A DNA stretch of 64,000 nt from Dendrobates tinctorius (GCF_039654945.1 NW_027361754.1:29264001-29328000), one strand, 5' to 3'; shown: positions 1 to 64,000, counted from the stretch's first letter. Translations and numbers: made by a program. The notes: generated by a model not told the origin, from the sequence alone.

Positions 1-900
1 GGATGGCTGGGTTCCTCCTTAATCATTGCGGGTGGCTAAGTTGCTCGGGCATTTAGCCCACCCGAGCACTTCGGGCTACCTAGCCCTGACTGACTCTCAC
101 CAGGAACTTTTCTTGCCTTACACCTCAGCTAACCCCTCCTATGTTAGCTATTTACTTTCTATTGAACTCTTATCCTACACTATATACCCTACTATGTCTC
201 TATCTCATGGCCTAATAACAATACTGTGTTTTCTCTATACAACACCTTAGAAATATATACATAGCAGAATTATGTACAGATCTTTACATTACGAGCCAAC
301 AATATATATACAATTATACACACTAAACCCCCCTTACACAAGTATGCTATTGACAGCAATAGATATCCTAAAGAATTACAATTTTCATGGCTTTACAGGC
401 TGCTTACTGACATCAATAGATATCCTCAAGCATTACAATTTTTCAGGGCTTTACTGGCAGCTTACTGACATAAATGACTGCCTTACAGGATTAAGATCTG
501 GTCCTCAGCAAATTCAAACTTGCTTTGCAGCATGTTAAACATGACAATCAGTGGGCAACTTTAATTAACCCTGACTACTATGTAATAAAATGGCTATGCC
601 AATTATAATACATCTTTACAATCTTTACAACTGGATCTGTTCCCATATATTGGCAGCATTGAGCCTGCTCACCACTGATCTTCCCTGCATAGTAACACTA
701 TACTGGGCATAGATCAACACATGGCTTACAATAAAAACTTTGCCAAATTCTGTTCTCCAGATTTCTCCTCTAACAATTCTATCATTCACAGCATTGGTAC
801 TACAAAGACAGCTGTAAGATACCAACAGGGTTGTGGTCATGGCCCCATTCTCAGGGCTTCGCTTACCCCAGCTCTTCTCCTCAGACAGACAGGGTCTCTC

Positions 901-3065
901 TGATTTCCTGGCTAAGATTGAGGATATTAAGGTCACTTCTCATACGGTGTTGGCATCATTTGATGAGGTTTCTCTATATATGTCTATAGAACATGACAGG
1001 GGATTCGAGGCGGTCGGTGTGGTGCTATCAGGCTCAGACATGGCTCCAGAATGTGCACAGCTGGTCCTGGCACTGTTAGGTTTCATCCTCAGGAGGAAAT
1101 TTTTCCTCTTTATGGATGATTATTACTTACAGTTGCAGGGTACCGCCATGGGGTCCAATGTGGCCCCCACTTATGCGAACATCTACATGGCGGTATTTGA
1201 GGACCAGCATGTGTACAATTCTATCTACTGGAGCCATGTCCTGGCCTGGTGGCGTTATATCAACGACATCTTCTGTATCTGGGAAGGGAGTGTGGATGAT
1301 CTCCTCAGCTTTCAAAATGAATTGAATAATGTGTTTCCTGAGTTAAAATTTACGTTGACCCACTCTTTGGATCAGGTCCAATTTTTGGACACACTGGTCT
1401 ATAAGAAAGGGGAGTCATTGTGTACTGATCTCTTTATTAAAGAGACAGATAGAAATAGTCTTCTTGTGTATGATAGCAATCACCCTAGAAGGATGATTGA
1501 GTCGCTCCCATGGAGCCAGATGTTGCGGGTACGAAGAATTGTTTAAGAAACTTGATATGAGGTAGGACTAAATGTGTGAAAAATTTATCAACAGGGGTTA
1601 TCCAATTGATAAGGTTAAATATTACAAAAACAGGGCCATGGATTTATCGTCTGAGAATTTATGCCGTAAACGTGACAAGGTGCCAACGAGACGTATTCCT
1701 TTTGTTTCAACATTCTGTCCAGTCAGTGGCAAGATTGGAGGAATTTTGAACAAACATTGGAGTTTTTTACAGAAGGGTTTGCCACATGTAACAGATTTTG
1801 TAAATACACCTTTGCTGTATTATAGACGTGGATATACAGTCATATGTTGACCGATGCACAGTGACACCATCTGCAGCAAGATGATGCTGCAGGTCTTTGG
1901 AGGTGGTCTGTGGATTGTCCTTGACTGTTCTCACCATTCTTCTCTGCCTTTCTGATATTTTTCTTGGCCTGCCACTTCTGGGCTTAACAAGAACTGTACC
2001 TGTGTTCTTCCATTTCCTTACTATGTTCCTCACAGTGGAAACTGACTGGTTAAATCTCTGAGACAACTTTTTGTATCCTTCCCCTGAAAAGCTATGTTGA
2101 ATAATCTTTGTTTTCAGATCATTTGAGAGTTGTTTTGAGGAGCCCATGATGCCACTCTTCATAGGAGAATCAAATAGGAGAACTACTTGCAAGTGGCCAC
2201 TTTAAATACCTTTTCTCATGATTTGATACACCTGGCTATGAAGTTCAAAGCTCAATGAGGTTACAAAACCAATTTAGTGCTTCAGGAAGTCAGTAAAAAG
2301 TAGTTAGGAGTGTTCAAATCAAGAAAATGATAAGGGTGCCCATACTTTTGCACCGGTCAAATTTTGTTTAAATGCAGATTGCACATTTTCTGTTAGTACA
2401 ATAAACCTCATTTGAATCCAGAAATATAACTGAGTCCATCAGTTATTAGACATATGAAACTGAAATACCTGTTGCAAAAACCAAAATTGTTATAAAGAAA
2501 AAAGGTTAACATTAATAGGGGTGCCCAAACTTTTACATATGACTGTAACTTAAAAGACAGATTAGTAAAGTCTGATATTGGTTCGACTAAAATTTGTACA
2601 CAGAAAACTTTTTGCCCACCAAAGATGGGTAATTTCCCATGTCTTGGGTGTGCATGTTGTGGAAACATGCTTAAAGGGGATAGTTTCAAACACCCGCGTA
2701 CGAAATTTTTGATTAAGGAGAGGTACACATGCTCCTTGAATTATAATATTTATTTGATTGTGTGCCCTTGTGGGCTGATGTACATAGGGGAGACCACTAT
2801 GGAAATCAGGGCACGCATTATTAAACATAAAAGTACCATCAGGACTAAACTTTTGGAGTTACCAATACCGAAGCATTTTGTTGATTGCAGACACTCTGGT
2901 AATCAGTTAATGTTTATGGTGATAGATGGGGTCCCTATATTAAGATGATGGGGTGATAGGGTTAAAATGTTGAAAAAGAAAGAGTTGAGATGGATATCTA
3001 TTTTAGACACATTGCAACCGAAGGGTCTAAATTTAGACTATAATTTACAGACATGTATTACCTAA
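901..3065 (+). pseudogene. Penelope RT + Cys-rich linker + GIY-YIG endonuclease ORF, disrupted
   Basis: GTAMGS..APTYANIYM and WRYIND (degenerate YIDD) in 833..1546; RIPFVSTF in 1572..1850; YRRGY|NLKDRLVKSD rejoins across the Tc1; CLGCACC and IYLIVCPCGLMYIGETT in 2625..2948; several stops and frameshifts. Confidence 0.9.
1837..2545 (-). mobile_element. Internally deleted Tc1-like DNA transposon
   Basis: TA|CAGTCATATG ... CATATGACTG|TA; ORF 1767..2192(-) encodes a Tc1 transposase N-terminal HTH (GEGYKKLSQRF, RSGRPRK) truncated before the DDE domain. Confidence 0.92.
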
Positions 3066-3535
3066 TCCCTTGTCTTATGACATCATCCTTTGTTTATGGG
3101 ATGTATGTGGCTTTTAATGGTGTTTTTTTTTTGTTTTAATATGTTTCTTTGTTTTTCGTTTTTTTATAGGTCTGTTGTTTGGAATCGACTGGAGGATACG
3201 GGGACTGAACAGTCCTGAATCATGAAGATGATATTCATTATGTATTTGTTGTCTGTTATTCCCCATGCCCTCTTTTTGCCGCTTTTTTGTGTATTTTTTG
3301 CTCTGTGTTGGTCACCTATTATGAACATGTTCCCTTATGTTACTCTATATGGAAGGATTAAAATATAGTGATCTATGTTTTCTCTGAAGCTATTATGGTT
3401 GCCATGGATTTGGTTATTTGACATGTGTGGTGTCAAATAACCATATAATACAATTCCACTTGTCCTTAAGTAAGGTGCCCTGGAAGGGGGTTACGAAAAC
3501 GCTGAATTTCAGGAAAGCAAAGTTTGATCAGCTTA

Positions 3536-4007
3536 GGCCTCTTTCACACTTCAGTTTTTTGCATCAGTCAAGATCCGCCAAAAGGACGGATGGCGGATCC
3601 GTTTTAGTACTGATGACAACGGATGGCACCCGTCTGTTTTTTTTGACGGATCCGACAAATGAAGAATTTTAAAGGAATCGCAGCCTGGAAAAGGGGGGAG
3701 AGAGAGAGAGAGAGATTTTTTGTCCGGCACCCAGAAAGAAGTTCGGGTTAAATGAGTGTCTGGAGGATCCGCCACAGAAAAAAACGTTGCAAGCTCCATT
3801 TTGAAATCTTTGAGGATGGTGACGGACAGCAACTTTTGGCGGATTCTCAAAAAAAACGGATGCAACGGACGGCAATCCGTCACAATCCGCCAATAATGGA
3901 AGTCAATGGGGAAAAAAACGGATCCTCAAAAGAAAATTGCGGATCCGTTTTTTTAAAAACCTGGCGGATTGTGACTGATTGTAAAAAACGGAAGTGTGAA
4001 AGAGGCC
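3536..4007. mobile_element. PIF/Harbinger-type MITE inside CR1
   Basis: TIR GGCCTCTTTCACACTTC / GAAGTGTGAAAGAGGCC; TTA TSD on both sides; CR1 frame (FDQLR|EDLR) rejoins when it is removed. Confidence 0.9.
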
Positions 4008-4243
4008 TTAGAGAGGACCTTCGCCGAATTGATTGGGACAATGTCCTCAAAAATAGGAGCACAGAAAATAAATGGGAAATATTTAAATCAGTTTTACACA
4101 CACACTGCGAGCTAGCCATACCGTACAGAAATAACAGGGCTAGGAACAGGAGAACACCAATGTGGCTAAATAAGGATGTAAAAAGGGCAATAAATAACAA
4201 GAACAAGGCATTTAAGAAGCTAAAACAAGAAGGCGATGAAGAA

Positions 4244-4614
4244 ACATTGCTCTCTATGATTTCACCCTCATTGTTCTTTAAAGGGCCGACACAATCAATT
4301 TTAATCTTTTTACTGTTTATATAATTAAAGAATAGTTTTGGGGTTTGTTTTACTTTCCTTAACAATGAGTCTCTCAGTTTCCACTTTTGCTAAATGTATT
4401 TGTTTTTTACACATTTTATTTTTTTCCCGGAGAAAAAAATAAAATGTGTAAAAAACAAATACATTTAGCAAAAGTGGAAACTGAGAGACTCATTGTTAAG
4501 GAACGTAAAACAAACCCCAAAACTATTCTTTAATTATATAAACAGTAAAATGATTAAAATTGATTGTGTCGGCCCTTTAAAGAACAATGAGGGTGAAATC
4601 ATAGAGAGCGATGT
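4244..4614. repeat. ~370-bp near-perfect fold-back palindrome within CR1 ORF2
   Basis: 4244-4427 is the reverse complement of 4430-4614; the same peptide (MLRxVKQTPKLFFNYINSK) appears on both strands in the ORF track. Confidence 0.93.
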
Positions 4615-7253
4615 GGGAAAAGCAAATGTTTTAAATACTTTTTTCTCAACAGTGTTCACACAGGAAAAGGATTTGCCAGGGGAAATGCAGAGTGATAATT
4701 TAAACTCCCCATTAATTATTACCTGCCTAACCCAGGAAGAAGTGCAGAACCGCCTTAGTAAGATTAAAATTGACAAATCACCAGGCCCTGATGGCATTCA
4801 CCCTCGGGTATTAAGGGAGTTAAGTAATGTGATAGACAAGCCTCTATTCCTTATATTTAAAGACTCTATAGAAAAATGTGGTACCAATATTCAAAAAAGG
4901 GTGTAAAAGGGAACCTGGAAACTATAGGCCGGTAAGCTTAACATCTGTTGTGGGTAAAATTTTTGAAGGGTTTCTATGGGATACCATTATGGAATATCTC
5001 AATATTAATAAATGTTTAACTCCATATCAACATGGATTTATGAAGGATCGATCCTGTCAAACTAACCTGATCAGCTTCTATGAGGATGTAAGCTCTCAAA
5101 TGGACCAAGGAGAATCATTGGATGTCATTTATCTCGACTTCTCTAAAGCATTTGACACTGTCCCACATAAAAGATTGGTAAGTAAGATGAGAAAGCTTGG
5201 GCTAGGGGAAAATGTGTGTAGATGGGTAGGTAGCTGGCTTAGTGATAGAAAACAGAGTGGTTATTAATGGTGCATACTCAGATTGGGCCAGGGTTACTAG
5301 TGGGGTATCACAGGGTTCTGTATTGGGCCCCCTACTATTTAATATATTTATTAATGATCTAGTGGATGGCTTACACAGTAAAATATCAGTATTTGCAGAT
5401 GATACAAAACTATGTAAGGTAGTTAACACAAAGGAGGACAGTTTGCAACTACAGACAGATTTGAGTAAATTGGAGAATTGGGCTGAAAAATGGCAAATGA
5501 GGTTTAACACAGATAAGTGTAAGGTTAAGCACATAGGAAGGAGAAACAGATGCTATAATTACTTACTAAATGGGAAACTGCTGGGGAAATCAGACATGGA
5601 AAAAGACTTAGGCATCTTAGTCAATAAGAAGCTAAATTGGAGTGCCCAGTGTCAGGCAGCTGCCACCAAAGCAAATAGGGTCATGGGATGCATTAGAAGA
5701 GGTCTGGGGACACGAGAGGAAAACATAATTCTCCCTCTGTACAAATCACTCGTCAGACCACACTTGGAGTATTGTGTGCAATTTTGGACGCCGGTGCTCA
5801 AGAAAAACATTACTGAACTTGAAAGGGTTCAAAGGCGGGCTACTAAAATGATAAATGGAGTTGGATCACTACAATACCCAGAAAGGTTGTCAAAATTAGG
5901 TCTATTTACTCTAGAAAAGAGAAGACTTAGGGGAGACCTAATATATATGTACAAGTATATCAGAGGGCAATACAGAGATCTCTCCAAAGAACTGTTTGTA
6001 CCAAGAACAGGGGGCATTCTCTTCGTTTGGAGGAAAGACAATTTCTGCACCAGCATAGAAGAGGGTTCTTCACGGTAAGAGCAGTGAGGCTCTGGAATTC
6101 TCTTCCTGAGGAAGTGGTGATGACCAACTCACTGAATGAATTTAAGAAAGGAATGGCTGCTTTTCTTGTGAGTAACAGTATAGAAGGTTACGAATAACAG
6201 AATATTATAGGTAGATGGTTGACCCAGCTTAGGGGAAGGATTTTTTTTCCGTATGGAGAAAATTGGCTTCTACTCTGTGGTTTTTTTGCCTTCCCCAGGA
6301 TCAACAATGCAGAACAGCTGCACCAAAAAATAGGCTGAACTAGATGGACATAAGGTCTTCCTTCAGCCTTCAAAACTACGCGTATGTTACTATGTTACTA
6401 TGGTGACTCCCATCTTTTTGGAAGTCCTCCTTACCGTCATATGTATTATAACTGAAACCCTTAATGGGTTTATTGTAAACATAGGATCTCTTATTCAAGC
6501 TCGCACTCTGACTAAGGGATTTAGGGCGCTTGCGCATTGTATTAGGTATATTCCTGGCTTGGGTGACTGTCTGCACAGGCGCGGTGAATGCGACGGGCGT
6601 ATCATGTGATTGCGTCCTGTGTGCAGCACTGCGCTTGCGCAGTGATTGTGACAGGCGCGTCATGTGATCGCGTTCTGTGTACGGCGCTGTGCGTGCGCAT
6701 TGTTTGTGACAGACCCGGCTTGTGACTGCGTACTGTCTGCAGCACGGCGCGTGCGCGGTGTCTGTGACAGGCGCATCATGTGATTACGCTATGTATGCAA
6801 CACTGCGCGCACGTGTGATGTCTTTCTAATGCTGGTGTTTCATGGGAAGGAGAAGGGAAGTCTCCGGGTACACATGTGATGAGAGGGTAACTATAATTGG
6901 TTGCTGGGGTAGGCGCCAGGATCAGTGGGAGCATTGATTGGTAGATAAGTTTATGCAGATGCTTGAATGCACTATTGTTTCTGATTGGTACACTGTCGCC
7001 ATGGGTATTGGGATGCTTGGTGATGATTGGTGGGTTCATGGGGAGTTTTTTGTTTATGTTTAGATAAATTTTGTGATATTTATTATAATGATGCTATTAT
7101 AAATGACATTTTTTCAATATAGTGTCTTTTGGAATGTACATGTATCTGATGGATGTAATTATATATATTAAATGTAATTATATGTGATGGGTGTTACCGG
7201 AGTGGTGATTGGCTGTGCCACACCATAAAAGGTCGCCATTTGTGCTGCATGTC

Positions 7254-7292
7254 ATACTTGAAAAAGGCCACAATATGGCCAAAACGTTGTAT
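7254..7292 (+). ncRNA. Degenerate minimal type-I hammerhead-like motif of the Penelope 3' region
   Basis: ATAC-TTGAAAAA-GGCCA-caata-TGGCC-AAAAC-GTT-GTAT: stem I ATAC/GTAT, stem II GGCCA/TGGCC, variant cores; GAAAC reads AAAAC (consistent with CpG decay). Confidence 0.55.
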
Positions 7293-8337
7293 TTTTCATT
7301 GGCAGAATAAATCATTGATACAATTATTCACCCGGATTGGATGCTGCTCTCTCTCTTTTCTATAGACAGGGTCTCTCCGTCATATCAGCACACCCCGTAG
7401 TCACTGTGCTGTCAGCTACTTCTTCACAGCTGTGTCCCCCATTCTTCCCTGCATTCAAAGGACAGGAGGCAGAGTCCAAAACAACTTTAAACAACACAGG
7501 TTTATTATCTTCAGGACACAGCACATTCATTACATTTCCAACACATTCTTCACAATACCAGCAGCATATTTCTCTGTCTTTCCCTGCTTCTTCCTCCACA
7601 TCACGGAATAAGCCACAAAGATATAATGGGACGAGGTGCCTGGTGAAAACGCCACTGCAATATATCTCCCTTCATCCTGCTTCGTCCACCACGTCAACGG
7701 TTAACCAGCCCGTGCACTTTCACAGTGGCCCACTCTATCTTCTTCTGCTACTCACCTCACAAATAGCAGCATAAGAATTTAAAGGGGTAAAGCTCACACC
7801 CCTTACATACTCCCTTCCTTAAATCATTGCCGTTCCCGACAATGTGACAACAATCCTAGCATTTCTTTGACAAAAAACATATATATTAATATATCAAACT
7901 TTTTACAAAGGATACTCCGTACAGGGAGAACGATTCTAAAACATTTTCTCTATATGAGGTAGGAACATATAAAAGTGATGTCCACTTTCCTTTAATATGC
8001 CGACGCACATGTCCATAAAAAAAAAGACTTCTTACGACAAGGCGCTCCTCCCCCTTCCTTTGAGGGGAGCACATCTTATTTACATGCTCCACTTTGGCGT
8101 TGAAAACAGTCCTTTTACTCAAGCACAGTTCTGCCATCCAGCAGAAGGGGTGCAACAAAATAAACAAAAATAAGAAACAAGATAAACGGCAATTTGTGGC
8201 AACATTTTTTTAAAACAGGTCCCATGGACCGTCGTCAGCTCTCTCATAGAGCGTGGCAGGGGTCCCTATCCTGAGGGGACGCGGAACAGCCCCTGAGATG
8301 TGCAACTAGCATTTAAAGGGAAGGGGCCAAGGAGAGT

Positions 8338-9558
8338 TCAGCGCCGCGCATCCTGCGCCGTTTTTTCACTTGGTGCCCGAGCCCTGGTGCAGGCTGAAGA
8401 GGTCTCTGCAGCAGCAGAGTCTCCGGAACGATGGGGAAGGTCTGGGGCAGAGGCGTCATCAGTTACCTCTGTTCGTGGATCCATGTCTTCTCCGGTGGGA
8501 TTGTTTTCCTCTGGGCACAGGATGACTGCCACGGCTTAGAAGCCCCATGGGCAGTCTTCCTTATAAAAAGAGATCCAATCCCCGACATGTAGGGCTCTCC
8601 CATGTTTAGTGAAGGCGGCATTGATGTAGACTTTATCATGAGTGCCAGCCTCCTCAGTGAAACCATAGCCGCATTCCATGTTTGTGAAAACGAGCTGTCC
8701 ATACGTGTGGTGCGCAGACATTGCGGCCTCCCCTCTCTCACGAAGGAGGGCTCATATCTCGCACTCTCTAGCCTTCTTCTGCGCAATTATGTCGGATATC
8801 CACACCGACGGGTATACGAATGATGTGGGCCCAGTGTTTTCCGCAGAAGCCTGACGGGAGCGCGGGAGTGAGGTGGCGCTGGTCTTTTGCCTAGTGTCGG
8901 CAGTGCCCCGGGGAGGTGATGGTGCAGGGGCTGCATGACCCGTCACTCGCTGGGGTTGAGGCTCACTCACCTCTAATGCGCTCACTGTCCCACTCAGACT
9001 GGTCCTCATCTCCTGTAGGTACCGCCTCATGCCGGAGGCCGGAGACTCCACCGACTCTGCTCCTTCTTCTCCACAGACATTGTTGGTGCTCTCAGACATT
9101 TCAGTGGCTCCCTTCTCCTCCTTTTCCTCCGGTCGGGTGAGCGCCGTCAGCTCGCTGAACTTGCTCCCAGGGTGAACGGATGTTCCGCCTCCTGCCATCT
9201 GGCAGGAACAGCTTCCGGGCACAATGGTTCCTCGGCAGAAGTCAGCGGTGCTTCGTTCCTCGATTGCTCCGGGACGGTCTGTGCTGCAGGCGGATGCCTT
9301 TCCGGCATGTTGTTTGGCTCCGTCCCTGCAGACCCCACTGTCACAGGCACCGTCATCTTCCAGAGATCTTCTCTCTGGCTGAATGCCTTGTGCTCCTGCA
9401 GATCTCCCCAACCATGGGCGGGTGTCTAGATTCCTTGTCCCGCCGCCACCGCCATTCTGTTCACCGGATGCCTCTGCAGCCGCACCGATACATCGTGGCC
9501 GATGTCCCGTTCCATTCTGATGCCAGACAGCTGCACTCAGCACTTCCTGCAGAACCAC
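8338..9558 (-). pseudogene. Cargo ORF of element A: low-complexity region + cold-shock-domain-like domain (two in-frame stops)
   Basis: ORFs 8752..9558, 8536..8721 and 8338..8532 are in one frame; stops fall at W and Y positions of the homologue at 30385..31104; motif YGQLVFTN-GYGF-KVYIN-LHVGDWISF-GF*AVAV. Confidence 0.75.
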
Positions 9559-9968
9559 ACCTGTTCCAGGGTGGGGTTATCTTCTGCCTCCCCACCCATT
9601 TACGTGCTTTGGGTGGCAAGGGGTGAATGTCCATCTTTACATAGCACTCCCACCAGGGGCGGACCTGACATTGCTGACAACTCTTGTTTGGCGCCATCCA
9701 GATGCTGCCACGCCCACGAAGTGCACCTTGCAGACAGAGACATTCCTTTTTGGCACCACAGCTCTTCATCTTGGTGGCCGCCATCTTGGTGTTCACAAAG
9801 TCATTCTCCATTTCTTCTTTTGACAAATCCGGTGTTTTGGTCACATTCAGTATAATTTTCTCATCGACACAATCTTCAACCTGCTCACTATGGGTCACTT
9901 TAAATCACTTCCACTTTGTCTTCCTTCTTCACCCCTGCTGCGGCTTCACAACTATATGGGGCAGTGAG

Positions 9969-9986
9969 ATCCTGCCGACTACGCCA
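9969..9986 (-). other. Primer-binding site complementary to the tRNA-Ser 3' end
   Basis: Minus strand TGGCGTAGTCGGCAGGAT, 2 nt from the LTR end; complementary over 18 nt to vertebrate tRNA-Ser ...ATCCTGCCGACTACGCCA. Confidence 0.92.
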
Positions 9987-9988
9987 CT

Positions 9989-10956
9989 TGTAAGATACCG
10001 ACAGGGTTGTAGTCATGGCCTCATTCTCAGGGCTTCGCTTACCCCAGATCTTCTCCTCAGATTAATTATTCACCCGGATTGGATGCTGCTCTCTCTCTTT
10101 TCTATAGACAGGGTCTCTCCGTCATATCAGCACAACCTGTATTAACAGTGTTGTCAGCTACTTCTTCACTGCTGTGTTCCCCATTTTTCCCTGCATTCAA
10201 AGGACAGGAGGCGGAGTCCAAAGCAACTTTAAACAACACAGGTTTATTATCTTCAGGACACAGCACATCCATTAAACTTCCAGCACATTCTTCACAATAC
10301 CAGCAGCACATTTCTCTGTCTTTCCCTGCTTCTCCCTCCACATCACGGAATAAGCCACAAAGATTTAACGGGACGAGGTGCCCGGTGAAAACGCTACTGC
10401 AATATATCTCCCTTCATCCTGCTTCGTCTCAGACTCAGAAATTCTGTCTACAGGGACGTCCACCACGTCAACGGTTAACCAGCCCGCCCACTTTCACGGT
10501 GGCCCACTCTATCTTCTTCTGCTACTCACTTCACTTTCCACTCCACTGCTGTGCATACTATGCTCTTTACTCTTCTCTTCCTTTTTTACTCTTCTACTAC
10601 TTTCTAGGGATGGATGGGCTTCTTATAATGTTACGTGGCAGCTGAGCAGCCCAGGCCATAGGCCACCTGAGCACACACAGGGGTCTTCCCCTGACTGACT
10701 ATGTACCAGAAAACTCTCTATCTTATTCCCTGCTAACCCCTCCTATTGTTAACTCCTAAGTGTCCTACAGCTAAACCTTACTATGCAGTCTACTCAGTGC
10801 CCCCATCTAGTGGCCCTTTTCCCTAACTGCACTGTCTCTATCTTACATATAGTATAAATATATGAAATTACGTCACAGTGAGATACATAGCAACTATATA
10901 CATATAAATATAAATAGTAGCATGAATTTAAAGGGGTAACGCTTACACCCCTTACA
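9989..10956 (-). repeat. 5' LTR of element A (968 bp), containing a ~44-bp Penelope 3'-tail fragment
   Basis: TGTAAG...CTTACA termini; homology to 813-900/7364-7807; ~10063-10105 matches the Penelope end at ~7322-7363. Confidence 0.9.
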
Positions 10957-11179
10957 CAGCATTGAAGGGTCTGCTTTGAGGCTTAAATTAATTTTGTTGT
11001 CTAAGCTGGGGTTTGATGAACAACATCTTGGCTGCCGAATTAGACAGAGAGCATCTGTGAATCTGCCCGGTGTTGGAGGAGGACGACATAAGGAAACAAC
11101 TCAATAATGCCAATTCTTTTGCCAGGCACAATGCCAACCAGTCAGTCACCACAGCCAGCCAGCTCACCAATGCCAGCCA

Positions 11180-11676
11180 GCTCAGTCGCCACAGAGGTAC
11201 TGCACCTTCTCCTAAGATGTGGTGCCCCACCATCCAGGTAAGGTGGGAACTCCTGACCACGCTCCAACTTCCAGTAAAGCTTTGGAACTACAATCCCCGG
11301 TGTCCTCCATTGATTCTTGCGCCAACACAATCAGCACCGCTACATCTGGGTATCAGCTTCTACACCGCCTGCGCCTCTCCTCTTCCCCTACATCCACACT
11401 GCCCTGGGGCTACAGCTCCACCTGTGGGGAGCTTCACCATCTTGACTGCAACCCATCACCAGCCCCAGAGGATCTACAAGCAGCGTCGGCCTAACATCTC
11501 ACTTGCCAAACACCACAGGTGGCGTCACGAACTATTCCATCTAACTACATTCCACCATTCACAATTTCCCCAGTACTTGGGCGCCCAGGGCCATGGTCCG
11601 GGTCACTGCTGCTGTGACACATCCCACTGATACCGGCCCGGTACCGAGTACCCCACGGCCCTGGGAGGGCGACCCA
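11180..11676. mobile_element. Internally deleted LTR fragment, inverted relative of the solo LTR at 37128-38408
   Basis: Reverse complement of ~38306-38393 joined to the reverse complement of ~37128-37520; ends GGGCGACCCA. Confidence 0.8.
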
Positions 11677-11739
11677 TTACTCCAGGACAGACCTTGGACG
11701 CATGGCAGCTGACCCCCAAAGGGGCAGGTCGATGGAACG

Positions 11740-12450
11740 ACCAAGATAAGATGGGCTTGACAAGTACAGGCAGGCATGACAGTAATACTGGGAGATACGC
11801 AGGTGTAGACAGGTACATCTGATATACAGCCTGGTATGGCAGGTGCAGGCAAGTACGACTGGTATACAGACTGGTACAGCTGATGTACTTTCAGGCAGGT
11901 GCTGGCGAGCGTGACTGAAATACAGACAAGCTGATGCAAGTGGGCATGTCTGATATACAGACAGGCTGGTGCTGGAGGGCATGGCTGATATACAGGCAGG
12001 CAGGTGCTGGTGGGCACAGCTAATATTCAGACTGGTGCTGGTGGGCACATTTGATATATCAGGCTGGTGCAGGCTGGCACAGCTGATATACAGGCAGGTT
12101 GGTGCAGCTGGGCACGGCTGACATACAGGCAGGCAGATGGTGGGCATGGCTGATATACAGGCAGGCAGGTGGGCATGGCTGATATACAGGCAGGCAGGTG
12201 CTGGTGGCACAGATGATAAACAGACTGGTACTGGTGGGTACATCTGATATATCAGGCTGTTGCATGCAGGCACAGCTGATATACAGGCAGATTGATGCAG
12301 GTGGGCATGGCTGATATATAGGCAGGTTGGTGCAGGTGGGCACGGCTGGAATACAGGGACACAAGGCAAGTATGGGCAGACAGGTACCGGACAGGTAAAG
12401 TAACTGGCGTATACAGGGGACCTGACAACTAGCAAGCATGCAGACAACTG
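11740..12450. repeat. Degenerate minisatellite (GCTGATATACAGGCAGGCAGGTG-like)
   Basis: Repeated GCTGATATACAGGC motif; generates repetitive ACLYIS/VYQPCP ORFs. Confidence 0.8.
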
Positions 12451-12497
12451 ACTTTACATATTGCTCAGACACCTCCATTCATTTGGAAGTGCCTTAA

Positions 12498-13223
12498 AGG
12501 GAATCTGTAACCCCTTTTTTCGAATATGAGCTGCCAGCACCGACATCAGGGGCTTATCTACAGTATTTCGTAGTGCTGTTAAGCCCCCAATGTAATCTGA
12601 AAGAGAAGAATAAAGAGTTAGATTATACTTACCCTGGCGTCCGGTCCGATGGGTGTCGCCATCCGGTCCGGCGCTTCCCATCTTCATACGATGCCGTCCT
12701 CTTCTTTCCTTCCTGTCGTAGCTCCTGCGCAGGCACACTGCTCTGCCCTGTTGAGGGCAGAGCAGAATACTGCAGTGCGCAGGCGCCAAGAGATTTTTTT
12801 TAAACTTATCTACAGCATTCTGTAATGCTGTAGATAAGCCCCCGATGTAACCTGAAAGATAGGAAAAAAGAGTTAGATTATACTCACCCCGGTGTCCGGT
12901 CCGGTCCGATGAGTGTCGCCATCCGGCGCCTGTGCACTTCAGTATTCTGCTCTGCCCTCAACAGGGCAGAGCAGTGCGCCTGCGCCGGAGCCACGACAGG
13001 AAGGAAAGAAGAGGACGGCATCGTATGAAGATGGGAGGTGACGGACCGCAACACCCATCGGACCAAGACCGGACTGCCCCTCCTGGTGAGTATAATCTAA
13101 CTCTTTTTTCTTCTCTTTCAGGTTACATCGGGGACTTATCTACAGCATTACAGAATGCTGTAGATAAGCCCCTGATGGCGATGCTGGCAGCTCATATTTG
13201 ATAAAAGGGGTGACAGATTCCTT
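12498..13223. mobile_element. T2/Kolobok-type MITE
   Basis: TTAA TSD at 12494-12497 and 13224-13227; TIR AGGGAATCTGT...ACAGATTCCTT; long internal inverted repeats. Confidence 0.88.
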
Positions 13224-14379
13224 TTAAATAATAAATGGTTTCCAGCCACTGGCTGGGGACACATTAGGATGGCACAGTTCCCGGGGATCGGCGAGCGGTG
13301 CACAGATCCCGGGCAGCAGCCAGAGGAGGAAGTGCGGGACGGTGGCAGGACAATGAGTGAGTTGGTGACCCTACAGGGGACTGGAGAAGCGTGCAGGTAC
13401 ACTGGAGCTATAATATCACAATATATTTTATCCACTCTACCATTAATAGAAACCTTTATCAGATATAAAGGACATGTTTCTATTGCCAAGAAGGTCATTA
13501 TTACGAATCTGTTTGGACGGTGCAATGGCTGAAGATCCTGTACTAGTCCTGGATAGGTTGGTGTTCACATTAGACCTCGATAAATACAAATAAGGATGAT
13601 AAAAATAAAATAAGATCTAAAATTACAGAGAGCCGTTAATCTGAAGGTGTTATGACACTTTTACACTTACGGGATTCACTGCTCACCTCCGGTTGCACCT
13701 CGCAAAAATAGAACCTGTCACGTTCTCGCTGAATGTATTATTAATTGTTCCCAGCTTTCTTTGTTCCCTTGTCATGGGTTTGAAAGTTGTTTGCCTTGGA
13801 ATGGAAAAATCCAACAAAGACTACATTATATTTACAGTGCAAGCCAAGACCAGATTGTATAGAGGGCAAAATGGGCAACTGCAATAGCTTCCACCACATA
13901 ACTGCCACCACACACCAAGACCCTCAGACTCCTTCTGGAAATGATCACTTTTTTCATGAACATCTGACAGTAATAGGTTGTCACCAGTAATGATTACTAA
14001 AGTACTGTATATTGGAGAGGCTGGATCTATCCATAATGGAGCTTTCATGGCCCTTCAGCTCACTGTCTATTACTATCTAGAAGTCTACTGACCAAGCATT
14101 TATGTTTATTGCCGAGGAGAGCAGGATATCATTAAGGTTTTTACAAAGTTACACAATAAGAATGAAAAAGTAAAAAAGAAATACCAACAAAACTTTTCAA
14201 TTTACCATAATGGAGCATTGATCCAGTGGAAGGAATGAACAATTCCGGTTATTGCTAATTATCCTCAAGAAGACATCGTTAGGACATCTCATATTCACAC
14301 TAAACTTGGCAATTACATCTCCAATGCAAACTTAACCCCACAGCCATGTCCTTCTCTGACCATGCTCCCACACCTGCTT

Positions 14380-15660
14380 CATGCCTCCTCTGTGCCTCTT
14401 CCACGTCCTTCACACGTCTTTCACGCCACCTCTGAGATTTCTCAATGCGCCCCACAGCTCCTTCATGCCTCCTCTGTGCCACTTCCATCCCCTCTATAAC
14501 TTTTTCACACCTAATCTGTGCCTCTTCATGCCCTCCACACCTTTCACGTTTCCTCTGTGCCTCTTCCATGCCCTGCTCCACACCTCTTTCATGCCATCTC
14601 TGTGCTGTTTCCATGCCATCCATACCTCTTTCATGTCCACTATTTGCCTCTTCCATGCCCTCCACACTTCTCTTGCCCCCTCTGTGCCTCCTCCATGCTC
14701 TTCACATTTCATGCCTCCTCTGTGACTCCTTAATCCCTCCAGACCTTGTTCGTGCCTCTTCTTTTCCTCCTCCATACCCTACAAACTTTTTTCATGCCTC
14801 CTCTGTGACTCTTCCATCCCCTCCACACCTCTTTCATGCCTCCTCTGTGCCTCTGCCATACCTCCTCTGTGCCTCTTCCTTGCCCTCCACACCTCTTTCA
14901 TGCCTCCTCTGTGCCTCTGCCATGCCTCCTCTGTGCCTTTTCCTTGCCCTTCACACCTCTTTCTTGCCCACTATTTGCCTCTTCCATGCCCTCCATATCT
15001 CTTTCATGCCTCCTCTGTGCCTCTTCCATCCCCTCCACACCTCTTTCATGCCAACTATTTGCCTCTTCTATGCCCTCCTCACTTCTATCTTGTCCTCCCT
15101 GTGCCTCTTCAAAGCCCTCCATATCTCTTTCATGCCTCCTCTGTGCCTCTTCCATGCCTCCTCTGTGCCTCTTCCATGCCCTTCACACCTCTTTCATGCC
15201 CACTATTTGCCTCTTCCATGCCCTACACCAGGGCCGGACTGGCGATCTGGCTATTCTGGCAAATGCCAGAATGGCCTGTCTGGTTGTGGGCTGCCTTGTC
15301 TGCTATGTTGTTAGCAGAATCTGTGGTCTCAAGACACGCATACTGTTAAGAGTTGTGATGGAGCACAAAGTCGCTGACTCTGTCACTTACCCCAGCAATG
15401 CACAGGTATCATTGCTTTTTTTTATCAAGGGTAATAATAGTAATATATCCCATCTGGTGCTTGGAGATGGGGACAACATGGGCCTTTGTGATTTCAAATG
15501 CCAGGGCTGAATTTTAGCCCCAGTCCGTGCCCTCCACACTTTTATTTTGTCCTCTCTGTGCCTCTTCCGTGCCCTCTACACCTCTCTCATGCCTCCTCTG
15601 TGCCTCTTCCATGCCCTCCATACCTCTTTCATGCCCCCTCTGTGTCTCTTCCATGCCGTT
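14380..15660. repeat. Pyrimidine-rich minisatellite (~42-bp unit CATGCCTCCTCTGTGCCTCTTCCATGCCCTCCACACCTCTTT)
   Basis: Tandem degenerate units, interrupted by a MITE at 15229-15527. Confidence 0.88.
15229..15527. mobile_element. Short non-autonomous hAT-like element
   Basis: Starts CAGGGCCGGACTGG; ends TCAAATGCCAGGGCTGAATTTTAGCCCCAGTCCG, nearly identical to the right end of 26844-29250; TSD not clean. Confidence 0.7.
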
Positions 15661-15747
15661 TTCCTGGAATATACCTTTAAAAAGTGTTTTTGGAGAACTC
15701 AGTATGTGCCCAGGACATTTGCCTAATCTTCCATGAGTCCTGACAAC

Positions 15748-18052
15748 CAGGGCTGCCATCAGGGCATTACTGCCCTGACTGACGTATGGGGCCCTATCAG
15801 CAGCGTCAGGATTCTGCCGATCAAGTAACTGAACCTAACTACATAATTACAAATGTAGCAGTACCGCAGGCAATAATCATAAAAACACGTCTGTAAACAT
15901 TAAGAACTGGAAGACAATCAGGGGGAAGGGAGGCATAGGAGACATCATACCCTCTTACAGAGACACGGGGGCAGGATTGGAGACATGGGGGCAGGATGAA
16001 AGACATGGGGGCAGGATTTGAGACACAGAGGGCAGGATTGGAGACACAGGAGGCAGGATGGAGACATGGTACCGGATGGAGACAGATGGAGCAGGAATAT
16101 GGGGCAGGATGGAGACAGATGATGTAGAAATATGGGGAAGGATGGAGACAGATGGGGCAGGATCATGGGGCAGGATGGAGACAGATGGGGCAGGATCATG
16201 AGGCAGGATGGAGACAGATGGTGCAGGACCATGGGGCAGGATGGAGACAGATGGTGCAGGATCATGAGGCAGGGTGGAGACAGATGGGGCAGGAAGGAGA
16301 CAGATGGTGCAGGATCATGGGGAAGGATGGATACGATGGAGACAGATGGGGCAGGATCATGGGACAGATGGGGCAGGATGGGGTGATCATATGGGGCAGA
16401 ATGGATACTCATGAGGGCAGTATGCGAGAACATATGGGGCCAGAATGGGAGAACATATAACTGGAGGCAGGAATGAGACACACGGGGGCCAGGATGGATG
16501 ATATTATTACCGTAGGGGTTAATTAAGGGATATTATTGCTGCAGTGATGTATTTATTTTATTTTTTAAGGATACTGTTTTAAATGGGGGGTGGTCCTGTT
16601 ACAGTGCAGAGTGACACCATGTCATCTTTTTTTCTTAATGTGGTGTAGTGTAGAAGTTGGGAAAAAAATAAGTAATGTGTTCTGCAAGAGGTGCTCTAGA
16701 TAACTGTGTTATTTCCTGCAGAGACAAGCCCTGGCTGGAAGAAGTGACGGCGGTCTGTGCTGGTGAAGATGAAAGACTTCATCTAGAGACGTCATTGGTG
16801 AGTCAGTGTGTTACCTATACACTGAAACTATGCACTGTATACTATTTACAGCAGTCCTGTGTACAATGTCACCAGTGATCACTGTATTACCTGTACACAG
16901 ACACTGCATACTAAGTACAGATCTTCTGTGTATAATGGCACTTATAGTGATATTAGTATTGTGCTTTTTTATTACTGATCAGTATTGTAGTATTCAGTCA
17001 CTATATGGTGGTAATATGTTGTCCGGCCATGGTGTGGCGGTATTTGTTCCTTGTATGTGCTATTATTTGGTCAATGTGTGGTGGTAATATGTGGTCTGGT
17101 CATGGTGTGGTGGTATTTGTTCCTTGTATGTGGTATTATTGGTCACCATATGGTGGTAATATTTGGTCTGGACATTGTGCGGTGGTATTTGTCCCTTGTA
17201 TGTGATATTATTTGGTCACTGTGATGGTAATTTATGGTCTGGACATGGTGTGGTAGTATTTGTTCCTTGTATGTGGTATTTTAAGTCACTATGTTGTGGC
17301 AATATGGTGTCTTTTCATGGTGCAGTGGTATTTGCCCTTATATGTGATATTATTGGTCATTTTAAAAATTGAAAAATACATAAAAATATACCTGAATTGT
17401 ATTGGATATTTTAACAAATGTTTAATAGGTTAGAGTAGCGTACGGCTCTGCCAAAAGAGTCTACCTTGTCGAGGTAGCGACTTAAAAAATCTTTTGGCCA
17501 AAGCAAAAGCTGCTGGCTATATGTGTGATCTGGTGATGGAAACTGTTAGGGTGTGTGCACACGCTGCGGATTCTGCTGCGGATTGATCCCCACGGATTTT
17601 GAAAAATCCGCAGGTCAAAAGACCTGCGGTTTATCTGCGGATTAGCCTGCGGTTTTGCCCTGCAGTTTATCACCTCTACAATGGAGGAGATGGTAAACCG
17701 CAATGGAATCCGCAGAAAGAATTGACATTCAATTCTTTCTGTGGATTAGAAACCGCAGCAAATCCGCATAGAAAAATCTGCACCGTCTGCACTGCGGTTT
17801 CCATTTCCCATAGGATATTATGGTACTGTACACCCGCAGGGCCAAAACTGCTGCGGATCTGCAGCAGAATTCGCAGCGTGTGCACACCCTTAATGTGTGA
17901 TTGGTGAGAAGTGGAGTTTTTCCAAGAGAGAGTGGTGGGACTGGGGACAGTTCAAGGGGTGGAGGCGAGGCTGGGGTGGAGCCTGGGCAGTCTCAAGGGG
18001 GCCCCGAAAATGTTGCCAGTATGGGGCCCCTAAATCCCTAGTGGCAGCCCTG
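15748..18052. mobile_element. Non-autonomous hAT element carrying minisatellites
   Basis: TIR CAGGGCTGCCA / TGGCAGCCCTG; 8-bp TSD CTGACAAC (15740-15747, 18053-18060); GGGGCAGGATGGAGACA array ~15960-16400. Confidence 0.92.
17549..17889. mobile_element. PIF/Harbinger-type MITE
   Basis: TIR GGGTGTG..CACACGCTGCG / CGCAGCGTGTGCACACCC; TTA TSD. Confidence 0.85.
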
Positions 18053-18807
18053 CTGACAACCTCTGGACATCCCGGTAGACTTGGCCTGAATTATTGACAT
18101 GCTATTTCACCATGTTGTTTGCAGTGTTTTTTACTCACAATAATATGTAATGGTGGCCTCAAGCTCAGGGTTTATTGCGATATTTTGATAGTTGATTTAC
18201 TGGTCCATGTAACAAATGCATTGCGTTCTTCCTAGGATCCTTATATTGGAGACTAGAGTTGAGCGATACCGTCCGATACTTCAAAGTATCGTATCGGATG
18301 GTATCGGCCGATCTTTAAAAAAGTATCGGTATCGCCGATTCCGATACCGGAAGTCCCATTCAAGTCTATGGGACTTCCGGTATCGGAATAAGAAAAAACC
18401 TTTCCTGCCCTTGTACAGCCTCTCTGGGGTCTGTACGGGCCTTTCGGGGGGCTGTGCCGGCCTGCCAGGGGGTCTGTGCAGGCTCCGGTGGTCTGTGCCG
18501 GCCTGCCGGTGGTCTGTGCAGGCTCCGGGGGGCTGTGCCGGCCTGCCGGGGGGCTGTGCCGGCCTGCCGGGGGGCTGTGCAGGCTCCGGGGGGCTGTGCC
18601 GGCCTGCCGGGGGGCTGTGCCGGCCTGCCGGTGGTCTGTGCAGGCTCCGGGGGTCTGTGCAGGCATCGTCCGATGGGACTACAAGTCCCATCGGGCGATG
18701 CCTGCTACCATGACAGTGATTGACACATTAGCCAATGATGGGACAGTAGTAGTCCCATCATCCGGCTAATGTGTTAAATGTAAAAAAAAAAAAAAAAAAA
18801 AAAAAAA

Positions 18808-19645
18808 TTACATGCTACATACATACAACATGCATACTACATACATGCTACATTCATACTACATACTACATACATGCTACATTCATACTACATAAATACT
18901 ACATGCAACATACATACTACATATATACTACATGCATGCTACATACATACTGCATGCTACATACATACCACATATATACTACATACATACTACATGCATG
19001 CTACATGCATGCTACATGCTACATACATAACACATATATACTACATGCATGCTACATACATACTACATGCTACATACTACATATATACTACATGCATGCT
19101 ACATACTACATGCTACATACATACTACATATATACTACATGCATGCTACATACATACTACATACATACTACATGCTACATACATACTACATATATACTAC
19201 ATACATACTACATACATACTACATGCATGCTACATACATACTACATGCTACATACATACTACATATATACTACATACATACTACATATATACTACATGCA
19301 TGCTACATACATACTACATGCTACATACATACTACATATATACTACATGCATGCTACATACTACATGCTACATACATACTACATATATACTACATGCATG
19401 CTACATACATACTACATGCATGCTACATACATACTACATGCTACATACATACCACATACATACTACATATATACTACATGCTACATACATACTACATATA
19501 TACTACATGCATGCTACATACATACTGCATGCTACATGCATGCTACATACATACTACATACATACTACATGCTACATACATACCACATATATACTACATA
19601 CATACAATACATTCATACAATACATACATAGACATACAGTACATA
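18808..19645. repeat. Complex (TACATAC/TACATGC)n microsatellite, left arm
   Basis: Direct reading; mirrored at ~20240-20941. Confidence 0.95.
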
Positions 19646-20239
19646 TAACATAGAGTAACATACTTACCAATACTTGTCACATTGTTCCCCGAAGCCATTG
19701 TCTTTTCCGGAATAAATATTAACATAACAAACCACAAAAATACTCACCCACGATCCGAAGCAGTCCACGAGTGTGTCCCACGACGATCTTGGGTAGAGAA
19801 CGGCAGCATCAGCTGTTGCTGCCGTTCTCTACGGGCTGCAGGAATCCAATGACGGAAGGTAGGTATCCTTCCGCACTGTATTCCTCCGCCACTTAAAAAA
19901 AAAAAGTCCCTAGTCTCACTTTATGCCATTGCTGTGTGGGAAATTCCCACGCAGCAATGGCATAAAGTGAGACTAGGGACTTTTTTTTTTTTAAGTGGCG
20001 GAGGAATACAGTGCGGAAGGATACCTACCTTCCGTCATTGGATTCCTGCAGCCCGTAGAGAACGGCAGCATCATCTGATGCTGCAGTTCTCTACCCAAGA
20101 TCGTCATGGGACACACTCGTGGACTGCTTCGGATCGTGGGTGAGTATTTTTGTGGTTTGTTATGTTAATATTTATTCCGGAAAAGACAATGGCTTCGGGG
20201 AACAATGTGACAAGTATTGGTAAGTATGTTACTCTATGT

Positions 20240-20941
20240 TATATGTACTGTATGTCTATGTATGTATTGTATGAATGTATTGTATGTATGTAGTATATAT
20301 GTGGTATGTATGTAGCATGTAGTATGTATGTAGCATGCATGTAGTATATATGTAGTATGTAGTATGTATGTGGTATGTATGTAGCATGTAGTATGTATGT
20401 AGCATGCATGTAGTATGTATGTAGCATGCATGTAGTATGTATGTAGCATGCATGTAGTATGTATGTAGCATGCATGTAGTATGTATGTAGTATGTATGTA
20501 GTATGTATGTAGCATGCAGTATGTATGTAGTATATATGTAGTATGTATGTAGCATGTAGTATGTATGTAGCATGCATGTAGTATATATGTAGTATGTATG
20601 TAGCATGCATGTAGTATGTATGTAGTATGTATGTAGTATGTATGTAGCATGCAGTATGTATGTAGCATGTATGTAGTATGTATGTAGTATATATGTAGTA
20701 TGTATGTAGCATGCATGTAGTATGTATGTAGCATGTAGTATGTATGTAGCATGCATGTAGTATGTATGTAGCATGTATGTAGTATGTATGTAGTATATAT
20801 GTAGTATGTATGTAGCATGTAGTATGTATGTAGCATGTATGTAGCATGTATGTAGTATGTATGTAGTATATATGTAGTATGTATGTAGCATGTAGTATGT
20901 ATGTAGCATGCATGTAGTATGCATGTAGTATGTATGTAGTA
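20240..20941. repeat. Complex (GTATGTA/GCATGTA)n microsatellite, right arm
   Basis: Reverse-complement counterpart of 18808-19645, with a different length. Confidence 0.95.
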
Positions 20942-23427
20942 TTTTTTTTTTTTTTAACATTTAACACATTAGCCGGATGATGGGACTACTACTGTCCCAT
21001 TATTGGCTAATGTGTCAATCACTGTCATGGTAGCAGGCATCGCCCGATGGGACTTGTAGTCCCATCGGACGATGCTTGCACAGACCCCCGGACATCAGCA
21101 CAGCCCCCCGGCAGGCCGGCACAGCCCCCCGGCAGGCCGGTACAGACCCCCACAGGGTGCACAGACCACCGGCAGGCCGGCACAGCCCCCCGGCAGGCCG
21201 GTACAGACCCTGGGCAGTCCACACAGCCCCCCGGCAGGCCGGCACAGCCCCCCGGCAGGCCGGCAGAGACCCCCGGAAGGCCCGAAATGACGGCGCATCA
21301 TGATGCGCACACACCGCGCATCATGATGACGTCAGGCCGTCAATCAACTGAACTTCCGATTCCGATGCCGAATTCCGATATTGAAAAAATATCGGAAGTC
21401 GGTATCGGAATTCCGATACAGCAAGTATCGGCCGATACCCGATACTTGCGGTATCGGAATGCTCAACACTATTGGAGACTCTCTGGCTTTTTCTATGAGT
21501 TCTTGCTACCACAGAGCTCAGATTTCCTGCCATGTCTCCTATAAATAGTAGATTGTCGTGAGGACTCGCAGACTAGAAACGCAAATTTGGGCCGGCGGCT
21601 ACAATGAGGACTCGAGCCTGGAGCAGTTCTGGAACACTTGGAGAGGGAGGGATGGATAATGCGGCCAAGACAGTGGTAGGAATAAAATGAGAAACTTGAG
21701 GATTAGTGTGTGGCTGAAGGACAGCAGACCCTTGATGGCTTAACTCTATAAATACTGGAAAAACCACCGGAGAATGGATGAAGCGTTTGCTACAGTGTAT
21801 GTGACAACCGCTGCCAATTACTTCATCAATCATTAAGAATCGGATCACTTAATGCTGCTCCACTTTCATTCTGTCAGCCGAAGGCTTAGAAATTTTCTTG
21901 TGATTAATCATTCATCTGTTTTCACTGATTTATTTCCCTTAACAATTATAAGAAATATAGCAGCACGAAACACAGAAACTGCTTTAAAAAGTAAAAAAAA
22001 ATAAATCCCTGAAAATTCTTTCTTTAATCCCCTCCTTTTACATTTAATTTGAGAAACATATAAAGAAGTTTCCTCTGTGATATTCAGGAGCTCATCTATG
22101 TACTTCCTCCCTGCTCTGTGTGAGGCTGTAAGACAACTGGCTGCAGCAGGAGCCTCCCCCCTCTGCCCTGTTTGTAATAAATTATTTATTTTACTTAACA
22201 ACTATAACAAATAAAGCAGCGTTAAACACAGAAAATGCATTAAAAAGTAACAACAAAAAACCCTGATATTTCTTCCTTTAATCCCCTCCTTTGACAGTAA
22301 AACTGAGAAATGTATAAAGAAATCTCTGAGACTAAAGAGCTCAGCTATGTCCAGCCTCCCTGCCTTGTGTGTGTGGCTGTAAGACAACTGACTGCAGCAG
22401 GAGCCTCTCCCCTCAGCCCTGTCTGTAATAGGGCAAGAGATCACCCCTTTTATTAAATCAGCAGCAGCAAATGAAACTGATGAGCAGATGAATCCTTTTG
22501 TCCTCTGCAGGATTTCTACACAACTAACCATTGCATAATCATGCAGAAAATGCTGCAGACTAAGAGTCAGATGGTCGAATAACTGATATGGGGATCGCAA
22601 CACAATGCTTGGACTGGCTGGTGGCTCTCCCGAGCAGGATAGCTGCATAGAAATACATGCCGTCTTGCTTAAGTGCTTAAGTAGAGAGCGCTGCCGGCCA
22701 GTCCGAGCATTGCGTTGCGATCCTCATCTGAGTTATACGAGCGTCTGACTCTTCCCTAAGACAGTGAGGACGATCATATTTCTTCTTTAATCATTTATTT
22801 CTAGGTTGAGTGTTCCTTTCATACACTGGGTATTGCATCCTGTCTCACATCTACAAATGCATAGAGAGACATTAGTTCACTGATGTGGCTGCTAACAGAG
22901 AACATGTGCTTTGCCGCGCACACCACATGCAGATATTATTTGCAGCCGCGGAATGAAATGAGAAACATCTATATGTCAATTATGATCTCAAAATGGACCA
23001 GACGATTGTACAGCATCGCAAGCCGAACAATTGTGTAACATGCGGTGTTAAGGGACTTGTGGAAAAAAGTACAACTGCAAATACGTAATATACAGTAGGT
23101 TGAGGAGTGTTATTATCTGTTGCATTATGGACTGTCACCTACTGAGAGGCGAAACCATGAGAAACCCAAATATCATCAATGTAATCATTACAGGGCCGTA
23201 CAGGAGCAGAAGATAATCCTGGAACGGATGGCCATCATTGTTGGCTTTATGCCATATCAATAGATGGATCTTCTGCTTGGAGATTTTTTTATATTATTTT
23301 CTTTACATGTTAATGGGAGTCATCATCTTTCCTGAGCTTATACTAATAGTACATAGAGGTATACAGCAGCCACATAGACCAGGAGGATGAGGTGAGCTGT
23401 GACATCACCTATTGTGAATGATGGATC

Positions 23428-25780
23428 CAGTGGCGTATCTAGGGGGGGCAGCCGGGGCAGTTGCCCCGGGCGCAGCCAGCAGGGGGGCGCAGTCGGGCCG
23501 CCTAATGCAGCGGTCCGCAGTGTCCTCCCTGGCGGCTGCGTTCTGCCGCCCCCCGCCTGAGAGTCGGCGGTTCTCTGTGACGGCTGTCAAGCTGACAGCC
23601 GGTGAAGAGAAGGAGGCCGTGCCGGCTCCCAGGGAGCAATTGTACTGGCGTCTATACAGACGCCTGTACAATTGAAGCTCTGTTGAAGCTCTGACCGCCG
23701 AGCCAGAGCGACGTCAGCAGCGTGATCAGGTCATGTGATCACGCTGCTGACGTCACTCCCCGGCGCCCAAAGCAAACGCTGGTGGTAAGTGTGCTCCTCT
23801 GTGGAGCTGAAGAACCACCGAAGATGGGAGATGGGGAGTTAATGAGTGGAGATGGGGGGGATTTGTAGAGGGGATGGCGGTTAATGTGTGGGGGTATTTA
23901 GTGTGGGGATGGGGGTTAATGAGTGGGGATGGGGGTTAATGTGTGTGGGGGTTAATGAGTGGGGATGCCATGGTGTTAATGTGTGGGGGGATTTGGAGTG
24001 GAGATGGGGGTTATTTAATGTGATGGGGGTTAATGAGTGGGGATTGGGTTAATGTGTGTGGGGGTTAATGAATGGGGATGGGGATTAATGTGTGGGGGCG
24101 TTAATGAGTGGGGATGGGGGTTAATGTGTGTGGGGGTTAATGAATGGGGATGGGGGTTAATGTGTGGGGGTATTTGGAGTGGGGATGGGGGTTAATGAGT
24201 GGGGATGGGGGTTAATGTGTGTGGGGGTTAATGAGTGGGGATGCCATGGTGTTAATGTGTGGGGGGATTTGGAGTGGAGATGGGGGTTATTTAATGTGAT
24301 GGGGGTTAATGAGTGGGGATTGGGTTAATGTGTGCAGGGGTTAATGAGTGGGGATGGGGATTAATGTGTGGGGGCGTTAATGAGTGGGGATGGGGGTTAA
24401 TGTGTGTGGGGGTTAATGAATGGGGATGGGGTCAATGTGTGGGGGTATTTGGAGTGCAGATGGTTATTTAATGTGTGGGGGGATTTGGAGTGGTGATGGG
24501 GTTAATGAATGGGGATTGGGTTAATGTGTGCGGGGGTTAATGAATGGGGATGGGGTTAATGTATGGGGGCGTTAATGAGTGGGGTTGGGGTTAATGTGTG
24601 GTGGTATTTGGAGTGCTGATGGGGGTTAATGAATGGGGATTGGGTTAATGTGTGGGGGGATTTGGAGTGGGGATGGGGGGTTATTTTATGTGTGGGGGGG
24701 ATTTGGAATGGGGATGGGGGGATTTAATGTGTGGGGAGATTTGAGGACACAAAATAAAGAGTATGTATGAGGAAACAGTATGGGGGATTGGTGCAGACAG
24801 TATGGGGAGCGAATGGGTTAATGTATGTGTGCAGACACTGTATGGGGAGTCGGGGGTATGTGTGAGCAGACAGTATAGAGAGTGAGGGGGTAAATATATG
24901 AGGAGACAGTATGGTGAACAGGTGGGATGATAGAGGAGACCGTATGAGGAGGGAGGGGAATAGTGTGAGGAGACAGTATATTGCAGATATTTTTATTTAG
25001 GGGCATTATAATGACACTTCTATCTTTAAGGGCGTCGTGTGGAGATTTGTTGCAGAAGACCGGAGAAGATGGAAGTCTGCAGAGATGAGATGTGGATGAG
25101 AAAACTCATCATGGGGTCTGGAAGAAAAGGTGACTGACTCTAGAGACGACGTCATCTATAAGGTACCTGGATGTAAATGTTATTTGTGATACTGACTAAT
25201 TCTCATGTTTTTATTTGTTAGGAACATTAAAGGGGTTGTCGGAGTCTGCAGTCATTCTATGTGACTGCAGACGTCTGAATTCTCACAGTGCTCACTGAAC
25301 GCTGTCAGGATTCTCTCGTGCCGGAAATTTACATACATGAGGTCACATGCTGACTAGACATGTGTGGCCTCACTCAACGAAAATGAACGGAGCGAGGCCG
25401 GGCACGTCTAGTCGGAATGTGGCCAGAAGTATATAAATCACATACTTGTGCTGACATGACGGTACATCAGCAAGGGAGAATCCTAAAAGTGTGCAGTGCA
25501 TTCGTTGTGAGAATTCAGAAGCAGCAATGTCAGGATTCAGCTCTGCAGGTTCCAGTAGTCATCACATGGACACTTCACTCATATGCGATTTTCTCAGTTA
25601 TGGTCCTGTGACAACGAGCTTCTCTTCCTGCTTCTCTCAGTTTTTTACTGAACATTGAGAGCATTAGGAGGAGCAGCTCGTGGGTACATGGCTAAGTGTG
25701 CAAGTCGCATATGTACTTGGGGGGGGGGGCGCCGAACCGAATTCTTGCCCCGGGTGCCAGAAAGCCTAGATACGCCTCTG
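23428..25780. mobile_element. Non-autonomous hAT element inserted in an ~80-bp satellite
   Basis: TIR CAGTGGCGTATCTAGG / CCTAGATACGCCTCTG; 8-bp TSD GATGGATC (23420-23427, 25781-25788). Confidence 0.92.
23825..24745 (+). repeat. G-rich minisatellite (GGGGGTTAATGAGTGGGGAT)n
   Basis: Dozens of G4-G6 runs separated by short loops. Confidence 0.92.
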
Positions 25781-26340
25781 GATGGATCCTGTAATACCTA
25801 CTGTATATAGAGGTGTTATCGGTCATTATACAGGAGGAGGAGGTGAGCTGTGACATCACCTATTCTGAAGAGTGGATCTTGTGTTATCTGCTGTATGTGG
25901 AGGTGTTATCAGTCATTTTACAGGAGGAGGAGGTGATCTGTGACATCAACTATTGTGAATGATGGATCCTGTGTTATCTACTGTACATAGAGGTGTTATC
26001 AGTCATTGTACAGGAGGAGGTGAGCTGTGACATCACCTATTGTGAATGATGGAACCTGTGTTATCTACTGTACATAGAGGTGTTATCAGTCATTGTACAG
26101 GAGGAGGTGAGCTGTGACATCACCTATTGTGAATGATGGATCCTGTAATACCTACTGTATATAGAGGTGTTATCAGTCATTATACAGGAGAAGGAGGTGA
26201 GCTGTGACATCACCTATTGTTAATGGTGGATTCTGTGTTATTTGCTGTATGTCGTGGTGTTACCAGTCATTGTACTGGAGGAGGAGGGGACTTGTGACAT
26301 AACCTATTGTGAATGGTGGATTCTGTGCTATCTGCTGTAT
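25781..26340. repeat. ~80-bp tandem satellite (CAGGAGGAGGTGAGCTGTGACATCACCTATTGTGAAT...)
   Basis: About 7 units here; a further unit at ~23355-23427 and another block at ~33188-33720. Confidence 0.9.
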
Positions 26341-26843
26341 GCTTGTATGCGGTTTTGTATGTTTCATGGCCAATGTGAACTTGCGTTTTTTATGCTGCAT
26401 GTGTACCAACTCAAACCAAGCTCAATTTTTTTGTCTTTTTCTTTGTATTTTTGCATTCTGTGCAAGCTGCGGTGTGGCCTCCCTCTCTTGAGCTGGAAAT
26501 TGTATTTAAAGGCTTCCCCTGACTTGTGTCCTAGTGGTTGGGACCCGGTCCTTTTGTCTGCCCTTATTCACACACTGACGTCAACTTTGACACATGATAA
26601 GGTTTTTAATATTAGACAGTGTAGGACCACTCCGATCACAGAGTCACCTTGTCGTGGTGGGACGACTTTTATGCTATAATTGATAGAATACAGTATTACT
26701 AAGAACTCTGAATTATTTAGATGCACTTTTGCTTTTTATTTATTTAATTACAGCAGGGTTTTTCTCATTTTGCCTTTTGTAGGTTTTGTATGCTTCATGG
26801 CCAATGTGAACATGCGTTTACATGCTGCATGTATACCTGTGGG

Positions 26844-29250
26844 CAGGCCCGGATTGGCAATATAACCAACCGGGCATTTTCCCGCTGGGCCGCTGTCACG
26901 TGGGCCGCTTGCCAGCTGCTGCGGCCACTGTTGCTCCTGCCGCTGGCCCTCTGCGGGCATGGCGGTGATAGTTTCAAGTTCCTCCCGCACTGCAGGGAGA
27001 TAAGCCGCCACGCCCCCCCTCGCACCCCATCCTCGCCTTAGCATGAGATGAGACCCCCTCCCCCCTGCAGCCACTCAAAGTGTCGCACTCGCTTGCCTGC
27101 TCGCTCTGTTCACAGGACCTGTGATGAGGTCACAGGAGGGGAGGAGTCAGGGGGTCACATGATCAGGAGCCTTTGTCCAGACCCCCGATCATGTCACCCC
27201 TGACTCCGCCCCTCCTGTGACCTCATCACAGGTCCTGTGCGCTCAGCCTTGCCTCTACCGTCTGCAAGACTCTGCTTTGCTGTTGTCATGGTGCTGGTTG
27301 AGGTAAGTATGTGTGGGGTCAGGATTTACAGTGTGGATGTAGCAGAGCTGTGTGTGTATGAGGTGTACGGAGCGGAGCCGTGTGTACGAGGTGTACGGAG
27401 CGGAGCCATGTGTACGAGGTGTACGGAGCGGAGCCGTGTGTACGAGGTGTACGGAGCGGAGCCGTGTGTGTACGAGGTGTACGGAGCGGAGCCGCGTGTA
27501 CGAGGTGTACGGAGCGGAGCCGTGTGTGTAAGGGTGGTTTCACATTAGCGCTTTTTAAGCGCACGCACGGCCGGGGGTAGCTCCGCCCCCAAGCCGGCTC
27601 TCTGCCCGGCGCGCCCGCCCCTTGCTTGTATCGCCGCCTCCTAGCGCACAGCGGCGCCTGCGATCGGCGCACCCTATCTTTAGCATAGGGTGCGCAGATC
27701 GTGCGCAGGTCGTGCGCTAGTTGCGCTTTGACCTGCGCTGCGCACTTTTGACGGTGCGCCGTGCGCGCCAAAATCAAACTTTTCGGATTTTGGCGCGCAC
27801 GGCGCACCGTCAAAAGTGCACAGCGCAGGTCAAAGCGCAACTAGCGCACAGCCTGCACACGATCTGCGCACCCTATGCTAAAGATAGGGTGCGCCGATCG
27901 CAGGCGCCGCTGTGCGCTAGGAGGCGGCGATACAAGCAAGGGGCGGGCACGCCGGGCAGAGAGCCGGCTCGGGGGCGGAGCTACCCCCGACCGAGCGTGC
28001 GCTTAAAAAGCGCTAATGTGAAACCACCCTTAGAGGTGTACGGAGAGGAGCCGCGCGTGTACGAGGTGTACGGAGAGGAGCCGCACGTATACGAGGTGTA
28101 CGGAGAGGAGCCGTGTGTGTATGAGGTGTACGGAGAGGAGCCGCGCGTGTACGAGGTGTACGGAGAGGAGCCGCGCGTGTACGAGGTGGACAGAGTGGAG
28201 CCGTGTGTGTATGGAGTGGAGCCATATGTGTACGGGATGTACGGAGAGGAGCCAAGTGTGTACAAAGCATACAAAGCGGGCTTTTCCCACGGACACAGGA
28301 GTACACGGCGGAGTCCCGAGGAGCATTTTAAAACACACACATGACGTTCCACCTGAAGTGATGTGCTGGAAGCTGACCGGAAATGAGATAATTTCTTGAG
28401 GAGATTGTGACGGAACCAGGAATGCTTCACATCCATCACCGTGTCCTCCTCCGACAGCACAGACAGCAGGATCGCCTTGGAATCGGGGATGTCGGCCATG
28501 TGAGCGGATCATGATAGGTCCTGCACCGGGATGCTCAGGTGGGCACTACAATGGGAGCCGGGCTGCTATAGTATCTTTATAGAATCTTTCTTTATTTCTT
28601 TCTCTCTTTTTCTTTCTCTCTCTGTTCTTTCTTTCTCTCTCTAATCTTTCTTTCTTTCTCTCACTGTTCTTTCTTTCTCTCTCTGTTCTTTCATTCTTTC
28701 CCCTTTCCTTCTCGCTCTCTCTGTTTTCTTTTTTCTCTCTCTCTCTGTTTTCTCTCTTCCTTAGTGCCAGTCAGTGTGCCCATAATGCCAGCCACTGTGC
28801 TCTCAGTACCAGTCAGTGTGATCAGCAGTGCTAAATGGGTGCGATTAGGTGTGGACATGGGTGTGACTAGTTGTGAAATGGGTGTGGCTCAAAAATTTGT
28901 AGCGGCGCAGTCTTTGTCCGTCTTTCCCTTCTTCAAAAGTTGGGAGGTATGATAGGGGCAGCTATGACCAGGGGGTCTGGTTGCCCAATAGAGAGCAGTT
29001 CTGCCAGGAATTCTGGAATCATGCATACAAAAGGGGACAGAGCTTTGGGAGGAGTACTGTACCTAAAAGCAATAAATAGGACTGAGCTGAAATACTGAGC
29101 ACAGCTATGACTACATGTTATATAGTCGTGTTAATCTCCTCACTTCTTGTAAACTACAAGTGTACAAAGATATTATATAGTCACCATGTGACTAGTGGGC
29201 CTGTGTAACTTCAAATGCCAGGGCTGAATTTTAGTCCCAGTCTGGCCCTG
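26844..29250. mobile_element. Non-autonomous hAT element
   Basis: Ends CAGGCCCGGATTGG / CCAGTCTGGCCCTG; 8-bp TSD CCTGTGGG (26836-26843, 29251-29258); internal GTGTACGAGGTGTACGGAG array and a CT-rich tract. Confidence 0.9.
27532..28029. mobile_element. Fully palindromic CpG-rich PIF/Harbinger-type MITE
   Basis: GGGTGGTTTCACATTAGCG...CGCTAATGTGAAACCACCC; TAA/TTA flanks; near-identical ORFs on both strands; centre ~27780. Confidence 0.92.
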
Positions 29251-29252
29251 CC

Positions 29253-30008
29253 TGTGGGGAGGTTGAGCTGGGTACGGTTCTGTCTGTGATAGGAGACAGA
29301 GTTTGACAGCAGGTGTCATGTGGCAGTCTGCCCATCAGAGGTCACTGGAGAGCGCCGATGGCAGTGATTATGTAACTGTCATTTGAGTGTTACATAACTG
29401 CCAGAGGTCAAGGTGACTCTGATTGGGCAGAGGTGACTGTCAGGTGACAGAGGGTGGGGCTACCTGGTCTGTCTGAATAAATACTGAGGTAAGCTTCCAG
29501 AAGCTTCAGTCAGCCAGGGGAGCTCACAGGTTAGGAGAGTTTGTCACACAAAGGAGACCCCTCAGAGACTTTGGACAGTGGAAACGGTCACGAGGGGGTG
29601 ACCCTATAGGACATTGGTCACAGGCAGAGACGGCCTGTGAGGACCTGTATTATTGGTGGACTTTGTAAGGTGAAACGCCGTGTTGGATTGGCCTAGGGCA
29701 GCCACGGCAGATAGAGCCACGAAGTACGCCTGACGGAGAAAGTGTACAAGTGAAGGTACTCGGGCCTGTCTGCAGGAGGATAACAGTGTGAAACATCTGT
29801 TGTGTTTTGTTCTGGTCGTCGTGAGGGCGGCCAATAAAAGCAAGCCTGTTGAATAAAATTCCTGCCTCTGTCTCGTGCCTGTCGATGTCAAGAAGTGGGT
29901 CACCCCCCATTCCTGTGAGTACAGCACACCTCCGCTGCCTACCAGCCACACCACCTAAATACCACAGCACGCTACCCTCCGCCCCAGCCTGCCACCCGGA
30001 CCTCTACA
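29253..30008 (+). repeat. 5' LTR of element B
   Basis: High similarity to 32098-32852; TGTGGGGAGG...CCTCTACA; AATAAA near 29833 and 29852. Confidence 0.93.
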
Positions 30009-30010
30009 TT

Positions 30011-30027
30011 TGGCGTAGTCGGCAGGA
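30011..30027 (+). other. Primer-binding site complementary to tRNA-Ser
   Basis: TGGCGTAGTCGGCAGGA, 2 nt after the LTR; same PBS as element A. Confidence 0.92.
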
Positions 30028-30384
30028 GCCATCACCGCAAATACAACATCTTCAGCAGTAAGCCTGCGCCAGAAGAATCAAAGGACCCTAAGCTGTGTGG
30101 GTTGAAGATTTTATTTTTCCCTGTGGATTACAAAAATTGGACTGTGAATTGCTGGATTTCTGCAGGTGGATCTGGAGCGAAAAAGGCCTTGTTAAAAATG
30201 GCTGTGGCAATTTGGCACCAAAAAGAAGCACAGGAGTTTGCAGCCACCTTGGACTACCAGGAACAGCTGCTAGAGGAGCTGTTGCCTACCATCCATGCAG
30301 AGTCATCGGGCCTGGAGGCTGGCCCTGCCGGACGGCGGGGTGAAGAACATCTGCTGCTGAAGGAGCTGTGGGATCGACTGTCGG

Positions 30385-31104
30385 GTGCCGGGGAAGGTGA
30401 GCGTTACTCCGGCTCAGCTGGCGGCACTGCAGGCAGATCCCGCCCCCATGCCCCGTGTACGAGATACCGGCCCCCGGCCGCCTCGCCTGACCTCTCGTTC
30501 TTCAGCGACCCCGGCCCCGCCCCAGACCACCGCGGCCTACTCACCGGCATCCGCGGCTGCTGCTGCTCCATCCGTGGCCCCTGCTGCGGCCTTCTTGCCG
30601 GAGCTCGCGGCTGCCTTGATCCCTGCTGCGGCCTGCTCCGCGGCCTACCCGCTGATGCCTGTGGCCGCCTCTGTCCCTTCCGTGACTCTGGGTGCGGCCT
30701 GCTCCCCAATGTCCGCGGCCGCCTCTGCCCCATTCTTGGCCCCGACTGCGGCCCGCCCACTGGACTCTGTGGCCTACGCCGGACCCTCCACCTGGGTTGC
30801 GGAGATTAATGAACAGAAGGGGGCCAAAGAGTGGGAGGTGTGGGCACTGCTACACGAGAAAGGAGAGGCAGCCATGACTACCCCTCAATCATATGGGCGG
30901 CTTGTACATGCTAACACCGCTAAAGACTACGGGTTCATCTGGGACCTCGCCACTAGCCACAAAGACTACCTCAATGTGACCCCCATCGGACATGGACGGG
31001 CTCTGCGGGAGGGAGACCCGGTCTCCTATTACAAAGAATACTGCCTTTGTGGCTACTATACGGTAGCGGTCATCACCTACCCTGAGGGGTATGAGCCTCC
31101 ATAG
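30385..31104 (+). CDS. Cargo ORF of element B: Pro/Ala-rich linker + cold-shock-domain-like C-terminus (N-terminus probably frameshifted into ORF 30102..30809)
   Basis: YGRLVHAN-KDYGFI-KDYLN-LREGDPVSY-GYYTVAV matches the spacing of the CSD pattern GxVxWFN-KGYGFI-DVFVH-LxEGxxVxF-GxxAxNV; 49/101 identity to the element A ORF. Confidence 0.7.
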   Translation: MPGKVSVTPAQLAALQADPAPMPRVRDTGPRPPRLTSRSSATPAPPQTTAAYSPASAAAAAPSVAPAAAFLPELAAALIPAAACSAAYPLMPVAASVPSVTLGAACSPMSAAASAPFLAPTAARPLDSVAYAGPSTWVAEINEQKGAKEWEVWALLHEKGEAAMTTPQSYGRLVHANTAKDYGFIWDLATSHKDYLNVTPIGHGRALREGDPVSYYKEYCLCGYYTVAVITYPEGYEPP

Positions 31105-32097
31105 AAAGAGACAAGGACTCCTGTGTCTCGGGCATCAAGGACACTCGAGGCCCAGAGGTATTTTTAGCATCCCAGGGACTTCACGGCTGTGGAGTTCCCT
31201 GCTAATTGGCGAAACATCGGCCACCAGGAGGTGGGCCGGAGTATCCTGCTAAATGGACTGCCGGGGACTGTCGTACGCCGTTGCACTACCTGGGAACAGT
31301 TCAAAGTCCTCAATTGGGTAATAAGTGCCCACTCTTGGAGTAGCGGGGATGCATATGGGGGGAGTGCTCTGCTCAAAGGAAGGAGGATCACTAGTGTCCT
31401 TGTTTGTTAAAAATTTAAAGATGTTATGCTTTATTTAAAAAAAAAATGCTTTGCATAATGATACTGGTAGATATAGGTAACAAAACTAGTGAGTAATTTA
31501 AGCATAGTATGGCACTTAAAGTAGAATGTTGCGAAGAAGAGGGTAAATGTTGTACCCATCAAAAAGTATTGTATGTCGAAGCTATGTGTAATATGTATAG
31601 TGAGTTAGAAATGTTATTTGAAAAATGAAAATGTGTATTCAGCAGGTCCCGGGTATGTGGAATATGCCGACCCTGACGATGTTAAGCTGAAAGGACGACG
31701 GGACAGACAGAAGGCAAAATGGACCGGGTGCCTGAGTAAGAGAAGTCTGTGTGACACAGGAGTTTGTGTGACGCAGAGAGGTCTGTGCGACCGGGAGACT
31801 GTGTGACGCAGGGAAGACTGTGTGACAAGAGGTTCTGTGTGACCAAGAGTTATGTGACACAGAAGTTTGTGTGACGCAGAGAGGTCTGTGCGACCAAGAG
31901 TTGTGTAACACAGGAGTTTGTGTGACGCAGAGAGGTCTGTGTGACCAAGAGTTGTGTGACACAGAAGTTTGTGTGACTGAGGGTCTGTGTGACGGAAAGT
32001 ATGTGTGACTCAGGTGACGACCATGTCAGGTATTGACACCACGTTCATCCTCGGGATGCAAATTGTCGAGGACGACAATGCGCAAAGGAAGGGAGAA

Positions 32098-32852
32098 TGT
32101 GGGGAGGTTGAGCTGGGTACGGTTCTGTCTGTGATAGGAGACAGAGAGTTTGACAGCAGGTGTCATGTGGCAGTCTGCCCATCAGAGATCACTGGAGAGT
32201 GCCGATGGCAGTGATTATGTTACTGTCATTTGAGTGCTACATAACTGCCAGAGGTCAAGGTGACTCTGATTGGGCAGAGGTGACTGTCAGGTGACAGAGG
32301 GTGGGGCTACCTGGTCTGTCTGAATAAATACTGAGGTAAGCTTCCAGAAGCTTCAGTCAGCCAGAAGAGCTCACAGGTTAGGAGAGTCTGTCACACAAAG
32401 GAGACCCCTCAGAGAATTTGGACAGTGGAAACGGTCACGGGGGGTGACCCTATAGGACATTGGTCACAGGCAGAGACAGCCTGTGAGGACCTGGATTATT
32501 GGTGGACTTTGTAAGGTGAAACGCCATGGTGGATTGGCCTAGGGCAGCCACGGCGGATAGAACCACGAAGTACTCCTGAAGGAGAAAGTGTACAAGTAAA
32601 GGTACCCAGGCCTGTCTGCAGGAGGATAACAGTGTGAAACATCTGTCGTGTTTTGTTCTGGTCGTCGTGAGGGCGGCCAATAAAAGCAAACCTGTTGAAT
32701 ACAATTCCTGCCTCTCTCATGCCTGTCGACGTCAAGAAGTGGGTCACCCCCCATTCTTGTGAGTACAACACACCTCCGCCGCCTACCAGCCACACCACCT
32801 AAATACCACAGCACGCTAGCCTCTGCCCCAGCCTGCCACCCGGACCTCTACA
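32098..32852 (+). repeat. 3' LTR of element B
   Basis: Follows the PPT; direct repeat of 29253-30008. Confidence 0.93.
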
Positions 32853-32859
32853 TACCAAC

Positions 32860-33147
32860 TAGTGATGAGCGAGTATACTCGTTGCACGGGTTTTCCCGAG
32901 CATGCTCGGGTGATCTTCGAGTATTTTGGCGTGCTCGGAGATTTAGTTTTCGTCTTATCTTCATGATTTGCGACTGCTAGACAGCTTGAATACATGTGTG
33001 GAATGCCTGTTTGTTAGTGAATTCCCACATGTATTCAGCCTGTCTACAAGTTGCAAATCATGCAGATACAATGAGGAAATCTAAATCTCCGAGCACGCCA
33101 AAATCCTCGGAGGACACCCGAGCAAGGAGTATACTCGCTCATCACTA
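32860..33147. mobile_element. hAT-type MITE
   Basis: TIR TAGTGATGAGCGAGTATACTC / GAGTATACTCGCTCATCACTA; 8-bp TSD ATACCAAC. Confidence 0.92.
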
Positions 33148-33187
33148 ATACCAACTCAAACCAAGCTCAATTTTTGTTTTTTTTTGT

Positions 33188-33720
33188 TATCTGCTGTATG
33201 TAGAAGTGTTATCAGTCATTGTACAGGAGGAGGAGGGGACCTGTGACATCCCCTATTGTGAATGGTGGATCCTGTGTTATCTGCTGTATGTTGATGTGTT
33301 ATCAGTCATTATACAGGAGGAGGAGTATTTGAGCTGTGACATCACATATTGTGAATGGTAGATCTTGTGTTATCTACTGTATATAGAGGTGTTATCTGTC
33401 ATTGTACAGGAGGAGGACAGGAGCTGTGACATCACCTATTGTGAATGGTGGATCCTGTGTTATCTGCTGTATACAGAAGTGTGATCAATCATTGTACAGG
33501 AGGAAGAGGTGAGCTGTGATATCACCTATTGTAAATGGTGGATCCTGTGTTATCTACTGTATATAGAGGTGTGATCAGTCATTGTACAGGAGGAGGAGGA
33601 AGAGGTGAGCTGTGATATCACCTATAGTGAATGGTGGATCCCGTGTCATCTACTATATGTAGAGGTGTTGTCAGTCATTGTAGAGGAGGAGGTGAGGAGT
33701 GACATCATCTACTATGAATA
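33188..33720. repeat. Continuation of the ~80-bp satellite
   Basis: Same unit as 25781-26340. Confidence 0.9.
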
Positions 33721-34077
33721 GGTGTTCAGGGAGAAAACTGCAACATTTCAGTATTTTTATATAGATATTGACATGAAGAATTAAAAATGAATTTATAGCT
33801 TTAAATGTTTAACATAGAGGATTAATTCAAATCTTATCTGTCACCAGACTGCACATTATAAACTGAATAGATTATTAAATATATATTGCAGACTTGATGA
33901 GGCTGGTGTACTTTCTTTGAAAATCTACACCAGATGAGATTGTACAATCCCTTATGAATGTTTTACCATCTGAACATTTTTTAAATAAGGTGTTTATTAC
34001 AATATAAGAATTACCGGAATACCCAGCCATTCTGTCATGAATTTTCACAGCAAATACACGAGTTACATTAGGTCTAA

Positions 34078-34551
34078 GGCTGGATTCACATTTGCGGTTG
34101 TGTCCGCAGCGTTTCTGCATGTGTCATGTTTTGCTCTCTTTAACGTTGTGGATGCAGGTACATGCGTTTGCATGCGATCGACCACGTTTGACTATGCATG
34201 CGTCGTTTCGGGTTGTGTGGCGTGGTGCGGCTAACGCAACATGTTGCAATTTTGGAGGCGGCAAATTGCCACCTCCAAACGCATGCGGACGCTTGAGGAT
34301 GGAATGCATCTAAACAACGCATTACAGTCTATGGGAACGCATGCATACGCAAGCACATGCGTACGCTTTGCGTTTGCATATGCAAGAATTTACATAGGCA
34401 CGCCCATTGGACGTGGCTTGTGTACATTCAAAAATTTGCTGGGAAAATAGCACTTGCCAATCCACAACCGCAAACGCATGCATGCATTTTTGCATGCGTT
34501 TGTGGTCGCAGACAATACGCTGCGTACTCAACTGCAAATGTGAACCTAGCC
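34078..34551. mobile_element. PIF/Harbinger-type MITE
   Basis: GGCTGGATTCACATTTGC / GCAAATGTGAACCTAGCC; TAA TSD; GCATGCG-rich interior. Confidence 0.87.
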
Positions 34552-34701
34552 TAAGATACCTATTTAATAGTGTATTATAAATACATAAGAGAGACAGAAG
34601 ATTCCGCACTGCTCCTTAACCCCAAAGCAGTTCTATGACTGCTATTCAAGTTGAAAATCACACACCTGGACCGACCGCCAAAATACCCTCAGAACGGGTG
34701 C

Positions 34702-35504
34702 TGTTGTGAGTTCATTTTCCCCTTCACCATGGAGGTCTGATGAACTCCCTCTTCTGGTGAAGGAAGGTAGTGAGGCTGATTACAAAGCACCTGATCAGAA
34801 TGATGATGACTGGGTGACTGGGATTGCTGACTGGATATAAGGCAGCCGACGCCCTTCTGCCTTGCGGGTGATTACTCTGAGGGATTCTTGGAGACCAGTC
34901 TGATTCCTGCTCCTCAAAAGCTAAGTTTTCTGCTCTACTTTTTGCATTTGTGTTTTGGTTTTGTTTTGCCTTGTTTTTCTGGATTTCTGCCTTTCCCTGC
35001 TGGGTGAGCTGAATTCCTTTTTGCTCTGTCTTCAGATAATACCTGAGTACTGATATAGTCTTTTTGAAGCCTAGCGTCTTCAGGGTCTTTTCCTTTTCAG
35101 TCAGTTGGCTCTTGTTTTTGAGAGGGTTTTGGCGGATTGCAGACAGCAGCTTTTCTATTCTGTCCTATTTAGTTAGCTTGGGCCCCCATCATTTGCTCAG
35201 CCTATCTTTCTATCTGTGTGAGTGTTTTTTCATCTTGCTTCACCGTCATTATATGTTGGGGGCTGCCTATTGCTTTGGGGTCTGCTCTGGGGCAGTTTAG
35301 ATTTCCCTTTCTGTCTTTAGGCTATGTAGTTCTCCGGCTGTGATCGAAGGGTCTAGGGCACCGTAGGAACCCCCCACGGCTACTGCCTGCTAGTTGTTGT
35401 TGTTAGGTTCAGGGGTCTGCAATCCGATAGCTGCCAACTTCTCTGGTTTTCTGTACTTAGCTAGTATTTCTGTTTTTGCCTCCTACGGTGACTCATTCAT
35501 AATA
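34702..35504 (+). mobile_element. Solo LTR of the Gypsy family at 54652-60428
   Basis: Diverged reverse complement of 54652-55447; TGTTGTGAGTTC...TCATAATA; flanks GGGTGC/GAGTGC. Confidence 0.9.
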
Positions 35505-37127
35505 GAGTGCTCAATCCTGAAAAGAAAACATGTAATCTGATTTTGTACAAAAGAGAAAAAAAAAGTGATGGCACTCACTGTTCCTCCCATGCCAATGCCT
35601 TTTAATTAATAAAGAATTTTCACGACAGAATGGTGAGTGCCATCACTTTTTTTTTTTTCTCTTTTGTACAAAATCTGTTTGTATTATAAAACCTGATGAC
35701 ATATTCTCTTTAAACACTACCATTTTCTGATGGCTTTTTCTCTTTTAGAGCTGGGGTTGGAAGGTACATTACAAGTACACGCTTGCTGCTGTACAGTCAC
35801 TCAACAGTGGGGATACAATGTGTCATGGGACCTCTGTGCTGCTCTCTGCTGAATAGTCAAAGCTTCAAAACCATAAAGCATTGTAACACGAGAATCTCCC
35901 AGTCTACCGAACAGACAGGTTCCTTACTGACATCCACATTTACTGCTGCTCAATAATGAAAAACATTTCTGTAAAATGATGCACTTGTAGCCGATCATCT
36001 TTATTTATGTTTACATCCGTTTGCAATATTTCTGTGCTTCATTGCGTATTGCAACATACGTGATACAGTAAGTATGGATATCTGCTTCCATCAATCACAT
36101 GTGGCCATATATAAGATAAAGCAACGATCATAGGGGCAGATATTGACCCCATGGCTGTACCCTCTATCTAAAATGACTGGTAACAGATAGTATTAAATTG
36201 TAACTGCAAATTGCAAAGACACTGTTGCACATAGTATAACCTCCAGGTTGGCAGGTTCTGGTTCCATCAAGATATGAAGATTCTACAAATACAGAGTTAT
36301 TTGGAGACCCTTCACACGTCTGGTCAACTTTCCCCCAACTCAAAGAATTCTCACTCTTAATTACGTCTATAGATACCAACTTTATCCACCAGACCTCAAG
36401 TATAGCCACCAACCATGCTTCATAGCCGGCTTCGTCCAGCCATAGACAGAGTGAGTAGAGTAGAGTAGTCTGTGTCTCTCTCCAGCATAGTCTCTTCTAG
36501 GTCACCTCACTTACCTCTTGAAGTTTGTTTCCAGTTTCTGCCTTATTTTTATCTACCGGAGTTTACGTCTAAATCCACAGTCCGGTGGTAGAACAAGCCT
36601 TGCAGGTTACTTTCTTAGGCGGACACTCCTCTCTTCTGTCCCTATGACACACATTGCACGACAGCTGCACATACTAAACAAATAGCTGCACTTTCCCACA
36701 TTCTGGAATCTGCACTATGGGAAGTAGAATCAGTCCGAGCCGAAAACTATGGGATATATTTAACTCGCCGTACCAAAATAACAGATACAAGTGTCAGTCT
36801 CTGGGTGATCCTAGGAAGCTGGTGGGAAGTTCCACTAAGTTGTTATAATAGTAAAAGATCAGCTCCACATTGTCTATTACATACATACAAACATAAAAGA
36901 GATACATTGCAGTTTAGATACTAATAATGCAGATTTTGTCTTATTTTTGTTTATTTATTGTTTGAACAACTCCAAAAATCAGACAAGCAACATTTTTCTA
37001 GACACTGGAAAAAAAGCCAAATGAAAAAAATGAACGCGCTGTTTGTCTTTTTTGTTTCATTCATTTATTCATTTTTCGGTAATGTCACTGCACTTTTAAT
37101 TTTTTTCCCGTTTTCCAGTACACTATA

Positions 37128-38408
37128 TGGGTCGCCCTCCCAGGGCTGTGAGGTACTCGGTACCGGGCCGGTATCAGCGGGATGTGTCACAGCAGCGGGG
37201 ACCCGGTCCGTGGCCCTGGGCGCCCAAGTAATGGGGGAAATGTAATGGTTTGAATGAATAGTTTGTGACGCCACCTGTGGTGTTCGGCAAGTGAGATGTT
37301 GAGCTGACGCTGCATGCAGATCCTCTGGGGCTGGTGGTGTGTTGCAGCCAAGATGGTGAAGCTCCCCACAGGTGGAGCTGTACCCCAGGGCAGTGTAGAT
37401 GTAGGGGAAGAGGAGAGGCACAAGCGGTGTAGAAGCTGGTAGCCAGATGTAGCGGTGCTGGATGCGCTGGCTCAAGAATGAATGGAGGACACCAGGGCTT
37501 GCAGTTCCAAAGCTTTACTCACAGTCTGTAGTACACACAGGTGCCTGCCTCCGTGCCGTGTCCTCCGGGTCAGGGACTCAGTCAACCTCCAGGCAAGATG
37601 GAATGCTCCATTCCAACCCTCCGCCAACATGTGCCTTTCTGAACGTCTCCTCTATAGCGCCTTTAAGTGTGAAGTACTCCCAGTACTGAGTTACACTGGA
37701 GTGCCTCCTGACAGATGTTCCCAAGAACTCTACTTGTACGGCACACAGCTGTAACCTGCTTCGGAGACTCCTTGCTCCTGAATCCCGGCTCACTATCAAT
37801 GTTGCTGTTGTGCCCCCAAGTCTTAGATGGGAATAGTGCATTTACAGCCCACTACTCCACCAGTGTCTGCTGTAGAACGATTAGTGTCCATACAACCTCG
37901 GGGACCGGGCCTCGGCCTTGCGCTTAGAACTTCTAGGCAGGGTTCTTCCTCTAACCCACGTCCTCTGTTCCCTTTTACTCCTACGTTCCATACTAGTCTT
38001 TCCTTCTTATGGAAGATCAGGTTTCGGTTCAATGTCTTTCTCCTTCTTTCCTTTCCCGAGCCAGCAGACCCTGGTCACTGAGATCTGCTGCAGCACCTCC
38101 TTCCTCCATCCCTCTTCCAGGGATCTCCTTTCCTCAATCCTCTCTGAGTGACTCTCCGACTGACTGACCTCGAACTCACTGAAATTCTAAACCTTCCCAC
38201 TCTTTTAAGTATTCTAACTCCAGCCGCCTCCCATCACGTTTCTTGTTCAAAGCAGGGAGCCGCAATGTGGCTTTGCTGAACTACCTTGTTGTGTGGGATG
38301 CAGGTGTTGGAGCGTGGTCAGGAGCCTCCAACTTACCTGGATGGTGGGTACCACACCTCAGGAGGAGGTGCAGTACCTCTGTGGCGACTGAGCCTCAGGG
38401 GCACCACA
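37128..38408. mobile_element. Solo LTR (1281 bp)
   Basis: TGGGTCGCCC...GGGCACCACA termini; 4-bp TSD TATA; related fragment at 11180-11676. Confidence 0.82.
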
Positions 38409-38859
38409 TATACAGTAAAACCAATGATGACGTTCAAAAGGATAACTCGTCCCACAAAAAACAAGCCCTCACATGGCCATATTGACGGAAAAATAAAAAA
38501 GTTATGGCTCTGGGAAGAAAGGGAGCGAAAAACAAAAGTGCAAAAATGGAAAAACCCAAGGGGTAAAGGGGTTAAAATCCTAGTTTACAGTGTTTGCTGT
38601 GCTCCTTCATTTGTGCTCCAACCCTGATCCTGCACCTACAGCTCAGCTGGTTAATCCTTAATTTGTCCTCTCTGTATTCATCCTTGCTTCATTCCACGGC
38701 ATCTATACTGCTGGTCATGAGTCTCGTGCGTATGCTGAGTCGTTGTTTCCCCCGTAACTGTCCTGCCTGCTGCTCCGACACCTGGAGCCTTTGTTTCCAC
38801 CAGGACCAGGGATGTGATCCACCTCATCGAGTGAGCCTAAATACTATGTGGTGGAGCCT

Positions 38860-40570
38860 GGAGGTCTATGGGGGCACTATACTTTTATGGAGCCATTTTG
38901 GTGCATCATACTGTGCAGGAAAGTGTTATGGCATTATAGTATATGGGGGAGCACTATACTGTGCTGGTCACTGTGGGGGCATCATACTGTATGGGGAGCA
39001 CTTTGGGTCACCATATTTAGAAGGCACTGTGGGGGCATCATGTGAGTGGGTGTACTGTGGAGCCATCACAATATGTAATGAGCACTGTGGGGGCCATCAT
39101 AATATGTAATGGTCACTGTGGGGGCATCATACTGTATGGGGAGCACTTTGGGTCACCATACTTAGAAGGCACTGTGGGGGAATCATGTAAGTGTGTGTAC
39201 TGTGGAGCCATCACAATATGTAATGAGCACTGTGGGGGCCATCATAATACTTAATGATCACTGTGGTGGCATCATACTGTATCGGGAGCACTTTGGGTCA
39301 CCATATTTAGGCTGAGTTCACACGTGGCGTTTTTTTCGCGTTTCCGCGGCTGTTTTAACCGCGCGATTTTGCCGTGAAAACGCGAAAAATAAGCATCCCA
39401 TGCATTCCTATGGGATTCAGCAATGCTGTGCTAATGCTGCAGTTTTTACCGCGGCGGAATCGCTTCGCGGTAAAAACCGCAGCATGCTCATTAATTTGCG
39501 GAATCGCGGCGATCCCGCACCCATAGGAATGCATTGTTCCACTTACTTCCCGCATGTGGCTGTGCACAACATGCGGAAAGTAAGCAGAACAATTGCGGAT
39601 GGTACCCACGGTCCGGATGAGAGGAGACTGTCCTCCGGGCTTTGGGTACCATACCCCTGTAAAAAATAGAATTTAAAAATAAAAAATATTGTTATTCTCA
39701 CCCTCCGACGTCCCGCGCAGTCTTTCCGCTTCTCTTCCCGCTCCCGTTCCCAGTAGTCCTTTGCGAAAATGCCCGCGATGGCGTCCGTTCTCGCGGGATC
39801 GCGAAGTCTCGCGGTCATTCGCGCGATGTCATCGCGAATTACCGCGAGACGTCGCGATCCCGCGAGAACTGACGTCATCGCGGGCATTTTCGCAAAGGAT
39901 TACTGGAAACGGATGCGCGGGACGTCGGAGGGTAAGAATAACACTATTTTTTTTTTTTTACATTTTATCTTTTACTACTGATGCTGCATAGGCGGCCTCA
40001 GTAGTAAAAAGTTGGTCACACTCGTCAAACACTATATTTGACAAGTGTGACCAATCTGTCAATCAGTTCTCCCAGCGATGCTACAGATCGCTTGGAGAAC
40101 GCTAGCATTTTGCAAGCTAATTACGCTTGCAAAATGCTAGTTTTTCCGTGGGAAAATCGCGGGATTTTAAAATGCGATTTTCCCGCTGCCTGGAATTCCG
40201 GAATTCTTGCGGTAATTTCCGTGAGAGTTCCGGTACGTGTGCACTTAGCCTAAGAAGGCACTGTGGGGGAATCATGTGAGTGGGTGTACTGTGGAGCCAT
40301 CACAATATGTAATGAGCACTGTGGGGGCCATCATAATATGTAATGGTCACTGTGGTGGCATCATACTGTATGGGGAGCACTTTGGGTCATCATATTTAGG
40401 AGGCACTGTGGGGGGATCATGTGAGTGGGTACTGTGGAGCCATCATAATATTTAATGGTCACTGTGGAGGCATCATGCTGTATGGGGAGCCCTTTGGGTC
40501 ACCATATTTAGAAGGCACTGTGGGGAGCCATCATTACATTAATATGTAATGGGCACTGTGGGAGCCATCA
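38860..40570. repeat. Minisatellite with ~145-bp higher-order unit (CACTGTGGGGGCATCAT...)
   Basis: Repeated units on both sides of the MITE at 39310-40250. Confidence 0.85.
39310..40250. mobile_element. PIF/Harbinger-type MITE, CpG-rich with internal palindrome
   Basis: GGCTGAGTTCACACGT / ACGTGTGCACTTAGCC; TTA/TAA flanks; inverted repeat ~39690-39945. Confidence 0.85.
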
Positions 40571-41329
40571 TGCGTGTGTGGATGTGCTACAAAGAAACAC
40601 AACTGACTAGCAGAATAAAGCAAGTGTGAACAGGTGTAAGCTGTTGTGCAGCAGGATGCTGTATGTACTAAGATGAGCAAACATTGACTCAAATATTGTC
40701 GCAGCAGCCAACCATCGTGTCTCAGACTCCATCCCCAGTGACATTTGTTGCACTCAGTATTTGGCTGCCTTATAACATGTTTATCTGTAATTCTGAATAC
40801 CTGATAATTACAGTACACACAGCGGACGCTGGGAACAGACATCAAGGTCAGATTCCGCTGTAATAAAAAGGCAGTTGTAGTATTTACACTGGGGCGACGG
40901 AAGCAGCGCCTGTACCAGGCATCGAGCAAGTTCCAGGGCTGATATGTAAATGGTGACTATTGTTTTAACAAAGTTATAAAACATCCATAGTACAAGTGAA
41001 TATAAGAAACTTTGTAATATATCTTACCAAAAAAATATGCTTCTTTCTCCACTTATGAGCCATTTTGTCTAATCCACCTGCCTCCTGAACTCATACACCC
41101 TGAAATACAAGGTAGGAAGGACTGACAGAAGACACCTAATAAAGTTTATTGAGATTGGTGGAGGAACAGAGCAGATCCTGCTTTCTGGTAAACATTTTAG
41201 CTCAGGCCAGAGTTGGATTCACAGCTACACTGCTCAGTACTGCTGTATAATTTCCTCCATGCTGCTGTATCGGAACATGTCCTACGTAGAGATGGGAGAG
41301 GAGGAATTCCTCTTGTCTGCGTGTGCATT

Positions 41330-42590
41330 CTAAACATCATAACAATTAGACTCTATCTACTACTATATCTACTGATGAAAGATATGAGGTGCGGCAAAAA
41401 AGACCCACGACAACATAGTCTGAAGGGAGGTAAGAAAATTTCGAAAACAATCCACAGGGAGGAGATTGGAACAAAACAAAATCATCTAAACTGCATGCTC
41501 GCAAACGCCGGAAGCCTGACAAACAAGATGGAAGAGCTAGAAGCAGAAATATCTACAGGTAATAACTATGACATAGTGGGGATAACCGAGGCATGGTTAG
41601 ATGAAAGCTATGACTGGGCAGCTAACTTACAGGGTTACAATTTGTTTAGAAAGGATCGTAAAAATCGGAGAGGAGGAGAGGTTTGTCTGTAGGTAAAGTC
41701 TTGTCTAAACTCCACTTTAAGGGAAGACATTAGCGAAGGGAATGAGGATGTCGAGTCCATATGGGTCGAAATACATGGAGGGAAAAATAGTAGCAAAATT
41801 CTCACTGGGGTCTGTTACAAACCTCGAAATATAACAGAAATCATGGAAAGTCTACTACTAAGGCAGATGAAGCTGCAACCCATTATGAGGTCCTTGTTAT
41901 GGGGGAGTTTAACTACCCGGATATTAACTGGGAAACAGAGACCTGCGAAACCCATAAAGGCAACAGGCTTCTGCTAATAACCAAAATAAATTATCTTTCA
42001 CAATTGGTGCAGAAGCCAACCAGAGGAGCAGCACTTTTAGACCTAATACTATCTAATAGACCTGACAGAATAACAAATCTACAGGTCGTTGGGCATCAAG
42101 GAAATAGCGACCACAATATTGTACAGTTTCACTTGTCTTTCGCTAGGGGGACATGTCAGGGAGTCACAAAAACACTGAACTTTAGGAAGGCAAAGTTTGA
42201 CCAGCTTAGAGATGCCCTTAATCTGGTTGACTGGGACAATGTCCTCAGAAATAAGAATACAGATAATAAATGGGAAATGTTTAAGAACATCCTTAATAGG
42301 CACTGTAAGTGGTTTATACCTTGTGTGAATAAAAGGAAAAGAAATAGGAAAAACCCAATGTGGCTAAACAAAGTAGTAAGAGGGGCAATTAACAGTAAAA
42401 AGAAAGCATTTAAACTGCTAAAAGCAGGATGGCACCGTTGAAGCTCTAAAAAGCAATAGGGAGAAAAATTCCTTATCTAAAAAACTAATTAAAGCTGCCA
42501 AAAAGGAAACAGAGAAGCACATTGCTAAGGAGAGTGAGACTAATCCCAAAATGTTTTTCAACTATATCAATAGTAAAAGAATCAAAAGTG
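41330..42590 (+). mobile_element. CR1 LINE fragment (APE endonuclease part of ORF2), cut by an LTR
   Basis: NAGSLTNK, DIVGITEAWL, MGEFNYPDINW, LDLILSN, GNSDHN motifs; homologous to 3433-4240; start approximate. Confidence 0.9.
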
Positions 42591-43424
42591 TGTGAGGTAG
42601 TGAATCCCGTTACAGCTAGCGGGTGCTGTATGTGCTCCTCAGAATACACACGGAAGCGTATTGAGGCCATAGGACAGCATGGCAGTCACTGGCGTATCTG
42701 TGATTATGATGGTGAGACCAGTGGCGGATTAAGTGGACCATGGGCCCGGGGCTGTTCATAAAACCTGGGCCCCAGTACCCCCCTTCCCAGGAAAACATTT
42801 TCTGTCAAAATTTTGTGGCTCTTCTCACAAAAACACTGCATATGCTGATTTTTAGGTATACAAATTGTAACATTTATTAGACCATAAAAACAAAGAAAAA
42901 TTTCTTTTTTCTCACAAGAAATTGTATTGTATGGTCAAACAATATAAATAATATTAAATATTCCTCAAAATCAACAGTCAAAATATATAATGTGGTATAT
43001 ACTGGCCTGTATTTCTTCATACAAGGTAAACAAAAGGCTACATTCACCATACCACATGTAAGTGCAAATAAGAACATGTAAACATAATATTAAACAATAA
43101 TTCAACATAATTATTTATCTACCGTATATACTCGAGTATAAGCCGATCCGAGTATAAGCCGACCCCCCTAATTTTGCCACAAAAACCTGGGAAACTTATT
43201 GACTCGAAATTGCCAAAGATACTGGTAAATTTCAAAAATAAAAATAGATAAGAATAAAAGTAAAATTAATTGAGACATCAGTAGGTTAAATGTTTTTGAA
43301 TATTTATTTAAAAGAAAAACATTAAACAAGCCCTGTAAGTCCAAAAGAGGGTCAACAAAACCAATATGGCAACAGCAATCACTTTAAAAGTACAAAAACC
43401 TCAGCTCAATCTAAAATACAAGAG

Positions 43425-44735
43425 TTAAAATCCTTCAAAGTCACTGGATTCCTCATCATCTGTATGTCCAAACAGAGCTTCAGCTTCAGCTGGTAAGAGG
43501 TTATCAGCATAGACATTGTCGTCATCATCACTGAGTTGGTCATCACCGCCACTGCTGTCGTCTTCATACAAAGCGCTGTCTTCACTGCCATCCATAGCAT
43601 TACTAATGCCACATTTCTTGAAGGCGCGTTGCACCATGTCCTCTGGAATCTCTTCCCATGCATCACGAACCCACTTTGCAATTAATTCTATGTCCGGCTT
43701 CATCAGATTTCCAAGTTTTGTTAGTCGGGCTTGACCAGATGACATCCACACATCTAGGGGCTGCAATACAGATTTAAGTCCACCTGGAATAACCGCCAAA
43801 GTAACTTGAGAAGACTTTGCCAATTTTTTGATGTCATCACATGTGTGGGCTCTGAACATATCCCAAACTAGCAATGATGGTTTTTTCTTTAAGGCTGTTC
43901 CTGGTCGTCCATTCCAAATTTCTTCCAGCCATTTTTTTGTTCCATCTTCATCCATCCAGCCTTTAATATGAGCGCGCACTGTAATTCGTGCTGGGAATTG
44001 GACCTTTTTAGGCAGGGTCTTTCTTTTAAAAATAATGACAGGCCGCAGCTTAGTTCCATTAGCCAAACAAGAAAGAACGACTGTGAAATGATTTTTTTCG
44101 TTTCCTGTGGTTCTGAGTAGAATAGTTTTTTCTCCCATATTTGCCACAGTTCTGTTGCTGGGAAGATCAAAAGTCATAGGTGTTTCATCCATATTTCCAA
44201 TATCTCCCAGGTCATAGTTATGGATCCTTCTTTGTTTTATGATGAATGAATGGAATGACATCACTTTTTCATCAAGGTCTTTTGGCAACTTCTGTGAAAT
44301 CTTTGTTCTTTGCCGCAAACATAGGCCAAATCTATTCATGAAACGGGTACACCATCTTGCTGAGGCAACAAATTTTTCAATTCCTGGTGCTTTCAATTGA
44401 TCTTCTTTAGCCATTTGAAGGGCACGTAAGCGAATTCCCATGCGTGTTACGCAGTAGCCATTTTGACGACACTCCATAACCCATTTATGCAATTCAGTCT
44501 CTAGAGCCCCATACGACACCTTCAAACCACGTTGAGCTTTTTTTGCCTTTGGAGTCTTTTCCAAGTCCGCTTTCATTTTCCGCCACTCCCTCACTTGTTT
44601 TTCGTTAACACAAAATTCCCTACTTGCAATACTGTTATTGCTTTCTTCTGCTCTTGACACAACCTTAAGTTTGAAACCAGCTTCGTACGACCTGCGTTTT
44701 TGTTTTGGTCCAGGATTTGAAGTACTGGGATCCAT
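43425..44735 (-). CDS. pogo transposase (Brinker-like DBD, CENP-B HTH, DDE_1), apparently with a short in-frame deletion after QPLDV
   Basis: RSYEAGFKLKVV, WCTRFMNR, GNMDETP, WDMFRAH, QPLDV, AFKKCGIS; ATG at 44735 directly after a splice-acceptor-like TTTTTTTATCCCGTTAG. Confidence 0.88.
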   Translation of the reverse strand: MDPSTSNPGPKQKRRSYEAGFKLKVVSRAEESNNSIASREFCVNEKQVREWRKMKADLEKTPKAKKAQRGLKVSYGALETELHKWVMECRQNGYCVTRMGIRLRALQMAKEDQLKAPGIEKFVASARWCTRFMNRFGLCLRQRTKISQKLPKDLDEKVMSFHSFIIKQRRIHNYDLGDIGNMDETPMTFDLPSNRTVANMGEKTILLRTTGNEKNHFTVVLSCLANGTKLRPVIIFKRKTLPKKVQFPARITVRAHIKGWMDEDGTKKWLEEIWNGRPGTALKKKPSLLVWDMFRAHTCDDIKKLAKSSQVTLAVIPGGLKSVLQPLDVWMSSGQARLTKLGNLMKPDIELIAKWVRDAWEEIPEDMVQRAFKKCGISNAMDGSEDSALYEDDSSGGDDQLSDDDDNVYADNLLPAEAEALFGHTDDEESSDFEGF

Positions 44736-44769
44736 TTCTAACGGGATAAAAAAAGATGCTCCGTACAAA

Positions 44770-45560
44770 TAATGCTGCACAGTGAATAATGGTGGCTCAT
44801 ATAACGCTGCATAACATACGGTATGCCCCACATAATGCTGCAGAGTGTATAATGGTGGCTCATATAACGCTGCATAACATACGGTATGCCCCATATAATG
44901 CTGCAGAGTGTATAATGGTGGCTCATATAACGCTGCATAACATACGGTATGCCCCATATAATGCTGCAGAGTGTATAATGGTGGCTCATATAACGCTGCA
45001 TAAAATACGGTATGCCCCATATAATGCTGCAGAGTGTATAATGGTGGCTCATATAACGCTGCATAACATACGGTATGCCCCATATAATGCTGCAGAGTGT
45101 ATAATGGTGGCTCATATAACGCTGCATAACATACGGTATGCCCCATATAATGCTGCAGAGTGTATAATGGTGGCTCATATAACGCTGCATAAAATACGGT
45201 ATGCCCCATATAATGCTGCAGAGTGTATAATGGTGGCTCATATAACGCTGCATAACATACGGTATGCCCCATATAATGCTGCAGAGTGTATAATGGTGGC
45301 TCATATAACGCTGCATAACATACGGTATGCCCCATATAATGCTGCACAGTGAATAATGGTGGCTCATATAACGCTGCATAACATACGGTATGCCCCATAT
45401 AATGCTGCAGAGTGTATAATGGTGGCTCATATAACGCTGCATAACATATGGTTTGCCCCATATAATGCTGCAGAGTGTATAATGGTGGCTCATATAACGC
45501 TGGATAACATATGGTTTGCCCCATATAATGCTGCACAGTGAATAATGGTGGCCCCAATGC
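44770..45560. repeat. 63-bp tandem repeat, ~12.5 near-identical copies
   Basis: ATAATGCTGCAGAGTGTATAATGGTGGCTCATATAACGCTGCATAACATACGGTATGCCCCAT repeated. Confidence 0.96.
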
Positions 45561-46949
45561 ATGATACGGTAATTTATTGCCCAAGTGATAGGATTACCGG
45601 TAATCCTATCATGTTGCTGCTGCTGGAATAAAAAAAAAAACAAAACACTATATACTCACCTCAGCTGCTTCTCAGCGTTGCCGGCACTTCAGTGACTCAG
45701 GCAGCGGGCGCGTACTATCTACGTCATCGCGCCCCCTGACCTGTACGTCACTGCCAGAAGACGGAAGACAGGAGACCGGCGCGCAGCGACTTGGAACGCG
45801 GACAGGTGACTATTGCAAGTGCCGGGGGCCTGAGCCAGCGGTGACACCGGTATGTGACCCCCCATAACGCGCCAGTGTCCCCGCCAGCTCAGGACACCAG
45901 CACTTGTCCCGCTGACAACGCCAGCCGCCGGCCCTATCATCACCCGCCGGGACACTGACAGGCTGCAGGGGACCGCGGACATATACCGGGGACCACGGGG
46001 ACCTCCTCCCTGCATCGGTAAAATGTAAGTCACAACCGTGACTCGAATATAAACCGAGGGGGGTCTTTTTCAGCCCAAAAAGGGGGCTGAAAAACTCGGC
46101 TTATATTCGAGTATATACGGTATACAGATGTATATCTATGTGGGTGGTAGCCTAACAGGAAAAGTGCAATGAGCACAGGCAACAATTTCTTAATGGACTA
46201 GAAACTGTCACGCGGTGCTTAGGTCAACTAAGGCTGAAATACCCGGGGCCCCTGTGGTGTCCCTTTAACTACGGGAAACCCTGTCTGACCCTCAACCCCC
46301 GGTTTTTGCTGATGGTGCAAATGCCTGAGCCTCCAACCTTTCCTTATCTCCTGCTCAGCCCTAAGCTTAACCCTCCAAAGGAGACAAACCACCAAAGTCC
46401 CACACAATAATGACAGACAGGGAGAACTTAAACTGCACCGCGCCGCATACACACAGGACTATACAGTAATGTGAACAGGGCACAACAAAACACAAATATG
46501 GGAAGGTGAAAAGGTAACAACGGATCATACGCCACCAGATACGAATCTCTCTCTCTCCAACACCTCCACTCCAGACCGGAACCACTTGGTATGAAACACA
46601 AGCTATAATCGGCCACGCCCATAGGCCAGCACGACTATTTAAAGACCGTGGGCGTGACCAAACATCCAACCTGAACTCCAGCTAGATTAACCCCCGATAG
46701 CCTGAGAAAATCAAGCCGGCGCCACTGAGGCTATAGTGGACGGAGGTGGAACTACCTCTGCCTGCCGGACGCTGTGGTGTGAATAGCGTCCGACATGACA
46801 GTACCCCGTCTTCTACGAGGGACCCCAGGGCCCTCAAGACTCATAGGACCCGGCTTGTCCAGATGACGACGGTGAAAAGAACTGACCAGCCGATCCGCAT
46901 GTATGTCCGAGGCTGGTACCCAAGACCTCTCCTCCGGACCATACCCCCG

Positions 46950-49900
46950 TCAGTGTACCAAATACTGAAGAGTACGGCGCACTACTCGAGAGTCCGCTAC
47001 CTTGGAGACCTCAAACTCTAAATCGCCATCCACCATGACCGGAGGTGGCATCGGCGTCGTGTCCACAGAGCCTACCACCTTTTTCAATAAAGCCCTGTGA
47101 AACACGTTGTGTATCTTGTATACCGCAGGAAGTTCCAACTGATAAGCAACTGGGTTAATGATGGCAGCAATCTTAAAAGGCCCAATAAACCTTGGACCCA
47201 ATTTTAAAGATGGAATTTTGAGTTTTATGTTTTTAGTCGCTAACCACACCCATTCACCCACACACAGGTCCGGACCTGGCACGCGTCTACTGTCAGCCAC
47301 CCGTTTGTACCTCGCACTCATGCTCAACAATCGCTGTTTCACCCTCCTCCAGACCGATGATAATTGAGCTCCTAGCTGGTCCTCCTCCGGGACGCCCCCC
47401 GAGTCACCCTGACGTAAGGTACAAAATTGAGGATGTTGACCGTAAACACAAAAGAACGGAGACTCTCCCGATGACTCTTGGCGGTGATTATTTAATGCGA
47501 ACTCGGCCAGAGGAAGGAAAGTAGACCACTCCTCTTGGTTGTCGGACACAAAGCATCGTAAATACTGCTCCAGATTTTGGTTCATGCGCTCAGTTTGACC
47601 ATTTGACTGTGGATGAAACGCCGATGAATGTGACAACTTGATCCCCAAACGTGAGCAAAAAGCTTTCCAAAACCTCGCCACAAATTGAGTTCCCCTATCA
47701 GATACTATGTCCGACGGAACTCCGTGGAGTCTGACCACCTCCTGCACAAACACCTGAGCCAACGTCTTTGCATTGGGCAAGGAAGGCAACGACACAAAAT
47801 GCGCCATCTTTGAAAATCGGTCAACCACCACCAGGATGACCGTGTTCCCCGCCGAGGCTGGCAAGTCAGTGATAAAATCCATGGAGATTTCTGTCCATGG
47901 CCTATTAGGTACCCCCAGAGGCTGTAGCATGCCAGCAGGAAGGGCTCGGGGCGACTTGACCCTAGCGCACGTGATGCGAGCTGCCACGTACGAGACCACG
48001 TCCTGCCAGATTTTGGGCCACCAGAAACGACGCGATACCAGCTCTAAGGTGCCCTTAACCCCTGGATCACCAGCCAGTACTGAGTTGTGGTGTTCCCTCA
48101 ACACCTTAAGACGAAGATGAAGGGGTACAAATGATTTGTTGGTGGGAAGTCCTGGCGGTACCTCCTCTTGGGCCTCGGCAATCTCCGCCTCTACCTCAGT
48201 CGTGAGAGCCGAGACCACTACACCTTCCTGGAGGATGGGTACCGGCTCTTCCCGAGGTTCTCCCCCCGGAAAACACCTAGATAAGGCATCCGCCTTGGTG
48301 TTTTTAGCCCCGGGACGGTAAGTCACCAGAAAATTGAAATGTGTAAAAAACAATGCCCAGCGAGCCTGCCTAGGAGACAGACACTTGGCCGACTCCAGAT
48401 AGAGCAGGTTCTTATGGTCGGTGATGACTGTGACCTGGTGAGCCACCCCCTCCAAGAAGTGTCGCCATTCCTCAAAAGCCAATTTGATGGCCAACAACTC
48501 CCTGTTGCCGATACCATAATTCCGTTCGGCCGGCGACAGCTTCTTGGAGAAGTAGGCGCATGGATGCATATCGCTCAAGGACGAGCCTTGTGACAGTACT
48601 GCCCCCACTCCCACCTCAGACGCATCAACCTCCACCACAAAAGGTTTAGACACGTCCGGTTGCACCAGAATGGGGGCTGAAGCAAAACTGTTCTTCAGAC
48701 GCTCAAATGCACGTATCGCCACCTCAGACCAGCTAGCCAGATCGGTACCTTTTTTTGTCATGTCCGTGAGCGGTTTGGCTATAGTAGAAAAGTGTTTTAT
48801 AAATTTCCTATAATAATTAGCAAATCCAAGGAACCGCTGGAGCGCTTTCAGATTATCAGGCTTTTCCCATTGCAGCACCGCTTGCACCTTCGCGGTGTCC
48901 ATTTTAAACCCTGCAGCGGACACAATATATCCCAAAAAAGGTAACTCCTGAACAAAAAATAAGCATTTTTCCAGCTTAGCATAGAGCTTATTCTCCCGGA
49001 GCAACTGTAACACCTGCCTGACATGCTCTAAATGAGTGTCCCGGTTGCTCGAATAAATGAGGATATCATCCAGGTATACAATCACAAATTTCCCCAGGAC
49101 ATGAGCAAATACATCATTAATAAAATGCTGGAAAACAGCAGGCGCGGTTGTCAACCCAAATGGCATAACCAGGCTCTCAAAATGACCCTCAGGAGTGTTA
49201 AACGCCGTCTTCCACTCATCCCCCTGACGGACCCTTATGAGGTTATACGCCCCCCTGAGGTCAAGCTTGGAAAACCACTTCACCCCCGCCACCTGGTTGA
49301 ACAAATCAGGGATCAAAGGCATCGGGTAGGGATCACGGATCGTAATCTGGTTTAACTCCCGGAAATCCAGACACGGGCGTAACCCCCCATCTTTCTTCTT
49401 AATGAAGAAAAACCCCGCTGCTACAGGCGAGGACGGAGGCCGGATGTGTCCTTTGCTCAGACTCTCCGCGATGTAGTCTTTCAGAGCTTGTCTCTCTGGA
49501 CCAGAAATATTAAACATCCTGGCCTTAGGTAATTTGGCCCCGGGTTTTAACCTAATCACACAGTCATAGGCTCGATGTGGAGGCAGTTCTGAGCAACCCC
49601 TCTCAGAGAATACATCCACGAAATCCTGCAAAGCCTCCGGAAGGCTGGGCGTCACGGCGGACACACATGTGGCCAAGCAATCGTCCTGGCAGAAACCACT
49701 CCATTGGACTATGTCCTGAGTTTTCCAATCAATCACCGGGTTGTGCCTGGACAACCATGGAAAACCCAGGACCATTTGTGCTGGGAGATTACGGAGGACC
49801 CTACATGTAACCCACTCAGAATGTAGGACCCCAATGTGGAGTTTCACCTCAGCCACAAACTCCGTAATCTTCCCTTGTGGGAGGGGAGCGGCATTAATGG

Positions 49901-50162
49901 TAACCACCTGAATGGGATGAGGGAGTTTTTCGATCTTAAACCCGGCAGTGCGTGCAAACTCCTCATCTATGAGATTGGTGGCGGAACCGCTATCCACAAA
50001 CACTGATATTGGTAGCTCTCTGCCCGCGATAATAACCTTGGCAGGGAGCATACATTGAGATACCATCATGGAGGATATGCATACGCTCAGTTGGGCCTCC
50101 TCCATATCCTCTGAGCTTAACAGTTTTCCGCCGGTGTGACCTTCTTCGGTAGCACAGGACAA
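46950..50162 (-). CDS. pol: Pol (protease VDSGS, RT YLDD, RNase H, integrase, chromodomain truncated by a stop)
   Basis: 1070-aa ORF; after the TGA the frame continues [10 protein letters not shown]; overlaps the gag end with slippery GGAAAAC at ~50123-50129. Confidence 0.95.
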   Translation of the reverse strand: MSCATEEGHTGGKLLSSEDMEEAQLSVCISSMMVSQCMLPAKVIIAGRELPISVFVDSGSATNLIDEEFARTAGFKIEKLPHPIQVVTINAAPLPQGKITEFVAEVKLHIGVLHSEWVTCRVLRNLPAQMVLGFPWLSRHNPVIDWKTQDIVQWSGFCQDDCLATCVSAVTPSLPEALQDFVDVFSERGCSELPPHRAYDCVIRLKPGAKLPKARMFNISGPERQALKDYIAESLSKGHIRPPSSPVAAGFFFIKKKDGGLRPCLDFRELNQITIRDPYPMPLIPDLFNQVAGVKWFSKLDLRGAYNLIRVRQGDEWKTAFNTPEGHFESLVMPFGLTTAPAVFQHFINDVFAHVLGKFVIVYLDDILIYSSNRDTHLEHVRQVLQLLRENKLYAKLEKCLFFVQELPFLGYIVSAAGFKMDTAKVQAVLQWEKPDNLKALQRFLGFANYYRKFIKHFSTIAKPLTDMTKKGTDLASWSEVAIRAFERLKNSFASAPILVQPDVSKPFVVEVDASEVGVGAVLSQGSSLSDMHPCAYFSKKLSPAERNYGIGNRELLAIKLAFEEWRHFLEGVAHQVTVITDHKNLLYLESAKCLSPRQARWALFFTHFNFLVTYRPGAKNTKADALSRCFPGGEPREEPVPILQEGVVVSALTTEVEAEIAEAQEEVPPGLPTNKSFVPLHLRLKVLREHHNSVLAGDPGVKGTLELVSRRFWWPKIWQDVVSYVAARITCARVKSPRALPAGMLQPLGVPNRPWTEISMDFITDLPASAGNTVILVVVDRFSKMAHFVSLPSLPNAKTLAQVFVQEVVRLHGVPSDIVSDRGTQFVARFWKAFCSRLGIKLSHSSAFHPQSNGQTERMNQNLEQYLRCFVSDNQEEWSTFLPLAEFALNNHRQESSGESPFFCVYGQHPQFCTLRQGDSGGVPEEDQLGAQLSSVWRRVKQRLLSMSARYKRVADSRRVPGPDLCVGEWVWLATKNIKLKIPSLKLGPRFIGPFKIAAIINPVAYQLELPAVYKIHNVFHRALLKKVVGSVDTTPMPPPVMVDGDLEFEVSKVADSRVVRRTLQYLVH

Positions 50163-50968
50163 ACGTTAGCATAATGATTTCTTTTACCACAGTAAAAACA
50201 TGCTCCGGGCTTCCTGAACCCAGGAACGCGATGCTTAACCTGTGACACCCCCGCAATTTGCATAGGTTCAGTGGGCTCACCTGCAGCAACCACACTTGCA
50301 CCTCTGCTTTCCCCCAGGGGTAGCGTCTCCTGTGCCCCCTGACGCAAACGGCGATCAATACGTATAACCAAACTCATGGCAGACTCCAACGATGCAGGAG
50401 TCTCATACATCAGGAGGGCCTGTTTAACGTTCCCTGATACCCCATGAATAAACTGGCTCGGCAGCGCTGGGTCGTTCCACTGTGTGTCTACTGCCCAACG
50501 GCGAAATTCCGAACAATAGTCCTCCTCCAAGCGCTCCCCCTGGCGGAGGGCGCGGATTTTAGATTCCGCTAGAGCCAATCTGTCAGGATCATCATAAATG
50601 AGCCCGAGTGCAGAAAAAACATTATCAACAGAATGAAATGTAGCAGAGTCAGCTGATAAGGAAAATGCCCATGCTTGGCGGTCACCACTCAGTAATGATA
50701 ACACCAGACCCACCCGCTGAGCCTCATTACCTGAGGAGATAGGGCGCATGCGGAAGTATAACTTGCAGGCCTCCCGAAATATGACAAATTTGCTACGTTC
50801 CCCTGAGAATCGTTCTGGCAGCGGGATCTTCGGCTCTGCACCGATACCTGCAGATGCTGTTTGCACCTTCGCTACTACCAGGCCCTGCTGCTGAACTGCC
50901 CCTTTCAACTCGGAGACCTGTAAGGACAGCGCCACCAACTGACGGGTTATGGAATCCATGGGATCCAT
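50117..50968 (-). CDS. gag: Gag (sushi/PEG10-like capsid + CCHC zinc knuckle)
   Basis: PERFSGERSKF, LRQG, CFYCGKRNHYANVCP. Confidence 0.95.
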   Translation of the reverse strand: MDPMDSITRQLVALSLQVSELKGAVQQQGLVVAKVQTASAGIGAEPKIPLPERFSGERSKFVIFREACKLYFRMRPISSGNEAQRVGLVLSLLSGDRQAWAFSLSADSATFHSVDNVFSALGLIYDDPDRLALAESKIRALRQGERLEEDYCSEFRRWAVDTQWNDPALPSQFIHGVSGNVKQALLMYETPASLESAMSLVIRIDRRLRQGAQETLPLGESRGASVVAAGEPTEPMQIAGVSQVKHRVPGFRKPGACFYCGKRNHYANVCPVLPKKVTPAENC

Positions 50969-51660
50969 GGACTCCTGAAAAATGTAGGCCGATTATAATG
51001 TCACGCGGGGCTTAGGTCAACTAAGGCTGAAATACCCGGGGCCCCTGTGGTGTCCCTTTAACTAGGGGAAACCCTGTCTGACCCTCAACCCCGGGTTTTT
51101 GCTGATGGTGCAAATGCCTGAGCCTCCAACCTTTCCTTATCTCCTGCTCAACCCTAAGCTTAACCCTCCACCCTCCACCCAGTGAGGAGACAAACCACCA
51201 AAGCCCCACACAATAATGACAGACAGGGAAAACTTAAACTGCACCGCGCCGCATACACACAGGACTATACAGTAATGTGAACAGGGCACAACAAAACACA
51301 AATATGGGAAGGTGAAAAGGTAACAACGGATCATACGCCACCAGATACGAATCTCTCTCTCTCCAACACCTCCACTCCAGACCGGAACCACTTGGTATGA
51401 AACACAAGCTATAATCGGCGACGCCCATAGGCCAGCACGACTATTTAAAGACCATGGGCGTGACCAAACATCCAACCTGAACTCCAGCTAGATTAACCCC
51501 CAATAGCCTGAGAAAATCAAGCCGGCGCCACTGAGGCTATAGTGGACGGAGGTGGAACTACCTCTGCCTGCCGGACGCTGTGGTGTGAATAGCGTCCGAC
51601 ATGACAGAAACTCGGATTTTTTTTGACACTGAAGGTCATAAACTGCTCACAGACTTTTGT

Positions 51661-54132
51661 CTAAAAGTCGTTGATGATTTCTGAGAGGTCTAGACTCTTC
51701 AAAAGCTCTTGTTCAATGCTCATTACAGAGAGATGATTGAGTCTGTCTTGTCCCATTTGACTCCTCAACTCATTTTTAATTCGTTTAAGTTTTGAAAAGG
51801 ATCTCTCACCTGTGCAGTTTGAAACCATCATGCATAAATATAGTCTCAGAATTATCTCTGTATTGAAAAATGTTTGAGTGAGGCCATGTTGATGAAGAAA
51901 AAAGAACATCTGGAGTTCGGCTCCTTTATCACCACAGCATGTTATTGATTGTGACTTGGACGAAAGAAAACTTGCAAACTGAACCAGCTCAGTTTCTGTC
52001 ACACCTGGCATTAAGTCTTCTGGATATGACTGAACCAAATTTTCAGCAGCCATACGAATTTTGTGAGTGGACAGCGTACACAGATTAGATAAGAATCCAA
52101 ACTTGGAGCACACATCATTATAAGCCTCCAGACGTTGCTGTAAACCACTATATAAGTGATCAATTACAGTGTTAAAAACTTCAATTTTAAACTTTTCCCT
52201 TGGTGTGAGTACAGTGTTTTCTCCTTCTCCATGATCATAACGTCGATTATGTGGCCGAAACCGTTTCTGAGCAGCACTGTATTCAATATGGCCACACAAC
52301 TTAATTGCTGCTTTTTCGTAGTGTTCAAATTCTTCTCGTTGACTCTGTACGATGGTTGAAAGAGACTTCAGTAGAGCAACAACAGTGTTTAAATTCAAAC
52401 CGGCTTCTTGCAGTGACAAATTTGTTTTATGAAATCTTTCCAAAATGGTGTTCCAAGAAACAACAAGAATAGTAGAATCCAATTCTGACAATTTATCCAG
52501 CAAAGAGCTAGCTTCATTTTTGCATGAACTGTAGTCTGGGTCAGAGGACATGCATTCTAGCAGACTGCAGATAGACTCATAACTTTTGCAAAGTGCTGAT
52601 ACAGCATCATATCTGGCAGACCATCTTGTAGCAGACAGATGCTTGACAACTGGTAGTCCTAAAGCTTTCTGTTTCTCCACCAGCAGTCTCCATCTATGAG
52701 ATGAAGTTGAAAAGAAAACATAAAGCAGCTCAAAATTGTTAAAAAATCTGTAAACAACTGGGTTGCACTCAGCACTGTTTTTACCCACTAAGTTGAGAGA
52801 GTGTGCAGCACATGGAATATATGTTGCATAAGGGCACTGCTCTCTTATAATTGTTTGGACACCAATGTACTTGCCACTCATGTTAGCTGCATTATCATAA
52901 GATGGTCCTCGACAATCTTTAATGTCAATTTTATGTTTGCTCAAGAAATCTAAAATTAGTTTCGCAATGTTTTGGCCACTGTGACCAAGAACTGGTAGAA
53001 ACTGCAAAAACCGCTCCACAGGTCCACTTGGTAAAACATATCGTACAATGAAGGTTAGTTGATCACGGTGAGTGATGTCAGGTGTAGAATCTACAGATAT
53101 GGAATAAAATTTGGCTTTCATTATCTCCTGTACAATTATACACAGAACTTTTGTTCCCAAAATTTGTATGAGTTCTTCACAGACAGTAGAGGAAAGATAA
53201 GATGTGTGGCCTTTACCTTTGTTGGCATATTGTTTGATGTGTTCATCTAGAAATTCATCTACATTTGCCATAACTTCTAAGATCCCTAAGTAATTGCTAT
53301 TGTGGGGAGAACCAATAATTTCATCTTTGCCTCTCAGTGGAAGGCCTCGTTCAGCCAGGTGCTGGATAACAATGAGACATCTCTTAAGTACCTTATGCCA
53401 GTACAGCGTTTCACCCTCCAATTGCAAAATTATCTGACTATCAACTCGTCCAGAGCTTTGACCTCTTGCCACTATTGATAAGACAGATTGTTTGTGAGTA
53501 TCACTACTTTCATGCCGAAAAAGCCGATCCTCTGCATGTTTCCAGTCATTAAATCAAAGAGTAAAAAGGCCACGTTTACTGGCAATCAGTTTGCATGGAA
53601 AACAATATAATTTTCCATCAGATGGTGAATAACATAACCAATTTCTTTCGGATGTTTCTTTTGTTTTGGGGTTAACATGGGTGAAGAATGATTTTTTGCA
53701 GTAGCGATAATATCCTTCAATTGTCAAAACACCAGAGTCTTTAAAGTCAGCATCAGCAATTTTGCAAAGTTTGCTTCCCTTTATAACCCAATACTCCAAC
53801 AATTCTTTGGAGATATTTTCTCCCCACAATCCAATATCACAAGGAAATTGCAACATTTCCACATGTGCACCTAGCTCTTCAACAATTTCCACTGGATCTC
53901 TTTGAATGTCTAACACAGCATCAGCTAACTCTGAGTCAATAGATATATTAGTTGGGACAGATGCAGATGTAGAAGCTTCACTGCTGCTCGGCTCTTGGTG
54001 TTGTTCCGTTTGAGTTTTCTTTTTAAAAAATGTGTCTAACTTAGTCATTTTAGAAACCTTATATCTTTGTTGTTGTTCTCTTAAATGTTGGTATTTTCTT
54101 TTCTGAGCACCAGACTTGTGTGTTGAGTGCAT
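51661..54132 (-). pseudogene. hAT transposase (TTF-type Zn finger, DUF4371, hATC dimerisation; ZMYM1-like), one in-frame stop
   Basis: ORFs 53554..54132 and 51661..53472 share a frame (L*FNDWKH; TGA in place of GGA); WLCYS..LYCFPC, DSTPD, YDNAANMSG, CAAHSLNL, TRWS, ERSFSKLKRIKN motifs. Confidence 0.93.
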
Positions 54133-54651
54133 CTATTAAAAGATAGTAAAATTCTGTAGTTAAAAATGGTGATGGTTGTGAAAATAAGCGTGAGAATAGT
54201 GCATTGTCTAATGTGTAATAGAGAGAAAAGTACCTACCTAAAATGGAGGTCCCAATCCTGATATTTTGGAATTCGAGTCTTCAACTTAATGCACTGAATG
54301 CTCCTAAGATTGCCAGTCTGTGTCCAAGAGAGGGGGAAAAGGGTTGAATTCACTAAAGGGTTTTTATGAGCAGGACCCTCACCCTTATTTCCTCATAGAG
54401 TGTAATAAGTGATGATTCGGGGTCCGTACCGAACATCGCCCATTTGGGGTCGACTACATCGAACAGGTGATGTTCGCTCATCACTTTAGAAAAATAAATA
54501 AATCTCTTCTATCTTCTGTGTGCGAAGTGTCTGCTGGCCATGTCATCACACACACGTCCTCTTCTTCCGGCTATGTGACCTGTGACCAGTGTCGACACGT
54601 TGTTATCCCCCAACTCAAATATCAGAGCATCTTCCAAGTGTCAGAGCGGGC

Positions 54652-57600
54652 TGTTATGATTGAGTCACCTTAGGAGGCAGACACAAAAATAGAAGCTACG
54701 TCCAGAAAACCAGAGAAGTTGGCAACTATCAGATTGCAGACCCCTGAACCTATCAACACAACTAGCAGTAGCCCTGGGGGGTTCCTACGATGCCCTAGAC
54801 CCCTCGATCACAGCCGGAGCGCTTAATAGCCTAAAGACAGAAAAGGAAATCTAAACTGCCCCAGAGCAGACCCCAAAGTAAAAGGCAGCCCCCAACATAT
54901 AATGACGGTGAAGCAAGATGAAAAAACACTCACACAGATAGAAAGATAGGCTGAGCAAACGATGGGGCCCAAGCTAACTAAACAGAAAAGGAAAGGAAGG
55001 TTGCTGTCTGCAATCTGCCAAAACCCTATCAAAGACATAAGCCAACACGCTGATATGGAAAAAGACCCTGAAGCAGCTAGGCTTCAAAAACTAAATCAGC
55101 ACTCAGGTATTTTCAGAAGACAGAGCTAAAGGAATTCAGCACACCCAGGCAGGGAATGGCAGAAATCCAGAAAAACAAAGCAAAACAAAGTCAAGCACAA
55201 ATGCAAAAAGCCGAGCAGAAAACTTAGCTTTAGAAGAGCAGGAATTCAGACTGGTCTCCAAGGACCCACAGAGAAATCACCCGCAGGGCAGAAGGGCGTC
55301 AGCAGCCTTATATCCAGTTCAGTAACTCCACTCAGCCAGTCATCATCATCAGACTCAGGTGTTTGATAATCAGGCTCACTACCTTTCTTTACCAGAAGAG
55401 GGAGTTCCTCGGGCCTCAGTAGTGAAGGGGAAAATGAACTCACAACAGTACCTCCCCCTTGAGGAGGGGTCACCGAACCCTCAACCACGCCACCAGGGCG
55501 ATCAGGGTGAGCCCGATGAAAGGCACGCACCAATCTTTTGGCATGAATATCAGAGGCAGAGACCCAGGAATTATCCTCCTGACCATAACCCTTCCACTTA
55601 ACCAAATACTGGAGTCTCCGTCTAGCCAGACGGGAATCCAGTACTTTCTCTACCTCATATTCCATGTTACCTTCAACCAATACAGGGTCTGGAGGTGCCA
55701 CCCCCGGAACAACAGGTTCAACAAACCTCTTCAACAAAGATTTATGGAACACATTATGGATTTTAAATGTGACAGGAAGAGCCAAACGAAAAGAGACCGG
55801 ATTAATAATCTCCAAATCTTGTAAGGTCCAATAAATCTAGGCTTAAACTTAGGAGAAGCCACCTTCATAGCAATATTTTTTGATGATAACCACACCATAT
55901 CACCAACCTTAAACTGGGGACCAATGGTCCTATGTCGGTTGGAAAACCGCTGGGCCTTTTCCTGGGAGAGAGATAACTTATCCACCACTTGGTCCCAGAT
56001 CTGGTGTATTCTCTCCACCACAGTGTCAACACCTGGGCAGGCAGAGGGCTCCACCTGCCCTGAAGAAAATCGAGGATGAAACCCAAAGTTACAAAAAAAG
56101 GTGACATCAAAGTGGCAGAACTAGCTCTATTATTTAAAGCAAATTCGGCCAAGGGCAAAAATGAAACCCAATCATCCTGATCAGCAGAAATAAAACATCT
56201 CAAATATGACTCCAAGGTCTGGTTTGTTCTCTCTGTCTGCCCATTGGTCTGAGGGTGAAAAGCAGAGGAGAAGGACAACTCCCAGCTTGGAACAGAAAGT
56301 TCTCCAAAATCTAGACACAAACTGGACTCCTCTGTCAGATACAATGTTCTCAGGAATCCCGTGCAAGCGAACCACCTGTTGTAAAAACAGGGGCACCAAC
56401 TCAGAGGAAGATGGCAACTTAGGGAGTGGTACAAGATGAACCATCTTAGAGAACCTATCACAAACCACCCAAATAACAGTCATCCTTTGAGAGACAGGCA
56501 TATCAGAGATGAAATCCATTGAAACATGGGTCCATGGCCTCTTGGGGACAGGCAAAGGCATCAACAACCCACTAGAGCGAGAACACGATTTAGACCGGGA
56601 GCACGTCCCACAGGACTGCACAAAATTCCTGACATCACGAGACAAGGAGGGCCACCAAAAAGACCGACTCACCAGATCTCTAGTACCAAAAATACCTGGA
56701 TGACCAGCCAATGCAGAGCAATGAACTTCAGACATCACTCTCTTCTTCCACTGGTCAGGAACATACAATTTTCCACTGGGACAATGCTCAGGTTTGTCCT
56801 CCTGGAACTCTTCCAGAGCACGTCTCAAATTGGGCGAGATGGCAGAAAGAACTACCCCTTCGCCTAAGATGGTAGCAGGCTTGGTCACCACAGGAGAATC
56901 AGCAAAGAAGCTCCTAGAGAGGGCGTCTGCCTTGACATTCTTAGTTCCAGGAAGAAAAGAAACCACAAAATCAAAACGTGTAAAAAACAAGGCCCACCTA
57001 GCCTGTCTAGGGTTCAAGCGCTTAGCCGACTCTAGGTAAATCAAATTCTTGTGGTCAGTGAGGACCACGACTTGATGCTTAGCTCCCTCCAACCAATGTC
57101 TCCACTCCTCAAATGCCCATTTCATGGCCAACAGTTCCCGAATCCCCACATCATAGTTACGTTCAGATGGAGAGAACTTTCGGGAAAAGAAAGCACAGGG
57201 ATTCATTTTAGATGTTACAGGATCCTTTTGGGACAAAACAGCTCCTGCCCCAATCTCAGAAGCATCCACCTCTACCTGGAACGGAAGTGAGACATCAGGT
57301 TGCCGCAAAACCGGGGCGGAGGTGAATCTTCGCTTCAGCTCCTGAAAGGAAGAAACAGCCTCCGGAGACCAATTTAACACATCAGCACCCTTCTTAGTCA
57401 AATCAGTCAATGGCTTGGCAATACTAGAAAATTTTGCTATAAATTTCTGATCAAAATTAGCAAAACCCAAAAACTTCTGGAGGGCCTTCAAAGAAGTGGG
57501 CTGAACCCAATCGTAAATGGCCTGTACCTTGGCCGGGTCCATTTCAATAGTTGACGGGGACAAAATAAATCCCAAAAAAGAAATCCTCTGTACTCCAAAA

Positions 57601-60428
57601 AGGCATTTAGATCCTTTGACATACAGGGAATTCTCCCTCAAGATCCGGAACACAGTCCGAATATGTTCCACATGAGAATTCCAATCCTTGGAGAAGATCA
57701 AAATATCATCCAGATAGATAATCAAAAATTTATCGACAAAATCTCGGAAAATATCGTTCATGAAGCACTGGAAGACAGAAGGGGCATTAGTGAGCCCAAA
57801 AGGCATCACCAGGTACTCAAAATGTCCCTCCGGAGTATTAAACGCCGTCTTCCATTCATCCCCATGCTTAATGCGAATAAGATTATACGCCCCCCTGAGG
57901 TCAAGCTTGGTAAACCAGCAAGCACCTTTAACTCTGGAGAATAGATCAGAAATCAGGGGTAACGGATACTGATATTTAACAGTAATTTTGTTGAGGGCAC
58001 GATAATCAATACAAGGTCTTAATGATCCATCCTTTTTGGCTACAAAAAAAAAACCAGCACCTAAGGGTGACGAGGATGGTCTAATATGACCCTTCTCCAA
58101 CGCCTCCTTAATATAGGATCGCATAGCCTCATGCTCGGGTACAGATAAATTGAAGAGCCGACCCTTGGGAAATTTACACCCCGGGCTCAGTTCAATTGCA
58201 CAGTCATGACTCCTATGAGGAGGCAGAGACGCAGACTCATTCTCACTAAATACATCATAAAAGTCCGCCAAATAATCAGGAACATCATGCGACTGAGGAG
58301 AGGTGGAAAACACCGGAGCCTCACTAAAGGCACACCGACAACCCCAACTCACCACAGACACAGATTTCCAATCCAAAACTGGATTATGGATTTGTAACCA
58401 GGGAAACCCCAGAACAATAGTATCATGCAGATTATGCAACACCAAAAATCTGCAATTTTCTTGATGGTCTGGGGCGACCCGCATTACCACCTGGGTCCAA
58501 AACTGAGGTTTATTTTTAGCCAAAGGAGTAGCATCAATCCCCCTCAAAGGGATAGGCGTCTGCAGAGGTGTCATCGGAAATCCACAACGTTTAGCAAAAT
58601 CCAAGTCCATTAGGTTTAGGGCTGCTCCCGAATCCACAAAAGCCTTGGCGGAAAATGTGGACAGGGAGCAGATCAGAGTAATAGCCAGAAGAAACTTAGG
58701 TTGAACACCACCAACAGAAAACGTGTGTGCAAAGCGTTTCTCTCGTTTAGGACAGACAGAAATAATATGCGAGGCATCTCCACAGAAAAAACACAACTTA
58801 TTACGCCTTCTGAACTCCTGACGCTGCTCTCTGGAAAAAACTCTATCACATTGCATAGGTTCAGACATTTGTTCAACAGGTGGCAACACCTCTCGTGCAG
58901 CTTTGCGTTCGCGCAAACGCCGATCAACCTGAATGGCTAATGACATAGAATCGTCAAGACCAGAGGGAACAGGAAATCCCACCCACCATAGTATCTTTTA
59001 TGGCTTCTGACAACCCCTTCCGAAAGAGAGCAGCCAAGGCATTATCATTCCAGGTAGTAAGTACTGCCCAATTTCGGAATTTTTGACAGTACAATTCTGC
59101 AGAATCACGACCCTGGTTCAATGCCAGCAGGGTCTTTTCAGCCTGATCAATAGCATTAGGTTCGTCATACAACAACCCCAAGGCCTGAAAAAATGCGTTC
59201 ACATTAGTCACAATAGGATCATCTGGTTTCAAAGAAAACGCCCAATCCTGGGGATCGCCACGCAGCAAAGAGATGACAATTTTAACCTGTTGCGCGGAGC
59301 TCCCTGACGACTTAGGCTTCAAGGCAAAAAATAATTTACAATTATTTTTGAAATTCAAAAATTTAGACCGATCCCCCAAAAATACATCAGCTGTAGGAAT
59401 CTTTGGTTCAGCAGCATGTGAATGAGCAAGGTAGGCGGAAATTCCCCGCACTTCCGCAGCGAGCTGCTCCACACGATCAGACAATTGCTTTATCTCCATT
59501 GAGAGAAAAAAAAATTCCCCCTACGGCCTCAGAGATATAGAGGAAAAAATATACACACTTTTTTTTTTTTTTTTTTTTACAATTATTTCCTGCTATTGAG
59601 TACCCTAGGATCTGCGGTATGGCGGGTGATTCTGTTATGATTGAGTCACCGTAGGAGGCAGACACAAAAATAGAAGCTACGTCCAGAAAACCAGAGAAGT
59701 TGGCAACTATCAGATTGCAGACCCCTGAACCTATCAACACAACTAGCAGTAGCCGTGGGGGGTTCTTATGATGCCCTAGACCCCTCGATCACAGCCGGAG
59801 CGCTGAATAGCCTAAAGACAGAAAAGGAAATCTAAACTGCCCCAGAGCAGACCCCAAAGTAAAAGGCAGCCCCCAACATATAATGACGGTGAAGCAAGAT
59901 GAAAAAACACTCACACAGATAGAAAGATAGGCTGAGCAAACGATGGGGCCCAAGCTAACTAAACAGAAAAGGAAAGGAAGGTTGTTGTCTGCAATCTGCC
60001 AAAACCCTATCAAAGACATAAGCCAACAAGCTGATATGGAAAAAGACCCTGAAGCAGCTAGGCTTCAAAAACTAAATCAGCACTCAGGTATTTTCAGAAG
60101 ACAGAGCTAAAGGAATTCAGCACACCCAGGCAGGGAATGGCAGAAATCCAGAAAAACAAAGCAAAACAAAGTCAAGCACAAATGCAAAAAGCCGAGCAGA
60201 AAACTTAGCTTTAGAAGAGCAGGAATTCAGACTGGTCTCCAAGGATCCCACAGAGAAATCACCCGCAGGGCAGAAGGGCGTCGGCAGCCTTATATCCAGT
60301 CAGTAACTCCACTCAGCCAGTCATCATCATCAGACTCAGGTGTTTGATAATCAGGCTCACTACCTTTCTTTACCAGAAGAGGGAGTTCCTCGGGCCTCAG
60401 TAGTGAAGGGGAAAATGAACTCACAACA
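54652..60428 (-). mobile_element. Second chromoviral Gypsy (Tf1/sushi group), full-length but frameshifted
   Basis: LTRs 54652-55447 and 59633-60428 (796 bp each); flanks GCGGGC/ACGGGC; gag 58954..59499; pol 56181..58982 plus frameshifted IN and chromodomain pieces. Confidence 0.95.
55448..59499 (-). pseudogene. gag-pol of the second Gypsy, several frameshifts
   Basis: CFFCGDASHIISVCP, VDSGA, YLDD, VDASE, SDRG and YEVEKVLD..YLVKWKGY motifs spread over five ORFs. Confidence 0.92.
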
Positions 60429-60457
60429 ACGGGCCATTTTTTCCCAGCATTGCTTAG

Positions 60458-60573
60458 TGATGTTGAGCTTTCCGATACCGCGAATATCGGCCGATATCCG
60501 ACATTTTTTGGATATTGGACCAATTCAATCTTATCCGATATTTCATGGTATCGGAAAATATCGCTCAAGACTA
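60458..60573. mobile_element. Tiny hAT-type MITE related to 18254-21471
   Basis: TGATGTTGAGC...GCTCAAGACTA; TSD TTGCTTAG; CCGATA motifs. Confidence 0.75.
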
Positions 60574-61088
60574 TTGCTTAGCAATGATCCGTGAATAACG
60601 GCGCACAAACTAATCTCATCCACGTGCAATCAGATTTCTTTCGTGCAACCATTGACTTGGATAGGTGACTGGCATCCAAGATGTCACACCACAGTAGGAT
60701 ATTCTGCAAATTTGTTTTTCGGGATCAGTCTAATTCTGGTGTTGCAAATCAGACCAATTTTTATAACTGATAATCCATACTATTCATCTTACTAATAATT
60801 GTGGCACCCAAGTCCCGAAAATGAATAAAGTGAGGGAGAGAGAGAGGAGAGAGACAGAGGGGGAGAGGAGAGAGACAGAGGGGGAGAGAGAGACAGAGGG
60901 GGAGAGAGAGAGATTTTCAACAGGGTAGGATTTTTAAGGTCTAAAAGTTGCCTGTGAATAGTGATGGGCTTACCGAGCATGTTCGGTATTTTTTCATTCG
61001 GATGTTCGGTTCGGATCGATTTACCACACATGAATTTTGTTCGGTATTGCAATACCAAACAAAATTTGTTCGGTATTTCCAAACAAAT

Positions 61089-61514
61089 GAGAGAGAGAGA
61101 AGAGAGAGACGAGAAAGAGAGAGGATAGAGAAGAGAGAGAAGGAGAGACGAGCAAGAGAGATGACAAAGGGAGAAGAGAGAGGAGAGAGAGAGGAGAGAG
61201 AAGAGAGGGAGAGAAGAGAGGGAGAGAAAAGAGGGAGAGAAGAGAGGGAGAGAAGAGAGAGAAGAGAGAGAGAAGAGAAGACAGAGAGAGGAGAAAGAGA
61301 GAGAAGAGAGGAGAGGAGAGAGAGAAGAGAGAGAAGAAGAGAGAAGAAGAGAGAGAGAAGAGAGGGAGAGAAGAGAGAGAAGAGAAGAGAAGAGAGAGAA
61401 GAGAGAGAAGAGAAGAGAGAGAAGAGAGAGAGGAGAAAGAGAGAGAGGAGAGAAGAAGAGAGCGAAGAAGAGGGAGAAGAGAGAGAGAGAAGAGAGGGAG
61501 AAAAGAGAGAGAGA
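61089..61514. repeat. GA-rich low-complexity microsatellite
   Basis: (GA)n/(GAA)n; a smaller tract at ~60830-60912. Confidence 0.95.
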
Positions 61515-61940
61515 CTCCAGCAATGCAATTTAACTGCAACTGCTATCGATACAGCGCATCAACACATTCGCTGTTGCGAATATTCACAACAGCGACCGGT
61601 TAATTGGAAAAATGTTCGGTACTGATACCGAACATTCGGTACTGAACATCCGGTACTGAATGCGAACAAGAATTGCAGATTTTGTGCGGCTTGAATTTGC
61701 GGAAAAATTTAAATATCCCCGCCTTCCTTGAAAATCCGCAATCACGTGGTGTTTTTGGTGCGGTTTTCATGCGGTTTTTGTGCGGAATGTATGTGGCCCC
61801 ATAGGAGTCCATTATAGACTTTCCGCAGCAGATCCGATGACAGCAATGACATGCTGCAGCCGGAAAAACCGCAATTGCGTACAAATCCGGTCGGTACGCA
61901 AGCAGGTGTGCACATTTAACATTGGTCCCTATGGGTTAAA

Positions 61941-62159
61941 CCATGTCCACACGTGGCGGAATGGTGGCGCGTTTTCCGTACGGACCCGCAGCAAACCAAG
62001 TGCTGCGGTCTGTACGGCTGTCAATTCCTGGGCGGGGACCACAGCTAGCTGAGCACTGCGGTCCCCGTGCGGGAATTGACAGCCGTACGGACCACAGCAC
62101 TTGGTTTGCTGCAGGTCCGTATGGAAAACCCGCCACCATTCCGCCACGTGTGGACATGG
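61941..62159. repeat. ~220-bp palindrome at the end of a PIF-type MITE
   Basis: CCATGTCCACACGTGGCGGAATGGTGGCG...CGCCACCATTCCGCCACGTGTGGACATGG, followed by CC|TAA. Confidence 0.85.
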
Positions 62160-63788
62160 CCTAAAAAGACGTTGCACATAAGCTGTAGGCCTACGGCCAA
62201 TACGCACAAAATCGCCCAACGTGAACCCGGCCATAGGGGACGTGATGTGAGGCCCTGAATGGGTTACGTTACATAATGCGTGCAGTGCACTGCTCACTGG
62301 TCCGAGGCTGTTCCTAAAGTCTGGGCACCCCACCCGGCACCCCTCTTGACCAAAGCCCCCCCTGCCCACCCCCCCATGCCCCCCACATCCACATAAAGTA
62401 GGTGAGAGAAAGATGTGGTAGACAAGGCAACTAAGGGCTAAAACACGTGTGACGGCGATCAAGGACGGAGGCCCAGATGTTATGCGGTGTACTCTTAGAG
62501 AGGGTAATCATCAATAGGCAGGAAATGTACATTCAGTTTATAATATTTAATGAGCAATAAACATAGGGCTAAAATACATGTATAACAAAGAGTGTTTTTC
62601 CCCACATCCACATGAGTCAGTCATGACATACCTCCGCCCCACCCTGCTGTGACTTACCCCCAAGTTCGGAGAGGTGAAGAACAGGCAGTGCTGCTGCTGC
62701 TGCAACACTGTCCACCAGGCACCAGAGAGTTCTTCTTCTTCCTCCTGTGATACACGGCGTCGGCTGGGCTGTCAGTTGCCGGGCCCCGCTGTATCTATGG
62801 ACACCAATGAAGGGGAGGGAACAGAGGAGCCGCTGCAAGAGTGTGAGTGGCCAACGTCACTCTGATGCAGCCACGTGATGCCAGTTGCTGGCCAGAATGA
62901 GCGCGGACGCTGCGGAGAGAGGGGAGGAGGATCAGGTGAGTGAGCCAGCCATTCAGCACAGCGCAGCCGCCGACAATTGCCGCGACATGCGACTATTGGG
63001 GGAAGCCAAAATTGCGCTTTGGCGGCGGCTCACACATGAGATGCCGGCTGGATTGGCCCCTGGGCCCCCAAAAAACCTTGGGCCCGGGGCGACCACCCCA
63101 TCCGCCCCTATTAAGATCCGCCACTGGGTGAGACAATGACCAGCATGATTGTAAATGGCTGGTATGTGTTGCAAAGGTCCTCTGCACTGTAAACCTGAAA
63201 TAATGTTGTGCTGGGACTTGTAGTTCCATGAGTTTTGCTTAGTTTATAATAGGAGGGCTTATAGGGTTAGTCAGAGAGCTGAGCGGGATTGACTAGCCAC
63301 ACATACACCGCCCACCTATGGGGGTGGTTTCAGCTATATAATGTGACTGAGGTCAGATCACATGGTCAGAGTGTATGGACCTGAATGGTCAGTGTGTAAG
63401 GACCCGGAAGGCCTGTGTGTTGGAAGATCCTAACTTCCTGAATAGCACATGGAGAGACCTTGGACCTGAAGACCGTGTATGTGCAGAGCCTGTGACGGCT
63501 ACTACGTTGAGGAAGTTACCAACCTGCTGAGGATCTGGACTGTTGGGTGGCCTGGTGAGCAAGGCACTGTCCGGGATGGTGATCCCAGTTAGGCAGCTTC
63601 CTCGGGGACCTAGGACTGATGAGGCTTCAGGATGTGGAGCAGGAGCTCCTGGAAGGTAACCCAGAGTATGGGGGAACTGTGTGCACTGACAAAGATCAGT
63701 TAATGAACTGTGCAATCACCCATGGGAACTGGACAGAGTATGGTCCAGCATGTTTCCAGTATGTTTAGAGACCGCAAACTTAATGTTA

Positions 63789-64000
63789 CACTACCGTTCA
63801 AAATTTTGAGTTCACCCAGACAATTTTATGTTTTCTATGAAAACTCATACTTTTATTAATCAAATGAGTTGCCAAATGAATGAAAAATCAGTCCAGACAT
63901 TGACAAGGTTCGAAAAAAAGATTTTTATTTGAAATAATAATTTTCTCCTTCAATCTTTGCTTTTGTCAAAGAATGCTCCCTTTGCAGAAATTACAGCATT
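63789..64000. mobile_element. Left end of a Tc1-like element running off the window
   Basis: TA|CACTACCGTTCAAAATTTTGAGTTCACCCAGACAATTTT resembles Tc1 TIRs. Confidence 0.7.

Follow-up and report, generated by a model that had tools for sequence, protein, structure and literature searches.

The stretch of DNA analysed here, hereafter the window, comprises 64,000 nucleotides of Dendrobates tinctorius (GCF_039654945.1 NW_027361754.1:29264001-29328000), contains no N runs and harbours two short LTR retroelements without a recognisable pol, named here A (minus strand) and B (plus strand). Both of them are flanked by 4-bp target site duplications (TSDs) and possess a primer-binding site (PBS) complementary to tRNA-Ser(UGA), a polypurine tract (PPT) and an interior of about 2.18 kb (A) and 2.09 kb (B), in which a single gene could be recognised. 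The features of the two elements are the following:

813..10956 (-): element A, whole (LTR-interior-LTR), with a ~6.4-kb foreign insertion at 886-7321 inside its 3' LTR; TSD GCTG at 809-812 and 10957-10960
9989..10956 (-): A 5' LTR (TGTAAGG...CTTACA), with AATAAA about 260 nt before its end
9969..9986 (-): A PBS, 18 nt complementary to the 3' end of tRNA-Ser(UGA)
9464..9784 (-): A N-terminal ORF piece, starting at the conserved ATG and carrying the CxC...CxC motif, in a different frame from the rest and ending in a stop
8755..9558 (-): A linker region plus the first helix of the conserved domain, ending at the in-frame TGA at 8754-8752
8497..8811 (-): A conserved helix-helix-CSD domain (predicted), broken by stops at 8754-8752 (TGA) and 8538-8536 (TAA)
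7810..7843 (-): A conserved hairpin (7843-7825) and PPT (7820-7810)
7807..7322 plus 885..813 (-): A 3' LTR, split by the ~6.4-kb nested insertion
26838..32852 (+): element B, whole, with a 2.4-kb hAT-like insertion at 26844-29250 (8-bp duplication CCTGTGGG) six bases into its 5' LTR, which starts at 26838 (TGTGGG); TSD TACC at 26834-26837 and 32853-32856
29253..30008 (+): B 5' LTR body (TGTGGGG...CTCTACA)
30011..30027 (+): B PBS (tRNA-Ser, 17 nt)
30198..30384 (+): B degraded N-terminal part of the ORF, with the conserved ATG at 30198 and a frame change before 30385
30385..31104 (+): B open frame of 239 codons covering the Ala/Pro/Ser-rich linker and the domain, with the first ATG in this frame at 30448
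30790..31101 (+): B conserved helix-helix-CSD domain (predicted), intact
32062..32097 (+): B conserved hairpin (32062-32080) and PPT (32084-32097)
32098..32852 (+): B 3' LTR

The two LTRs of A are 94% identical and those of B are 95.5% identical. The PBS of both elements, TGGCGTAGTCGGCAGGA(T), equals the antisense 3' end of human tRNA-Ser (PMC3299991). Regarding the interiors, neither of them has a Pfam hit for capsid, RT or integrase, and a tblastn search with the gag and pol of the Gypsy elements of the window itself found nothing. No DNA similarity between A and B was found by blastn at E 1e-3, and a more sensitive run matched only the PBS, the PPT region and short stretches; their DNA aligns only at the primer site, the polypurine region and the coding domain. 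In contrast, their proteins match by tblastn with an E-value of 1.1e-26 in the whole window (44% identity over 131 aa), and the domain aligns without gaps at 49% identity over 99 comparable codons, in agreement with the initial annotation, which had counted by hand 49 identities over 101 aa and whose sequence claims were all reproduced. Nonetheless, both copies of the window are broken.

A third copy and the shared layout

The domain is not confined to these two copies. A search with the B domain (phmmer) against 1.84 billion representative proteins retrieved with an E-value of 1e-27 the D. tinctorius protein designated here P0001 (431 aa), an intact single ORF located at 10001-11296 of the sequence designated here L001. 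The element that encodes it (L001 9028-12456) has the same layout, i.e., LTRs, a TSD (TCTG), the same PBS with one mismatch, the hairpin and the PPT. Taken together, the three copies share LTRs of the form TGT(A/G)(A/G)GG...(C/T)TACA, 4-bp target duplications, the tRNA-Ser(UGA) primer site, matched over 17-18 nt, a conserved start codon about 190 nt after it, a conserved 7-bp-stem hairpin just upstream of the PPT (AAGGAAGGG(A/G)G), and a single gene. In its intact form (P0001), the gene product has a weakly conserved N-terminal part carrying a CxC...CxC motif, a long Ala/Pro/Ser-rich middle stretch predicted to be disordered, and C-terminal ~100 residues predicted to form two helices followed by a five-stranded cold-shock-domain (CSD) barrel.

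The location of this ORF raises the possibility that it is a much-derived gag, in which the CSD would take the place of the zinc-knuckle nucleocapsid (NC) of an autonomous Ty3/Gypsy or class I ERV family of these frogs, A, B and the L001 copy being internal-deletion derivatives that kept only this part. The ORF sits where gag sits, its layout (N-terminal part, proline-rich linker, nucleic-acid-binding end) recalls MA-p12-...-NC, and some non-autonomous LTR elements, such as BARE-2 and MaLR, appear to keep a gag-like ORF. However, no capsid-like fold or Pfam gag signal appears anywhere in the 431 aa, residues 1-327 being predicted without confident structure, and no polyprotein carrying the domain is among the 1.84 billion representative proteins. 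Furthermore, three divergent subfamilies share the same short layout and a 2.1-2.4-kb interior, which suggests that the short form itself has been propagating, and the two Gypsy elements in the window have an ordinary Retrotrans_gag and different PBS sequences and lack the hairpin. This alternative is therefore considered unlikely, although it is the strongest of the rivals, since these searches did not extend to anuran genomes, where an autonomous relative might be found.

The predicted cold-shock domain

Four independent tests call the conserved domain a CSD, as the initial annotation had proposed from the spacing of its motifs. First, a family profile against the PDB returned 31 hits, at least 26 of them Csp or Y-box proteins, the best being CspB (5jx4, E 0.0014), aligned over strands 1-5. 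Second, hhalign against true CSD repeats gave a probability of 93.4% (E 2.6e-7). Third, two AlphaFold models built on different first sequences both show two helices plus five strands, located at 34-42, 47-52, 58-61, 77-85 and 88-94 of the B domain and at the equivalent positions in P0001, although the alignments are very shallow and the confidence is only moderate (in the P0001 model, the pLDDT of the domain is about 53-78 by ten-residue block, mostly 65-78). Fourth, the top ~30-43 hits of Foldseek against the PDB are all CSDs, with TM up to 0.77 and rmsd 2.3 Å. In addition, the first phmmer hit of the B domain after P0001 is a true 5xCSD protein (E 3.4e-6). In spite of this agreement, the Pfam CSD model (PF00313) is not reached at its gathering score of 27 bits: it is the only hit for P0001 (16.1 bits, E 0.01), it is among the three weak top hits for the A piece (12.6 bits, E 0.13), and it is not reported for B.

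At the motif level, RNP1 is kept on strand 2, reading KDYGFI in B, REYGLI in P0001 and CGYGFT in A, aligned to KGYGFI of CspB. The RNP2 motif of strand 3, however, is not kept, since the family has (D/V)Y(L/V/I)N(V/A), where the aromatic at the CspB Phe27 position is retained as Tyr, but His29 is Asn and Phe30 is Val/Ala. Nucleic-acid binding is therefore not assured, and the domain is acidic in two of the three copies (pI 5.1-5.2). Since every single score is modest (Pfam below threshold, PDB profile E of 1e-3, Foldseek E of 1e-3 to 1e-4, pLDDT of about 60-78), it could be argued that the resemblance is spurious, and that the domain is another small β-barrel (such as SH3, Tudor or chromo-like) or not folded at all. 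This appears very unlikely, because four methods agree, the hit lists are almost purely CSD and no SH3, Tudor or chromo entries appear near the top.

Selection on the domain and its inferred role

The domain has a dN/dS of 0.09-0.17 (bootstrap upper limit 0.33), with saturated synonymous differences (pS 0.69-0.78) against a pN of 0.25-0.32, and the third codon positions are 33-46% identical against 68-79% at positions 1 and 2. The linker and the N-terminal part, on the other hand, give about 0.6. This low dN/dS between subfamilies shows selection on the replicating lineages, but not what the protein was selected for. It also bears on whether the CSD could be a transduced host gene fragment carried as passive cargo, as oncogenes are carried by acutely transforming retroviruses. 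LTR retroelements do capture host domains (PMC5408684, PMC9289625) and CSD proteins are ordinary host genes, but passive cargo would not keep such a dN/dS across subfamilies whose synonymous sites are saturated, and the start and position of the ORF are conserved. Furthermore, no host-like parent was found in the protein collections, without a direct search of frog genomes: the nearest sequences outside the family are bacterial-type Csps and a protist-like 5xCSD protein at borderline E-values, vertebrate YB-1 reaches only E 0.05-0.1, and Lin28 and CARHSP1 do not appear by sequence. We regard this explanation as improbable.

Based on the above, A and B are best explained, with a probability of roughly 0.55, as dead copies of two divergent subfamilies of one lineage of non-autonomous LTR retroelements in dendrobatid frogs, in which a CSD protein may stand instead of gag. 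It is inferred that these elements are copied and integrated by the RT, integrase and particles of an unidentified autonomous helper using the same primer and LTR ends, although no helper with the same PBS or hairpin is in the window or in L001, and only three copies are known. It is likewise inferred that the CSD protein serves the propagation of the element by binding its single-stranded RNA in cis, which might imply stabilising or chaperoning the RNA, or bridging it to the Gag of the helper. The host CSD proteins YB-1 and Unr do this kind of job for retroviruses, as cofactors that meet Gag/NC and genomic RNA (PMC6040738, PMC4486188, PMC9413769). The protein might instead be kept for a conflict function, for example blunting host silencing or RNA decay, or competing with the RNA of the helper for particles. 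The long disordered linker evolves fast (omega about 0.6), as interaction surfaces in conflicts often do, but no direct evidence supports this doubtful alternative, which is not exclusive of RNA binding in cis.

The initial annotation had proposed satellite retroelements that encode their own RNA-binding factor, for example for packaging into the particles of a helper, and its reading is supported as far as it could be examined, since neither the predicted fold, nor the selection on the domain, nor its occurrence in a third copy refuted it, although RNA binding by the protein and its role for the element are only inferred. In its broadest form, this would be a long-lived lineage that has dispensed with gag and pol and uses its own CSD protein to get its RNA stabilised and packaged, constituting a new functional class of retroelement protein, possibly abundant among the large “unknown LTR” fraction of big anuran genomes. 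This is possible, but remains tentative. If confirmed, it would show that a parasite of retroelements can invest in its own RNA-handling protein, it would add the CSD to the short list of folds that retroelements use on their RNA, and it would mirror, in cis, the recruitment of YB-1 and Unr by retroviruses. From a practical point of view, a large share of LTR elements in the D. tinctorius assembly matched only the “Unknown” repeat category (PMC11152451), and a recognisable protein marker could help sort part of that fraction.

Comparison with known systems

No gag or accessory ORF with this domain turned up in the 1.84 billion representative proteins, in Pfam or in the literature that could be consulted, and we could not find such a cargo described for any LTR retroelement. 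Non-autonomous LTR elements are usually seen as non-coding hitch-hikers or as gag-only deletion products, whereas this lineage keeps a different predicted fold, of a kind that binds single-stranded nucleic acids, under purifying selection, while everything else except the cis signals has diverged. The elements mobilised in trans (mouse VL30 and ETn, mammalian MaLR/THE1, plant BARE-2, LARD and TRIM) have a similar anatomy, in that they probably keep LTRs, PBS, PPT and TSD with no RT or integrase of their own and so depend on the enzymes and particles of a helper. VL30, ETn, LARD and TRIM, however, carry no conserved protein, and the single ORF that MaLR and BARE-2 appear to keep is gag-related, while here the only conserved folded module is the predicted CSD and no capsid-like part is detectable.

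With respect to CSD proteins (bacterial CspA/CspB and eukaryotic YB-1/FRGY2, Lin28, CSDE1/Unr and CARHSP1), the frog domain shares the predicted five-stranded OB barrel with an RNP1-like (K/R)xYG(F/L)I motif, the conserved Asn of strand 1 and LxEGDxVS(Y/F) in strand 4, with homology detectable at profile level. It differs in the sub-threshold Pfam score, in the replaced RNP2 His and Phe, in a family-specific two-helix N-terminal extension (WVAE..QK..E.EVW.LL..KGEA.M) and in being encoded by a mobile element rather than by a host gene, with no close host parent found in the protein collections. LINE-1 ORF1p and retroviral NC are element-encoded single-strand nucleic-acid binders and chaperones that act preferentially on the RNA encoding them, which is the function inferred here, but ORF1p uses a coiled coil, RRM and CTD, NC uses CCHC zinc knuckles, and both belong to autonomous elements. 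Lastly, LTR retrotransposons with captured additional ORFs or domains, i.e., those of bdelloid rotifers (PMC5408684), the orchid Ty3/Gypsy elements with an ALKBH demethylase domain (PMC9289625) and the plant aORFs (PMC7264820), have also fixed a non-canonical protein domain that is likely to act on their own RNA or life cycle. Those elements, however, keep gag and pol, the extra ORF being an addition, while in the frog elements the non-canonical protein is the only gene.

Anatomy of the two elements in the window

A self-comparison of the window, which contains no N runs, reveals two LTR pairs, one belonging to element A on the minus strand and the other to element B on the plus strand. The main features are the following:

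10956..9989 (minus strand): 5' LTR of element A (TGTAAGG...CTTACA)
7807..7322 and 885..813 (minus strand): 3' LTR of element A, split by a ~6.4-kb foreign insertion
886-7321: the ~6.4-kb insertion inside the 3' LTR of A, including a reverse-transcriptase fragment (5242-6075, Pfam RVT_1 E 7.6e-15), probably from a non-LTR or other retroelement
26838 (plus strand): start of element B, where the first six LTR bases (TGTGGG) sit
26844-29250: a 2.4-kb insertion six bases into the 5' LTR of B
29253-30008 (plus strand): 5' LTR body of element B
32098-32852 (plus strand): 3' LTR of element B
32860-33147: a palindromic MITE with 32-nt inverted ends (94%) and an 8-bp duplication ATACCAAC, abutting the 3' end of B
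25695-26374 and 33088-33724: a 90-bp-period satellite flanking both sides of B, into which B and the MITE inserted

The shared LTR parts of A are 94% identical and GCTG flanks both ends of the element, while the LTRs of B are 95.5% identical and TACC flanks 26838 and 32852. The initial annotation was right in placing the start of B at 26838, in spite of the insertion that immediately follows. This insertion shows an 8-bp duplication CCTGTGGG (26836-43 and 29251-58) and short, imperfect terminal inverted repeats (CAGGCCCGGATTGG / CAGGGCCAGACTGG), so it looks like a non-autonomous hAT-type element, and it carries 28-30-bp tandem arrays (27333-27533, 28003-28293) and a 247-nt palindrome (27529-28032). 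As for the neighbouring MITE, its left duplication overlaps the last base of B and its target site duplication (TSD).

Both interiors (about 2.18 kb in A and 2.09 kb in B) begin, two bases after the LTR, with TGGCGTAGTCGGCAGGA(T), a string that is the antisense of the 3' end of human tRNA-Ser as printed in PMC3299991, and both end with a polypurine tract (PPT). At E 1e-3, blastn detects no similarity between A and B, and a more sensitive run finds only the primer-binding site (PBS), the PPT region and short stretches. At the protein level, in contrast, the 239-codon frame of B (30385-31101) hits A at 8865..8497 with E 1.1e-26 in the whole window, and the last ~100 residues align without gaps at 49% identity. 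Element A carries two in-frame stops, TGA at 8754-8752 and TAA at 8538-8536, plus a frame change upstream, whereas the domain of B is intact but its N-terminal part is frame-shifted; these broken frames were analysed as separate pieces or with X at the stops. No capsid, RT, RNase H or integrase signal exists in either interior. The initial observation, namely that A and B are two divergent LTR elements sharing a conserved protein, with no recognisable capsid, RT or integrase motif, is confirmed in every particular.

A third, intact copy and the predicted fold of the conserved domain

An exhaustive phmmer search with the B domain against 1.84 billion representative proteins found one family member, P0001, an uncharacterized protein of 431 aa from Dendrobates tinctorius that is 58% identical over the domain (E 1e-27). 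Two other proteins returned by this search (P0003 and P0004) are repeat-driven false positives that carry no CSD. The locus of P0001 (L001) shows a single uninterrupted ORF at 10001-11296 inside an LTR element at 9028-12456, whose LTRs read TGTAGGG...CCCTACA (with the shared part being 96% identical), whose TSD is TCTG, whose PBS is the same with one mismatch and whose sequence before the 3' LTR is the same as in A and B. P0001 was rejected as a host gene, being a single ORF inside this LTR element, which lies within the span of a SLAIN gene model. P0001 aligns to B over residues 168-430 (E 4e-52) and to A over 260-430 (E 3e-31) and, in another frame, over 41-97 (E 1.6e-6); the whole gene, and not just the domain, is therefore homologous, and the start codon aligns in all three elements, about 190 nt after the PBS. 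Other repeats in L001 are 85-91% identical to repeats in the window, and two inverted blocks of an 11/18-nt-period satellite (18426-19680 and 20214-21282 in the window) recur, about 90% identical and in the same inverted arrangement, at L001 14098-17123. With the rate used for that genome, 2.5e-9 per site per year (PMC11152451), LTR divergence puts the three insertions at roughly 6-12 million years.

Word-indexed protein searches with the domain region of P0001, the B domain alone and an alignment (A1) returned only P0001, and neither back-translated scans of metagenome and viral contigs nor a DNA scan for the hairpin-PPT motif found anything, although these collections hold little frog DNA and a blank there says little.

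Regarding the nature of the domain, different approaches point in the same direction. The CSD model of Pfam is the only hit for P0001 and is among the three weak top hits for the A piece, but it stays below threshold (E 0.01 and 0.13, respectively). The next hit of the exhaustive search after P0001 is a protein with five bona fide CSDs (E 3.4e-6), and hhalign against these five repeats gives 93.4% probability and E 2.6e-7. While a PDB search with the single B domain found nothing, a profile of the three frog sequences searched against all PDB sequences returned 31 hits, at least 26 of them cold-shock or Y-box proteins, the best being CspB 5jx4 at E 0.0014, aligned from strand 1 to strand 5. 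AlphaFold models of the B domain (pLDDT 60) and of full-length P0001 both give two helices followed by five strands, and in the P0001 model the domain blocks have pLDDT about 53-78, mostly 65-78. An alignment that included the N-terminal pieces (A5) was not used for modelling, since MAFFT misplaced them. Foldseek against the PDB puts only CSDs at the top for both models (CspA, CspB, YB-1, YBX2, CRHSP-24, Lin28 and Unr), with TM-scores reaching 0.77 at 2.3 A, and against viral predicted structures the top hits are CSD proteins of phages and giant viruses, with no retroviral protein appearing. The RNP1-like motif (K/R)xYG(F/L)I, the strand-1 Asn and LxEGDxVS(Y/F) are kept, whereas the RNP2 His and second Phe are not. 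The domain is therefore assigned as a divergent cold-shock domain with a family-specific two-helix N-terminal extension, for which nucleic-acid binding is plausible although untested. A spurious fold assignment is considered very unlikely.

Residues 1-327 of P0001 have no Pfam match and no confident predicted structure (the full-length model gives none before residue 329), and Pfam on the N-terminal part, the linker and every other interior ORF gave nothing. Residues 166-325 are 24% Ala, 16% Pro and 11% Ser. The N-terminal part shares a stretch with A, at 38% identity over 61 residues, that contains a conserved CxC...CxC cysteine pattern (P0001 residues 68-90; window 9625-9449, minus strand), which may bind metal.

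Selection, cis elements and the inferred mechanism

Between the three copies, the domain has pN 0.25-0.32 against pS 0.69-0.78, which is saturated, and dN/dS is 0.09-0.17, with bootstrap upper limits of 0.33 and no replicate reaching 1. Third codon positions are 33-46% identical, against 68-79% for the first two positions, while the linker and the N-terminal part give a dN/dS of about 0.6. The selection on the cargo proposed in the initial annotation is supported, although, as for any transposable element, it reflects selection on the replicating lineages and not on the dead copies seen here. Without a search of frog genomes, a passively carried host fragment cannot be ruled out, but it is considered unlikely, and a conflict function is unlikely as well.

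Besides the PBS and the PPT, all three elements keep a hairpin with a 7-bp stem ATTGTCG/CGACAAT and a four-base loop (with one U-G pair in A), which lies five or six bases upstream of the PPT and, in each case, folds better than nearly all shuffles:

7825-7843 (minus strand): hairpin of element A
32062-32080 (plus strand): hairpin of element B
L001 12140-12158: hairpin of the third copy

Apart from this hairpin, the PBS and the PPT, no other non-coding sequence is conserved between A and B. The LTR ends are similar as well (TGT(A/G)(A/G)GG... and ...(C/T)TACA), and these shared signals point to a common or related helper enzyme set. Such a helper was not found among the elements of the window itself, where the following features lie:

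46206-51607 and 54651-60428 (minus strand): two full-length Ty3/Gypsy elements with gag, PR, RT, RNase H and IN ORFs, whose LTR pairs are 96.4% and 98.7% identical, respectively
51664-53472 (minus strand): a hAT transposase ORF (DUF4371 plus the hAT dimerisation domain) between the two Gypsy elements
43428-45584 (minus strand): a pogo/Tigger-like transposase ORF (BrkDBD, HTH_Tnp_Tc5, DDE_1) containing a 63-bp tandem array (44766-45552, 95-98% identical units) within the frame
45907-45923 (minus strand): a 14-of-17 match to the tRNA-Ser PBS (TGGCGTTGTCAGCGGGA) just upstream of the pogo-like ORF, probably by chance

The two Ty3/Gypsy elements have PBS regions that differ from tRNA-Ser, no hairpin and an ordinary gag, and they were rejected as partners.

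The elements cannot copy themselves, because they lack RT, RNase H, integrase, protease and capsid. The most economical reading is that of a satellite retroelement, transcribed from its LTR, reverse-transcribed from a tRNA-Ser primer and integrated with a 4-bp duplication, all by the proteins of a helper. Its one protein ends in a predicted single-strand nucleic-acid-binding fold that has been kept by selection, from which it is inferred that the protein acts on the RNA of the element itself, stabilising it, chaperoning it or linking it to the Gag of the helper. There is precedent for this in trans, since YB-1 is found with MMTV Gag and RNA in assembling particles (PMC4486188) and Unr/CSDE1 binds HIV-1 NC and Gag (PMC9413769). 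The probability given to the anatomy and the CSD assignment is about 0.9, and that given to this mechanism about 0.4-0.5.

Relation to known elements

In a limited literature search, no description of a CSD or OB fold encoded by an LTR retroelement was found. Non-autonomous LTR retroelements are already known, and what appears to be new here is the type of protein cargo. The elements are not TRIM or LARD elements, because they code, and they are not gag-only derivatives by any feature that could be tested; without a search of frog genomes, a much-derived gag of an undiscovered autonomous family remains possible, but it is considered unlikely. In life style, these elements resemble VL30, ETn, MaLR and BARE-2; in the inferred role of their protein, they resemble NC and L1 ORF1p; and in predicted fold, they resemble Csp and Y-box proteins.
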